A DNA stretch of 62,869 bases, filler included, from Aduncisulcus paluster (GCA_024181965.1; 6 parts of 6 records of this genome joined end to end with filler, not necessarily neighbours in it), one strand, 5' to 3'. Positions 1 through 62,869 are shown, counted from the whole stretch's first letter. The notes: a model not told the origin generated them from the sequence alone. Numbers and translations are program-made.

Positions 1-3000
1 TATAGAGAGGAAGAAGAGAGGGGCGTAGAATCAATCCACAGAGCTTTGAATGTTCTTTCTTCTGTTCTTCAGTCAATTCCACTTCTATTTTCATTTCTTG
101 TTCCTCTTCTTCTGCTTTCGAAACCTCAATATTTTCAGGAGAAGCCGCCACTCCTTTTAACTTTTCTTTCTCTTCTTTCAACTTCTCCTCCTTCTCAAGT
201 CTATTTTTAGCTTCCTTAAATCGTTCAAGGAAAATGGCCTTTATCAACCTTTCACTGTTATGAAGTTCACAAACAAATTCACTCATTGGAAACCTTTCAA
301 CCGGCACAGATACACCTGTCACACCGTATTGACTGTCAGAACCAATTGGCATAGTTTGTTCAAGACTCCAATTTCCTCTGCACCAAGTTCTTCCACCATT
401 CTTCCACCCCATTCCTTCAGATTCGCAGATATCGCATATCTTTGAGAAAACTTCCATACAATCCACAATGCTCATCACACGACGTTCATCGCTCTTCTTT
501 CTCTGTGCGGCAGCAACATATTCGAGATTGTAAATAACAGGGCTATACCGAAGAAGGTGCTCAATACAACTCACTGCACCAACAGAGAGAGCGAGATGTA
601 ATGGAGTTCTATTTTTAGAACTGAGAATGTCTCTTCTTGCTCCGAATCCCAATAGAGTTTTCGTAGCTTTCTGGTGCGAATGCAGGACAGCGAGATGAAG
701 TGGAGTTCTTCCATCGTTTCCTCTAGCATTAACATCTACACCCATTAAGAGAAGAATTCCAATGACTAGGTCATGTCCGTTCATAGCTGCATGGTGTAGA
801 GGCGTATATCCACTGTTATCTCTGAGTTCAAGGAAATCATGAATCTGTTTCACCCTTTCCTTGGGATCATCCACATCTTTCAAACATTGTTTTATACACA
901 AACGAACGCATTGTTCCTGACCTTTCCTGCAATACTCATGAACAGGGGTATATCCGTGGCAATCCTTAGAAAACAATAGCTGGAGTGGATGAGGAGAGTT
1001 TGTCAGGATCATCTCGAGAACATTAACATCTGAACACATGTGCAAAGGGGTCTGTTTGAGATTGTTGATAATTTGAATGCTGACTCCATGTCGCAGAAGA
1101 ACTTCGATGCCTCGCACATCACCATTTTGACAACACAAGTGAAGACAGGTATTTCCATCGGAATTTCGAACATCAACAGACTCGCCACGAGTTAATAAAA
1201 GCAACATAACTCCATATCTACGGCAGGAACAGGCTTGGATAAGGGGTGAATGGGAGATTGTCTTGTCCGTGTTGACGGTCAATCCAACAGATCTTGAAGA
1301 ACTGTCAACATCAGCACCAACAGAGCTTGAGGATGATTCATACATTTCTTTTGACATTCCCCCAATACGTGATGGTCCACCCTGAGTTTCAACAATCATA
1401 GTTAGGACCTCTCCGAGTNNNNNNNNNNNNNNNNNNNNTCGAACATCAACAGACTCGCCACGAGTTAATAAAAGCAACATAACTCCATATCTACGGCAGG
1501 AACAGGCTTGGATAAGGGGTGAATGGGAGAGTGTCTTGTCCGTGTTGACGGTCAATCCAACAGATCTTGAAGAACTGTCAACATCAGCACCAACAGAGCT
1601 TGAGGATGATTCATACATTTCTTTTGACATTCCCCCAATACGTGATGGTCCACCCTGAGTTTCAACAATCATAGTTAGGACCTCTCCGAGTTCTCCTCGG
1701 ACAATATGACGAATTAGAGCCATCGAGGAAGATGATGGATGGAGAGAGACAAACGAAACCCTTCCCTGAGGAAGGTTCTCGAACATTCCACCCGACTCAA
1801 GACGATGTTCGTGAACACTGGATGCTAGACTGCTTCTTCCTGAGAATCTAGCGATGGTTTCTGTATTATTGTGAGCAACAAACAACAGGGAAGATGTCAT
1901 GAAATATGTGTGGGCTGGAAGAGGGAATTTCATAGGTTGGAGAATTGAAACACTCGAAAACCCACTTCTTTTACCCCATGCAGAACTTCTTATGACACTT
2001 TTACACAAATCGGCATCAGAATACGCATATTCAAAACCAGAAAGGTCTTCAGAAATGTCATCTTTATGTATCAAAGCAGATTGAATGCTATTTGATTCAC
2101 ACAACCCAGAACAAAAGATGACTTCATTACTAGCTACCCCTTTTCCAGGACCAATGTCAACAACTCTTGTGTTATGGACATCGTTGATGACAAGCATTAA
2201 GGAGGAAGACAAAGAGCACGAAAGGATGGGAGAGAAGAAGGAAAACTGGGGAATGGAAAAGGAAGAAGACATGCACGTTGGGGGTGAAGTTAGTTGAGTT
2301 GTTGGGAGTGAAGAAGTTGAATGGGGAGGGGGTTTTGGAGCCAGGGACCCTACATTCAACCCAGAGGCATCCATAGGGTTAGTTGGGAAGAGATTCTCTG
2401 AAGATACTGTCAAGTCCTTGCCATCCTTACTCTCTACGTGAATATCATTAACATGAGGGGTGATCAATTTATGTAGGAAATATCTCAGGGGAGATGTCTT
2501 CAAGAGATGAGAGAGTTCTGAAGATTCAACCGATACGGAACTCACGAAATTACTAGGTCCAGATGGTATAATATAATCAGATTGGGATGATTCTCCCGTA
2601 TCTTCATTGTCTTCTCTCAGTCTCGCCCAAATTTCATCAATCCCCACACCAATACCCACTCCACCAATACCAACGATCATCTTCTTCACGAACTTACATA
2701 GACACACACATCCATCGGTGAAACCTACACATACAACTCCTCTAACGCCTGCCAATAGTGTGGAATGGGATGGAGCCACTGGAAGAGCATCCTTGGCCCC
2801 AGGGATGGGAGGGAGAGAGGAAGAAGGACTCGAAGTGGACAAAGGGACAAGCAGAGGGTCGGACGGAGCTGTGCTTATGATTCCATTGGGTCTCATTGAA
2901 GGGGGAAAAGAGGAAGAAGGAATAACAGACAGACCAAGATCATCATGGGAGAATGATGAGGATTTATCAGCAGAAAGAAGAGATTTGTCATCGGCAAGAG

Positions 3001-5275
3001 AATGACGAGCCATCTCTTCCTGTTTCATCTGCTCTGATCTACGTTTCTCCTCAAGTTCTTGAACTGCTTGTTCCCGCTCTCGTGAAAGCTCCTTTGTGCG
3101 ACCTTCAGAGATCTCTTCCTCAATACTGGCCTTCTCAGATCCATGATCTTCAGATCCGAGACTATGAGATCTATTTTTAGCTCCAGAGTGAGTATCAGTT
3201 GTTGTTCCGAACAAGATACTTTCTTCCTCTTCCTGCATCTTTCTAATCTTTTCCCTCTCTTCTTCAGCGAGTTGGTACAGCGATGAGCGTAGTTTTGGAT
3301 GGCACTGAAGGAAGGTATCAACAACAAGAGATCCACATGCCCCATCTCCCATACAAAGAGATGAGATGGGGCAAGTATTGAGTGACATGGCCGCGATCAA
3401 CGAGGGAGGCATATTCATAGGTGTAAGCGAATGTGCCAATGGGTGGGATGGTATGAAGAAAGGGGAGATGTACATTCCACCACTGACAAGTGCTTGATCA
3501 TGGATGATGGATTTGGACTTGGAAGAGGAAGAGCGAGGAACATTTTTGATTCCTCCCGCAGCAAGTTCCTTCCTCATTCTTTCCTTGTCGCAAAACACAG
3601 CAGTAATGTTCATCACAGGACTGACACGAGGATATGTCTGACACACATATACATGGGTGGTCAGGGTTGTCGCAATGATGAAATGACGGTGTGTCATAAC
3701 AATCACTTTGTGGTCAGCACGTTGATCACCAGCAGTATAACCATCGGAGGATTCCATACGTCGGGGATCGGTATTATCTGAAGAGTAGTTCGAAGAACGG
3801 ACACCGAGACTACTCCTGCGACGGAGAGTCTTGGACACTACACCACCGGGGCCCAAGCCTACTGAGACCATTCCCGGGGGATTCTTCTTCTTCACTTCTT
3901 GTTCTTCCCCCATTCCAACACACCCAGCGGTGATCTTTGTATTTGGAACAATAATTCCAGGAAGAGCTGAAGAAGAATGGATGAGATCTTTTATATTAAT
4001 TACAGCTTTAAGAGTTAAATCGTCTCCAACAACATAAATCATGTTCTCACAGACGCACCAAAGTTCTTTTTCATATAAGGAAGAGGCTAAATTCATCAGA
4101 GCATCATCGGGGCCAGCAGTGGAAGAAGACATGTGGGACATCCTTGGATTTGCACCGTATTCATCCATGCCACTGCTAAGATCTGCTCCATGTGACGATG
4201 AAAAGTCTATTTGATCGGAAGAGGAACCAGTTATGACCTCTTTTATACTATCACGTACATCAACTCTCATGGAACGCTGAGCCTTAAACTCAATGGCTTG
4301 ATGCGCAAGAAATTGTGATATATCCGAAAGACTACGAGTTTTGGCAGTCTCACTTCGACTCTTTAAATTAGCAACTCTTGTTTGCTCAGATTCCCTCTGT
4401 TCTCTTCTATCACGAGTCAGAGGAACAGTCACCGTGTGCATGGATATCAAAGAACAAGGGATACTCATTAATAAATGTGATAATTGATGGGCAAATAAAG
4501 GAGGTTTCATATCAAGAGAAGGTTCATCAGAAGCAGCTTCTTGAACAGCAGCAGAATCCGTAGAAGATTTCCCATCTCGATTCATAAACAATTGCCTTGA
4601 ATATGCCATGAAAGCTGATTCAGATTTTCCATCAGGCCCATGAACAGCGACAGTTCCATCAGAAGCTGCAGTTTCTCGAGCCAGCGTTTCTTTACGCAGT
4701 TCTTCCTTGTAACGCAATGAATGGCGATAAAAAGTTACATAATGTGGGTCATACTCGTCCACATCAACGGTGACGCTATCACCAGATGATATGAAACCAA
4801 GACCTCGAGCTATCTCAGATACTGTTGAAGAAGAAGGGCAATTAAATTCCGTAATAAGTTTAATATTCATACTATGCCCAGAATTAAATGAAATAAAAAC
4901 AAGAGCAGGAATAACAATAGATTGAGTGGATGGACCACGTTGGATCGAAGCTTGGGAAGAATAACAGAGAATTCCTTTTCCCCATTCAACAGCATGATAA
5001 ATAGGGAAAGGAATTGGAAAAGTACGCATTGATTTATCAGAGATAGACTCAAGATCAGCGATAGAGAGATTATGAGGACTAGTAAGAGTATTTGAGGACG
5101 TATCGTGGGAAGAAATACCTGTAAATGAAGTAACATTTGCTTTTTTTGGAGTAATAGTTGAAGAAGACCAAAATACCATAAGTTTCTGTCTTCTTCTCGA
5201 GAATATTGAACATGTTGTTTGCCCAGGAAATAGATTTTCCTGGAGAATTGTATCAGCTACTCTATGTGACGACAT
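1..5275 (-). CDS. Large ankyrin-repeat protein (3' end outside the window)
   Basis: ATG at 5275 (MSSHRVADTILQENLFPG...). The frame was open wherever I translated it, and it runs off the window, so it is absent from the ORF track. Ankyrin repeats at ~555-1265 (RDNSGYTPLHHAAMNGH, ARGNDGRTPLHLAVLH, KNRTPLHLALSVG). The duplication across the N gap is offset by 273 nt, so the frame is preserved. Confidence 0.85.
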   Translation of the reverse strand, partial: MSSHRVADTILQENLFPGQTTCSIFSRRRQKLMVFWSSSTITPKKANVTSFTGISSHDTSSNTLTSPHNLSIADLESISDKSMRTFPIPFPIYHAVEWGKGILCYSSQASIQRGPSTQSIVIPALVFISFNSGHSMNIKLITEFNCPSSSTVSEIARGLGFISSGDSVTVDVDEYDPHYVTFYRHSLRYKEELRKETLARETAASDGTVAVHGPDGKSESAFMAYSRQLFMNRDGKSSTDSAAVQEAASDEPSLDMKPPLFAHQLSHLLMSIPCSLISMHTVTVPLTRDRREQRESEQTRVANLKSRSETAKTRSLSDISQFLAHQAIEFKAQRSMRVDVRDSIKEVITGSSSDQIDFSSSHGADLSSGMDEYGANPRMSHMSSSTAGPDDALMNLASSLYEKELWCVCENMIYVVGDDLTLKAVINIKDLIHSSSALPGIIVPNTKITAGCVGMGEEQEVKKKNPPGMVSVGLGPGGVVSKTLRRRSSLGVRSSNYSSDNTDPRRMESSDGYTAGDQRADHKVIVMTHRHFIIATTLTTHVYVCQTYPRVSPVMNITAVFCDKERMRKELAAGGIKNVPRSSSSKSKSIIHDQALVSGGMYISPFFIPSHPLAHSLTPMNMPPSLIAAMSLNTCPISSLCMGDGACGSLVVDTFLQCHPKLRSSLYQLAEEEREKIRKMQEEEESILFGTTTDTHSGAKNRSHSLGSEDHGSEKASIEEEISEGRTKELSREREQAVQELEEKRRSEQMKQEEMARHSLADDKSLLSADKSSSFSHDDLGLSVIPSSSFPPSMRPNGIISTAPSDPLLVPLSTSSPSSSLPPIPGAKDALPVAPSHSTLLAGVRGVVCVGFTDGCVCLCKFVKKMIVGIGGVGIGVGIDEIWARLREDNEDTGESSQSDYIIPSGPSNFVSSVSVESSELSHLLKTSPLRYFLHKLITPHVNDIHVESKDGKDLTVSSENLFPTNPMDASGLNVGSLAPKPPPHSTSSLPTTQLTSPPTCMSSSFSIPQFSFFSPILSCSLSSSLMLVINDVHNTRVVDIGPGKGVASNEVIFCSGLCESNSIQSALIHKDDISEDLSGFEYAYSDADLCKSVIRSSAWGKRSGFSSVSILQPMKFPLPAHTYFMTSSLLFVAHNNTETIARFSGRSSLASSVHEHRLESGGMFENLPQGRVSFVSLHPSSSSMALIRHIVRGELGEVLTMIVETQGGPSRIGGMSKEMYESSSSSVGADVDSSSRSVGLTVNTDKTLSHSPLIQACSCRRYGVMLLLLTRGESVDVRXXXXXXXLGEVLTMIVETQGGPSRIGGMSKEMYESSSSSVGADVDSSSRSVGLTVNTDKTISHSPLIQACSCRRYGVMLLLLTRGESVDVRNSDGNTCLHLCCQNGDVRGIEVLLRHGVSIQIINNLKQTPLHMCSDVNVLEMILTNSPHPLQLLFSKDCHGYTPVHEYCRKGQEQCVRLCIKQCLKDVDDPKERVKQIHDFLELRDNSGYTPLHHAAMNGHDLVIGILLLMGVDVNARGNDGRTPLHLAVLHSHQKATKTLLGFGARRDILSSKNRTPLHLALSVGAVSCIEHLLRYSPVIYNLEYVAAAQRKKSDERRVMSIVDCMEVFSKICDICESEGMGWKNGGRTWCRGNWSLEQTMPIGSDSQYGVTGVSVPVERFPMSEFVCELHNSERLIKAIFLERFKEAKNRLEKEEKLKEEKEKLKGVAASPENIEVSKAEEEEQEMKIEVELTEEQKKEHSKLCGLILRPSLLPLY
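1166..1691. other. Scaffold gap with duplicated flanks (probable unmerged overlap)
   Basis: 1166-1418 is repeated at 1439-1691 (I saw one mismatch) around 20 Ns at 1419-1438. Confidence 0.85.
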
Positions 5276-5770
5276 TGAATGCTTGTTTTCAGTGTTCAAT
5301 GTATGCACATGGATTACAAAAAATGTAATTCGAACAGAAAAATATATTATTTCCAAAAACCACCAAAACTATTGGAAAAATGAATGATATATTGAATAAA
5401 TAAGATAACTTATATTTTATTTCATAATGTCATTGGATAGAGCGAAAACAAGGAAAATCAAAAACAAAACTTTGAATGAGAAAAACAAAAGTGTATAAAT
5501 CCCGATAAAACAAATTATTTTGTTGAAATTGCCAAAAATGGCATTTAAAATTTGATTCAGAGCTGAATTGATTGTAAAAATATTGGGGCTTGCATAGAGG
5601 TATTTTCGAATGTAATTCAATCAGTTATGATAGAAATCATCCATGTTACCTCATATTTGCATTTCATATCGATATATTGTATTTGGTCCACCCTTAAAGC
5701 CAGAAAATCGATCGAAATAATAGAATTCAAGTGCATGACATTATTATCATTTAAGATGTCCATAAACCAA

Positions 5771-7480
5771 TCACTTACGCCCCTTATACTTCTCGGCATA
5801 TCTATGTTCTCGACTATGATGAGATTCTTTCCCTTTTGTACGAATTCTTCCTTTCTTGGCTCTTGCTAACTTTTTTTCTGCGAGCATTTTTGCCCGTTCA
5901 ACCGATGTTAAGGTATCTATAGGATCCATACTCATCAATCGCAAGTAATTATCGCAATAATCTATCAAATTTCCTGACTTTTCTTTCCCCTTTTTGTCAT
6001 CTTCATTCTCATAGAATGAAGATATGAGAAGAGAACATGAAACAAATCCACAATCTTCAAGGCGAAGAGTTCTAGTGAGATAGGTTGACATAATGGAAAG
6101 CTTATCACGGAGGAATGGTGGCAAATATGATAACTCGGATGAGATAAGACACTGAGTAAGCTTTGAACACAAAGAATGGTGAAGGGTATGTTTCTGAGAT
6201 TGAATAATAAGCTCTTGTTGCTCCTTTTTGCTGCTTTTTTGGATTAGGGTGATGGTCTTTGGGTCGATCTCTTGACTATACTCGCCAACAATGCCACCAA
6301 CAACGACTATTCTCTGAAATAATAGAATGAGGGATTCGTCAGTGAGTGATGAAGACTCACTCAATCTATGCAAAGCTCCAAGCAAGCCCCCACACTGTCT
6401 TTTGCATGAGATACAATCACAATCAGTACAGAAACCATGGAGTAAAATTGAACAAAAAGTCTCTCTTTGCTCATCAGAAAGAATAGGTAATACTGGTGGA
6501 ATCTCGTCACAAAAGCAGGTAAATGGAGCTGCATTATCTTGAGAACTTTGTTTAATGTAGTCATCACGGGTCGAGGAAAGAGCACTTTCTCCTTCCTCTT
6601 TCTCCTCCCCTTCTTTGGCATGGCAAGGATGCTCGCGCCAAGAATCAGAGTCTTGTAATTTCTTTTCTTTCAGTTGAAGTACTCTTATTCTTTCTTCTTC
6701 TTCCGAAATCATGAAACCAGGGCCACCGGAAACACACATTTCAGATAATACATCGCAACATTTATGGCATGGACATCCGGAAGACTCTTCTTTTTTGGCA
6801 CACAAACAATGTATGAGGGCATGATTAAGGCCAACTCCAATTGAAATGCTCTCGGATTGAAGAATAGAACCCCCCAAGATGACACTCATTCTACTCTCTA
6901 TTGGGGAGATATCAATCACAATTCCGCTATGAATATTTGGAATAATCTTTGGAATTGAAGATCTTATGACCTTTGGATCGCTCGAAGATGGACATTCTGA
7001 TGTTGATGACGGAGTATCATCAAGTGAGGGGGCCTCATCTGTGGGATCTGAGTGTTTATGTTTATATAGTTCTTCTATGGAATCGATATTAAATGTTTTA
7101 TCAAAGGATATGGGTAAAAAAGGCAATAAAATTGGTTCATAGGGAAGGATCCTAACTCTACCACGAAATCGGTGTGATTTAAACAATTTGCATATTCTAT
7201 TCTTAAATATTGAAATAAAAGGATATGTTGAATGGATTGAAACAATCAGATTGATTGAATGAATGACGGAAAGATCAGATATCCTCATCACATCATATAC
7301 GATATGAGAACAAAAATTTCCTATCAAATGCTTCAATGTTTTACGTGAATGACGTTGTAATAATGTTGTTTTATCTCCATTTTTATCCCTGAAAATAGTG
7401 CGTACCTTTGAAAGAGGAAGGATAGATCTTGACGTCCCTATCCTTGTCCAATATGAACCTATTTCAATAATTATATTCAT
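5771..7480 (-). CDS. Divergent actin-related protein (actin-fold)
   Basis: ATG at 7480. Actin-like motifs: IIIEIGSYWTRIG (phosphate-1), SGIVIDISPIESRMSVILGG (phosphate-2) and LFQRIVVVGG (adenosine motif), with long insertions. Confidence 0.7.
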   Translation of the reverse strand: MNIIIEIGSYWTRIGTSRSILPLSKVRTIFRDKNGDKTTLLQRHSRKTLKHLIGNFCSHIVYDVMRISDLSVIHSINLIVSIHSTYPFISIFKNRICKLFKSHRFRGRVRILPYEPILLPFLPISFDKTFNIDSIEELYKHKHSDPTDEAPSLDDTPSSTSECPSSSDPKVIRSSIPKIIPNIHSGIVIDISPIESRMSVILGGSILQSESISIGVGLNHALIHCLCAKKEESSGCPCHKCCDVLSEMCVSGGPGFMISEEEERIRVLQLKEKKLQDSDSWREHPCHAKEGEEKEEGESALSSTRDDYIKQSSQDNAAPFTCFCDEIPPVLPILSDEQRETFCSILLHGFCTDCDCISCKRQCGGLLGALHRLSESSSLTDESLILLFQRIVVVGGIVGEYSQEIDPKTITLIQKSSKKEQQELIIQSQKHTLHHSLCSKLTQCLISSELSYLPPFLRDKLSIMSTYLTRTLRLEDCGFVSCSLLISSFYENEDDKKGKEKSGNLIDYCDNYLRLMSMDPIDTLTSVERAKMLAEKKLARAKKGRIRTKGKESHHSREHRYAEKYKGRK

Positions 7481-7585
7481 TTTAAAATTTAAAATCTGTT
7501 TTTTCAAAAAATATACTCGTAAATATAAAAATTAAATTGTATCCTCTCCACAACGCAAAGAAAATCAAATCTTGCATGCATAGCG

Positions 7586-10500
7586 ATGTTGAATGGATAT
7601 TTCATTATAAAATCGGAAACTGGAGAACTAATATATCATAAATGTTTTGTTCCTATTGAAAAGACAGGATTTATTCCACCTCATCAGAAAAAAGTTATAT
7701 GTATGTCTTATTAATGATAATTTCATATATTCTGTGTTATATTTTTAAAGTATACTAATTTGCTAAGCTAAATATTTGCAATTTCATTCATTTATTCAAT
7801 TATTTTTCCAATTTCTACATTTCAATCCATTCTAGACACTTCAACAAAGATTGCCCACCAATCGGCATGTTTAAATTCGGCTTCCTTTTTATGGGCATCT
7901 TTGGGTGCACGGTCGCGAGCTTCCGAAACAATCATTCATTTATATAATAACATCATTATCATATACCCTTCTCAGGCCCTCCCTTATGAAGCAAGATCAA
8001 AGGGATTCGGTTTTCCTGTGATGATAGTTGCTTCATTCAGGAATATGGATGTGAGAAGTGTCAATAATAGCCCTGTTCTTTATCCTTTTCGTCATCAACA
8101 TCTCATTAGTCATGAACCCTCAATTTTTAGCACAACAACACAAAATCAAAATATTTCTAATCCTCAAGCATCTGGCAAGCATTCATTTTCATCGATATTT
8201 GGAGCTGGACAACCTTCCCCCATTCTCCCTCCGCCCATGGAAAGATCCGAAGCTGCAGTCGGAATGAAAGATATCACTGGAGAAACAAAGGATGTTGGAT
8301 TTATATCCAAGGAAACAAAGAGCAGAAGGAGACTTTCTTTCAGTGGTCTTGCTCTTCCTCCCAAACCTCCTTCCCGCCCTCCAGGAGCTGATCACAAAGG
8401 AAAAGGAAGGGCTCAAATTGAGAGAGATTGGGAAAGAAGGCATGAAAAAGATCTAGATATATCAGCTTCGAAGGCAAGTGGATCTCCGTCTCCCTTCATT
8501 ATATTACTTCCAGCCTGCAGTCGAGATATCCAATTGCGAGTCACCATTGATATTTTATTGAGACACATGATATTGCAACACATCAAAGCATGTGGACAAG
8601 CCAAGCTTTGCAAGGGACTCCGCATGCATGGAATGACAATGAGAGGTGTTATCAGACGTCTGTTGAGTGGTTTCATGCCTGATGTGACAGATATCAAGGT
8701 GGTTGTTCCAAAACGCGATGAAAAGGGGAGAATTGTCAAAAGGAAGAGACAATCTTGGATTCAGGGAGAAGGTGGGAGAGGAGGAGAAGAATATGTCACT
8801 GAGTCCCTTACCATCGGGAAGTCCAATCCATGGGCATTTGCCCTTTATTCACCCGCATATTGTGCCTATGTCAAGGAATTGGTGCGATCTAGAGATATGC
8901 GGAAGAAGAAATGGTGGCATGTGCAAAGAAAAGACAAGATTGATCGAAGACGTCATCGTGAAGAGGAAGAACTCAGAGAACACATCAAAGATAGGAGAGA
9001 ACGAGGTGAAGATGTAGATATTTCTTCCCTCGAAAATGTTGGAAAGAATGCAAAGGGTGCAGGGAAAGGAAAGAAACCAGCACGCCAAGGAATATTTAAG
9101 TGTTGTGGTCGTTCTGCTGCCAATGCCTCATCCCCAAGTTCATTGGCTCGGTCTCGCAGAGAATCTGTGGATGATATCTCTCCAGATTCAAAGAGAAGAC
9201 AGTTTATCAAAGTATTCGAGGAATCCTCAGGAGCTGAGTATTCGGATCAGGACGAATCTTTGGAAGATTCAGACAGGAAATCACATAAATCTATTCATAG
9301 TTCTAAACGTGTTTCATCTGATTCCTTCCAAGATGAGGAATATTCTCTGTCAGATAATGCCCAAGCAAAGAAAGAAGAGTTCATTTCTGCTCGTCGTCAA
9401 GAAGAATCCCTTGAGAACGTCCATCCATTGTTTTCTGTGAGAATACCTGCCCCGGAACCTCCTCGTCGGCTCCCTCCCTCCCCTCCCAGTTATGATGTCT
9501 GTGTGGCTGAAATGTCTGGTTATTTTGAGAAACTATGGAGCAGTGGAACACTCACAATTACTAAAGGAAGGAAAAGTGAGGAAGAAGAGAAGCGAGAGCA
9601 AGAACAGAGAGACCTAAGGCATAAGGAAGAGAGTGACAGAATCGCGATAATTAGAAAAGAGAGAGAGAAAGCAGAGAAAGGACAAGAGGAAATAGGAGAA
9701 GAAGAGGAAGAGGAAGAAGAGGTTATGTATGAAAAAGAAGAGGAGGACTCTGACATTCAAGTTCATACAAGTCATAACAAGCACGAAATAGCATCGATTC
9801 CGTATCTTAAGTCGTCCAAAACATACCAATCATCTCCTATTGCTCCTCCATCCCCTCACAATACTTCTTCCTCTTCCTCTTCTTCCTCTCATCGAGCAGT
9901 TGCAGGTAATCTGCCTTTTTTTAGTGACAAGGGAGTCCATACTTGGTCACAAGGTAAAGTCAACGTCACAAAAGTTGACGAAGGTTTTGTTTCTTTCACC
10001 CCAGTATCTCCTCCAGCCTCAACGGCTGTGTGTATCCGGTCACAGAGTCATGGTGAAGCCGTTCCAGATTTAGAAATTGAGAAAAAACATAAAAATAGAG
10101 GATTATTAACATCTCAACAACATATCCATGATGAAATGGGTGAGAAAGACCGACATTCTATTCCCAAAACGAAGAGAAGCCAGGAAAAGAGAGAAAAACC
10201 TTTGAAGAAGAGCAGAGTTGTTGAATTTCACGCAGATGATGCTACAACTCGTCAAAATCATGAGAGAGGAAGAGCTTCGACAACAGGACCGTCTATGCCT
10301 CAGAATATACGAGAAAGAACTCGAATTCACTCGCCTATTTCGTTAACATATGATTCCATCCATATATATCAAAGGAAACGAACACCCTCATCGAAGGAAC
10401 TTGAGAGATCTCGTGATTCCTCTTCTCGACCAACCTCTCTTTCTGTCTCTGATGTGGTTGATATATCTCGAGTTCATTCCCTGGTACATATGTATTTGTC

Positions 10501-10915
10501 TCACAAAACAACAACTCACACTCGACTCAAAGTTCTGATGCAATATATTCTATTGCACGCACTATCCTTTGCTCTTCTTGGGGAACGAAGGGTGTTTACA
10601 GGAGAGAATAACGATGGAACGATGTTTTTGTCTCAAAGTCATACTCCATCAATAATGTTTGAGATTTTGCTTGACAAAAAGGATGTTGAACAGGAAGGGA
10701 GGTGGAAGGGGGTCAAAAGCGCCGAAGATGAACCTGAAACTTGTGTCCTAAGGATTAATTTATTATTAGATGGCCCTCTTATTGTGGTATGGTGTGATGG
10801 ACTGCCAATAGATGGCTCCACAACTCATACTCTTCAAGGAATGGGGTCAGCCAAGGCTTCCGCGGTTGGTCTCCTTCATGATTGTATGGAATGGTCATAT
10901 TTAAATGGATGGTGA
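7586..10915 (+). CDS. Hypothetical protein with longin-like N-terminus (2 exons: 7586-7700, 7836-10915)
   Basis: Exon 1 (MLNGYFIIKSETGELIYHKCF...) joins the 1004-aa ORF in frame across a GTATGT...CTAG intron. The start resembles the longin beta1-beta2 pattern; the middle is low complexity. Confidence 0.7.
7701..7835 (+). other. Spliceosomal intron (135 nt, phase 1)
   Basis: GTATGT donor and TCCATTCTAG acceptor; AT-rich; removal restores an ATG-initiated frame. Confidence 0.75.
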
Positions 10916-12567
10916 TTTGAAAATTGATATTTAGAGACCTTAGAAAATGTTTGACCACTGGTATGAGAATTCAATTCTCATGCCAAGACTTGGCAGCCAA
11001 GTTGTCAAGACTCTCCATCCTAAATAGATATTCCTGTGTAATAGAAAGATTTATATTATACATTTGAATAAAATTTATATTTTTGTTATTCCAATTTGGC
11101 AATATGCTATCAGCCGTCTCGGCTCAACACGGTGTTGATAAAGAATCTTTCTTTCTTCCATGTTTTGGCAAAGGTCCAATTCTTGTGGTCATTTTATTTG
11201 ATCTTTCAAACCTATATTTCCTTATGGCTTGATTTGTTTTGTTCTGATATGTTATTCAGACCTGATTTTTTGAATGGTTCATCAATCTTGCACTTTCCCA
11301 TTAAGATACAAAAATATTAAAATATAATTTTATCGTCATTATGGATGTTTTTTAATTATATTCTCTATATTTAACGAATAGTTGTTTAAAATAACCGATA
11401 ATAAGAACCCTCAATTGGAGTGCTCAAATTGATTTCTTCTTCGGAGTGAGTTAATTTTACTGGATAAAATGAACATTTTTTATATTTTGTTCACGAGATA
11501 ACTTTTATGAATTATATTAAACAGTTTTCTACCCACTATCCCCTTCCAGCTCATCCTATTAAGAGGATTCATGCTGAAGAAAGGTTGTTTTATGCCAACA
11601 TTGATTGTAAGGTTCCTAAATATGCTTCCATTGAAGCTAATTCCATTTCTGAGTAGAATATTATGACTGATTTTGTTATCATCCATTTTGACTCGACTTT
11701 TTTGATAATTATTTCTTTGACATGATAAAAAACAATCACCCCTTAACATATTCCAGATACTCTCACACGTGATCTTATTCTCTCTATTGCATACTCACCG
11801 TTTAATTGGAATACCTGTACTTTTTCTCTTTCTCGCGTAATATATACTATTTGATCTATATAATTATTGTTTATCCTTGTATCGGCACTTTCTCTCCCTC
11901 TATTTGGTAATATAATTTATTTGCATTTGCCATACAGTGTAGCATTCATGCATGATGAATCCTATTCATACACAGCCTAAAGCTCCAAGAAACTTGTCGG
12001 ATTGAGCAATTAATATTTCTATTTGGACTTAAAATCTGAAGATTTGATGTTTTTGAGCATCATTTTGCTTTTTTCTTTTTCTTGACTTTTTGAATGTTTA
12101 ATTTTCTCGATAATAAATCTTTTCAATGATAAATTTGATGATCAAAAATATTGATTTTTGCGGTAATTAATGATAGAATTGGTAAATCGGCATCATCTTG
12201 GTTTCTAGTTCTAATCTCATCTTCTTGGTATCAATCATTATTTTCAATGGTCGTCTTTGTGATTATTTAGAGTAATAATATGAATTAATGATCTAAATTA
12301 TTTCGCTGGGTTCTATTTTTTACGATGGATAATTATCTTGAATCTATGGGGAATAATTTTGTTACCATCGTCATGTGTGATTTATTTTGCTTTAATCGAG
12401 TTATATATAATAATATTATACCCTTTTCATTCTGGATTTTCTTGATATGTTTCATGTCATTCGTTGGCTGTTGTTTCAAAAGTGGTCTTTTTGGTGGTCC
12501 CTAAACGGATAAATTTGTTAAGAATATCTGAGAATTGGTTTTTTGAATCAATCTTTGTGAATTTTCA

Positions 12568-15127
12568 ATGTATTCCATCTCTCAATTTGCTGATCAAATG
12601 GAGTTATTTGTGGAGAAAAGTATGATGAAATTTACTTCTAACTCGCAACACAAACTCATTCAATCCAAATATTCTCGCTTAATTAAACTTTGTCGTAGAT
12701 GTCAAACCAATATATGCGGTCAACTTTCTCTGCTTCGTTTTCTTGAGAAAAAATATGAGACTCAGCAAGCTATTGATGAATGCCCTTCTTTATATGTATC
12801 TCCTGCGTTGTCAAATTCATATGCTTTTCTATATAATACCACTTTGAGTGATTGTCGAAGTTCTCTTCCCAAAACTCCTGATTTTGAGGATATTCCAACC
12901 AAAATAGATTCAAAGCTTCTGACTCCACAGTTTCATTCTTCTAGATTACCTATCATTTCGCCGAATCAGATGATTCATTATGGTGATTCTATCTCCCCTC
13001 CAGGCTCAGCTCCTTCTCCTATTCTGACTCAGTATCCTTCGTTATCAATTTTGAAAGAAATTCAACTTCAAACAAAAGCGTTGGTTGATTTAAATAATGA
13101 AAAATTGAAATTATCATATAAGATGCACCAGCTAAACGAAATTATTCGTAATTATGAAACGGCCAGGAGATCTTTCACAAACTTTCTTTCGAAATTGCTT
13201 ACTGTTCGATGTATTTTATCTTGTAAAAGTCTCACTCAATATCATCCAAATTTGTACACTCTTGATTTTTATATTGGTATCCCATTTGGGTTTTCTGATC
13301 CCTCGATTGTTGAAAGAATTACTTCTTTTCAAAAATCAATGAGTGATTCTATCAAAATCACAATGATGAATGAACGCAACCACTTTCAGGCGAAATACAA
13401 TCTTATCGTGAAAAAATGTTTTGGGGATGAATCTTCTTTTCAAAGGATATCTGGAGGCCCAAAAGACGAAAATTCTTCACGTTGTATGGATTTCATTGCT
13501 CATTCACCTTCTTTTGAACAGTGGATTATCTTAATGCGAAGGAAACTTCAATATTATTTCTTGGGGAAAAAGAAGTGTCACCATTCTTCTTCCAGTCGAG
13601 TTTCTAGTCCTCATCGAACCAAGAAATCACAATACATGCCAATCTTGTTATTAGTTATCCCTGAAGAAGAGATGGAAGCCATGTTATCAATGACATCTAT
13701 ATTTCCCCCGTCTAGTTACTCAGTCTTTGCCTCTTCCCTCAAACCAAAATTAGTTCACACTGTTTTGTCATTATTACTCTCTCTAATTTTAGATATTATT
13801 GAAATGAAAATTCATGTCTATATTTTATCATGTCCCATCAAGAGAAATATTTCTGAGATTTGTGTTCCATTACATCAACCATTGATCACACAGAGCAAGA
13901 AAGGCACCAATGTTATTCCATTACAGCTTCTTCCTATTGTGGATTTTTCAACAGATCGTTTTCCAATCGATAAAAGTCAAAATAATTCAAGAATACGTAT
14001 TGATCAAGAATCATGTGACCCTGTTGTTTCTGGAACTGTGATTGATCTTCCAACTCTCCGAAGTGATTCCCATTTTGACAGGTTATGTTGTCAATTTTTA
14101 TCTTATTTGTCAGCTTTACACCATAAAAGAGTGCAAGCCATGAATATTTGTCATTCTTTGTTTGTTCTTGATTCATCAATACGACATTATCACGAAAAGA
14201 AAAGAAAACAACCTCACTCATCCTCTTGTCCTTCAGACTTTTCAAAGAAAAATTACTTAAAGCAAAAATGTTCAAAGAAATTGAAACGATTCATATCAAT
14301 AAGGAGAGATCGCCAAAAAAAAGATCGTGGTCAGCGTGTTAAAAAAAATTCTACTGTAAAAGAATCCATGACCCCGAAACAAAAGACTAAAAAAATGTCA
14401 AAACATGGTAAAACTCGTCAGATTGAATCGGGTGTTGATTCTGAAGCAAGTCCTTCAATTATTACATCTCTAACGCCTGATATTATCCTAAATTCTTCAA
14501 TATTATCTCCTTCTAAAGAATTTGAGCCCAATCATTCAAAATCGGGTCTTCGGATTTGCCATTCGTCAATACTTCATTCCCCGCAAGTGGATTTATCTGG
14601 AGTTTCAGACTCTTTATTGACTCATTTTTCAAAAGAAGGTGTTGATTACACAATATCTACCAAAGAATCTACATTATCTGATAGTCTTCATCTTTTTGAC
14701 AGGTCCTCTTGTATGACCATGAAAGAAAGTGTAAATCAAATGGTTTCATCCATTTCGAATAATATTCTTTCAATATTACCATCATCTATTTATTATTCAG
14801 ATGACTCTCTTCCCGTCGTATTGAAGGAAACCAACCAAATTGTTCAAATGAATTCATTTATATCTCTTTTCTCGAACCTTGTTCATTCTTCACAACTTTC
14901 TTTTGAAACTATTTCTGACATGTTACGGCCTTTTGCTTATCTATCTTGGATCAATATACGGATGTGCCGACGACGTTCGTATATGATCCTGACAAAAAGG
15001 CATTATAAATGTATAAAACAAAAGCTTCCATCCTTATCTGAGCTCAAATATCTGGAACCAGATGATGTTTTTGTATTCTCTCCAGAGCAACGAAGTGGCA
15101 ATGACCGTTGGCTTTCGTCTCCATTTA
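12568..15127 (+). CDS. Hypothetical protein, truncated by contig end
   Basis: >850-codon ORF from ATG 12568; no family recognised. Confidence 0.7.
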
Positions 15128-15227
15128 NNNNNNNNNNNNNNNNNNNNNNNNNNNNNNNNNNNNNNNNNNNNTTAATTAATTAANNNNNNNNNNNNNNNNN
15201 NNNNNNNNNNNNNNNNNNNNNNNNNNN
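15128..15227. other. Artificial contig linker
   Basis: N-run + TTAATTAATTAA (stops in all six frames) + N-run, 100 nt. Confidence 0.98.
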
Positions 15228-15662
15228 CTCCTCTTCCTCTTCTTTGTCTTTGGGATCAAAGGGGTCACCAGAAGTTTCTTCTTCCTTTGATCCATGTCTG
15301 GCATTGTGGTCACAATCTTCACTCGCCTCATCTTGGTGGATTGCCCGATGAGGCGGTTCCTTGGCTGCCGGTTCTTGGTCTGTGCCTTCGACCTGTCTCT
15401 TTCCTGACCTGGGTAGCGGTAGAGACCGTTTTGTAGCCTTTTGACCACCTTCTTCTATGAGTGATTGTTTCTTTGAAGGGGTCGTCGGGTCTATCTCTTG
15501 GTCTGAGGTTTGGACCAAATCCGGGGATACGGAGATTGTCCGGCGTTTTGAAACAGGTATTACACCACAGGAAAATGATGGAATATTCCTAGGAACGGAG
15601 GGGGGGATCGGGATCATCGCGGTCATTCCTTCAGCAGGTTTATCCTCTGAGATTTCCTGCAA
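15228..15662 (-). CDS. Hypothetical low-complexity protein fragment (start uncertain, 3' truncated)
   Basis: Open frame running into the linker; it extends upstream to ~15760 without a clear ATG. Confidence 0.45.
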
Positions 15663-16024
15663 GGGAGGTTTGGGTTTTCGCCTTTTCCTTGCTTTTTTGA
15701 GGAATTTGGAGTTTTCTTTATGTTTCGAACATAGGAATATAAATTCCCAAACAAGACATTGCTAGCACAGATTAAGTTAATCTAATCGCAATATATGATT
15801 GCATAATTGCAATGTTACTCATCTTTACAACCGAAATAGAGCCAAAGTAAAAGTATAAAATACGAAATGAGATTATCCAAATGTTTTTAATTGAAGAGAT
15901 ATCAATTATTTTCGCTATTTTGGCTGAATTTGTGCACTTTTGTAATCATTCGACCTGAGCCAACAATTTTACCATAGATCATCTCGCAGCCCAAAATGAA
16001 ACCTTGGTTTTGTCGAAATATCAA

Positions 16025-17284
16025 ATGTCAAAAATCGAATTTACTGGTAGCGAAGTACTAACAGCCCATCTTCCCGCTGTGGAAGTTAAAAAAGATGTCT
16101 ATTGGGTGGGCTCTGTTCATGAAGACATCAGATCTTTCCATGGTTATGAAACACGCGATGGAACTTCATATAATGCTTATTTCATTAAAGATGAATTCCC
16201 AACTGTTATTGATTCAGTTAAACGTGAATTCGCAGGAGAGTTTATTGAAAGGATCAAATCCGTGTGTCCTCTTTCCGAAATCAAATATGTTATCTCAAAT
16301 CACGCGGAATATGATCACGCAAGTGCTATTCCAATTTTAATGAAGAATTTAGACCCTGAAGTACCAATTGTCACCAACAAGAAAGGTCAAGATGCTCTTG
16401 TTAGGAACTATCCTTCTCTCGCCGATTGTAAATTCCTTATTCTTAAACCAAAGGAAACTCTCACAATCGGAAAACGTACCTTATCTTTCTTGGCTACTCC
16501 ATTGGTGCACTGGCCTGAATCCCAATTTACTTACAGTGAATACGATGAGATTTTGTTTTCAATGGATGTCTTTGGGCAGCACATTGCTTCAGGAAAGCGT
16601 TTTGATGATGAATATGGCTGGGAAAGGGTTAAAGAAAGTGCCATTGAATACTATGCCAATATTGTTGCTTGCTATCGTCTCCAAACGGCTCGTGCTTTAA
16701 AATTGACTGCCAAACTTGGCAAAATCGATATGATTTGTTGTGCTCATGGTCTGATTATTCGTTCTCACGTTGACGAGATGATTAAGCTCTATCAGAGTTT
16801 TACTGATGGTTCTATCTATCGCCCCAAAGTGACTGTGGTTTACGATACTTTCTATCACTCCACTGAGGCCATGGCTCGTGCCATTCAAGAGGGTGCTCAA
16901 AGTATTGGAGCTGAAGTTATGAGGATTAAAGCTTCTGTCGGGGGTACCACTCAAGTAGCTCGCCATTGCTTTGATTCTAAGGCTACTGCTTGGGGATCTC
17001 CAACTTTGAACAGCGGAATGCACACTGAGGTGGCTGGTGTTCTCCATTATGCCAAGGGACTGAAGATTCTTGAGAAGAAACCTTCTGTCTCTTTCGGATC
17101 TTACGGATGGACTCCCGGAGGCACCAAAGTCATGGTTCAAGAACTTGAAAGCTGCAAATCTGACGTCATTGAGACCATTGATTGCAACTGGAGACCCACT
17201 GAAGAGATTCTTAAACGATGCTTCGATGCTGGGATTAAACTTGGAAAATTGGCTCTTGGACAAGAATTAAAAGACGAAGAATAA
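16025..17284 (+). CDS. fprA: Flavodiiron protein (A-type flavoprotein; O2/NO reductase)
   Basis: Metallo-beta-lactamase diiron motifs GTSYNAY, NHAEYDH, VHWPES, SMDVFGQH and AHG; flavodoxin domain YDTFYHSTEAMA, GSPTLN and FGSYGW. ATG at 16025. Confidence 0.95.
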   Translation: MSKIEFTGSEVLTAHLPAVEVKKDVYWVGSVHEDIRSFHGYETRDGTSYNAYFIKDEFPTVIDSVKREFAGEFIERIKSVCPLSEIKYVISNHAEYDHASAIPILMKNLDPEVPIVTNKKGQDALVRNYPSLADCKFLILKPKETLTIGKRTLSFLATPLVHWPESQFTYSEYDEILFSMDVFGQHIASGKRFDDEYGWERVKESAIEYYANIVACYRLQTARALKLTAKLGKIDMICCAHGLIIRSHVDEMIKLYQSFTDGSIYRPKVTVVYDTFYHSTEAMARAIQEGAQSIGAEVMRIKASVGGTTQVARHCFDSKATAWGSPTLNSGMHTEVAGVLHYAKGLKILEKKPSVSFGSYGWTPGGTKVMVQELESCKSDVIETIDCNWRPTEEILKRCFDAGIKLGKLALGQELKDEE

Positions 17285-17429
17285 GTAAACAATTTATTAA
17301 TATAATCGTTTGTTTCATCATATCCCATTTCTTGTCAATGAAACAGAATTCACAGAAAATAAATGATCATACATCACTGGCAGTGACATTAGATCTACTA
17401 GATCTAATAGTATTAATATATCAACAAAA

Positions 17430-17771
17430 CTATAATCCTGTTTGTGGCAAAGTAAAGTCAATAGGATCCTCACTGACCAGTTCTTCAATATAACTTATGG
17501 TTGATCCTCTCACAAAAACTGTTGAAAACACTTCATTTTGATTAGTTTCTGCATCATAAAATTCCGCTTTATCTAAAACAATATTCATCTTTCCATCGAC
17601 ACAAATAAAATTACCAATATATAAAGAATTATCTTGAAGTCTTACTTTAACCTGTTTACCAACCAATGAAGTAATAAAAGCTGAAATTGGTGCAATCCTT
17701 TCTTCTTCTTCTTTTGTCAATATATCATCGTCCTTATCTTCTTCTAAAGCAGAAAATGTTTTGAGACTCAT
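17430..17771 (-). CDS. LSM6: Sm/LSm protein, LSm6/SmF-like
   Basis: Sm1 motif (FITSLVGKQVKVRL...YIGNFICVDGKMNIVL) and Sm2 motif (VFVRGSTISYI). The paralogue assignment is tentative. Confidence 0.75.
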   Translation of the reverse strand: MSLKTFSALEEDKDDDILTKEEEERIAPISAFITSLVGKQVKVRLQDNSLYIGNFICVDGKMNIVLDKAEFYDAETNQNEVFSTVFVRGSTISYIEELVSEDPIDFTLPQTGL

Positions 17772-18230
17772 CTTATATACTCTTAATTATCGTTAGGTGG
17801 TTCAGAACAACCATTCTGTGGTGACTCATTATCTTTATTAATAATTGATATTTTTGCCTAATTTTCTGTATTTATTTTACGTCAAAATGCATATTTCAAA
17901 TTATTTTAGCCATGAAACCAACAGGAAAAGCCTCCATTAAACATAAATTTGTAAAATCATTGTTTTTAGTAAGATTGGCAAAATATGCACAATTTATGTT
18001 AAATTCACCTTTTAAAAAGTCTTCCGGAAATAATATTTTGAGGAAATCTGAAAATAGTCGCTTATGTTGCCTGCGCATTCATAATTCGTTGAATTTAGCG
18101 CAAAAAATAAAATTCAAAATTAATTCACAGGTTATACTTAAAATATAATTTGTTTATTGACTAAGCTCCGATGAATAAAGTGTTTTTGGTGAGATACAAA
18201 ATCGAAGCCGGATTGTGCAACAAAAGTGGT

Positions 18231-20833
18231 ATGGCTCGAGGAGAGGACAAGAAAAAGGATACAAATAATGTATGTTTTTGTTATTTGTGCTATTGCTTTT
18301 TACATATTAGTTGATTTTTTGACATTTTTTATTGTTTCCCCATCTATCTTTATTATTATACATTTTTCCAATATATTCAACTGCCTCCATTGTATAGATC
18401 ACTGTGGTTGTAAGAGTGAGACCCCCAATTAGACACGAAATTGATAAAGGTGATTACCAAAGTGTCGTAAGGATAGGTGACGATAATAGAACAATTACCA
18501 TATGTGAAAATCCAAAAGCCCTTGCAAGTGGTGATCCTGCTGAATTATCTCTGTTTTTAACACATAATTATACGTTTGATTACGTTTATGGACCAAAATC
18601 TACACAAAGTGATGTATATAGCAATACTGCCCGACAAGCTGTCCAAAGTACACTCGAGGGATATAATGCAACCGTTTTGGCGTATGGTCAAACATCCAGT
18701 GGAAAAACTTTTACCATGGAAGGATATCAGGGTGAAAAAAGAGGTATAATACCGAGGTCTGTTGAAGAAGTATTCCAATTTATCGAGTCTTCTTCAGAAA
18801 AGCGTAGGAAATTCCTTGTTCGTGCATCCTACCTTCAGATTTATAAAGAAATCGTTTCGGATCTCTTGAAACCTGAAAGAACCTCATTGCATATCCGTTA
18901 TGACAAAACAAAAGGTACATTCGTTGAAGGTTTGAGTGAATGGGTTGTGAGATCCCCTCAGGAGGTTTATTCTCTCATTGAAAAGGGTGTTTCCACCCGT
19001 GCAACTGGAAGTACTTGGAAAAATCCTGATTCAAGTCGGTCACATGCTGTATTCATGCTTATTTGCGAGCAAAGTGAGATAATTTCACAGGAAGCCGATG
19101 ATGGGACCATCAAGGAGACCGAAGTCTTCAAGATCGGTAAGCTCAACCTCGTGGATCTTGCTGGAAGTGAAAGAGTGAAAGAAACTGGAGTTAGTGGCGA
19201 AAGATCCCAAGAAACAAAGTACATCAATCTGTCCTTGTTCACTTTATGTTTCGTTATTACGCAGTTGGTTGAAGGTAATGGTAACCACGTTAGCTACCGT
19301 GACTCAAAGCTTACCCGTCTTCTTGAAGACTCTCTTGGTGGTAATTGTAAGACATATTTCATGGCTATGGTTTCTCCTGCTATGATTAACTACCAGGAAA
19401 CTCTTGGAACTCTTAAATATGCCAATAATGCCAAGAAAATCAAGAACCATGCCAAGATCAACGAAGATCTCGACAAAGAGGCTCTTTTGAGGAAATACGA
19501 GAGGGAACTGAAGCAACTCCGTAAACAACTTGCGACTAAATCCCAACATGTCGTCGATAAACGGAGATTGTTGGAGATGGAAGAACAACGTAAGAGGGCT
19601 GAACAAGACCGTTTGGCTGCAATTAAAGCCCTTGAGCAACGTTCCCGTGAGTTTCTCCGTGAAAAACAAGAGAAGAGAAAGCTTGAGGAGCGTATTGCGA
19701 TGATGCAATCTCAAATGCTTCTTGGTGGTCGTACAATTATGGACACGAGTGAGTTCAAGTCAGCTGTGGCACAAGAGCATGCGAGAATCCAACAAAAGTT
19801 CCAACAGAGGATGTATGAGCTCGAGAAAGAGCGTCATTCCCTCCAGGAAGATATGGCCCAGGTCGACAAGTACAAAGAGCTCCTTGTAAAACAACGTGAC
19901 ATTATGACTGCCCTCACTAACAAGCTTGCTGAGCGTGATGAGAGCATTGCAGCCCTTGAAGAGGAGCTTTTGGCCTATGACAAGCATCAGGAACTCTTGG
20001 ATACTGCTGATGAGAAGATCTGTGAACTTGAAGATGCTCTGAAAGTGAAAGAGGAAGAGAATGATGATGTGTATGATCGACTTGATAGGACTGAGAAAGA
20101 GAAAAATGAGCTTGAGGAGTTGTTACGAGACAAACTCCCTCTGATGGTAAATAAGGAGATTGAGAAGCGTATTAAGCTCCTAAAAGAGAGGGTTGAGGAT
20201 GAAGATGCTGAACGAATGCTCGTATTGCTTGACAGAAAGCTTGATAGCTTTGCTGATGAAGAAGAGAAAGATGACCAGGGACTTGACGAGGAAGAAGAAG
20301 AGCCCCGTCTCTCTTCAGATGGTAAAGACTTGGCATCTTTGGACAGCGATGATGCTGATGAGAAGGAGAAGGGAGCTCTGCACTCTTCTGACCTATTTGA
20401 CAAAGACAGGCCCACTCCTACTCTTCAGGATAAGATTAAGCAACAAATGAATGATATGGTTGCCTCCGAGGAGTATGATAAGCTCAAAGAAGAGTTCACA
20501 AAGTATAAGGAAGAGAAAGAACGTGAAATTGAACATTTGAAATTATTGCGGAGCGAAAGTGACATTCACAAAACATATGACAAAAGAATGGGTGAATTTA
20601 TGGGGACCAAGAGAAGGGTTGACGATCTCGAAAAGAAGGTACGCAATTCCACGAAAGAGAAGGAAGCTCTCTTGACTATTTTTGAGAAAAAGATAAAAGT
20701 CATGGTCGACAACCTTGTGGATTTGTTGTCTTCTCCTTCTGACTCCCAAGTGGCTCTTTATCAATCTCATTCGTTACAGAGGCTTGTGAGCGTATCAATA
20801 ACCGCTTTAAAGAATAGCACAAATGGTCCTTAA
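18231..20833 (+). CDS. Kinesin with N-terminal motor and coiled-coil tail (2 exons: 18231-18269, 18398-20833)
   Basis: VVVRVRP, GQTSSGKT, SSRSH, LVDLAGSE and RDSKLTRLL motifs. Exon 1 (MARGEDKKKDTNN) splices to ITVVVRVRPP; there is an alternative in-frame ATG at 18171. The neck/stalk recalls a cilium-associated protist family (possibly kinesin-17; unverified). Confidence 0.95.
18270..18397 (+). other. Spliceosomal intron (128 nt, phase 0)
   Basis: GTATGT donor and TCCATTGTATAG acceptor; splicing supplies the missing ATG. Confidence 0.85.
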
Positions 20834-21598
20834 AAATGTAATTTCTTATTTATTCAATTATTCTAAACTTTTTCTAAATTTTTTTTTTCTTTTTTTTTTT
20901 CTTTTTTTCCTTCATACATTCTCTTGTCGCTTTCTTCGTCTACGCTTTATATTATAGCCTATCTTGACGATATCAATACATATTTTACATCTCTTTCATC
21001 TAGTCTGATATATTTCCGTGAATAAATTTGATTGGGGGAAATGATCAATTACCTTTCAAAGGTTCTGAAAGTTTCTGAAAAGGCTTTTCTTCGAGTATAG
21101 GATGTTCGATGTGCTCAAATGTAGTATTTTTATTCTGTTATTGCAATTAAAGTAGTATTTATTTGGTATATTTTACGATTATTCTTTTTCTCCCGGTCTA
21201 TAGATCTAATTTTGATTCTCAGCCTCTTTTGGTTTAACTAAAGATGATAAATTGTAATTAAATTGTATTATTGCTTACCTTAATCGATTATTTTGTGTGA
21301 ATGATATCTATTTATTATTACTTCCAGAGATATATCGAATTCTTCGTTTTGGTAATTATTTGTGAGAAATACCTTGATCTATCATTCATTACTCTTTATT
21401 TGTAAGGATATTATACGATACTGTGTGTGAATTCCAATTTTGATCTTGTTAATACCTCACGTGAATCTTTGTGTTTGTGTCTTTCCCAAAGATCTATATT
21501 CAATATTTATTTTGCACTTTTCAGTAGTATTCCTTTTACAGCTCCCCGAGAACTCTTGAGATCGTGATTGTCTTGGTTTTCAATCAATAGAATAATAA

Positions 21599-23111
21599 TT
21601 ATCTTCCAATTGAGCTGAGTAACTTGTGGAGATAACTCTTGAATCCTTCAATGAAATCTGGAGTATATTCGCATTCCAATAACACATTCAATGCTTTGTT
21701 AATGAATGCTTGCCCAATACGAAGGAGATTGACATTAAACTCACCGGTTCGAACCTTCCCAATATGTTTGGAAAGTATTTTCTTGAGAGATTTTGCAGAC
21801 TTTTGAGATATTTGAATTAATTCGTCGACATTGATATGCCGCTTCTTTATCTCAGAAAGTTCCTCTTCCTCTCCTTCTTCTTCATTAAATGAACTCGATT
21901 CCTCACTCCGGGGTGCCAGAGAAAGGGATGATTTTCTACCTGGAATCGTTACAGAAGAATCCTTCGATGATTGCTGTACCCAAGACAAATTATCAGTGAC
22001 TTCAAGTCTATATTGACTCTTATCGCCTTTCCCTTTTTCGAGAGCTTTTTGCTGAATCCATTCTTTTCTCCTCAACTCTTCCTTCACAAATAAACGCTCG
22101 CATTCCTTGATATGACTTGTTTTAATGTCTAAATTCCTCATATGAACATCATCAACGAACTGACACATTGTTTTGTGCAGTGATACCCTTGTACCCATTG
22201 AATCAATCCCCCAATACCCAGCTTTGATCTGCAGGGCACATAATGCAAGATCTCTTTCAAGTTCGTGGGGATGGATGTAGAAACATGTCTCTATTCGATA
22301 GAAAATAGAGGATAAGGGCATGGGAGGGCCGTGATTCTCAAGGGGCTTGCCAGATTGTGATAAGAGCCACTTTGGAGGAGTGTGCAAGTCGAACACATCA
22401 AGGTCAATTTCACTGGAATCGAAAGGAGTTGGGAATAGGATCTTAAACTTCTCATTGTTCCTCAACTTATCCTCTTTGTACCATTCATATCTCTCGAAGG
22501 AACACCACTTATGTCTCTTGTCCCATTTCTGTTCAAACTCATTATATATGGCCTTTTCATCAATAGATCCATCAGGACGAGTGGGTTTTATCTTCAACTT
22601 AATGGATTCGGCCAGTTCTTTCCTCTCTAATCGTTCAACATGACGTGCACTTAAACTCCATTTGGGAGCATACATAACTAATTGGACCATTCTGTGGTAC
22701 ATTTTATCCCTTAATGATCGCAGTACACTATCTCTGAGTCCGATCCTTGTCTTTAACATGGTTCTTCTATCACCCTCTTCCCGCCATGAAGCCAATGAAG
22801 GATATCCATTTGATTGGAATAATGGATCATTGTCACGTTGGCCTCCAAGCACTTCTTCCTTCTCTCCTTCTTCCTCTTCATCTTTACAACTTACAAGAGA
22901 GGTGGAAGAATATGTCTTTGTTGCAGCCAAAGAAGAGGGATTGTATAGTCCACAGGAACTCAAAATGCTCCGCATCCTTCTAAAACCATGAAGATGAGAG
23001 AAAGAAGCACCATATAGACTCGAGGAATGTGAGAGGGGAATGTCAATGAGAAGAGGACTCTCTCGAAGAAAAGGATGTGTTTCAAAATAATGGATATCAT
23101 CTTCGATGGCA
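21599..23111 (-). CDS. C-terminal part of an ATAD2/Yta7-like (bromodomain-like) protein, 5' truncated
   Basis: Frame open from the contig edge. EEGDRRTMLKTRIGLRD and PMPLSSIFYRIETCFY...ELERDL resemble the ATAD2 post-AAA helix and a degenerate bromodomain. Confidence 0.5.
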
Positions 23112-23211
23112 NNNNNNNNNNNNNNNNNNNNNNNNNNNNNNNNNNNNNNNNNNNNTTAATTAATTAANNNNNNNNNNNNNNNNNNNNNNNNNNNNNNNNN
23201 NNNNNNNNNNN
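23112..23211. other. Artificial contig linker
   Basis: N-run/TTAATTAATTAA/N-run. Confidence 0.98.
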
Positions 23212-25081
23212 CATCACAGCTTCTTTCATCATCATGTCTGGAGGAACCAGTGGTACTTAAGTCCAGTTGCCGTCCATCTTTCTGCCTTTTCCACTTTAAC
23301 ATTTTATACTCAAATCCTTCAAGACGCATCACATTTCCGTTGGAATTGTCCGTTTTGTTCTTATTTTTAGACGAGTGAGAAAGATCAACATCAAGTTGTT
23401 CAAGGTCTTCATAAATATCGCTAAAATCGGGGCCAGATGACTCATACAAAGCCCCATCTTGCTGACGAGCATCAGGGGACCAATCTAATTCATCCTTATC
23501 GACAGGTTCACGACCAGTTAGTTCGCCACCAGTATCTTCTTCTTTGATTACTTTCCCATGCTCTTCGTGTGTCAATCCAGATGCTTTCTTCTTCTTCTCT
23601 CGCCTCTTCTTCCGATCTCTACGTTCCAACCTCTCTTCCATATCAGTCTTGAGGAAAAATGTCCTAATATACTCGTGGGTGGGAGTGTCAGACTCCTTCC
23701 ACAGAGCAGTAGTAGGAGTCTCCTTATTCGACACGTCCAATCTTCTGTGATGATCGTATTCCTCTTCTTCACCCTCACGACCATCAAAATCACCTTCAAT
23801 TCGAGAGGAACCATCAGAAACATGGGGTGAGTCACGGAGCAGAGCTTCTTTGTCGGCTATTCTTCTCTGAAGCAATTTGATGGTCTGTTCATTCTTCTCT
23901 TTTGCTTTCTTCTCTTCTAGAGCTCTGAGACGAGCTTCTTCCTTTTGCTGCTTCAATCGATATGTAGTTTCTTTGTCTTTTCTACTCAACTCCTGAATGC
24001 GTTTCATGTCTCGATCTGCCCCAGGATACCCAAGGGAATGACGATTAGGGGAGGATACACGTCCAGAATAGTGAGGACGCAAGACAGTTGCCGACACTTC
24101 TGCACCGGGGGTGCCATGACTTGGACGGAGAGATTTGGGTGTGGTTCCTTGAGGCAGTTTAGTAGGATGTCTGGGAGAGGTGCTAATGCCACGAGATGAT
24201 GGAACCTTCTTCCTGCTTCTCTCTAAGTGTGCAGAACGCTGAGAGTTCTTAGCTTTCTCAGCCCTGGTGGAAGCTTTGGGAGTGAAGCCACCAACAATGC
24301 CACTCACGCGTTCTTCAGCTTCATCACCAACTAAGAAAGTTCTCGAAGGATCAACAACGGGGCCAGCGATACTCCTCATCAGTTCCTTTCGTTTTGTCTC
24401 GGTACGGGATTTGCTACTCTCGGTGAGCTGAACATGAGATATGGGTTTCTGTTTACGTTGCTCCTCATATTTTTTGAAGTAAGAAGTTTTCTGGGGAGCT
24501 ACTGATTTGGGCGTTGAAAAAGGATGATTTTTATAGTCATCTTCATAGGATGGCTCCCGGAGGTCTTTTGTTGTCAAGGGGGGAACAGGATGAACCATGG
24601 GGGATTCAAATTCATCATCAACCATTCCTCCATCAAACTCTCGGTGTCCAATTCCGATATCATGTGGAGAGCTATTTGGTTGATGCGCCGAAGAAATATT
24701 TATCTCATCTTGAAGTAGCTCTTCATTTATATCAGGATCTTCTTCTTCTGCAAGAATATCAGCATCTAAATCCATGGGATCTTCGTCAAAAGTCTCTTCT
24801 TTATGTTCTTTTGGAGGTATACATGCTGATTTTTGTGGAATATCGGAAGATTTGGTTGGCATGATTTCATCATCGACAACCCCTTCGTCAAATTGCCCAA
24901 TACTATGAACAAGTGAAGATGCCATGGAAGAATAATGCTCAGAATTCATTATTTTGGAAGCTTTCTCTTGAACTCGCGATTGAGTAGCTAATTCTTCTAA
25001 TGCATCATCCACCGGAATAATATCTAAAGGATCCGAAGCTTCACTAGTATCTAAGTTGTCACTATGCTCGGATTCCGACAT
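23212..25081 (-). CDS. Hypothetical acidic/coiled-coil protein, 3' truncated
   Basis: ATG at 25081; >620 open codons running into the linker. Confidence 0.75.
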
Positions 25082-25276
25082 ATTGTTTTGGATGTGAGAT
25101 CAAATAGGTCCAAGAACCCTCACAACAGAAAGATGATAAAATTTATTTAAATGACATTGGAAAAAGAAAACAATACATATGTATCGAGAAATTCTTCAAA
25201 AATATGTGTTCCAAAAAATCAATTTCAAGGATAAAACTGAAATCGACTGTTGGATAGCTTTTTGGAACCAAAAAAG

Positions 25277-25831
25277 ATGGGAAAAGGGATTACATACGAT
25301 TTTTATCAGACTAAAGATTCAGTTATTACAACAATATACCAGAAAGGACTTTCTTCTGAAGACTACAGTGTCGAATTTATTGAACCTAATTCCATCCATG
25401 TTAAGATTCATAAAGACGATATTGAATGGGAAAAAACAATATTATATGGTGGAAATGTCGATTCTATTGAAGTTACGCACAATGCTTACAAGATATTGGT
25501 TACTTTGAAAAAGGCAATCCCATCTCCTTGGAAAACCATTCAATTATTTGAAGAATCCGAACCGAAATCAAAGCCAACATCATATCCAAGTAGCGCTAAG
25601 AAAAAGATCGATTGGGATAAGTTTGAAAAAGAAGCCGCTGAAGAAGAGAAGAAAGCTTCAAAAGATTCTCAGGATCCCCAATCATTTTTTCAAATGATAT
25701 ATTCAAAAGCTGATCCTGACACCCAAAGGGCTATGAAGAAAAGCTTTGTTGAGAGCCATGGAACTGTCCTATCGACAAATTGGTCTGACGTTAAGAATCG
25801 TGTCGTTAAACCTGAACTTGGAGAAAAATAA
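25277..25831 (+). CDS. SGT1: SGT1 co-chaperone (CS + SGS domains, no TPR)
   Basis: CS domain start YDFYQT and end VTLKKA..PW; YPSSAKKKIDWDK; SGS motif FFQMIYSKADPDTQRAMKKSFVESHGTVLSTNW. Confidence 0.93.
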   Translation: MGKGITYDFYQTKDSVITTIYQKGLSSEDYSVEFIEPNSIHVKIHKDDIEWEKTILYGGNVDSIEVTHNAYKILVTLKKAIPSPWKTIQLFEESEPKSKPTSYPSSAKKKIDWDKFEKEAAEEEKKASKDSQDPQSFFQMIYSKADPDTQRAMKKSFVESHGTVLSTNWSDVKNRVVKPELGEK

Positions 25832-26069
25832 CATTCTGATTCGGGTTTAATACATTTTTGCAATCATTCTTTACATTATATTCTTGTTTCTGTTCTGGCT
25901 TCCGGCCATCTGTATCTCTTGAAGGATGCAGAATATAATAAAACGATTATGCTTTTTTTAATTTATGTATATTTGTAATTAGATATATGCTATTTTCTGT
26001 TATTCATTGAAGGCAACACACATTATTCAAGTTTTGGTCCCTAGACAAGAATCAAATCCAATTATTTCA

Positions 26070-26795
26070 ATGGAGAGTGATAAAAGAGATATCAAAGGAT
26101 CCACTCAAAGCAAATTACCTTCAAAACAGGGAACCAGATGGATGCCTCCTCCGCCCGAAGAAATTGAAGAGGATGAGCATAGAATATCACAACGTCAGAA
26201 ACAAATATTGTTTGGAAAAAAGACAACAGGTTATATAAACTATATTCGAGCAATTCCAAAAGAGAAAAGGATGAAATCTGACCCTTGGTCGCCAAATCCA
26301 TATGAAAAGATGTCAAAACGGTGTATGGAGGGAGTAATCAAAGCTTGGAGAAGGAATTTGCATAATTATGATTCCTGGACCGATGGTGTAATGCCTCAAG
26401 AATATGCAAAGAAACGGTTTGCCAAAAACGTTAAAAAACAGATAAAAAAGAAAAAAGACTCTCATTCAAAGTCAAAAGGACAAGGTATTATCGTGAAACC
26501 TCTTCTTAGTATCTCTGATTTCCCCCGTCTTCCATCCCATAAAGCCTTGCAATACCAAGCTGATGATGTTAGTTTGGTTTCCAAGAATAAGACTTTCATG
26601 AAGAAAGAAAAGAGTTGGCTTGACGATGATGAAAGTTATGACGAATTTATTGAAGAATACGATAATGATAGTCCTCAAGAGCCAGGAATTACAATAAGTC
26701 TCGAAGCTCCTGACCGAACCACTTCAAAGGGAAAAGCAAATCTTTGGACAGGTCAAGGCGAAGAATCCTCCGGAAAATCTGATGAAGACGAATGA
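26070..26795 (+). CDS. SLBP: Histone mRNA stem-loop binding protein
   Basis: SLBP RNA-binding domain: EEDEHRISQRQKQILFGKKTTGYINY...DPWSPNPYEKMSKRCMEGVIKAWRRNLHNYD. First ATG at 26070. Confidence 0.88.
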   Translation: MESDKRDIKGSTQSKLPSKQGTRWMPPPPEEIEEDEHRISQRQKQILFGKKTTGYINYIRAIPKEKRMKSDPWSPNPYEKMSKRCMEGVIKAWRRNLHNYDSWTDGVMPQEYAKKRFAKNVKKQIKKKKDSHSKSKGQGIIVKPLLSISDFPRLPSHKALQYQADDVSLVSKNKTFMKKEKSWLDDDESYDEFIEEYDNDSPQEPGITISLEAPDRTTSKGKANLWTGQGEESSGKSDEDE

Positions 26796-27255
26796 ATTTT
26801 TACTTGTGAGTTGCTATATTTAATAGTATTTCCATTATGATTGAAGGTTGACCTATGAGGGATTGATTTCGTAATTCATTGAGTCTGACTTCCTCTTTTC
26901 CATTTCTTCTGTTTTTGAAATCTTCTCCCATTTATAAGTGTATTTATATATATATAGATTTTTATTGCTCATGTCATAATATAAGGAACAGTTTATTAGA
27001 ATGCAGCGATTTTCATGAGTTTTGGCCGTAAAAAACGTCATGATCTCGTTTGTGCAAGTAAATTAACCTCCCAGGTATAGAGTACTGTACCCTCAAATTC
27101 CCAGAATTCATGTCGTGGAATTTAAAAATCAATTTAGTAGAAACTGAAACATATAATGTCAATCCTATAAAATTATGTGCCTATTTCGTTTCAATGATAC
27201 CAAGAGAAAGGAAAACCTCGATTTGACCCCTAATCCATCCATAAGTTTTTTTATA

Positions 27256-28371
27256 ATGCTTGAAGCAGGTAGATTTAGTGCTCCTATTTCTGAGGTGTAC
27301 AAATATGGTCCTACCTATGTGGATGATCGTAAAGTTGCCATTTTTAAAACTATCCTTGCAAAACGTAAAGAAGTTGGTTTTGACCCAGATCGAGTTGTTA
27401 CTTTTGTTAAATATCTTCCCGACAAACTATTTCACATTAAACGAAAACTTAAACCAATTAATATTCAGCTCGATTCTCGATTCTTTGTATATGATGATGC
27501 TTCTGATATTGCTTTTACAACTGAACATCTCTCCTGTCCATCCCCTATGATATACCATGTGAATTTTGCTGATGGACATCTGTTTGGATTTTATGCCAAT
27601 AGTTTATTTGCTCAAGATGAGATTCAAACCCTTGAAATACCAGATCTTGCCGCCATCAAGGAAGCTGCGGTTGAATATTCTCATGAACGGGATGCCTCAT
27701 CAAAGTATGGGGATGTATCACCTCGAACGAAGAAACGTCCTTCCTTTGTCCCGTATGTTAGTCCAGTTTACCAGAACATATCCCCTTGCATCTGCCTAAA
27801 TGTTCGTCGTGAGGTATCAATTGACACTGGCGCACGACGTGACATCCCCTCTGGATTATATGGGAATAGGTTCCATCTCACACCTGTCCCCAAAGTTCTG
27901 TCCGCTTGTTCATTCCATCCTTTCGGCTCACCCACTGCTCATACTGCGAATATTATTGCCATGGCAGGTATTGGGTATGGCCATGGAATGTATAGAGAAG
28001 ATCAGATTGCCTCAATGTTTATGATTGCTCTGACATCATTTTCTGGAGCTTGTACTGAGACCAAACTTGCTCTGGCTTCACATGATGATACTGAGGACAA
28101 GGATTCAATCCGTCCATGCACAGTGATTCATACAGGAGCATGGGGCTGTGGTGCATTTGGTGGAAACTTGTTTTTGATGACCCTCATTCAATTGTTTGCT
28201 GCGTCTCTAAGTGGTGTTAATGTGATTGTATTACATTCTGACAGGTCGTATAAGACTGCTATTGAACATTTCGACAAACTTCTTAAAAAAGAAGATATTT
28301 GGACAGTTGAAAAAGTAATTAAATATCTTTATAAGCTGAAATGCAGATGGGGAGTGAGTAATGGAACGTGA
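27256..28371 (+). CDS. PARG-like macrodomain (poly-ADP-ribose glycohydrolase-like) protein
   Basis: VNFAD...LFAQDEIQ corresponds to the PARG VDFAN...QEEI motif; TGAWGCGAFGGN is the PARG C-terminal signature. Confidence 0.8.
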   Translation: MLEAGRFSAPISEVYKYGPTYVDDRKVAIFKTILAKRKEVGFDPDRVVTFVKYLPDKLFHIKRKLKPINIQLDSRFFVYDDASDIAFTTEHLSCPSPMIYHVNFADGHLFGFYANSLFAQDEIQTLEIPDLAAIKEAAVEYSHERDASSKYGDVSPRTKKRPSFVPYVSPVYQNISPCICLNVRREVSIDTGARRDIPSGLYGNRFHLTPVPKVLSACSFHPFGSPTAHTANIIAMAGIGYGHGMYREDQIASMFMIALTSFSGACTETKLALASHDDTEDKDSIRPCTVIHTGAWGCGAFGGNLFLMTLIQLFAASLSGVNVIVLHSDRSYKTAIEHFDKLLKKEDIWTVEKVIKYLYKLKCRWGVSNGT

Positions 28372-28960
28372 TTGATGTTTCATTTCAGTGTTTTAATTAC
28401 ATTTCATTGCGTACAATCAAACAAATCGGTTTGTCTGTTTTCCTATGTTTGTTTGGGGTCTATGAGTTTGCGTTTTTATTGACCTCAACAAATTTTCTTA
28501 AATAACTTTTTTACATTGAATGTCTTGCTGCAGACATGAAGCACTCGAATCAATTCATGTCTATGTTAATGCCTGTTTCTTTTCGAATGAATATTTGAAA
28601 TTCAATAAATCTCATGAAATCATGATCCTTGAACTGCTGGTCGCAGAGCCTCTGACAGCGAGAGAATGAGAAATTAAATACAACATGGATAACAAAATAG
28701 ACAAACAAAAAATTAGAATAATAAAGAAAATTGATTCTAATTGTCAAAATATGTCCAAGGAGGTTGAAGAATGACAGAATGAGCGTCAAGTTTTTTCTCG
28801 TTATTTTCTACAGTTCATAGGAGATTCTAGAATGATAATTAATATTTATCAGTTCAATTAATTCGGATAATCAATTTTATTTCTCATTTTCCTCCGATCA
28901 TTTTCCGACATATTCTCACCTTTTCAAAATTCCATTTTTTGTCCATTATTCGATTATAAA

Positions 28961-29857
28961 ATGGGAAAGAACAAGGGAAGTCTCACTATTATGCAACACC
29001 TTATCTGTGGTGGTATTTCTGGAGCCGTTGCTAAGACCTTCACTGCCCCCTTAGATACTATTAAAGTTATTTTCCAGATTCAGAAGAAGGGATCACAACA
29101 ATATGATGGATTCTTTGATGCTTTATTCTCTATCATTAAGAGAGATGGTGTCGCTGGTTTATGGAAAGGAAACTCTATTGGTTTATTGAGAATCGCCCCT
29201 TACACTGCTGTTAAGTTTGCTGCCTTTGAACGTTACAAACCATTCTTTGCCGATAAAAATGGAGAATTGAACAACATCCGTCGTCTTGTTGCTGGTGCTT
29301 GCGCTGGTGTTACCGCTGTCATGTGTACCTACCCTCTTGATGCTGTGAAGACTCGTCTCACCATCCAGGATAAGAGCAACCCCAAATACTCTGGTGTGAT
29401 CAATGCCTTCACCACCATTGCCAAGGAAGAAGGTATTGGTGCTTTCTTTGCTGGTCTCCCCACCACCATTTTTGGTGCTATCCCTTACGAGGGTGGACAG
29501 TTCATGATGTATGAATTCATCAAGGCTGAATGGGCCAAGAGATTCGATAGACCCATGTCCGTGTGGGAGAACCTTCTTGCTGGTTGTGCTGCCGGTGCCT
29601 TCGCTCAGAGTATCTCCTACCCCTTCGACACCGTCAGAAAGAGGATGCAGGCTCAAGGAAAGAGTGGTGACCAATACTACTCTGGTATGCTTGACTGTTT
29701 CGTTAAGATGGCCAAGGAAGAGGGTCTTTTCTCCTTCTTTGCTGGTCTCCAAGTCAACTTTATCAAGGTTGTTCCTTACAGTGCCATCAGCTACACTGTC
29801 TACGAACAAGCTAAGAAATTCTTTGAGAAGAAGAACGAAAAGGCCAAACTTGAGTAA
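28961..29857 (+). CDS. Mitochondrial carrier family (SLC25) protein, adenine nucleotide/CoA-type
   Basis: Three PxDxxK/R repeats (PLDTIK, PLDAVK, PFDTVR); 298 aa; RIAPY and KVVPY contact motifs; strong codon bias. Confidence 0.95.
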   Translation: MGKNKGSLTIMQHLICGGISGAVAKTFTAPLDTIKVIFQIQKKGSQQYDGFFDALFSIIKRDGVAGLWKGNSIGLLRIAPYTAVKFAAFERYKPFFADKNGELNNIRRLVAGACAGVTAVMCTYPLDAVKTRLTIQDKSNPKYSGVINAFTTIAKEEGIGAFFAGLPTTIFGAIPYEGGQFMMYEFIKAEWAKRFDRPMSVWENLLAGCAAGAFAQSISYPFDTVRKRMQAQGKSGDQYYSGMLDCFVKMAKEEGLFSFFAGLQVNFIKVVPYSAISYTVYEQAKKFFEKKNEKAKLE

Positions 29858-30068
29858 GAATTGAGAGAAAAATAATGCTATATAGTACAGATGATCTGTC
29901 ACAGATTGATGTCATGAAACACAATAAATTCACGTGGATATGTCGATATATTTGTTTTATTTTACTCGTTTTTTTATTAATCATTAATATTTTATAAAAT
30001 CATGATTTGACTTACGAGGGTACAACCAAACAATTTCGAATCTCTATTTGGTACGTCATACAGCTCAA

Positions 30069-33059
30069 ATGGATTTTTTGAAAAAATTTAATAATGATTT
30101 AGCAAAAAAGAAGAGTTTTTATCTCTGTTCAAATCGCGAAATGATTTTTTTTCAAGTGTCGGATGCTATCTCCTCCCCTCACGAGGATAAATCTGTCATT
30201 GAACAATTATTTCGACTAACCATCAGTTATTCTGACAATGAAGTTGACAAAATCGCCATTGGAGAGGCATTAACCTCACTACCAGCCGAGAAACTCTTAT
30301 CAATTGTTAAATTTTTAGTTAATGGTTCGTGCGATGTTAAAAGTGAATATTTCTTTTTTCTTATTGGAGGGAGAATCTTATCCGATCTTCCTGGACTGTT
30401 TAAGTTTTTGAGTTCAACATGTCATGAATGTATCAAAGAGATGGACAGAATTAATCTCTACGGTGTATCAGATCGTTCTGTTTCAGAGGAAAAACCACTT
30501 TCTAAATCAACAATTGAGTTCATATGTGATAAATACTCCAAAATCGCCTCTATTTTGTTCCAATGTGTTTGCATCGCCAACAATCTTATGTCGGTCGATC
30601 TCAACTTCAAGCATTTATCATGTGTTGCAAAAGTGTGCTCAGCATTAAGTATTACTCTTCATAACCACAATAATTTTGCGTCTCATCTTATTTCTTCCAT
30701 TCCTTTGTCCGAAACGAAAATAGCCCGAACTACTGCCTCAACATTACCAACTCTTATTTTACATACCATTTTTAAATCAATTATTGATCGTGAGCTTTTG
30801 ATATCCTCTTTCCTTGGCTTCATTATGAATGTCGCAAGTTTTATTTCTCCATTCCCCTTTGAGCCTGCCATCCTCTCATTTTTGTCTCTTATCATGCACG
30901 AGCATATGTGTATTGCTCATTCAACGAGTGTTCAATACATTGAGAAGAAAACCGAACTGGAAAATGCAGAAACTCGGCTTGCCAAAAAGAAAGGTGGTTG
31001 GGGAAGTTCAAAAATTGAGAAAGAAATCCAGAAGATTAAACCAGTTGTGTTGGGTTTAAAGGAAAAATATGACCAGAATGTGTCCTTTGCTTCTTCATTC
31101 CAGGCTATTATCCATCATATTGCCAGTTGCAATGCCAAAAAGAACAAGAGGCTTATGAGGTACGGTATTTTCGGATTTTCAAGCCCTTTGTTCGTTTTAT
31201 CTGCCTCCGTCCCCCTTCTTACTTCTCCACAGCTCCAATTGCCCCATCCGCAGCGTCTTGATGGTACACTCATCCTTCACCGAGGTGCGATGTGCTTGCT
31301 TAAGTTCTGTGATAGTATGGAGATAGAGGTCATGAATGAGCTTGCAAGTGGTGGCCTTGTTCAAGAAGCGGAAGAAATCAAGGCCCAGCAGGAGAGATTG
31401 AAGGCCAAGAGGAAAGGAATGCTCGAGCGTGAGAAGAAGAGGGAAGAGGAGAGAGCCAAGAAACAAAAGGAACAGAAGAAAACGGGAGAGGGTGATACAG
31501 CTCCCACAGCAAAGGGTCCAACAGCAGTGGCAGAGGATGAGTTAGCTATGGATGAGGCTCCTATTGCTGGCTCAACTCTTGAAGCTAGCAATGCCAGTGG
31601 TGTGTGTTCCACTGACTTTTTGGAAGATGTTAGCAAAGATCAGGGAGAAGAAGACTCTGTTATTATTGGTGATAGTTCTTACATTGTTCCTGATGACGAT
31701 GAAGTTGTTGCCGCTGCCGTCCCTCCAAAGAAGGAAGAGATGAAGAAAGAACAGAAGAAAGGAAAAGGGAAGAATGTATCAATTGTATCCGTGCCTCAGC
31801 AGGGGACTGCAACTACCACTGCAACTGTTACCAGTAGCGCTGCTTCTGCTTCTTATTCTGAAGATCTTGAGGTGATTGGTCCCAATACTTCCATTATGAT
31901 GGAAGAGGATGAACAGCCACATACTGTTTTCGACTGTGAACGTCTTACGAGTCTTGACCACATCAACACATTGACTTTCTTGCTCGCTTTCTGCAAAGAG
32001 ATCATGAAAATATGCTCAAAATCTCTCATTGGAGCAAGTGAACTGAGAACATCTGAAATGCAACAACAGGAAATCCATCCTCTTGAGCCTAGTTCTGCCC
32101 ACGCAACCAAGAATCTCAGTATCCATAAATTCCCTTCTAACCCCCTCATCCAAGCCCAACAACATGGCTCCCCAGTTTCACAGCCTGCTATAACTTCATC
32201 GGGTGCTGTTCAATCTACATGTTCAACTGCTCCTCCAGAAACCAAAGCTCAGGTCAGCACTGGTGTCACTGGAGAGAAACCAAAGGAAACTGAATCCTCT
32301 GTTGCCCCTCCATCTATTCCTAGTGTCACATCTGGTGTCGTTCAACATGCTTCAGATGGATCTGGACAATCATCTGCTCCAGCTGCTCCAACGATTACTC
32401 TTGCCAGTGACACTGCCGTTGTGAGGCTTCAGATCCCTGTTTCATACACAACATTGTCTGCTGCGGAAGGATTTAATGCTATTTGTGGAATTATGGCCAC
32501 ACTTATTTCTCACAGCTCTGGTCATTTGCTCTCTTTTTACACCGATGTCATCAAGTTCGTTGATTTCTATACCATGGGAATCAATTGCATGAGACTATGG
32601 CTTCTATGTGCAGTGAGGGAACACAAGGCACAGAACAAGAAGGAATCCAATCGGAAAGAGAGTGCTGTAAAAGTTGTAGATGTTTTTGCTGGAGAGATTC
32701 CCGAGGAAGAAGGGAGAGAAGGAGAGGAAGAGGACCAGACTGAACATGTCGTCGATTTGGAAACTTTCCAGAGGAATTTCTTGAGTTCTTCGATTGAGGG
32801 AGTTCTTCACTATTTCCACCATTACTTTGTGAAATTTGACACTGACAGATTGTTGCTAACTCGTATGTTTGGGGAATTACAGCAAATCCAGAACTTTAAA
32901 AAGGAACATGAAGTAGAATTTGAAGCGGCCAGGCCTTTGTTAAAACTTCTTGGATATCGCGTGAAAGGTGAAATAACCCCTCAATTCATATTGTTTTCGG
33001 TTGTAATTGGTGCAGTTCTGGTGATATTGGGACTTATTATACCTTTAATGAGAAAATAG
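30069..33059 (+). CDS. Hypothetical helical protein with C-terminal transmembrane (tail) anchor
   Basis: ~1000-codon ORF ending FILFSVVIGAVLVILGLIIPLMRK. Confidence 0.75.
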   Translation: MDFLKKFNNDLAKKKSFYLCSNREMIFFQVSDAISSPHEDKSVIEQLFRLTISYSDNEVDKIAIGEALTSLPAEKLLSIVKFLVNGSCDVKSEYFFFLIGGRILSDLPGLFKFLSSTCHECIKEMDRINLYGVSDRSVSEEKPLSKSTIEFICDKYSKIASILFQCVCIANNLMSVDLNFKHLSCVAKVCSALSITLHNHNNFASHLISSIPLSETKIARTTASTLPTLILHTIFKSIIDRELLISSFLGFIMNVASFISPFPFEPAILSFLSLIMHEHMCIAHSTSVQYIEKKTELENAETRLAKKKGGWGSSKIEKEIQKIKPVVLGLKEKYDQNVSFASSFQAIIHHIASCNAKKNKRLMRYGIFGFSSPLFVLSASVPLLTSPQLQLPHPQRLDGTLILHRGAMCLLKFCDSMEIEVMNELASGGLVQEAEEIKAQQERLKAKRKGMLEREKKREEERAKKQKEQKKTGEGDTAPTAKGPTAVAEDELAMDEAPIAGSTLEASNASGVCSTDFLEDVSKDQGEEDSVIIGDSSYIVPDDDEVVAAAVPPKKEEMKKEQKKGKGKNVSIVSVPQQGTATTTATVTSSAASASYSEDLEVIGPNTSIMMEEDEQPHTVFDCERLTSLDHINTLTFLLAFCKEIMKICSKSLIGASELRTSEMQQQEIHPLEPSSAHATKNLSIHKFPSNPLIQAQQHGSPVSQPAITSSGAVQSTCSTAPPETKAQVSTGVTGEKPKETESSVAPPSIPSVTSGVVQHASDGSGQSSAPAAPTITLASDTAVVRLQIPVSYTTLSAAEGFNAICGIMATLISHSSGHLLSFYTDVIKFVDFYTMGINCMRLWLLCAVREHKAQNKKESNRKESAVKVVDVFAGEIPEEEGREGEEEDQTEHVVDLETFQRNFLSSSIEGVLHYFHHYFVKFDTDRLLLTRMFGELQQIQNFKKEHEVEFEAARPLLKLLGYRVKGEITPQFILFSVVIGAVLVILGLIIPLMRK

Positions 33060-33516
33060 AATGGCTTTTGAGTTAATGAACCATCTAATTTTGATGTTTC
33101 TCATATTTAAACCTCATTCAGACAGTTTATGCTTGTTCACCTGGATTATTCCAAAAAACATGAGTAAATAAAGCTTACAATAACATATTTATTAAGAATA
33201 TTACATGTAAATAAGGGAAATATATTTATACAGGCGTATAAAAGATCACATTTAATAGTACATGGAAATTGGTCTTTAAGCCCAAATTTGTATGGAAGAA
33301 AATATATAGGAAATTCAAGAAAGAAGGAAAAGGCGGCTAAATTCCCAGTTTTATTATAGGAAATCCAACAAGTTCAAATGCAATTTTCTTGTTCTCTTGT
33401 TGAACATCCAACTAATTATTTCAGCTTCGTGGCATTAACATAACTTATTTATTTCATAATTAACCAAATTTATTATTGTAATTATTTTTAACTGATTTTT
33501 ACCCTACTTTGTCATT

Positions 33517-36500
33517 ATGGATCTAGTTTCTCTTCTTCTTGCAAAGAAAAAGGGTAAAAAAGGAGGTTCTCCTTACGGACGATCACCTTCAAATGGAAAA
33601 AATTATTCTAAATCGAAACTTGGGTCAACTTCTGGAAACAAAGGGGAACTACCCTCTTTCATGCGTTCTACAAATTCTTCAAAGAGAAAGACCGCAAGTA
33701 AGGAAGATCACCAGGAAATTCGGTGGTCTTTTAGCACTATTTCGTTTTCAGGACTTAGATCCCTCCCAGACAAAGTTCATCATCGTTTTACTGATGAAAA
33801 ACATGCTTTTCATGCTAAACATCATCATAAAGTTGCTCCACACACCGATCATTTTGGTTCAAAAGTCATGGCTGCCGCTTTTAAACAAGAAACTCGCTCT
33901 GAAGGGGCCGCTCGTTTTTTGGCAGGAACCGGAAGCAAAAGACCGTCCAGATCATATCCAATTCGTACAATATCTCGACCAATTTATATTCCTAGTGAAT
34001 ATGAAAGGGAAGAGAAAGCGAGAGTCGAGTTTACAAGTCGACGTAGTGTTTCTCAGGTTACAAATCGAGAAAAGGCTGGAATTAATGCTTTTGCCGCTAG
34101 AAAAAGTCAATATGATGAGAAAAATCTTGGATTACCGTGGGTTCATGAACCCTATGTTAAAGATGTTGAAAAAGAATTGAAACGACAAGAATATTTTGAA
34201 GAACGCCGGAAGGATTTGTTTGGTCCGATTATTCCCTCATCAACAACTCTTCCTCAGAGCATTCGTGTTAAACATCAAGTTGACGAGTTAATTAATCACT
34301 TAATTCATGTTATTCGTCGTGAAACTGATCTTTTGTGGTCCGTTCTTGTCGTTGAGCGTGGTAAGAAACATATTAGTGTATTTAATCCAAAACGGTTGTA
34401 TAAAGATATCACTACCTTTACTTTATGTTTTATTCATCCGGACTTTGCCGGAAAATCCGCCAAAACCATGCCCAAGGGTTTCCTTGAAGCTGCTGACAAT
34501 ATGAATATCCCTGTTGATGGCGTTGAGAGTATCAAAAAGGTCCCTAATGAGAAATTAACAGTTCAATCGGAGGAAGGCAGGCTTTCTCAACTTCTTCAGA
34601 GCCAGCAACAAGGTATCAAGAAGCCATCAACTATTCTAGGCACCGATGATGATGCCACTGCCAGGGATTCCACCAACACTGCCGATGCTCCTGAACTTGC
34701 TCATACCGTTGTGAGTCCCTCTGTTCAAGCCAAGCCAACCTTGTCCCCTCGCATGTCCCAAGGAGTTCACTCTTCCTCAACCTCTTCCTCCTCTCTTGCC
34801 TCCTCGTGTGTGACCTCGGCCGATGTCTCTGAGAGTTCTGGTCAAGAAGAGGATGGTTCCAAACATGCTCCGGAACGTCTCTTCCATACTCCTCATTCCC
34901 TTACTTTACTTCTTAAAACTCTGACTCACACTGACACCCAGTGCTGCAGGTTTGGACTTCGGCTTGAGATTGGTCGAGTTGGAGTCAGAATGCCTAACGA
35001 TGCCATGGTTATCGGCGATCATTTGCACGGATTACTCCACAAACGTCTTGTTGGATGCTCTGGTCAAGGCCCCACATGGTTACATAAACACGATGAACTC
35101 CAGGAGGAAGACGAAGAGTATGAAGAAGATGAAGAAGATGAAGAAGAAGAAGAATCTTCTGATTATGCCCTTGGTGACGATGGAGACTCATTTGGTGGAA
35201 AGAACGGCAAGAAGACATCCAGTGATGATCGTCTGATAATGAAGGATTTAATGGGAGATGACGATGCTGTGTCCCAAGAGGAACATGGCGCTTCGACAGG
35301 ACCTACGATTGAGGGAAAACAAGAGGAATTTCAAGGAGGAGATGAAGACCCCATGTTGGATTCAATGAGCCCAACGAGTACTAACAATCAGAATAACACC
35401 CACTCCTCCTTGCGTAATTCCTGTCGAACGGAAAAGAAGAGGCGAGGTAAGAAGAAGAAGAGCACTGGTCCATATCCTGGAATGTTTATATTCTTTGGTT
35501 TCTCGCTGCCTTGGTATACCCGTGGAAAGGACGATGTTGTTAGACTGTTCTATACGACACAAAAGGAGACTGTACGGGAGAGAGAACATGCCATGGAACG
35601 TAGGGCAGAACAGGAACAGATGGAAAGGGAGGAGACACTGCAACAACGGTATGCTCTGTCCGGATGGAGTGCTTCCCAGAGTCATGGAAGACTTGATTCC
35701 TCGGTGACAGAATCTGGTCGTGGGTACCATGGAAGTGATAGCCATCAACAGAGACAAGGAAAAGTCAAGTCATCATTGTCCCTTCCATCAACCCTGCCTT
35801 CTCTCCTCTGTCCCAATAAGTACCATTCATCAAAGAAAGGGAAGTCTTCTTCTTCTCAGTCTAAAAATAGACCTAAAAAGAGTAGCAGTGGTACTCGAGG
35901 TATGGTTGATATGACACAGTATCGATACAAGGTTCAGAAAGAAAGGGATGATGCAAGAACACAGCAGATAATATACTCTGTTTCCTCTGACATGTCAAGT
36001 ACTGAATTATTGACTCCCCGGAGAACAAAGTCCCGATCTGGATCTATGTCAAAAGGCAGTAACAGAAAACCATCCCGTTGTCTTTCACCCTCCATTCTTG
36101 CTTCCACTCGTAGCTTTGCTGTGAGTAACACTACACCCGTTTTGATGCCCTCGAGTTCCCCTTCGCCCTGTCCTGGCACCTTGTCTGTGGGTGAACGTCT
36201 TGTTCGAGGCGATAGGATGTGTCGTAGTCCTTGTATTGAGCGTGAGGAAGAGAGGGTGAAGGTTCTTTTGAGTAAGAATAAGAAGAAGAAGAGGAAGAGT
36301 TCATCTGGTAAAGCTGCTGGAGATGGAGATAGTGGTGTTGTTGTTGAGGATGGATCCACACGCCTTCAAGGTCAAGGATCTGCAAGGGGCGATGGAATAT
36401 TGTATGAGGATGACGGTGGTGCATCTCCGACCACTATCGAATACAAGATGAAAGAAGTGGCGTCTCCACTTATTCTAGCAGCAAGTGGACACTCAGCAAG

Positions 36501-36840
36501 TGGACACTCTGCCTCCGCTGCCAGATCATCCTCAATCCACCAGGATGATCTGTCAAGTGAGATCAGCAAGTCTATTGTCGCTGACACTGAGAATGAACAA
36601 CGGAAGAAGAAGAAGAAGTCGAAAAAAGGATCTTCAAAAACTGCAACAATTGCCAAGCTCTCTCAATCTCTTCGTTCCAGCAATCTCAATCTTCCATATT
36701 ATCCCAAGAGTGGTCACAGTAAGAAAAAGATGAAGGGATCAGCTGTTTTGTACTCTCGCAGAGTTCCTTTCCCAGCAACAAGCGAGAGTGGGCAGATGAT
36801 CCACTCATATTATTCTGCAACTTCAAATACTCTTAAATGA
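33517..36840 (+). CDS. Hypothetical low-complexity Ser/Lys-rich protein
   Basis: 1107-aa ORF; no family recognised. Confidence 0.75.
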   Translation: MDLVSLLLAKKKGKKGGSPYGRSPSNGKNYSKSKLGSTSGNKGELPSFMRSTNSSKRKTASKEDHQEIRWSFSTISFSGLRSLPDKVHHRFTDEKHAFHAKHHHKVAPHTDHFGSKVMAAAFKQETRSEGAARFLAGTGSKRPSRSYPIRTISRPIYIPSEYEREEKARVEFTSRRSVSQVTNREKAGINAFAARKSQYDEKNLGLPWVHEPYVKDVEKELKRQEYFEERRKDLFGPIIPSSTTLPQSIRVKHQVDELINHLIHVIRRETDLLWSVLVVERGKKHISVFNPKRLYKDITTFTLCFIHPDFAGKSAKTMPKGFLEAADNMNIPVDGVESIKKVPNEKLTVQSEEGRLSQLLQSQQQGIKKPSTILGTDDDATARDSTNTADAPELAHTVVSPSVQAKPTLSPRMSQGVHSSSTSSSSLASSCVTSADVSESSGQEEDGSKHAPERLFHTPHSLTLLLKTLTHTDTQCCRFGLRLEIGRVGVRMPNDAMVIGDHLHGLLHKRLVGCSGQGPTWLHKHDELQEEDEEYEEDEEDEEEEESSDYALGDDGDSFGGKNGKKTSSDDRLIMKDLMGDDDAVSQEEHGASTGPTIEGKQEEFQGGDEDPMLDSMSPTSTNNQNNTHSSLRNSCRTEKKRRGKKKKSTGPYPGMFIFFGFSLPWYTRGKDDVVRLFYTTQKETVREREHAMERRAEQEQMEREETLQQRYALSGWSASQSHGRLDSSVTESGRGYHGSDSHQQRQGKVKSSLSLPSTLPSLLCPNKYHSSKKGKSSSSQSKNRPKKSSSGTRGMVDMTQYRYKVQKERDDARTQQIIYSVSSDMSSTELLTPRRTKSRSGSMSKGSNRKPSRCLSPSILASTRSFAVSNTTPVLMPSSSPSPCPGTLSVGERLVRGDRMCRSPCIEREEERVKVLLSKNKKKKRKSSSGKAAGDGDSGVVVEDGSTRLQGQGSARGDGILYEDDGGASPTTIEYKMKEVASPLILAASGHSASGHSASAARSSSIHQDDLSSEISKSIVADTENEQRKKKKKSKKGSSKTATIAKLSQSLRSSNLNLPYYPKSGHSKKKMKGSAVLYSRRVPFPATSESGQMIHSYYSATSNTLK

Positions 36841-37134
36841 GACAATAACTCCTGACATCTATATTACTAGTTACATTTTGTGTATTGGACTATCACACTA
36901 TATTTTATTTTTGCGTTTTTTCTCGTTTTCGATAATTCTCTCTCGAAGATTGTCATTCTGTATTCTTGGACGTAGTTAGAATACTAATAATATATTATTT
37001 AAATAAAATAAGCCTTAATAATATCCCATTATTATCCATATTTCAAACTAGACAGCAGTACTGTCTCGAAAATCGATTTTGTTACCATTTACAAACCTCA
37101 GATAATTAATATTAAGTATTTTAAATAATTTATT

Positions 37135-38431
37135 ATGTCTTCAAGTGTAATAATTGCTGAAAAGCCTCAATTCGAGCCAAGACAATTCTTTCGAGAGTTT
37201 TCTGAAATCCCTCCCTTTTCGGATCCAAAATGTGTTCAAATTAATGTATCTACTTCATCCGGTGTAGGTAGAAGTTGCGATATCCCCTTTTTTAAAAAAA
37301 GAATTTCCATGGACATTGTTATTCCATTCATGAAATTATCTCTCTCGTTTCATTCTATTTCTCAAATCGGTTTATTATTATTACAGTTTGAAGGGGGGAA
37401 ATTCCAACCCAAAGAACTTTTGTTGGGCTATGAATCTGATGGAAAACAATTTAGCCAGAAATTAGTCACTACTCTTATTACTACGAACTTTACTCGTCAG
37501 TGGCAAGCATTTTATGTTAACCTAAAGGATTGTAAACAGTGTACAATCAAATGGGTTTCGAATTGGACTGGAAACGCTGATTTTACTTGGTGTTATGGAA
37601 TTCGATTCATTTCTCTATCTGTTTCGGAATCTCTTCCTCCGTTTCGTTCAACATACAATCTTTTGAAAGAATCTTTTGAATCTTCACATCGAGAAACGTC
37701 AAAACCACCCACCATCATTTCGAAATCCCCAGCTTCAACTTCTTCTTCAGCAACCCATTTGGATACTTCTTCTTCTTCTTCTTCTGCATGTGTTGCATCT
37801 TCAAAGATTTTAAATGCATTATTTATGCCAAATTCATATACTCTGACATCCCCTGATGATATTCAAATCCATTGTGTACTTGGAAAAGGTGGGTTTGGAG
37901 AAGTATTTCTTGTATCTGTCAACGGCATAAAAGAATTTATTGTATTGAAGAGATTTCTGAAACAAGGAGATATTGAGACAATTATTGAATGTAAGAAAGA
38001 ATTTCGAGCTCAGCAGAGAATGTTTCTCAACCCTAAATGTTATTCAAGGATAGCAAGACCAATGTACATTCTTAATTTACTTGATAAATCAACGCTTCGT
38101 GGCGTATACGGATTTATGATGGAATTTTGTGCTGGTGGAAGTGTATCTGATTTTGTAAGAGATTGGTGTTTCTCACGTCCAAAAATAGATAAGTTACCGT
38201 ATGAATCTGAAGGATCTGAAGATGATTTTGATGATCTTATTGCGTCTTCTCCCCCTCAACCTGACCCAATTCGTATTGCGTGCGTTTGTGTACACATGAT
38301 CGAGTGCCTTCACGATGTTTTTGTTTCAAGACCTGAGTTTATCGATCGTGACATTAAGCCCGATAATTTCCTCGTTCGTGTTGATCCCATTTCGAATGTA
38401 TGTACGATCGTTCTTGGTGATCTTGGTTTGG
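37135..38431 (+). CDS. Protein kinase with N-terminal DOC/APC10-like beta-sandwich domain, 3' truncated
   Basis: LGKGGFGEV, VLK, MEFCAGGS, DRDIKPDN and GDLGL motifs. The N-terminal ~160 aa resemble the repeat unit at 54122-55556. Confidence 0.85.
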
Positions 38432-38531
38432 NNNNNNNNNNNNNNNNNNNNNNNNNNNNNNNNNNNNNNNNNNNNTTAATTAATTAANNNNNNNNNNNNN
38501 NNNNNNNNNNNNNNNNNNNNNNNNNNNNNNN
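38432..38531. other. Artificial contig linker
   Basis: N-run/TTAATTAATTAA/N-run. Confidence 0.98.
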
Positions 38532-39689
38532 AATTCAAAAGTATACCTGGAAACTTGGAAAAATTAATGAACTCCAAGTCAAAAGAAAAAAAATACCTAA
38601 AAATAGAATTTTATAAAAAAAATATATATGAAATAATTTATTAATTTATTTCAACAAAATCTTGAATAATAGAGCAATAATGAGCCGTATTAAGATGGAA
38701 TAATATTAAACTATTGCACAAAAATTCATATTAATTTTAATGAAATTTGAACAAAGTAACAATATTTGTTATGCGCAATAATTAAGGCTTTCGTAGGGTG
38801 AGAGGCTCTATTTTAGGAAGAGCAGGATGTTATATACCAAAAGTATATAATATCGGTTTATAGTTTAATTGTGTTTTATTTATACCAATATTATTATTTT
38901 GGTAATTTCTCATGGTGTCTATTTATAGATGTACGTTGTTCCGTTTATTATAGTAAACTTGCTACGTTCAATACACCATAGAGAGATTCTAATACCATTT
39001 TTGAGGCCTATTCTCTCTCCTATTTATGATTTAGTGGTTATTTTCCTGATTTCTGAGACAAGCTTAGTTTGTGGATATGAGCGCTCGTTTGTGAGTTAAT
39101 ACTCTTTTATGTTTTATTTCCTGGCTCCTTGCGTTCTTGTAGATTGTTAATATCCTTATTCTCATCAATTTTGGTCCTCTATTATATTTATATCGAGAGC
39201 TCTCAATTCTGAAGTCGAGGTGGAGGTGAACTTTGATCATCTATATGCTCAGACTTGACCACTTCTGAGGTCATCCCATTGGTTCATGATGAAGCTTCGA
39301 CCGCTGGTGTCCTGTGTGGAGAGGGTGTTCTTAGTACAGTATACTATGGTGTGAGATTCTCATTGGTCTATTTTTAGAACTCCGATCGACAACCGTTTAT
39401 TTTTAATAAATTTGATCCAAGTCTTCATAGAAGATAACATATGGTACCTAAAAAGTTTCTATATCTCAAGACTGAGTGATTTTCTCAGTAATCTAAAAAT
39501 ATTCTACCACTATACAGACCATATTACATTTATATATATTCTCAAAATTGTTCTATAAATAGCACAGCACTCCCCAATACCACTTGAAAGTTACTTAAAT
39601 ATACCGTCACGAGTATAGATATGCCACTACTATACCATATTTATACCGTTGTACATTTGTGTATATTTGAGTATAGTTGGGTACTTTCA

Positions 39690-40070
39690 AATCCCAATAC
39701 CACCAGGAAAGAGTGAAGACGCTCCATCTCCACTTTGATAGCTTCAAGAACCTCGGTCATAGCTTCTGGTGTATCATCAACTGTAGCCACTTCGAAGATC
39801 CACTTATTAAGTTTCCTTTCTTCGAAGGGCAAGTTGATGATACCCATCTTGACTGCTAACACACTTTTCTTCTTCTTCTTTACCACCTTAACTCCATCAA
39901 GGTACCACTGAATGAATACCGAGGCACCAGACCTTTTTGACCCCTTTCCATTTCGTCTCCTCATCCATTCTTCGGCGGACTCTCTTGACCACTTCTTGGT
40001 GTCTCTCACCTCGCAACGCATCACCATCATCGATCTTCAAAGGCTCTAATCCCATCCTATCTTCCTCGAG
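39690..40070 (-). mobile_element. CACTA/Plavaka-like DDE transposase fragment B (frameshifted)
   Basis: IQWYLDGVKV...KSVLAVKMGIINLPFEERKLNKWIFEVA matches the first catalytic-Asp block (xDG...I.NLP..ER). Confidence 0.55.
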
Positions 40071-40720
40071 AGCATGGTCTCGCACAGTTTCATAATCAAC
40101 TTAATCAATTGGATCATGTGGAGATGGTCTGACATGATAATCTGTCTTGGAACAAAATCATGTTTATCAGTCAGTCTAAACAAGCCCGTGTCTGTTGAGT
40201 CTTTGAGACGGCGTTTGATGCCAAAGAGCATATCAAGACCCGTTGCCCGACACCACAAGCATGCGTTCTGTTTGTATTGCATAAATTTGCAATGTTGAGG
40301 ATGATCGGTAATGATCGCTTGCACTGTCCCATGCACATACACACGTCCCTCCGAGGTAGGGAGTATGATGCCGTTCTGGAGAATCTCACACTCTTTTTTA
40401 ATGATCAGAGCGGATATCTCCGTACTCATTCCATTCTCTTCGTCCACATAGACCTCTCTCCAGGCTGAGTTCAGGGATCGACACGCTGTCTGGAGATTGG
40501 TCAGTGTGATTTTCATGGATATTGCCGTGTGGCCACCCAAAGCTGTTGCCACTCCATTAACAAAGACGATGAGACTCAAAAAAATCCGGCATGGCAGACA
40601 GTTTATCCGGCAATATCGAGCATATTCTTGAAGGGAGTTGAGAGGGTTCTCTGGTGGGATGAGCGATTGTGTTATGGCCAGGTCAGCTTTGTATCTATTT
40701 AAAGAATCCTGATCGACCAC
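40070..40720 (-). mobile_element. Plavaka/CACTA-like DDE transposase fragment A
   Basis: LIVFVNG...ITLTNLQTACRS..AW, AIITDHPQH..CLWC and MSDHLH motifs; the first catalytic Asp appears as Asn. Confidence 0.6.
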
Positions 40721-40973
40721 AACGAGGCCGAGTGACTATAGGACAACAAATAGCAACAACGTTTTCGAAAAGTGCCTTTGGGATGCCAAAGAATTCTCTA
40801 AAAGTACTATCTAACTCTATTAATTCCAGTAAAAATCTATTACTAACAGTTCTTTCCCCAAATTGATCATCTCCAGTTTCTTCTTCAAATCCTGATTCTT
40901 CACTTAATCCAGATATTTCTCCAGACACATCATGAATTTCCTGCGACAATTCTGTTATAAATCTTCTGGCCAT
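40715..40973 (-). mobile_element. N-terminal fragment of a PIF/Harbinger/ISL2EU-like transposase
   Basis: FREFFGIPKALFENVVAICCPIVTRPRCGR resembles the N-terminal helical motif of IS5/Harbinger-group transposases; it is cut off right after GR. Confidence 0.4.
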
Positions 40974-40995
40974 ATTTTTTTAAAAAATATTAGAG

Positions 40996-41162
40996 CTGTT
41001 GCAAAAAAGACAGACCTGTTGCACAAAAACAGGATCTGTTGCACAACAAGCCGATCGTTTCAAAACAATAAAGTTGTTTCGCAACAACCCCTATTTATTT
41101 GCAACAATAGTATTGTTGCTAGAAAATAAGGAAAGTCTATTTATTACCTTATTGTTGCACAA
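40996..41162. repeat. TGTTGC motif array (transposon subterminal-like repeats)
   Basis: CTGTTGCA at 40996, 41016 and 41036 (20-bp period); inverted GCAACA at 41081 and 41101; TGTTGC at 41114 and 41153. Confidence 0.75.
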
Positions 41163-41454
41163 TCCGCGTATTATACCATTAATTCTTTCTTCGAACCTGA
41201 TAATTTTAGGACATATGCCTCGAAATTGAAAAAGTTGTGTTATTCGTATGAAATCGAATACTACAAAGGTTTGGATGGTTTGGACGGAATTTATAAAAAC
41301 AGATTCATTTTTCATTGCCAGAAGAGCATTTAGTAGAATATCGCCGATTTGATCTTCACCAATAAATTGAACTTTAAGGTTTTAAAATAATTTGCCTTTT
41401 TTTGTTACAACCATACGATGAAAGTACTTCTTTTTGAAGTCTATCCATTAAGAG

Positions 41455-42202
41455 GACTGATGAATGCTTCACTCTCGTCAAAGAAGGTTCCAGCCTATCC
41501 ATTAACCGAAACTCGACTCATCTAATTCGAAAGAGCATTGAAATTATGAACCATGCCGAATGGTCTGCACTCTACTGTGGCAGAGCATCGCTATATTATA
41601 AAGATCACATAAGCTGCATCAATATCTTTAACAGATCGGCTCACTTCCTCAAAAATCTCATTTTGATGAGAGCTCATCTCTCTAGCACTCGTGTTTGAGA
41701 CAGTCTGGAGACAGATCATGTCCCTTCTGCGGTGCTGAGGTCGAGACACAAAACCATGCTCTGGGACATTGTCTTGATTTCATGGACGACTATCGTACCC
41801 GTCACCACAAGGTTCGGGATGGGATAATTAAAAGCATTCACAAGATTTCACCCTCTACACCACTCCTCAGCGAGCAATACTCAGATCCTTACCATCGTCC
41901 GGATATAAAGGTGGACTTTTCAGCACCAACATTCATTGAAGTTGCGGTTACGTACGCTGATGCAAGTGTGGGTTCATTAGAGTCGATGTTTAGAAAGAAA
42001 AAAAACAAGTACAGAGATATTGAAGATCTTATTGTGGTTGTTTTGTGGTATATATCTTCCATTGCTTGTTAAAGAGTTGTCAGAATCATTATCTATATCT
42101 GAGAGACAGACCACTCGAGTCCTTAATGACGCAGCTCAGGTAGCTCTCCGTGAGAATTGCAGGATTTTGAGGAAGAGGTATGCTAGATCCAGGAATATGT
42201 AA
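41455..42202 (+). mobile_element. 3' part of an RLE-type non-LTR retrotransposon (CCHC knuckle + restriction-like endonuclease), frameshifted
   Basis: CPFCGAEVETQNHALGHC, RHHKV, RPDI, FIEVAVT and KKNKY motifs; frameshifts near 41695 and 42050. Confidence 0.85.
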
Positions 42203-42217
42203 TAATACAACATAAGG

Positions 42218-42327
42218 TGTAGGTTGTGGTCAGAATTGTTTGAGACAATTTATTGAATAAAGACAGTGAACCAGGATCTATAAATAGACCCTGAGAATCT
42301 TCATGTATTCCCAACACTACCCCCTCA
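42218..42327 (-). mobile_element. Candidate 3' LTR (~99 bp) preceded by a polypurine tract
   Basis: On the minus strand, TGAGGGGGTAG (42327-42317) is followed by TGTTGG...CCTACA (42316-42218), with internal TATTTATA and AATAAA. Confidence 0.5.
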
Positions 42328-42398
42328 GAGACTGGTTCTCTGTTGTGTGTATTAGAGAGAAAACCTTAGAAGACCAAGGGAAAAGAACTCTAGCTAGT

Positions 42399-42661
42399 AT
42401 CACGCAGATACTCTTAACATCACTCAGATGTTATGTAGAGATCACGTAGATCTCCTATCGACACTCCGTATAATATCCTCAGATATCAATAATCACGCAG
42501 ATTAGTATGTGTCTTGTATATGGAATATCACGCAGATATTCTGCAAGATATCACGCAGATATCACATGAATATTTCATCCATGTTTCATGAATATTTCAT
42601 ACATTTTTCCATGGATATTACATACATGTTTCATGAATATTTTGTCATACATTTTTCATGC
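42399..42661. repeat. Two adjacent degenerate tandem repeat families
   Basis: About 7 copies of ATCACGCAGAT-like units (42399-42560), then about 4 CATGAATATTT...CATACAT units (42565-42661). Confidence 0.8.
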
Positions 42662-42999
42662 ATTATAAAACTGGGCTATAGCACATAAAGATACGAGAAC
42701 AAAGGTTAAAGCACTTAATATATCATTAAAATTGCTTTATAACTCTTTCTTCATCCTTCCTTCCCCCTTTTCCACTGAAACTAAACAATATTGTGTTTCT
42801 GATGCAACCGTTGATCCTGAAGCAGTCTCATCCACAGCTTGTTTGAGAGGACCCACGTCAAGAAATCCTTCTCGTCTTACCCTTAACTTCCCATCCAAAC
42901 TCTCCCAACCCTCTACAGCTGATATTTTGACCCTGATCCTTTCCCATTTTCTGACCCAATGTTACCACCTGCCCATCCCATCCGGGTTCTTGTTGATGG

Positions 43000-43960
43000 C
43001 GTCGAGAAGACAGAATCCCGCACTTGGTGGCGTCTTCGCCGATAATGTGAGATGAATTGGGGACAGCAAGACAATGCATGTGTTTGGGATTCGAAATCAC
43101 AGCTGCAGTGAGTCTGGGAGGACATGGACATGAATTTGCCTGATACTGCGAAGCTTGTTTTTGATCATTACATCAATGTGGTGGCATGTGTCTCTACTAA
43201 CCAGTCCTAGTGATCCCATATATATGAATAATGGAGCAATGTATGTCTTATCAGCTTCAAGGAAGTGAGGCAAGAGGAGAGAAAGAGAGAGAATTCTTGT
43301 CGCTTCTGCTAGTGCAAGGTCTAGCGTCGTCTTCGATGAGTATCTCATTGCACTGCCGGTGGAGATGGAGATACCAAGATACTTGTCTCTTTCTGTTCCA
43401 TCTCTCACTCGGTCACCATTGATGTATAAGTCAACACTGTTTCCGATTGTGAAACATTTGCTACCATTCACTTTGAATCCATGGAGTATCAACCTATCGC
43501 ATAGTGATGTGAGGAATCGCTGGAGAGTGGTGGGGTCTTCGTGCAGAAGAAGAATATCATCTGCATAGGCTAACAAGTGTGTCTTGACTTCTGGGGGCAT
43601 TGCTCGATCAAGTGACAAGTTGAAGAGCATTGAAGATAAGGGCGAGCCTTGTGGCACTCCAATAGATATACTTCTCCTTCCGTCCTCAAGCTGCACAGAA
43701 GGGTTGAGTATGAGGAGGAGGAAGTGGGCAATTTTCCCCGTGCAGGTGTTGGAGATAACGTCTCAAGAGAGCATGATGGACAGAGCCAAAGGCATCTGAT
43801 AAATCAATGCCTGTTGCTCCATCAGCAATAAGTTCCCTTGCCGTCATGACATTGGTTAATGTTCCATATTCAGGGAAGAAACCTGTTTGATAAGGCATGA
43901 TAACATGTATATGAAATCCATTGCACCAATCTTCTGTTGATGACTGTACTCATGAGCCTC
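43000..43960 (-). mobile_element. Non-LTR retrotransposon reverse transcriptase fragment with internally deleted CCHC region
   Basis: QTGF, IDLSDAFGSVHH, GVPQGSPLSSMLFNL, LAYADD and KYLGI, followed by CSCDFESQTHALSCC..RRHQVRD; multiple frameshifts. Confidence 0.9.
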
Positions 43961-43974
43961 ATCGCATGGGATCC

Positions 43975-44712
43975 AATGAAGAATCTTTCTCGGTTAATTT
44001 TTAGAAAGGCGCACATAACTCTGCACAACGAGGAAAAAAGCTTCTAACAAAGTTTATAAGTCCAAGGAAACTCCTGACGCCGGTCTTAGATGACGGAGAT
44101 TTGAGATTTACGATACTTTGGACCCTTTTATCCGGGACCTTTCGGCCATAACGAGAAATATTGAATCCTAAAAAGGTAACTTCCCTCACACCTATAAGGC
44201 ACTTTTCTTCATTAAGCCTGAGCCCATATTCTGCGATTCTGTTCAACACCAGTTTCATGTTTTTACAGAATTCGTCTTTATCTTTTCCAAAAATCAACAC
44301 ATCATCGATGTATACCACACACGCTATGCCAATCAATCCATGAAAAACCTGGTTCATGCAAAACTGGAAATGGGCTGGAGCGTTAACTAAACCGAACGGC
44401 ATGTCAAGCAGTATTCATATTCACCCTCATGAGAGCAAAATGCAGTCAGAGATCTGCTATCTCCACTCTATGGGATCTGATGGAATCCTTTTGCCAAATC
44501 TAGCGACGCAAAGACATTCATACCGTTCAAGGCTTCAATGCAATCATCCAATCTTGGCAATGGATGAGGGTACGGGATAGTAATTTCATTAAAGCTCCTG
44601 AAATCTATGCACATCCTAAGCTTGTTTCCTTTCTTAGGTACTATAACCAATGGACTGAAAAAGGGTTTTTTGCTCTTAGTAATTACTCCCCTCGCAAGCA
44701 AATCATCAAATA
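43975..44712 (-). mobile_element. Ty3/Gypsy LTR retrotransposon reverse transcriptase fragment
   Basis: SPLVIVPKKGNKLRMCIDFR, LPRLDD, LDLAKGFHQIP, MPFGLVNAPAHFQ, VYIDD and VRSFLGLINF; frameshifted and stopped. Confidence 0.92.
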
Positions 44713-45390
44713 TCTTCAGAGGAATAACTATCTTCTTCACTCTCTTTCACCTGATATTTCTTTCTCATTTCCTCTCTTATCCTTCTAATTTCCTCTTTTC
44801 TGATTCTTTTCTTCTTTTCTTCTCATTTCTGCTTCTCTTCTCATCTCTTCTCTTGTGATTTCAAAAGCTGTCTCTTCTTCCTCTTCTTCTTCATAATACT
44901 CATTCCTTCTCATGAATACCCTTTCAAATTCTTTCATTTCTTCTTCTTCTTCACAATATCTTCTCTTGCCACAGCTTTCTAATCCACTAACATGTTCACC
45001 TTCACTCTCTTCCATGACATCACCCGATAAGACATCAGCCAAAAGATCAGATGTCTTTGATTTTGTGTAATGATCTTTCAAATAATGCTGTTGGACAGTC
45101 TTATGGGTATGGTCTCCTAACATAGCCACCGACCATGCTTGTTCTTCGGTAAGAGCATCAGTGCTAAATGCCAGTTCAGTTATGGATTTTCTTAGGGTTG
45201 TTATGGTTATATGCTTTCCGGAAACATCATCCAACCAAGAAGAAATAACATAATTAGATAATGGTTTGCAGTTTGAAGAAAAAAATACAGGTAAACTCTT
45301 CAATGAGGGTGAAGAGGAGAAATGAGAATCAGTATTCAACTCATAAAATCTTTTTCTGAGACCATCTCTCCACAATATCAGAGATGTCTT
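44712..45390 (-). mobile_element. Tyrosine recombinase C-terminal fragment (Crypton-like or viral integrase), 5' truncated
   Basis: ITITTLRKSIT...VAMLGDHTHKTVQQHY gives the R...H...Y catalytic pattern; the acidic tail is frameshifted. Confidence 0.65.
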
Positions 45391-45490
45391 NNNNNNNNNN
45401 NNNNNNNNNNNNNNNNNNNNNNNNNNNNNNNNNNTTAATTAATTAANNNNNNNNNNNNNNNNNNNNNNNNNNNNNNNNNNNNNNNNNNNN
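45391..45490. other. Artificial contig linker
   Basis: N-run/TTAATTAATTAA/N-run. Confidence 0.98.
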
Positions 45491-45491
45491 A

Positions 45492-47030
45492 CTGAGAAAA
45501 GTTGGACAAGACGGGCAAGAACAACAAGAAGAAGAGGAAACTCCTGATATCCCTGCCGGAGAAAATGAAATGGAATCCTTAACATTTGCTGACACTGCCC
45601 TTGCTTCTTTCTCAAACATAAACTCCACTTCTTTCTCTCTGAAAAAATTTGTCATTTCACTCGAAGCTTGTTTCGATTTCATCCGAAGTGGTCTCGTCAA
45701 AGGTGGGAAAACTCTTGTATATGATGAGAATGGTGATGGAACTGCTGCTGCTGTAACCGCTGCATTCCTTGTGGATTCTTTGTCATTCTCCTGTTACCAT
45801 GCATTCCTCAAGGTCCGTAATATTAGACCTACACTCCGTCCTCCCTTGGGTCTCGTGTATCTTCTCTCGCAGTGGGATAGAAAGCGTGTGAAGGCAGGCA
45901 CAACCCAGCAGAGTCACATGACGAACAAAGAAGAATCAAGCGCCAATCATGGAAGGCGAGGTGGTGCTGTATCTGCACGTGCAAGTGCATCTGAAGGTCG
46001 GAGATATCAGTGTTTGTGTGGTCGTGTTTTCTTTACCATCATGAAAGAAGGTGTTTCAAGAGAGCGAGAATGGCAACCATTTGTAGATGAGAGAGAAGGT
46101 AATTCTGGACACGATACTATCGATAATAGACATGTATTTTATGATGAACCCATGTCAGATGATGGGTCCAGGAACAGCGAAGAGGAAGAAAATGAGAGTA
46201 TTGATGATATTTCTACTCCAATTTCAACCCCTGTATCTACCCCTCTTGTTACTGCCAGGAGTTCAGAAACAGATAAGGATTTTCAGTCCTCACCACTTGT
46301 GACTACTGAGCGTCATGCTACGTTCGCTTGTGAAACTATTGGTCCCTCAAATCTAACAATTCCTTCAGTATCAATTGTGCCTCCTTCGTCAAACCTTGGC
46401 CGTTCAGCCACTTCTCATCTTGCTGGGTGTGCTTCTGTCCCGTGTGAGACCATCCCAAATCCTTATGTGTGTCGATGCTGTGAAGCTCCAAATGGAGAAA
46501 AAGATAGGAAACCGTGTCCCTCGGTCTCTTGTTCAAAGATCCTGGAAGAATGGGAGACAGTGTACGGATTCCAGCAGAGTCGTGTGAAATGGTTCCATGT
46601 GTCGTCCGATTATGTTCTTAGTAATTGGCGAAGGACCACTGTTCTTGCTGAAGGTTATTCTGATGACGAATGGGATATTTGGAGGTGCAGAACGTGTGGA
46701 TACATATCACACGCCACTTCAAAGCTTTCCGTGAAAGAGGAGGAAGGTGAAGATGTCGAAGAAGAGGAAGAAGAAGAGGAAGAGAGAGAGGAAGATGACG
46801 AAAGAGAAGATGAGGAAGAAGAGAGAGAGGAGGAAGAAGAGAAGGAAGAAGAGGATTTGGGAAAAGATACTTTCCATTCCCCAGAATATTCCCCCAAAAT
46901 AGATGCTGACACTGAAAGAATATTGAGACGTCTTCGAACCATCAAGAATGGTGGGGAAGATGAGGCTGCTCATTATTCTGGAGAGATGCAAATTGTGTCA
47001 AATATTACAATTCCTGAGTTTATTGTTTAA
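45492..47030 (+). CDS. Dual-specificity phosphatase-fold pseudophosphatase with Cys-rich C-terminus, 5' truncated
   Basis: ACFDFIRSGLVKGGKTLVYDENGDGTAAAVTAAFL...AFLKVRNIRPTLRPPLG follows the DSP pattern but lacks the catalytic Cys and Arg; CxC/CxxC pairs lie downstream. Confidence 0.7.
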   Translation: MRKVGQDGQEQQEEEETPDIPAGENEMESLTFADTALASFSNINSTSFSLKKFVISLEACFDFIRSGLVKGGKTLVYDENGDGTAAAVTAAFLVDSLSFSCYHAFLKVRNIRPTLRPPLGLVYLLSQWDRKRVKAGTTQQSHMTNKEESSANHGRRGGAVSARASASEGRRYQCLCGRVFFTIMKEGVSREREWQPFVDEREGNSGHDTIDNRHVFYDEPMSDDGSRNSEEEENESIDDISTPISTPVSTPLVTARSSETDKDFQSSPLVTTERHATFACETIGPSNLTIPSVSIVPPSSNLGRSATSHLAGCASVPCETIPNPYVCRCCEAPNGEKDRKPCPSVSCSKILEEWETVYGFQQSRVKWFHVSSDYVLSNWRRTTVLAEGYSDDEWDIWRCRTCGYISHATSKLSVKEEEGEDVEEEEEEEEEREEDDEREDEEEEREEEEEKEEEDLGKDTFHSPEYSPKIDADTERILRRLRTIKNGGEDEAAHYSGEMQIVSNITIPEFIV

Positions 47031-47220
47031 TTTTTTTGTTTTCTTATAGGTTATTTTTGTTTTTGTCTTAGATGTTCCATTGATTGTCTTGAATGGTAAT
47101 TCTACGATGAATAATAAAATTCAATTGTTTTCAATATATTTTGATACCTTTCGCCAACTTTAGTGTAATCATTTCAAATTAAATGATACGTAATACGTGG
47201 GATGTGATGGCATTGATATA

Positions 47221-47496
47221 ATGGAAGAACTTCTCGATGAAGCAAGAGTGGAGATGCAATTACACGTTGACGGATACGATTCTTCTCACCCTTCTATTGA
47301 ACCAGAAGGAACAATGGGAATGCCAAGGGATTCTGCTGATGATGCTCAAGAGAAGGTGCAGAGGGATATTGATATTCTTTGCAAGACTCTTATTGATAGA
47401 TTCGATAGGCTGAGTGCAGAAATGAAAGCTTATAGTCCATCGTTATTGATAGATTCGACAGTTGAGTGTAGAAATGAAAGCTTTTTGTCCTTATAA
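47221..47496 (+). CDS. Short hypothetical ORF or gene remnant
   Basis: Coding-like composition (MEELLDEARVEM...), with coding-like sequence continuing out of frame past the stop. Confidence 0.3.
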   Translation: MEELLDEARVEMQLHVDGYDSSHPSIEPEGTMGMPRDSADDAQEKVQRDIDILCKTLIDRFDRLSAEMKAYSPSLLIDSTVECRNESFLSL

Positions 47497-47760
47497 GGGA
47501 GATTTCAGATGAATTGGATGTGAGAAAAGGATTATTTGCTTTGAGAGGTAGATTCTCTTCATAACCTTCATGAGGAATAGATTCCATCCAAAAATCAGAG
47601 GTATATCATTGTTTACAAGACGTAGAGATAGAATTTGGAGTATTTTACCCCAATTTAGGGTAACAGCTATTGAGGTCGAGTAAAAAAGTTAAAAATATTC
47701 TTAAATGAGCCATAATAATAAGGAACGATTTCATTTTGAAACCGTAATTCCTATAATGTC

Positions 47761-47837
47761 ATAGGCGTAGTTCAGTTGGTAGAGCGTCGGTCTTACGAAC
47801 CCGATGGTCGGGGGTTCAAGTCCCTCCGCCTATGCCA
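47761..47837 (+). tRNA. Atypical tRNA, nominal anticodon UAC (Val), with irregular anticodon arm and encoded CCA
   Basis: Acceptor stem ATAGGCG/CGCCTAT, D stem GTTC/GAGC, anticodon arm TCGGT-CTTACGA-ACCCGA (extra C), T arm GGGGG-TTCAAGT-CCCTC, then G73, CCA and a T6 Pol III terminator. Confidence 0.8.
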
Positions 47838-48960
47838 TTTTTTCTTGATTTTTGTGATATTTTTTCTTCAATTCTCAAAAAAAAAAAAATATATCACAAA
47901 AATCAACATAGATCAATTTCTTTTGGCGATCAATCATTTACAAATCAAAAAAATAAAAGGATTTCAGAATTGGACCAGCCACGAACATAGAAAAGAATAG
48001 AGAAACTCGATTTCATGAATAATAGAATATATCAACATTCAACATAACTTAACATCAAATATACAAGTTTCATTCATCAACCCATAAAATTATCAAACAT
48101 ATTTCCCGTTGATCAGACAAAGTAATTATTTTGTTCGGGCCCTATTCTGGATATTTTTAGAACTGAGAATTATGAAGGAAGGAGAATGGTTTATCAATAG
48201 TTAGCTTCCCAAAATATTTTCCTTTTTCTTATATTTTCGGGAATTAAAATTTCAGTTACTATTTTGAATCCTCTAGAACTTGCCTGTCTCACGGTCTAAC
48301 TTAGACCATACTTGAAGTATCTCCCTTTCTTCTTCGAAACTTTTCATACGCCTTTCAAATAAATAATTTGAAATTAAATGAAAAATCTATGAATAACTTA
48401 TTCATGAATCGAATTCATGATTTCTCTGGTCTCGCTCATAAAGAGTTTTAATAGCTTCAGTTTTTTTATTGTAAATTGGATGTATAATTTGTTTGTTATT
48501 TATTTTGTATCTATTCTTTCACAATGAGTCGTTTTTCTGATTATGGAATTTTCAGCGAGCGTCACCTATCTGTTTTATGTGAGAATTAAATATTGATAAT
48601 TCTTGTTAAATAATACTTATGTATTAGCCACCCAAAATAATTCGTAGTGATGCATTGGAAAGAAGGAAAAAAATGGTTGTGGATAATTGAAAAGGTACGG
48701 TGACTTTTTGTGATATAGATCTGAAAATCAACAAAACGCGATGCCAGGTGTTGTTGGCAACATATATTGGTGTTCTACAGAATTTATTTATATGTGAAGA
48801 TCCAGTATTTAAAAAAGAATCAAAAAAGAATGTATATATATTCAATATCTCATCGAAACAATCGAATTGAATGTGAATAAATTTGAAAAAATAAAAGAAA
48901 TGATGGTATTGACCATTGATTGTAAATCGGATCTTTAGATGTGAGTGTCACATGTCAAAA

Positions 48961-49595
48961 TCATTTCTTATCTGAAGTAATCCGATCACCAAGCCATTCT
49001 AATCCTTCATGGAGACCCAAACCATCCACAGCACATGTGCGGACGCATTGAATATCTCTATCTTTAAATGTGTGCACTTGGAGAATCCTCATGACATCCT
49101 CATAAGGCAAAGCGTGAGAAAGATCGGCTTTGTTGGCAAAAATGAGGAAAGGAACACCTTCTAGTTCGCTTTCTTTGGCCAATGAACTTAGTTCTTCGGC
49201 AGCTTCGGGAAGTCTTGGTTCGTCTGCAGAATCAACGACAAATATCAATCCTTCAATACCTTCGAAATAATGTCTCCATAAAGGACGGATTTGATCCTGA
49301 CCCCCAACGTCCCAAATGTTAAATTCAATATTTTTATAATTAACAGTTTCAAGATTGAAACCTATGGTAGGGTGGCACTTAACAAATTTTTCAAGCTTTA
49401 AATGACATAAAATTGCTAAAGACAAATGGATAAAATCAATTTACATAAAAAATGAATAAAAATACTAAAACTAAAAAGAAAAAAACCTTAAAGAGTCCAC
49501 TCTGACATACTACTTTTTCCAGCTGCATCTAAGCCAACCATTAAAATCTGAGTTTTCTTTTTCCTGCGGAATAATTTAGAAAAAAAACTTCCCAT
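48961..49595 (-). CDS. ARF: ADP-ribosylation factor family GTPase (2 exons: 49595-49511, 49415-48961)
   Basis: MGSFFSKLF (myristoylation Gly), GLDAAGKST (spliced), PTIGFN, WDVGGQ, ANKAD and TCA motifs. Confidence 0.95.
49416..49510 (-). other. Spliceosomal intron (95 nt, phase 1)
   Basis: GTATGT donor and TCCATTTGTCTTTAG acceptor; removal restores the P-loop GKST-IL. Confidence 0.93.
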
Positions 49596-49974
49596 AATAT
49601 ATTTATGATCCTTTGAAATGTGATTACTCAAAAAAAAGCCTTGGTTTTTACAAATTTTCGAATCTCAGAGATCTATAGAGCTCTCCTCAAATTTCCCATT
49701 ATTTTATCGATTTATATAACATATTTAAAATTTTTTGTTGGATAATTTTTTTGAATAAGGTCGTATTCACTATGTTTTTGAAAATCATGAAAATCAATTT
49801 GTCACAAAAGAAGTATAAAACATTTTATATATTAATAGTGATTTTATTTTGTAATATTGGTTTAGCTTCTCATATAATTGATTATTCTAGGGATTAAATA
49901 TGAATTGCTATTTGTGACGTGGAAGAAATACATTCTGATATTATTTTATTTAGAATTTAAACATTGATGTATAT

Positions 49975-52467
49975 ATGATTGAACACACTGTGTTAATAAT
50001 TGACTCTTCTGAATCTGTCGAAGAACAGAATTATGTTTCTCCATCAAGAGCTACTGTGCTTCGTAGATCACTATGCAGTTTTGTAAGGAAATATTTCACA
50101 TATTCGCCCATATCATCACTTAGTATTGTGCGATGTACCAATGGAAAAGCCTTTGTTATGTCACATTTATCTTCAAATATTAAGGAGCAACAACGTGCTG
50201 TAAAACGTGCAATTAAGGGTTTTAAAGGATCATTTTCGCTTGTAAATGGTCTATTAGCCGCACTTTCAGTTTTAAATCATTCTCCTATATATGCTAAACG
50301 TCGTGTTATAGTTGTCCCAACTTCATTATCCACTATTGACCCAGCCTCGACGACACAAACACAATTCACTCAGTTTCATAAAGAAAAGAAAGGGTCAGAT
50401 GACGGCCGAAGTTCTTCATCTATCCCTCCTTCAATTCTTCCTTCTTTGGGTTCATCGTCAGGGATGCCAACTTCCATGCATTCAGATACATCCCATCATT
50501 CTCATCCCTCGGGACATCGTTCTTTATCGTCCACGGCAGCGACTTTGAATGCTCATCATTCAAGAGATATGACAAGTCCAATATCCAAGCCTCTCTCGTC
50601 TGCTGATGTGATCACTTCCTCCTCTTCTTCGTCTGATCAACCAATGGAGCAGTCGTGTCCATCTCTCTTCGATGTGATCCATCTTGCATCCCTTGCCCAC
50701 ACAACGATCGATATCGTTGGGTTTGGAGCCCATGTACACACCTATCGTCAGTGTACAGAGCAATGTAATGGAATATACAGGGTTGTTGGTCCTGGGTATG
50801 CCATTGAAGATGTGCTTGAAGGCCTTGTGTCTGTGAAGGAAGAAGAGGAAGAAGGGATTATTGAAGAGAAGGCAGAATATGCCAAGGATAGTGGGAAAGA
50901 AATACATCATAGGGATAGCAATTCGGCATACTTATCTTCTTCATCTCGTCTTCCTGATGGTGTTATTGTCAAGACAGAGGATTCAGCATTGTCAAAGGAT
51001 ATAACCCGTGAGTCAGATGGGACACAGCGAGCTTCATACTATCTTCCTGCTGCCGACACTCTGCCTCATCTCATTCCAATTGGTTTTCCGCCCCAAACTA
51101 TATCGGCCCACCCTGCTCTGTGTGCTTGTCACTCAAAGCTTGTCTTCTCTCAATACAAATGCCCTCGGTGCGATGCGTGTCTGTGCTCAGTGCCTTGTGT
51201 GTGCACTGTTTGTGGGCTTCTTCTGTCGACTTTCCCGCATATAGCTCGAGTTATGGGAAGAGAAGATGAGGAGAGAAGACGTACGAGGAAAGAGAAAGAG
51301 AGAAGGATAGTTATGGAAACGTGTCCAGTCGGAAAAAGCAGAACTTCCTCTAAAAAAGAAGAGGAAGAGGAAGAGGATAGTGATATTGGACGGAAAGAAA
51401 AAAGGAAAGAGGAGGAAGAAGAAGAAGATAAAGGAATTCTTGAAAAAGAAACTATTTTCTCTAGTGCGTTGTGGATTAAAATAGGCCAAGAAAGTCCATC
51501 TGATTGGAGCAGGTGGTCATTGCGTGCAAAGAAAAAAGAAGATGAGACAAGAATGGATCTTTCCAGGTTTGAAGGATCAACACCAACAATCAAACAAGAA
51601 CATTCAAAGATATCTATTGAAACATCCAGAAATAATGATCGAATCTCGTTAACATCCAATCCTTATGTTTCTCAGTTTAAACTCACTGAATCCACCACTT
51701 TCCCCATTCTTTCCTCTGATTCTATGGATAATGATGCTCTGAGATGTTGTTTGTGTCTTCGTGGGGCCTGTAGATTATCCCATATCAATCATTCCTCTTC
51801 CTCTTCCTCTTCCTCTTCCTCTTCCTCTTCCTCTTCTTTGGATCATGATGGAGAAGAAAGGGATGAGAATGGGTATAGATGCATCGAGTGTGGATCTGTG
51901 TTGTGCTCCATGTGTGTGGATGTGCTTAATGTGTCATATTTGGCATGCCCTGGATGTAAAAACATTGTGATGGAGTCGTGTGAAGCACTTGGGAATGCTG
52001 AGTGTTTGGGGGATGAGGAGGAAAGGGAACAACTTCGGATGAGAATTAGGGAGAAAGAGAAAGAGAGGAAGCGGGAAGAAGAGGAGAGGGAGAGAGAGAT
52101 TATTGAGAGGATGAAAAGAAGAGAGAGAGAAGAAAATGAAGAAAGACAAAAATCGTTAGTTCAGAGAGAGAAAGAGAGAGAGAAGGAAAGAAGAGAGAAA
52201 GAAGAGGCTAAGAGACTTCAAAAGAAACAGAAAAAGGTAAAGATTGAAAAGAAATCAAAGTATAAAAAGAAAGAGCCAACTGAAGAGCAGAAAAGGAAAG
52301 AGAGAGAGCAACGGGAAAGAGAGAAAGAAAGACAAAGAATCAGAATGTTATATAAAGACGAAAAATTTGACATTGAGGCCAATCTCAATGAAAAGGACTA
52401 CGAAATTGATATTAGTTTCAATATGGATCCTGCATTTTATGCCGTTGTGCAATCTTTTCTGAAATAG
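49975..52467 (+). CDS. GTF2H2: TFIIH subunit p44/Ssl1 with long low-complexity insertions
   Basis: vWA start (LIIDSSESV, PSR, YFTYSPISSL); IGFP; CACH..YKCPRC..CSVPCVCTVCGLLL..PHIAR; C-terminal RING-like YRCIEC..CSMC..CPGC. Confidence 0.9.
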   Translation: MIEHTVLIIDSSESVEEQNYVSPSRATVLRRSLCSFVRKYFTYSPISSLSIVRCTNGKAFVMSHLSSNIKEQQRAVKRAIKGFKGSFSLVNGLLAALSVLNHSPIYAKRRVIVVPTSLSTIDPASTTQTQFTQFHKEKKGSDDGRSSSSIPPSILPSLGSSSGMPTSMHSDTSHHSHPSGHRSLSSTAATLNAHHSRDMTSPISKPLSSADVITSSSSSSDQPMEQSCPSLFDVIHLASLAHTTIDIVGFGAHVHTYRQCTEQCNGIYRVVGPGYAIEDVLEGLVSVKEEEEEGIIEEKAEYAKDSGKEIHHRDSNSAYLSSSSRLPDGVIVKTEDSALSKDITRESDGTQRASYYLPAADTLPHLIPIGFPPQTISAHPALCACHSKLVFSQYKCPRCDACLCSVPCVCTVCGLLLSTFPHIARVMGREDEERRRTRKEKERRIVMETCPVGKSRTSSKKEEEEEEDSDIGRKEKRKEEEEEEDKGILEKETIFSSALWIKIGQESPSDWSRWSLRAKKKEDETRMDLSRFEGSTPTIKQEHSKISIETSRNNDRISLTSNPYVSQFKLTESTTFPILSSDSMDNDALRCCLCLRGACRLSHINHSSSSSSSSSSSSSSSLDHDGEERDENGYRCIECGSVLCSMCVDVLNVSYLACPGCKNIVMESCEALGNAECLGDEEEREQLRMRIREKEKERKREEEEREREIIERMKRREREENEERQKSLVQREKEREKERREKEEAKRLQKKQKKVKIEKKSKYKKKEPTEEQKRKEREQREREKERQRIRMLYKDEKFDIEANLNEKDYEIDISFNMDPAFYAVVQSFLK
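51793..51837 (+). repeat. (TCCTCT)n coding microsatellite (poly-Ser)
   Basis: About 7 perfect hexamer copies inside the p44 ORF. Confidence 0.9.
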
Positions 52468-52646
52468 GTCATGAGCGTCATAATAAATGTATAAATATAT
52501 TCCTCTTTTATTATTATATGAATTATTTTAATTTCTTTTGATATAGTACAATATTATCCATATGATAATAAATGGTTCCTCTTTTTTATTTTGGGGGGGC
52601 ATCTAAGAATTGATATTGTATTTATCGCCTGAGGTTTACTTTTATT

Positions 52647-53582
52647 ATGGATTCACAGTCGATAACCGCCTTGATATTTTCTATAATCAGCTCTTTAACC
52701 ATACTTTTCTTTATCTACGCCTTTAAGTTCATTCGAAGTTCCTGTTTCAGATTTTTCTTTATATTTATGTATTTATATCTTCTTTCTCCCGGGTATGTAT
52801 GGGCATTTAAGGATAATATTACATCAGTAACCAACTACGGCCATCCTTGGATTTCTTGGGCTATTTGTGGTAGTTGGTTAGCAACAACGACTTCTCTCTC
52901 TATATTCTCATTTTTTATATTGAGAACTTCCATCTTCCCCATTATTGATCCAATGAATCAAAGAAAACGAAATGGGCTTGAACTTAATATTATTTTTTCT
53001 GACGATGATCTGTCACACTGGGCACTGTGGGTTTTCCTTCTTTTATTTATGGTTTTTCCTGGTGCTATTGCTGTTTTTGGGGATTTTGTTGGCACGACAA
53101 CCACTATCTTCCAAAACGGGGCTAAATATCGTGATGGATTGAACGCATCGTTGTTTTCTTCCATCTATTCTGGCATATTCTTATTATATTGCATCTATGA
53201 TATCGCTATGTTCGTTGCACAAGTTAACAAAGGATGTCCGTTATATCCTGAATCACTCGGCTCGTCTTTCAAGATCCCAATATGGATATATATATTATAC
53301 AATCTTCTTTATATCGTTATTTTATTGCTTATAAGTATATTCAGGTATGTTGCGGGCGACGACGTAACCAGTTCTTCTCTGAATATGGAGCACTCTTTAT
53401 TTATTATTTTATCGATTCTACCAATGTTTTTCCCAGTTATCTTCTGTTTTCTTGCTAAATCTATTCATTCTTATAACGCTTTATGTAAGCGAGGAGTTTC
53501 GGAGGAGCTCTTGGCTAATGGAAACAAAACTTCACTTCCTGCTCTCAATGACTCGCCTAAGAAGAAAGTATCGTGGGAATAA
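52647..53582 (+). CDS. Multi-pass (about 7 TM) membrane protein
   Basis: 311 aa with about seven hydrophobic segments and a polar C-terminal tail. Confidence 0.75.
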   Translation: MDSQSITALIFSIISSLTILFFIYAFKFIRSSCFRFFFIFMYLYLLSPGYVWAFKDNITSVTNYGHPWISWAICGSWLATTTSLSIFSFFILRTSIFPIIDPMNQRKRNGLELNIIFSDDDLSHWALWVFLLLFMVFPGAIAVFGDFVGTTTTIFQNGAKYRDGLNASLFSSIYSGIFLLYCIYDIAMFVAQVNKGCPLYPESLGSSFKIPIWIYILYNLLYIVILLLISIFRYVAGDDVTSSSLNMEHSLFIILSILPMFFPVIFCFLAKSIHSYNALCKRGVSEELLANGNKTSLPALNDSPKKKVSWE

Positions 53583-53974
53583 CGCTCATTTTTTTAATAG
53601 AGATAACAATATACCTCTAAATATTAAGCTTTGAGAAGAATTTTATTTATTTTTATATTTCTTTTCATTCTGTTTGACATACATATGCATCAAATCTTCC
53701 TTTTTCATATTATTATTTCTAATTTCTCGGGGGTTAATATATTTAACATTATTTGCAAGTATTTCAATGATATTTGTTGTTTTAATGTCTTGATGATTTC
53801 AAATTTTCAAATTTTATTTTGCGTGATGATTTTTTTTTTTTTTTTCTATAATATTTCTATATAATTACTTACTTTTAATACTACAATCATTGTAGCTACA
53901 CTGGGTCTGTCTTGGAAAGGAAACAAAATATATTGTTACAATATAGAACGGATTGACACACTAAAAATAAATTA

Positions 53975-54120
53975 TATAAAAAGGAACACGAGAAGTAGGA
54001 ATGTCAGCACCTCGAATGAAAATAATGGAGTTGAGCTGAAAATGTCGACTGTTCTTATTACGCCACTTTCCTTTCCCTTCAATCCCACACAATACAACAT
54101 TACACATATCTATAGGAAGA
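53975..54120 (-). pseudogene. Remnant third copy of the beta-sandwich repeat unit
   Basis: Out-of-frame LPIDMCNVVLCGIEGKGKWRNKNSRHF immediately after the stop at 54122. Confidence 0.7.
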
Positions 54121-54121
54121 A

Positions 54122-55556
54122 TTATTTCCATGGAAGTTGAGATAATCGTTCAACTACAATGGTTTCCTCTGGCAGAGTAAATACAAGGGAGGAGATCCAG
54201 AAACTTCTACTATTCATATTACACCACATTCCTTTCCCTTCAATCTCACACAATACAACGTTATCCAAATCAATAGGAAGGAAATGCCATTCAAACCAAT
54301 GTTTCGGTCTTATGAATTCATACTTCTTGCATGTTTTCTTACCATCACAATCAGTAAAAGTGAAGAGAAGAGAGGGTGAACTATCATACTTATCCACACA
54401 GATAAAAGCACCTTTCATAGGACTAGGTGATGGGAAAGGTATAGAAAGATGGGATAAGGATACTTTATCTTCCCCTTTTAACATTTTTTGTGCATTTGAA
54501 CTCTGATCATAATTCAAAGATTCCTTACTCCTCGAATCATCTTTGCACTTAACAATTGAGAATGAAGGATCTACAAGCTTTGGATCATCTCGTGGAATGG
54601 GAATAGAATCTTCATCTTCCCAATCTACTTCCTTAAACTCTGGTTTCACAACTTGAGTTTCAGACCATAGTTTCTCACTGGCTTCACGAGATTTGATTTC
54701 TTCAGGGGTTTCTTCTCTAATGAAAACAAGGGAACGGATTCCAAAATACTCTTCCTCTCTTCCTTTCCCTGTAATCTCACACAGAACAACATCAGGGAGA
54801 TCAACAGGAAGGAAATACCAAGGAAAACCTTTAAATCCAGGAAACTCGTATTTCTTGGATGTTTTATCACCCTTTGAAGATATGAGAGTGAAGATAAGGT
54901 GTGATGGAGGTAAAGAATGAGTAAAACCATAAAGACAGATATAAGCCCCTTTCATTGGGGAAGACGAAGAGAAAGGAATGGAGATATGGGTAAAATTTCC
55001 ATCATTATCCTCTCCTCTCATCATCTTTTGTGCTTCAGAATTCTGATCGTACTCTTCATCTCCTACTTCCTTGGTTCNNNNNNNNNNNNNNNNNNNNTCT
55101 TCCTTTCCCTGTAATCTCACACAGAACAACATCAGGGAGATCAACAGGAAGGAAATACCAAGGAAAACCTTTAAATCCAGGAAACTCGTATTTCTTGGAT
55201 GTTTTATCACCCTTTGAAGATATGAGAGTGAAGATAAGGTGTGATGGAGGTAAAGAATGAGTAAAACCATAAAGACAGATATAAGCCCCTTTCATTGGGG
55301 AAGACGAAGAGAAAGGAATGGAGATATGGGTAAAATTTCCATCATTATCCTCTCCTCTCATCATCTTTTGTGCTTCAGAATTCTGATCGTACTCTTCATC
55401 TCCTACTTCCTTGGTTCCATCTATTGCTTTGATAGTTGGAAATGCTGCGCCCTTAATATTGGGGGAATCTCTAGGAATTGGACAAGAATACCAATCTCCT
55501 TCATGAATAAACTCAGGTTCTACAGTTTGAATAATAGAATCTGTGGATGAACTCAT
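54122..55556 (-). CDS. Lineage-specific protein of two tandem DOC/APC10-like beta-sandwich repeats (~364 aa once the gap duplication is collapsed)
   Basis: Repeat unit PIPRD.P...YDQ.S.AQKM..GED...H.SIPF.S.SPMKGA.IC...KKYEF...W.FLP.DL..VVLCEI.GKG...I.SLVF occurs twice; ATG at 55556. Confidence 0.8.
54758..55417. other. Scaffold gap with duplicated flanks (probable unmerged overlap)
   Basis: 54758-55077 appears identical to 55098-55417 around 20 Ns; collapsing it gives one clean ORF. Confidence 0.88.
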
Positions 55557-56111
55557 TTGAATAGAGATAGAATATCTTATCTAAAAAATAAAAACAAGCA
55601 GAATAATGAATGAATCCGGTTAAAATATTTCTTAATATACATTTAATAAAAGATATGACATATAGTAAACATACGATTTGCTTGTTTGCCAAGAAAAAAT
55701 GGACATCGGTCTCAGCCGCCAACAACTGAACAAGCAACCCTTCAATAGATAAGATTGGAAATTTAAAAAAACATATATAAACGAGTTAAATGCTGGTAAA
55801 CGATAAAAACATGTTTTATTTTCATTTCCATGCCATGGTGTTTATTCTCGATATCTCAGGCTTTTGGAGACCCATCAGGACTGGATATAGTTCCATTTCA
55901 CGTGTTAAGAACATTTATGAACGATTTCAATGCTATTCAATAACATGGATATATTTCCATTTCATTTCTATCCTTATCCTTGCCTTTCTGTTCATTTTCA
56001 CTTGCTTTTGCTTACAATCAAAAATATCAAGAACTCGGAATACGATGTTATACATATGTCTGTATACTACTACGAATCTAATCCCCTGATGCTTCATGGA
56101 ACATGACATTT

Positions 56112-56211
56112 NNNNNNNNNNNNNNNNNNNNNNNNNNNNNNNNNNNNNNNNNNNNTTAATTAATTAANNNNNNNNNNNNNNNNNNNNNNNNNNNNNNNNN
56201 NNNNNNNNNNN
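56112..56211. other. Artificial contig linker
   Basis: N-run/TTAATTAATTAA/N-run. Confidence 0.98.
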
Positions 56212-56387
56212 GTATCAAAAATAGCCCTGAGACGAGGGGAAAACACGGAATAAAGGGATGTCACAGCGGATTGAGATGATGTTCTCCTGATTGTTGTGAG
56301 TAATTGTTCAAGTTCAGAGCATGGGTTTGAATGTCTAGAAACACTAGGATTTGATGATTCAAGTAGTAATGACTTTGACGCTGACAT
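56212..56387 (-). CDS. 5' end of a hypothetical protein, truncated
   Basis: ATG 56387 after AT-rich DNA; open into the linker. Confidence 0.5.
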
Positions 56388-57038
56388 TTAAGTTGTATTT
56401 TAAGGCCAAGAATTCTTTTTAATGTTATTCTTTTTTAATATTTTCGAAGTGTTTAGGCTTTAATCTTAATTTTCATTCAGTGTGAGGGTTCAAAATAAAA
56501 CCATGAAGGAAGGCATATGAGGGAAATATGACAAATGAAATGGAATAAATTCATAAGATGGACACAATTATCGATAAGAACGTGCAAGATTCACGGCATT
56601 ACTTCGTTGAGGAATGTCGAAATTGAAAAACACAATAATACCCACAAAAACATACTATTATAGGCAAATCAAACCAAGTTTACGTATTAATGGGAAAAAC
56701 TATTTGTTTCAAGCTCGGAATGAAATAGAATTTTGGACAAAAGATTTGAAATTTTTGAAAACATCTTTCTGGCCTTAGAGTAACATATTCATTCCATGTT
56801 ACAACTTGAAATGTTAGAATAATATAATTTAACGATATCAAATTTTCATCTTAGATCTTAATGGACACAACAATGACTTTTTCCATTTCTTGTCTGAATA
56901 GACATTATTTATGGAATTTGTTATGTGGAAATTCGCAATAAAATTGAATAAAAACTTTAAGAATGATATTATTGCCCGCTTTAATATTCAATTCGAGTGA
57001 TTGACCTTTTCGACGATCTTTTTGAATGATGAAAGAAA

Positions 57039-60000
57039 ATGGACAGAGCGAAACGTGCTAAAATCATTGTTTTAGGTTCTATGGATGATATTAAAGTATG
57101 TATTTATCCTGTTTTCTCACAGTATTTCCCCGATACAGTATTTCTTATCCTTCTCTTTCCATTTTTAGTATTTTGACCTTTCCTCATGGATAAAACGATG
57201 TACAGGGAAGTCTATACCTTTTTCTCGAACATATATGGTGAAATCTCTACCATTTCTAAAACTTGAATTCAACTCTTTTCCACATCAACTGATATTCACA
57301 TTTGCTTCGGATCTCAAAAAGAATGGTATCATATTATCAAAAGCTAAATTTGATATTATCTTATATTATATCGATATTACAACAATCAGATTTGACATGA
57401 CGAAATTTCACCAAATCTTTCCATCTAAAACTGTTTCTTATCTCATATCACATAATATTCCGATATTTTTCATCTTTTCTCACCCAATAACAAGCCAAAC
57501 ATATGATAAAACAGTCAATATTGGCAAAATGATTGCTGAATTTTCTCATATTGTCGAATCGTCTCTCGTTTCCTCTGGAATTTCCAGAATTTATCATGAA
57601 TATCTATTCTCAAACGCTTGTATTTCGTCTGGTTGCCATAGTTTCAGTGCTAATAGAACAATTCAACAACATGGGTTCAATATGGATAAAAATGATATCA
57701 TTCTCCACGTTTTGAGATGGTATTTCACTCCATCGGCGTCTTTATCGAAGAGTATAAACTTACAATCAAACCATTCCAGCGACTTGGAAGATATTTCGAG
57801 TGTTTATGGCAAAAGAAGATATCACACCTCAAGTTTTGACCCCATAACCTCAGAAAAAAGCCCCCAAATTTCACTTTTAATGGATGATTTCAGCCCTTCT
57901 ATATTCGGCGATAGAATTTCTTCCCTTTTAGAAACGTCTCAACAGATTTGGACAGGAATCGGATCTCGTATCACGACATCTAATATTTCTTTCGATTCAG
58001 CTTCATTGATTTCTCCTCTCTCCCCCTTTTTCTATTCTGATTCCTTGACATTTGACCATTTCTACCAGCGTTGTGAAGAAAGAGGAGGAGAAGAAGAATC
58101 TTCGTTCTCTGTATCTGATGATCATCGTGATATCACAGGAAGTCATGATATCACAAGAAATACTTTACATTCGCCTCAAAGAAAGGAGAGAAATAACAAT
58201 ATTCTTGATCACACGTCCTCCTTTTCCTCGTTCTCTCCTTCCTCTTACTCCTCTTCTTCGAAGCCTTGTCTCATTCACGATATCACAACCATTTTTGATT
58301 ATTCCAAAACAACTGCTCGTCCTTCTTCTTCTCGTTCTTTCGATAAATCCAGGAAGAAATTCATTCCTTTCAATTCCTCACATACCATCTCATCTATCAG
58401 CCGTCCAACATCCTCTGTACATCGTCCAACGTCCTCTGTACATGTGCAAACTGAGCCAACGTATCTCTCAGAGCTCTCAGAATTATCTTCAGGGCGTAAT
58501 TCTTACCGATCAATCGATTATTTGATCAAATCACTCAATATGGCCCCTTCTGTAACATTCATTCATGACAAACAAACGTCCCACGATGGGAGAGCCACTC
58601 TTTATGAGGGAAAACCATTCCGTCCCTTAACTTCGCACTTTCGACAATCGTCAACTATGTTTTCAGATGGCAATTCACATCAAATATCATGTGAATGTAA
58701 GGATTCTGGACCTCATGATTCATTCCAATATTATCCAGGGTCATCCTCTTCTTTGTTGAGCCAATATTATGGTAGAAAGGGAGTAATGAGTCAGTTTCAA
58801 ATAACTCTTGCCCACGTGGCCAAGCATTTGCCTCCTGATTCTCAAGCAAAACTGTTCTTGTCGTGCAAAAACTCCATGCTATGTTTTATGCGATTGTCAT
58901 CTGAGAAATACCTTCGAACATGCTTTGAGATTGATCTTGATGGCATTATTGCTCCATCACATTATATGCATAAAGGAGAAGGGGAAACAATATCGAACAA
59001 AGGTGATTCAAAGGAATCTTGTCTGCAAACTCAATCAAAAGTTAAACAACAGGGTGAATCTGAATGTTCCGATCCTATTTCTCCTGTTGTTTTGCCTCAT
59101 TCATATCTAAAGATTGTTATCAAATCAATCACAAGCCAAGATATTCGTCCTGATCAATACACAGCGATTGTGACATTCATTGTTAGCAAAATGAAGAGAT
59201 TCTGTATGCTCTCGTTGAAGTCTCTTGATATTTCCATCCCTAAGTTTTTCCCTCTTGAATTATCTGAACGTATTCTTCGAGTTTTCACAATGACCTTGAT
59301 GCCACTTCAGCTGTATATCCAAGCACCAGCAACCCCGGGGCTCTCTCAACTCATGATGGGACGATTGGCTGTGCTTGATGTTGGTAAAGTGGCCATCGAA
59401 CGCTTTGGATCAGTTCTGCAATATCCTCCTTGTACCTGTAGTAGAAATTCTTCTGAGTTGCTGAGGAAGAGAAAGCAAGTAGGAGAGAAGAAAGACATTG
59501 AAAAAGAACTGGATGGAAATGAGGTAGAATCAATCTGTCAAGAAAATGTAGTTATTTCTCATCTCAAATCAATTTTTGACAATGATAAGTGTTTGTTCCT
59601 AGGGTTAGAGAAGATCATTGTCGATGAAATTATTTTCTTACCCATTCAACCCCATTCTCCTTCTCCTTCTTCGCCAACAGTCCTTCCGAGTTCAGAGAGT
59701 TCAGATATTGCCAGTTTAATTAGGTTTTTTGAGGCTCTTTCCATGTATCCTTGTCTTTCTGAGATATCCATCAATCGTGTGACATTCATTGCTGACACAA
59801 CCACAATTCACAGAAACCCCTCAGATTTCAAGACTGTTGGTGAGTGTTTCTTTCCTGAAGAGATTCCTTGCCATGCATCTCAAGCCTTGTCCAAACCATC
59901 TCTACAAAAACATTCAATACTAATACCAAGTGTTAATGGTGTTGGCGACAAGACTATTATTTCATCATCTTCTTCTGTGGGTGAAAGTGAAAGAGAAAAG

Positions 60001-62184
60001 AATAATGTGCAGCTACAAAATGTTGATACCGATGATTCCAAAACGTCACAAAAAAAGAAAACAAAACAACAGCCAGTTGATCAGAAAACATCAAAAGTAT
60101 CATCGGAGGCTTCATTGGATCAGCACTCTTCTCCTCCTCCTCTCCAACCCCAATCCCTCTATAAACGCAATATGGGGATTACTCCCTCTTTTACTCCTCA
60201 GATTGGCTGCAAAAAGATATTAATCGGAGGTAATCGGGATCATTGTGCTTTTAAATCTTCATCTCTCAATACTTTAATTCTATTAGGTTCTATATGTCAA
60301 ATATTCCCAAAAATTGAAGAGATTAAACTCAATATTGGACTTTCTTCAAACAATTTGACTCGTGATTCGAGATATATTTCTCTGTTGTCACTTATATCCA
60401 TTGTTAGGTCAATTCGACCAGTCCATTCTCTCAAAAAGCTATTTTTATCCTCATCTTTGGACTTCTTCTCGATTTCATTTGCTCTTTCTCATTTTGCACC
60501 CAAAATAGCCACCCTATCTCTCACTTGTTATCTTCCGCATTATCCCATGTTGGCCCATGTTCTCGCTTCTTCTACTTCTCGAAAAGTCTCTGAAGCCACC
60601 AAATCAAGCTCCCTCACTAAATCACGAACAAGATCAATGTTTCCCTCAAATCAAGGGATATCAAAAGATCCTCAACCCAAAAAACACCAGACTTTAGAAG
60701 AATCCAACGATTGGATTGTTAAAGCTCTAAATCAGGGCGTTTCTCTACCATTTCTGACTTCCTTGTTTCTCCACATTCCTTCCCAATATGTTCCATCGCT
60801 ATTATTAGATAGTTCCTCAAATTTAGGTATTCTTCAGTGCCAAAATCTTAAGAATTTCACCTTTATTGTTGGAAGTGGACAACATTATTCAGTTAGACTC
60901 TTTTCTCGCGCTCAGAGTCTCATGAAACTCAATGGAGAAGAATGGAATTCAGCTCTTCAAGATGAAACTAAACCCATTCCAATCAAATTACAAGAAATAA
61001 TTGCAAGTATCGATCAGTTAGGTTCTGATCCACAGCGGTCAAAATGGATGGAAAATGTCTCAAAACTTAGCAAGAAAGATTCAAAAAAGAGAGAAAAAGA
61101 CGCATTTGAGGAGCATGATGATGAAGAAAATGACCAAGAATATCAAGATGAACGTAGTTCAAGTTGTTCAAGTTCTGAATCTGAACAAAGTGAGTTCCAG
61201 CCTTCTGGAAGCGAAGGTGATGAATATTCATCTTCTGCATCTTCCTCCCATGTATCTCAGAAAGATGAAGAAGAAGAGAAAGAAAGCTCTGCCGAACAAT
61301 CTTCCTCCTCTTCCTCAGAGTCTCATTCATCATCAACGAAAGAAATTACTGATCCAAAACATTCTGTTTCAACAAGAATTTCCCTCGTTGAAAATGATCA
61401 TGATATTCCAAGTAAGTTTTTTTCCCACTTAAAGGAGTCAAACATTGCCCATGTGTTACATTCAAACATGCACCACAAATGGTGGATAATTGATGAAAAT
61501 GAGAAACAAAAGACACAAAAACATCGAATTGAAGGGTTTTATTCCTTTGACAAGGAGGTTATGAATGCTAATGTGATGGGGATACTTGATTCTTTGCTCC
61601 AGATAAGGGATATTTCCCATCTCAGATCCATCACATTACATATTCCCACTTTCTCATCCTGTATTCCAATTTTAGAACAAATGAGAAAGAAAATGTGCCA
61701 TTTAAATATTTATTTTAGCAAATTAGGTCGAGGAGTCCTTCGCATTCCAACTTTCCCAACATTGTCTTCCTTGTCAATTATGTGCCAAAATTGTGATATT
61801 CCACGGGAATTAGTTGAATGTTTTGTCTATTCTTCGCCAGTTCTATCTCATTTCAGTATGTTATTCTCTGGAATTCAAGATGCCTTCTCTTCTTCATTCT
61901 TGCTGTCTGATTCGCCCAATCCTTCAAGAGAAGCATTCAGCAAACACGGATATCCTGCTAGCGTTGCAATTAATACAAAAACACTCCTGGATGACATTGA
62001 AGGGTCTTCTTCTGCTTTTGAGGAACGAAGGAAATCTGGAATCGTTACCCACAATTTACTCATTGATATTCTTGGAGTTGGAAGCTTTGGAAAGTTGATA
62101 GCTGAGAAAATATGTCGGCTCATAACTTCAAAATTGAATCACTCGGGGTATTCTCGAATTCATTTTATCAGAAAATCACAGTGA
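57039..62184 (+). CDS. Large protein: degenerate small-GTPase-like N-terminus, F-box-like motif, LRR-like C-terminus (2 exons: 57039-57095, 57169-62184)
   Basis: Exon 1 (MDRAKRAKIIVLGSMDDIK) splices in frame to the 1649-aa ORF. F-box-like LAHVAKHLPPDSQAKLFLSCK at ~58801-58875; repeated LxxLxL motifs downstream. Confidence 0.7.
57096..57168 (+). other. Spliceosomal intron (73 nt, phase 0)
   Basis: GTATGT donor and TCCATTTTTAG acceptor; in-frame join. Confidence 0.72.
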
Positions 62185-62296
62185 TGCAATATTTTTGATT
62201 TTATCAAACCAATTATCTTTGGAAGTTATCATCAAATTGGAATCTTCACATGATCTGTTGAATAAATAAATGTTCACTTTGGACACTCCATGTAAT

Positions 62297-62869
62297 TCAC
62301 ATGAACCACTTGTGTGCCAGTATTTGTAGTGCTGTTGGACGATCTTCTGGTGTTTCGCTGAGACAAGCATCTCTAATCTCACACACTTCAGTAGGCATTC
62401 TCATTCCCTCATCCGATCTAGATGCTTCTGTATTGAGCATGTCAAACACATCTTGCAAGAGAATGCCGAATGAGAACATATCACTGTGAGGCGCTGGGTG
62501 AGGATGAGAGTGAGAGGAGATAGCAAGTTGGAGTTCCGGAGCAATATATTTGTGTGTCCCAACTCTCATTGATTGACTTATAAGATTCATTGTAGGATCA
62601 CCACAATCAACAGCTCCTTCAAAATCACACAACACACCATTTCCATCCGAATCTATCAAAATGTTCTGGGGTTTCAGATCACAGTGAATGATATTGTGAT
62701 GGTGCAAATGGGCAAGAGCATGGAGAACACACTTTAGAACATGTTGAATGGATGAAACGGAACGAGACTTCTTACTCATCCAGGAAGACAGATCTCCATT
62801 GGAATAGAATGGAAAGACAAGGTATGCTCCTGTTTTGGAAGGAGTGAGAACATGCTCATCATAGAAGAC
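62297..62869 (-). CDS. Protein kinase C-terminal part (non-RD, DFE-type), 5' end outside the window
   Basis: HCDLKPQNIL, CDFEG, GTHKYIAPE, SDMFSFG and RPTA motifs. Confidence 0.9.
   Translation of the reverse strand, partial: VFYDEHVLTPSKTGAYLVFPFYSNGDLSSWMSKKSRSVSSIQHVLKCVLHALAHLHHHNIIHCDLKPQNILIDSDGNGVLCDFEGAVDCGDPTMNLISQSMRVGTHKYIAPELQLAISSHSHPHPAPHSDMFSFGILLQDVFDMLNTEASRSDEGMRMPTEVCEIRDACLSETPEDRPTALQILAHKWFM

Follow-up and report, generated by a model that had tools for sequence, protein, structure and literature searches.

All four of the introns that we recognize in a stretch of Aduncisulcus paluster DNA begin with GTATGT and end with TCCATT, a short spacer (1, 3, 6, and 2 nt in introns I1 to I4, respectively), and TAG, which supports the existence of a specific, position-restricted, and non-random 3' element in these introns. 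We tentatively propose that TCCATT is a real 3' element that is probably branch-related, a reading to which we assign a probability of roughly 0.45; at four cases the motif is a lead rather than proof, and it may mark an unusual branch site. The window, by which we mean the whole 62,869 nt analyzed, consists of six contigs of this free-living protist (Fornicata) separated by N linkers. The sample is four introns among approximately 20 genes, and "all four" refers to every recognizable coding-region intron in the six short contigs.

The four introns are judged to be genuine on evidence independent of the motif and are best explained as ordinary U2-type GT-AG spliceosomal introns of A. paluster. 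Removal of GT...AG restores the reading frame or a known protein in every case, yielding two deposited proteins exactly and two N-termini (of a kinesin and an Arf). The relevant features of the window are:

7586..7700, plus strand: exon 1 of ADUPG1_008086, 38 codons plus 1 nt (MLNGYFIIK...QKKVI)
7701..7835, plus strand: I1, 135 nt, phase 1, GTATGT...TCCATTcTAG
7826..7831, plus strand: TCCATT of I1, A at -7
18231..18269, plus strand: exon 1 of the kinesin gene, 13 codons (MARGEDKKKDTNN), joining in frame
18270..18397, plus strand: I2, 128 nt, phase 0, GTATGT...TCCATTgtaTAG
18386..18391, plus strand: TCCATT of I2, A at -9
49511..49595, minus strand: exon 1 of the Arf-like GTPase gene, 28 codons plus 1 nt (MGSFF...GLDAAGKS)
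49416..49510, minus strand: I3, 95 nt, phase 1, GTATGT...TCCATTtgtcttTAG
49425..49430, minus strand: TCCATT of I3, A at -12
57039..57095, plus strand: exon 1 of ADUPG1_008120, 19 codons (MDRAKRAKIIVLGSMDDIK)
57096..57168, plus strand: I4, 73 nt, phase 0, GTATGT...TCCATTttTAG
57158..57163, plus strand: TCCATT of I4, A at -8
55581..55674, minus strand: candidate 5'-UTR intron, 94 nt, GTATGT...T-run...TAG, 24 nt before the ATG at 55556

Joining exon 1 (7586-7700) to exon 2 (7836-10915) gives a product of 1064 aa with full-length identity to the A. paluster protein P0123 (ncbi ADUPG1_008086), and the 1690 aa encoded by 57039-57095 plus 57169-62184 match P0121 (ADUPG1_008120) at every residue. In the kinesin gene, exon 2 reads ITVVVRVRPP right from the acceptor TAG and has its first internal ATG 106 codons in, beyond the P-loop. 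Among the homologues listed, those with a best stretch that begins at query residue 2-3 have roughly 10 or more residues of their own ahead of it, and removal of I2 restores the kinesin N-terminus. The record of this A. paluster protein was absent among the 150 protein representatives listed for the kinesin query, and a search of metagenomes with the same query matched 89 pattern stretches with none confirmed as a relative. By itself, the second exon of the Arf-like gene fits the Arf model from position 30 onward and not before; together with exon 1 it forms a complete Arf-like protein of 179 aa.

The introns are 73-135 nt long, each interrupt the coding sequence within its first 115 nt, and are 49-57% T and 7-15% G. 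The GTATGT donors are at 7701, 18270, 49510 (minus strand), and 57096, and the acceptors are caaTCCATTcTAG (ending at 7835), ccTCCATTgtaTAG (18397), taTCCATTtgtcttTAG (minus strand, ending at 49416), and ttTCCATTttTAG (57168). On re-reading, all four agreed with the first-pass annotation in intron sequence, coordinates, and GTATGT donor. An origin of the introns as introners or another duplicated intron family was rejected, given that pairwise local alignment scores for the six pairs fall inside the range of shuffled sequences: the best pair, I2 and I3, was equalled by 13 of 500 shuffles, and no pair beats more than 97.4% of them. An exact 11-mer common to I1 and I2 (ATTTTTCCAAT), at first thought to be meaningful, scores no higher than 290 of 500 shuffles. 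Given that we find no other similarity among I1 to I4, TCCATT is not a remnant of shared ancestry.

TCCATT occurs once per intron, starts 10-15 nt from the intron end, and is the only hexamer common to all four introns, two T-run hexamers aside. It consists of pyrimidines around one invariant A, which is followed by 6, 8, 11, and 7 nt in I1 to I4 and thus sits at -7 to -12 when the last intron base is counted as -1, as the first-pass annotation had it (6-11 nt before the intron end). There is no other AG between the motif and the AG that is used. A CTRAC-type branch motif near the acceptor is found in none of the four introns, and CTRAY is missing from the last 40 nt of each, its sole site being CTAAT (within TACTAAT) at -78 in I1. 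The earlier statement that ACTAAC is missing at the position of the motif also holds, as a match to ACTAAC with at most one mismatch is present in one intron of four, solely at that -78 site of I1.

The simplest objection is that T-rich intron ends in a small sample share a hexamer by accident and that there is no genome-wide motif. TCCATT is indeed common in the window (88 observed versus 74.9 expected, not enriched), including the two copies noted previously upstream of 28961, which are present at 28931 and 28942. The pattern TCCATT-N1-6-TAG has 8 sites versus 4.83 expected, 4 of them outside introns, and an extra GTATGT...TCCATTAG at 53682-53515 on the minus strand has no gene context. Shuffle tests oppose this objection. 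A hexamer of at least three letter types common to the final 20 nt of the four introns arose in 14 of 200,000 trials when the intron interiors were shuffled and in 31 of 200,000 when the last 40 nt were shuffled, and in those trials TCCATT itself was never the shared hexamer. For the composite unit GTATGT-N20-300-TCCATT-N1-6-TAG, of which the window holds 4, 1000 dinucleotide shuffles gave 0 units in 799, 1 in 183, 2 in 16, and 3 in 2, and none reached 4. Moreover, the introns were defined through deposited proteins and homology, independently of the motif. A chance origin of the shared motif is unlikely, and coincidence is the least probable of the explanations that we consider. Relaxed donor and motif patterns applied across the window returned scattered matches within ORFs and no further credible intron.

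Under our preferred reading, the acceptor would be defined by the sequence-specific TCCATT, with TAG coming after a further 1-6 nt; the motif's only A would most likely be the branch adenosine, and the first AG past the branch would become the acceptor. A. paluster would then share with its relatives Giardia, Spironucleus, and Trichomonas the placement of the branch next to the 3' splice site, although with another hexamer and looser spacing. According to excerpts of PMC6679479 and PMC6260720, Giardia introns have VTATGTT with VCTRACACRCAG and Trichomonas introns have RCTAACACAYAG, in which the branch A precedes the 3' splice site by 7 nt; on these sources, the comparison that the first-pass annotation drew, of a branch point fused close to the acceptor in both genera and a GTATGT donor in Giardia, is accurate. 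The A. paluster introns resemble this fused type in belonging to a related lineage (Fornicata/Metamonada), in a GTATGT-type donor in four of four cases, in a conserved hexamer that contains one key A and sits no more than about 12 nt from the acceptor, and in being few, short, and biased toward gene 5' ends; the TAG at the 3' end is as in Spironucleus. They differ in having TCCATT in place of CTRAC, in lacking the ACAC filler, and in having 6-11 nt after the A rather than an invariant distance of 7-8 nt from branch A to 3' splice site. A further difference is that no folding joins the intron ends; a candidate fold linking donor to motif was rejected on z-scores of 0.66, 0.49, 0.24, and -1.47.

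What counts for the branch reading is that each of four independently defined introns has one TCCATT at a constrained place, with an A whose range brackets the branch-A positions in Giardia and Trichomonas (7 nt) and in S. vortens (+1 nt), as far as the excerpted sources place these. In intron-poor lineages, an invariant 5' consensus accompanies a strong branch consensus, and the lineages with a strong WCTRAYN branch site include yeasts, C. merolae, E. cuniculi, Giardia, and Trichomonas (excerpts of PMC2483917). A. paluster is like the latter, so described, in combining an invariant donor with a single conserved 3' motif whose distance is constrained, and TCCATT is the sole conserved branch candidate in the four introns.

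Several observations count against the branch reading. The fit of TCCATT to the canonical U2 box is poor: scored against GUAGUA, which we take to be the canonical U2 partner sequence, the A of TCCATT has a complementarity of 2.0, 1.0, 3.0, and 2.0 out of 6 in I1 to I4 and ranks 20th of 38, 22nd of 25, 4th of 15, and 3rd of 9 among the A's of its intron. Because weak pairing with this box is expected, recognition would presumably rely on SF1/U2AF/SF3b-like proteins or an altered snRNA. Among mapped human branch sites, U at -2 is the best conserved position (74.6%), and a T-to-C change at this position in LCAT leads to intron retention (excerpts of PMC2367711); TCCATT has C there. Every strong-branch-motif lineage so far fits WCTRAYN (PMC2483917), whereas TCCATT, the only conserved motif here, misses three of its positions (C, T, and R). 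The spacing from A to acceptor is variable, unlike in Giardia and Trichomonas. Finally, two candidate 5'-UTR introns lack TCCATT near an AG: the candidate at 55581..55674 (minus strand) has no TCCATT and has TTCATTCATT with A's at -31 and -27, and in a second GTATGT...TAG candidate, from 56655 (minus strand), TCCATT is not near an AG.

An alternative that we consider quite possible, if somewhat doubtful, is that TCCATT is an acceptor-proximal element other than the branch site, with the branch upstream at a degenerate yUnAy adenosine recognized by canonical U2, as in intron-rich eukaryotes. TCCATT could then be part of a pyrimidine-rich tract, or the site of a U2AF/Mud2-like or other protein. 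All four introns have yUnAy candidates at -16 to -50 and T-rich sequence, and I4 reads CTTAT(-22)-CCTTCTCTTTCC-A-TTTTT-AG, a textbook branch site followed by a pyrimidine tract. In addition, TCCATT is found within human tracts downstream of mapped branch points, for example in EEF1A1 intron 1 and G22P1 intron 1 (excerpts of PMC2367711). With 11,743 introns and 15,316 proteins in its deposited annotation (PMC9933649), A. paluster may not be so intron-poor that a strict branch motif is required. Set against this, a pyrimidine tract needs no exact hexamer with an invariant A, whereas the same six letters are present in four of four introns, at a fixed place and alongside an invariant 6-nt donor, and the upstream yUnAy candidates have no common sequence or distance.

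A more specific form of the branch reading, which we regard as improbable, is that UCCAUU is the branch consensus of A. paluster, lies 6-11 nt before the acceptor, falls outside WCTRAYN, and is recognized by an snRNA altered in the sequence that contacts the branch site. In U12, the AAGGA stretch pairs with the branch site. Candidates for such an snRNA would be a rewired U2 and a U12-like RNA in which AAGGA pairs with the UCC and the UU and leaves the A between them bulged. The bad pairing of TCCATT with the canonical box is in favor of this idea, as is the description of Giardia snRNAs as U2/U12 hybrids (excerpts of PMC6679479). U12-type introns, as given in excerpts of PMC2846911, have a 5' /RTATCCTTT, a branch site UCCUUAACU near the acceptor, and no pyrimidine tract; in common with them, the A. 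paluster introns have a TCC core at about 10-15 nt, short spacing before the 3' splice site, as well as a strong consensus. Unlike U12-type introns, they have GTATGT in four of four cases, followed by C, T, C, and A, with TCC at +5 in none; they also have A where U12 sites have U, ATT rather than TTAAC (the AAC is missing), and T-rich 3' regions. Spironucleus U2 candidates retain a sequence that interacts with the branch site and leaves the A of CTAAC bulged, and lineages with a strong branch motif are not known to depart from WCTRAYN (PMC2483917). A search for snRNAs within the window returned none at gathering scores and none at E up to 5. The first-pass annotation gave two readings, a new 3' splice-site element and a branch site that has been rewired. 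A position-restricted, non-random 3' element stands; the proposal of a rewired U2 faces the poor pairing, the yUnAy alternatives in all four introns, and the human tracts described above. If this unlikely form were true, branch site and snRNA would for the first time be seen to have co-varied naturally in a major-type spliceosome.

A literature search found no description of A. paluster intron motifs, and the genome note (PMC9933649) gives the intron count only. Recognition of the branch site by the U2 GUAGUA box is among the most conserved RNA-RNA contacts in eukaryotes, and a free-living fornicate that has an invariant donor, along with a different invariant hexamer where its parasitic relatives have CTRAC, would touch on two questions: whether the layout of a branch fused to the acceptor (Giardia, Trichomonas) goes back to the metamonad ancestor or arose by convergence, and whether a branch motif can drift from complementarity to U2. 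In practical terms, GTATGT-N-TCCATT-N1-6-TAG would be a sharp search pattern with which to improve the fragmented annotation of A. paluster.

We find that four genes in the window are interrupted by genuine introns, each inside the first 115 nt of coding sequence.

Introns in the window
7701-7835, plus strand: intron I1, 135 nt, phase 1, in ADUPG1_008086
18270-18397, plus strand: intron I2, 128 nt, phase 0, in a kinesin gene
49416-49510, minus strand: intron I3, 95 nt, phase 1, in an Arf-like GTPase gene
57096-57168, plus strand: intron I4, 73 nt, phase 0, in ADUPG1_008120

I1 and I4 are supported by the deposited gene model and the reading frame. The ORF list places the start of the I1 gene at 8021, but the 83 codons before that ATG, a stretch that crosses the acceptor, contain no stop in frame; exon 1 opens with an ATG at 7586 and runs for 38 codons, ending one base before GTATGT. 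Splicing 7586-7700 to 7836-10915 gives a 1064-aa protein with full-length identity to deposited ADUPG1_008086, and splicing 57039-57095 to 57169-62184 reproduces deposited ADUPG1_008120 exactly (1690 aa). NCBI names both products hypothetical proteins of Aduncisulcus paluster. Exon 1 of ADUPG1_008086 (7586-7700, plus strand) reads MLNGYFIIKSETGELIYHKCF, which we take to be reminiscent of longin or roadblock-type N-termini; the rest of this protein has no Pfam match. For the kinesin, exon 2 is covered by the Pfam kinesin match and reads ITVVVRVRPP directly from the acceptor TAG, with its first internal ATG 106 codons in, past the P-loop. For those listed homologues that align best from query residue 2-3 onward, this point is about 10 or more residues inside the protein, and exon 1 (18231-18269, 13 codons) joins exon 2 in frame. 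In the I3 gene, exon 2 matches the Arf model only from position 30 onward; exon 1 provides MGSFF...GLDAAGKS, and the spliced product is a complete Arf-like GTPase of 179 aa. No further coding intron was found in the window: apart from two genes cut by contig ends, no other gene has a long open stretch lacking an ATG ahead of its start.

The first-pass annotation had reported GTATGT donors and a TCCATT motif just before the acceptor in these introns, and this description holds for all four. Each ends in TCCATT-N-TAG with a spacer of 1, 3, 6 or 2 nt (I1 to I4) and has a single TCCATT, starting 10, 12, 15 and 11 nt from the intron end, with its A at -7, -9, -12 and -8 (last intron base, -1). When all 5- to 8-mers were compared, TCCATT was the sole hexamer other than T-runs common to the four. 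The accompanying observation that ACTAAC-type branch motifs are missing near the acceptors is also borne out: CTRAC occurs at the acceptor-proximal place in 0/4 introns, and CTRAY in one of the four, at -78.

Across the window, the frequency of TCCATT is ordinary (88 sites versus 74.9 expected from dinucleotide shuffles), and counts are 8 versus 4.83 expected for TCCATT-N1-6-TAG, four of the eight being the introns, and 25 versus 17.9 for GTATGT. Its coincidence at the introns is not ordinary. With a sample of four introns, shuffling the interiors gave a hexamer with three or more letter types common to all four final 20-nt stretches in 14 of 200,000 trials, and shuffling the last 40 nt did so in 31 of 200,000; TCCATT itself was never the common hexamer in either set. 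The full arrangement GTATGT-N20-300-TCCATT-N1-6-TAG occurs four times in the window, as compared to a mean of 0.22 and a maximum of 3 (reached twice) in 1000 dinucleotide shuffles. Selection by motif is ruled out as an explanation because TCCATT played no part in defining the introns, and we consider pure coincidence very improbable.

The likeliest single explanation, to which we assign a probability of about 0.45, is that TCCATT is the branch site. We favor this reading because TCCATT lies where relatives of A. paluster have their CTRAC-type branch motif, and because intron-poor lineages accompany an invariant donor with a strong branch motif (excerpts of PMC2483917) and TCCATT is the only candidate for one here. 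Against it, TCCATT has a C at -2 relative to its A and fails the strict pattern WCTRAYN at three positions, and all four introns have a degenerate yUnAy candidate at -16 to -50, textbook-like in I4 (CTTAT at -22 plus a pyrimidine tract) and located at -21/-16 in I3; I1 also has TACTAAT at -78. Scored against the short motif of the canonical U2 box, taken from general knowledge, the TCCATT A reaches only 1.0-3.0 of 6 and ranks 20/38, 22/25, 4/15 and 3/9 among the adenosines of I1 to I4. According to excerpts of the respective reports, mapped human branch sites have U at -2 in 74.6% of cases and T-to-C changes there cause disease (PMC2367711), WCTRAYN is common to all strong-branch lineages (PMC2483917), and TCCATT is found in human introns within pyrimidine tracts that lie 3' of a mapped branch point (PMC2367711).

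The C at -2, the WCTRAYN misses, the weak U2 score, the upstream yUnAy sites and the human tract occurrences are together why the main rival, less probable though plausible, is an acceptor-proximal element, bound by a protein or part of the tract, with branching at a degenerate site farther upstream. The rewired U2 proposed in the first-pass annotation, or a U12-like pairing, is unsupported, and we judge it unlikely; the U12 stretch AAGGA would pair with UCC/UU around a bulged A. The U12-type branch consensus is UCCUUAACU in an excerpt of PMC2846911.

Other readings were rejected. U12-type introns are excluded by the donor of I1 to I4. Descent of the motif from a duplicated family of introns is rejected, as pairwise local alignments of the four fall within the shuffle range, and an exact 11-mer common to I1 and I2 was equalled in 290 of 500 shuffles. 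A fold uniting the intron ends, a model put forward for long introns of Giardia and Spironucleus, gave z-scores of 0.66, 0.49, 0.24 and -1.47.

GTATGT also begins units outside the four introns. A candidate 5'-UTR intron of 94 nt (55581-55674, minus strand; GTATGT, T-run, TAG) lies 24 nt upstream of the ATG at 55556 and has no TCCATT, carrying TTCATTCATT at -31/-27 plus a long T-run; if it is spliced, the upstream ATG (55706) yields only an 11-codon uORF. Another GTATGT, at 56655 (minus strand), precedes an ORF on the same strand whose start is at 56377 and which is cut by the contig end. TCCATT follows 111 nt downstream, then no AG for about 75 nt, and 56377-56655 may hold a 5'-UTR intron whose acceptor is of a different type. 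If these two candidates are real, TCCATT would not be universal, or would be replaceable by TYCATT placed at the usual distance of a branch site. A fifth GTATGT...TCCATTAG unit (53515-53682, minus strand, 168 nt), probably due to chance, lies beyond the 3' end of a minus-strand gene that ends at 54122 and overlaps the last part of ORF 52647-53582 in antisense orientation.

The window comprises six contigs (1-15127, 15228-23111, 23212-38431, 38532-45390, 45491-56111 and 56212-62869) separated by artificial linkers, N44-TTAATTAATTAA-N44, at 15128-15227, 23112-23211, 38432-38531, 45391-45490 and 56112-56211, which place stops in all six frames. Genes are truncated at contig ends, for example 12568-15127, 37135-38431, 21599-23111 (minus strand) and 45491-47030.

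Other features of the window
16025-17284, plus strand: flavodiiron (FprA-type) protein; best named relatives, Dysnectes (43%) after a paralogue in A. paluster (66%)
43100-43630, minus strand: reverse-transcriptase match, PF00078, E 5.5e-08
45570-47030, plus strand: dual-specificity-phosphatase-like protein, PF00782, below cut-off
47761-47837, plus strand: tRNA-Val (anticodon TAC) without intron, at gathering score

No other RNA family reached gathering score in the window. The contig at 38532-45390 is likely a retrotransposon in decay: its ORFs, found on both strands, are broken, and one of them gives the reverse-transcriptase match listed above. Genes at 54122-55556 and 2-5275 (both minus strand) contain 20-N gaps (55078-55097 and 1419-1438) flanked by near-identical protein repeats, which either arose by duplication in the assembly or represent true tandem repeats that the assembler collapsed. 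The phosphatase-like ORF has no stop between its start and the beginning of the contig, and its active-site stretch reads VYDENGDG where a catalytic Cys is expected; judging from its sequence, the product may be a pseudophosphatase. The next-best relatives of the flavodiiron protein are at 40-45%, the named ones being bacterial or archaeal FprA, a pattern in keeping with the lateral acquisitions reported for fornicate oxygen defence (PMC6934886).

A. paluster is a free-living fornicate with a 29.4-Mb draft genome (39.1% GC) annotated with 15,316 proteins and 11,743 predicted introns; the genome note contains no intron-motif analysis (PMC9933649), and our literature searches found no description of the intron signals of this organism. 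In excerpts of PMC6679479 and PMC6260720, the introns of Giardia are given as VTATGTT...VCTRACACRCAG, those of S. vortens as GTAAGTY...RCTAACAARHTAG and those of T. vaginalis as GYAYGY...RCTAACACAYAG; in T. vaginalis the branch A is 7 nt (rarely 8) from the acceptor, and displacing the motif abolishes splicing. In A. paluster, a conserved hexamer with a single A occupies this place, and it is TCCATT, with no CTRAC there. The observation is sound and statistically supported, and we regard TCCATT as a further form of the acceptor-proximal element of metamonad introns.
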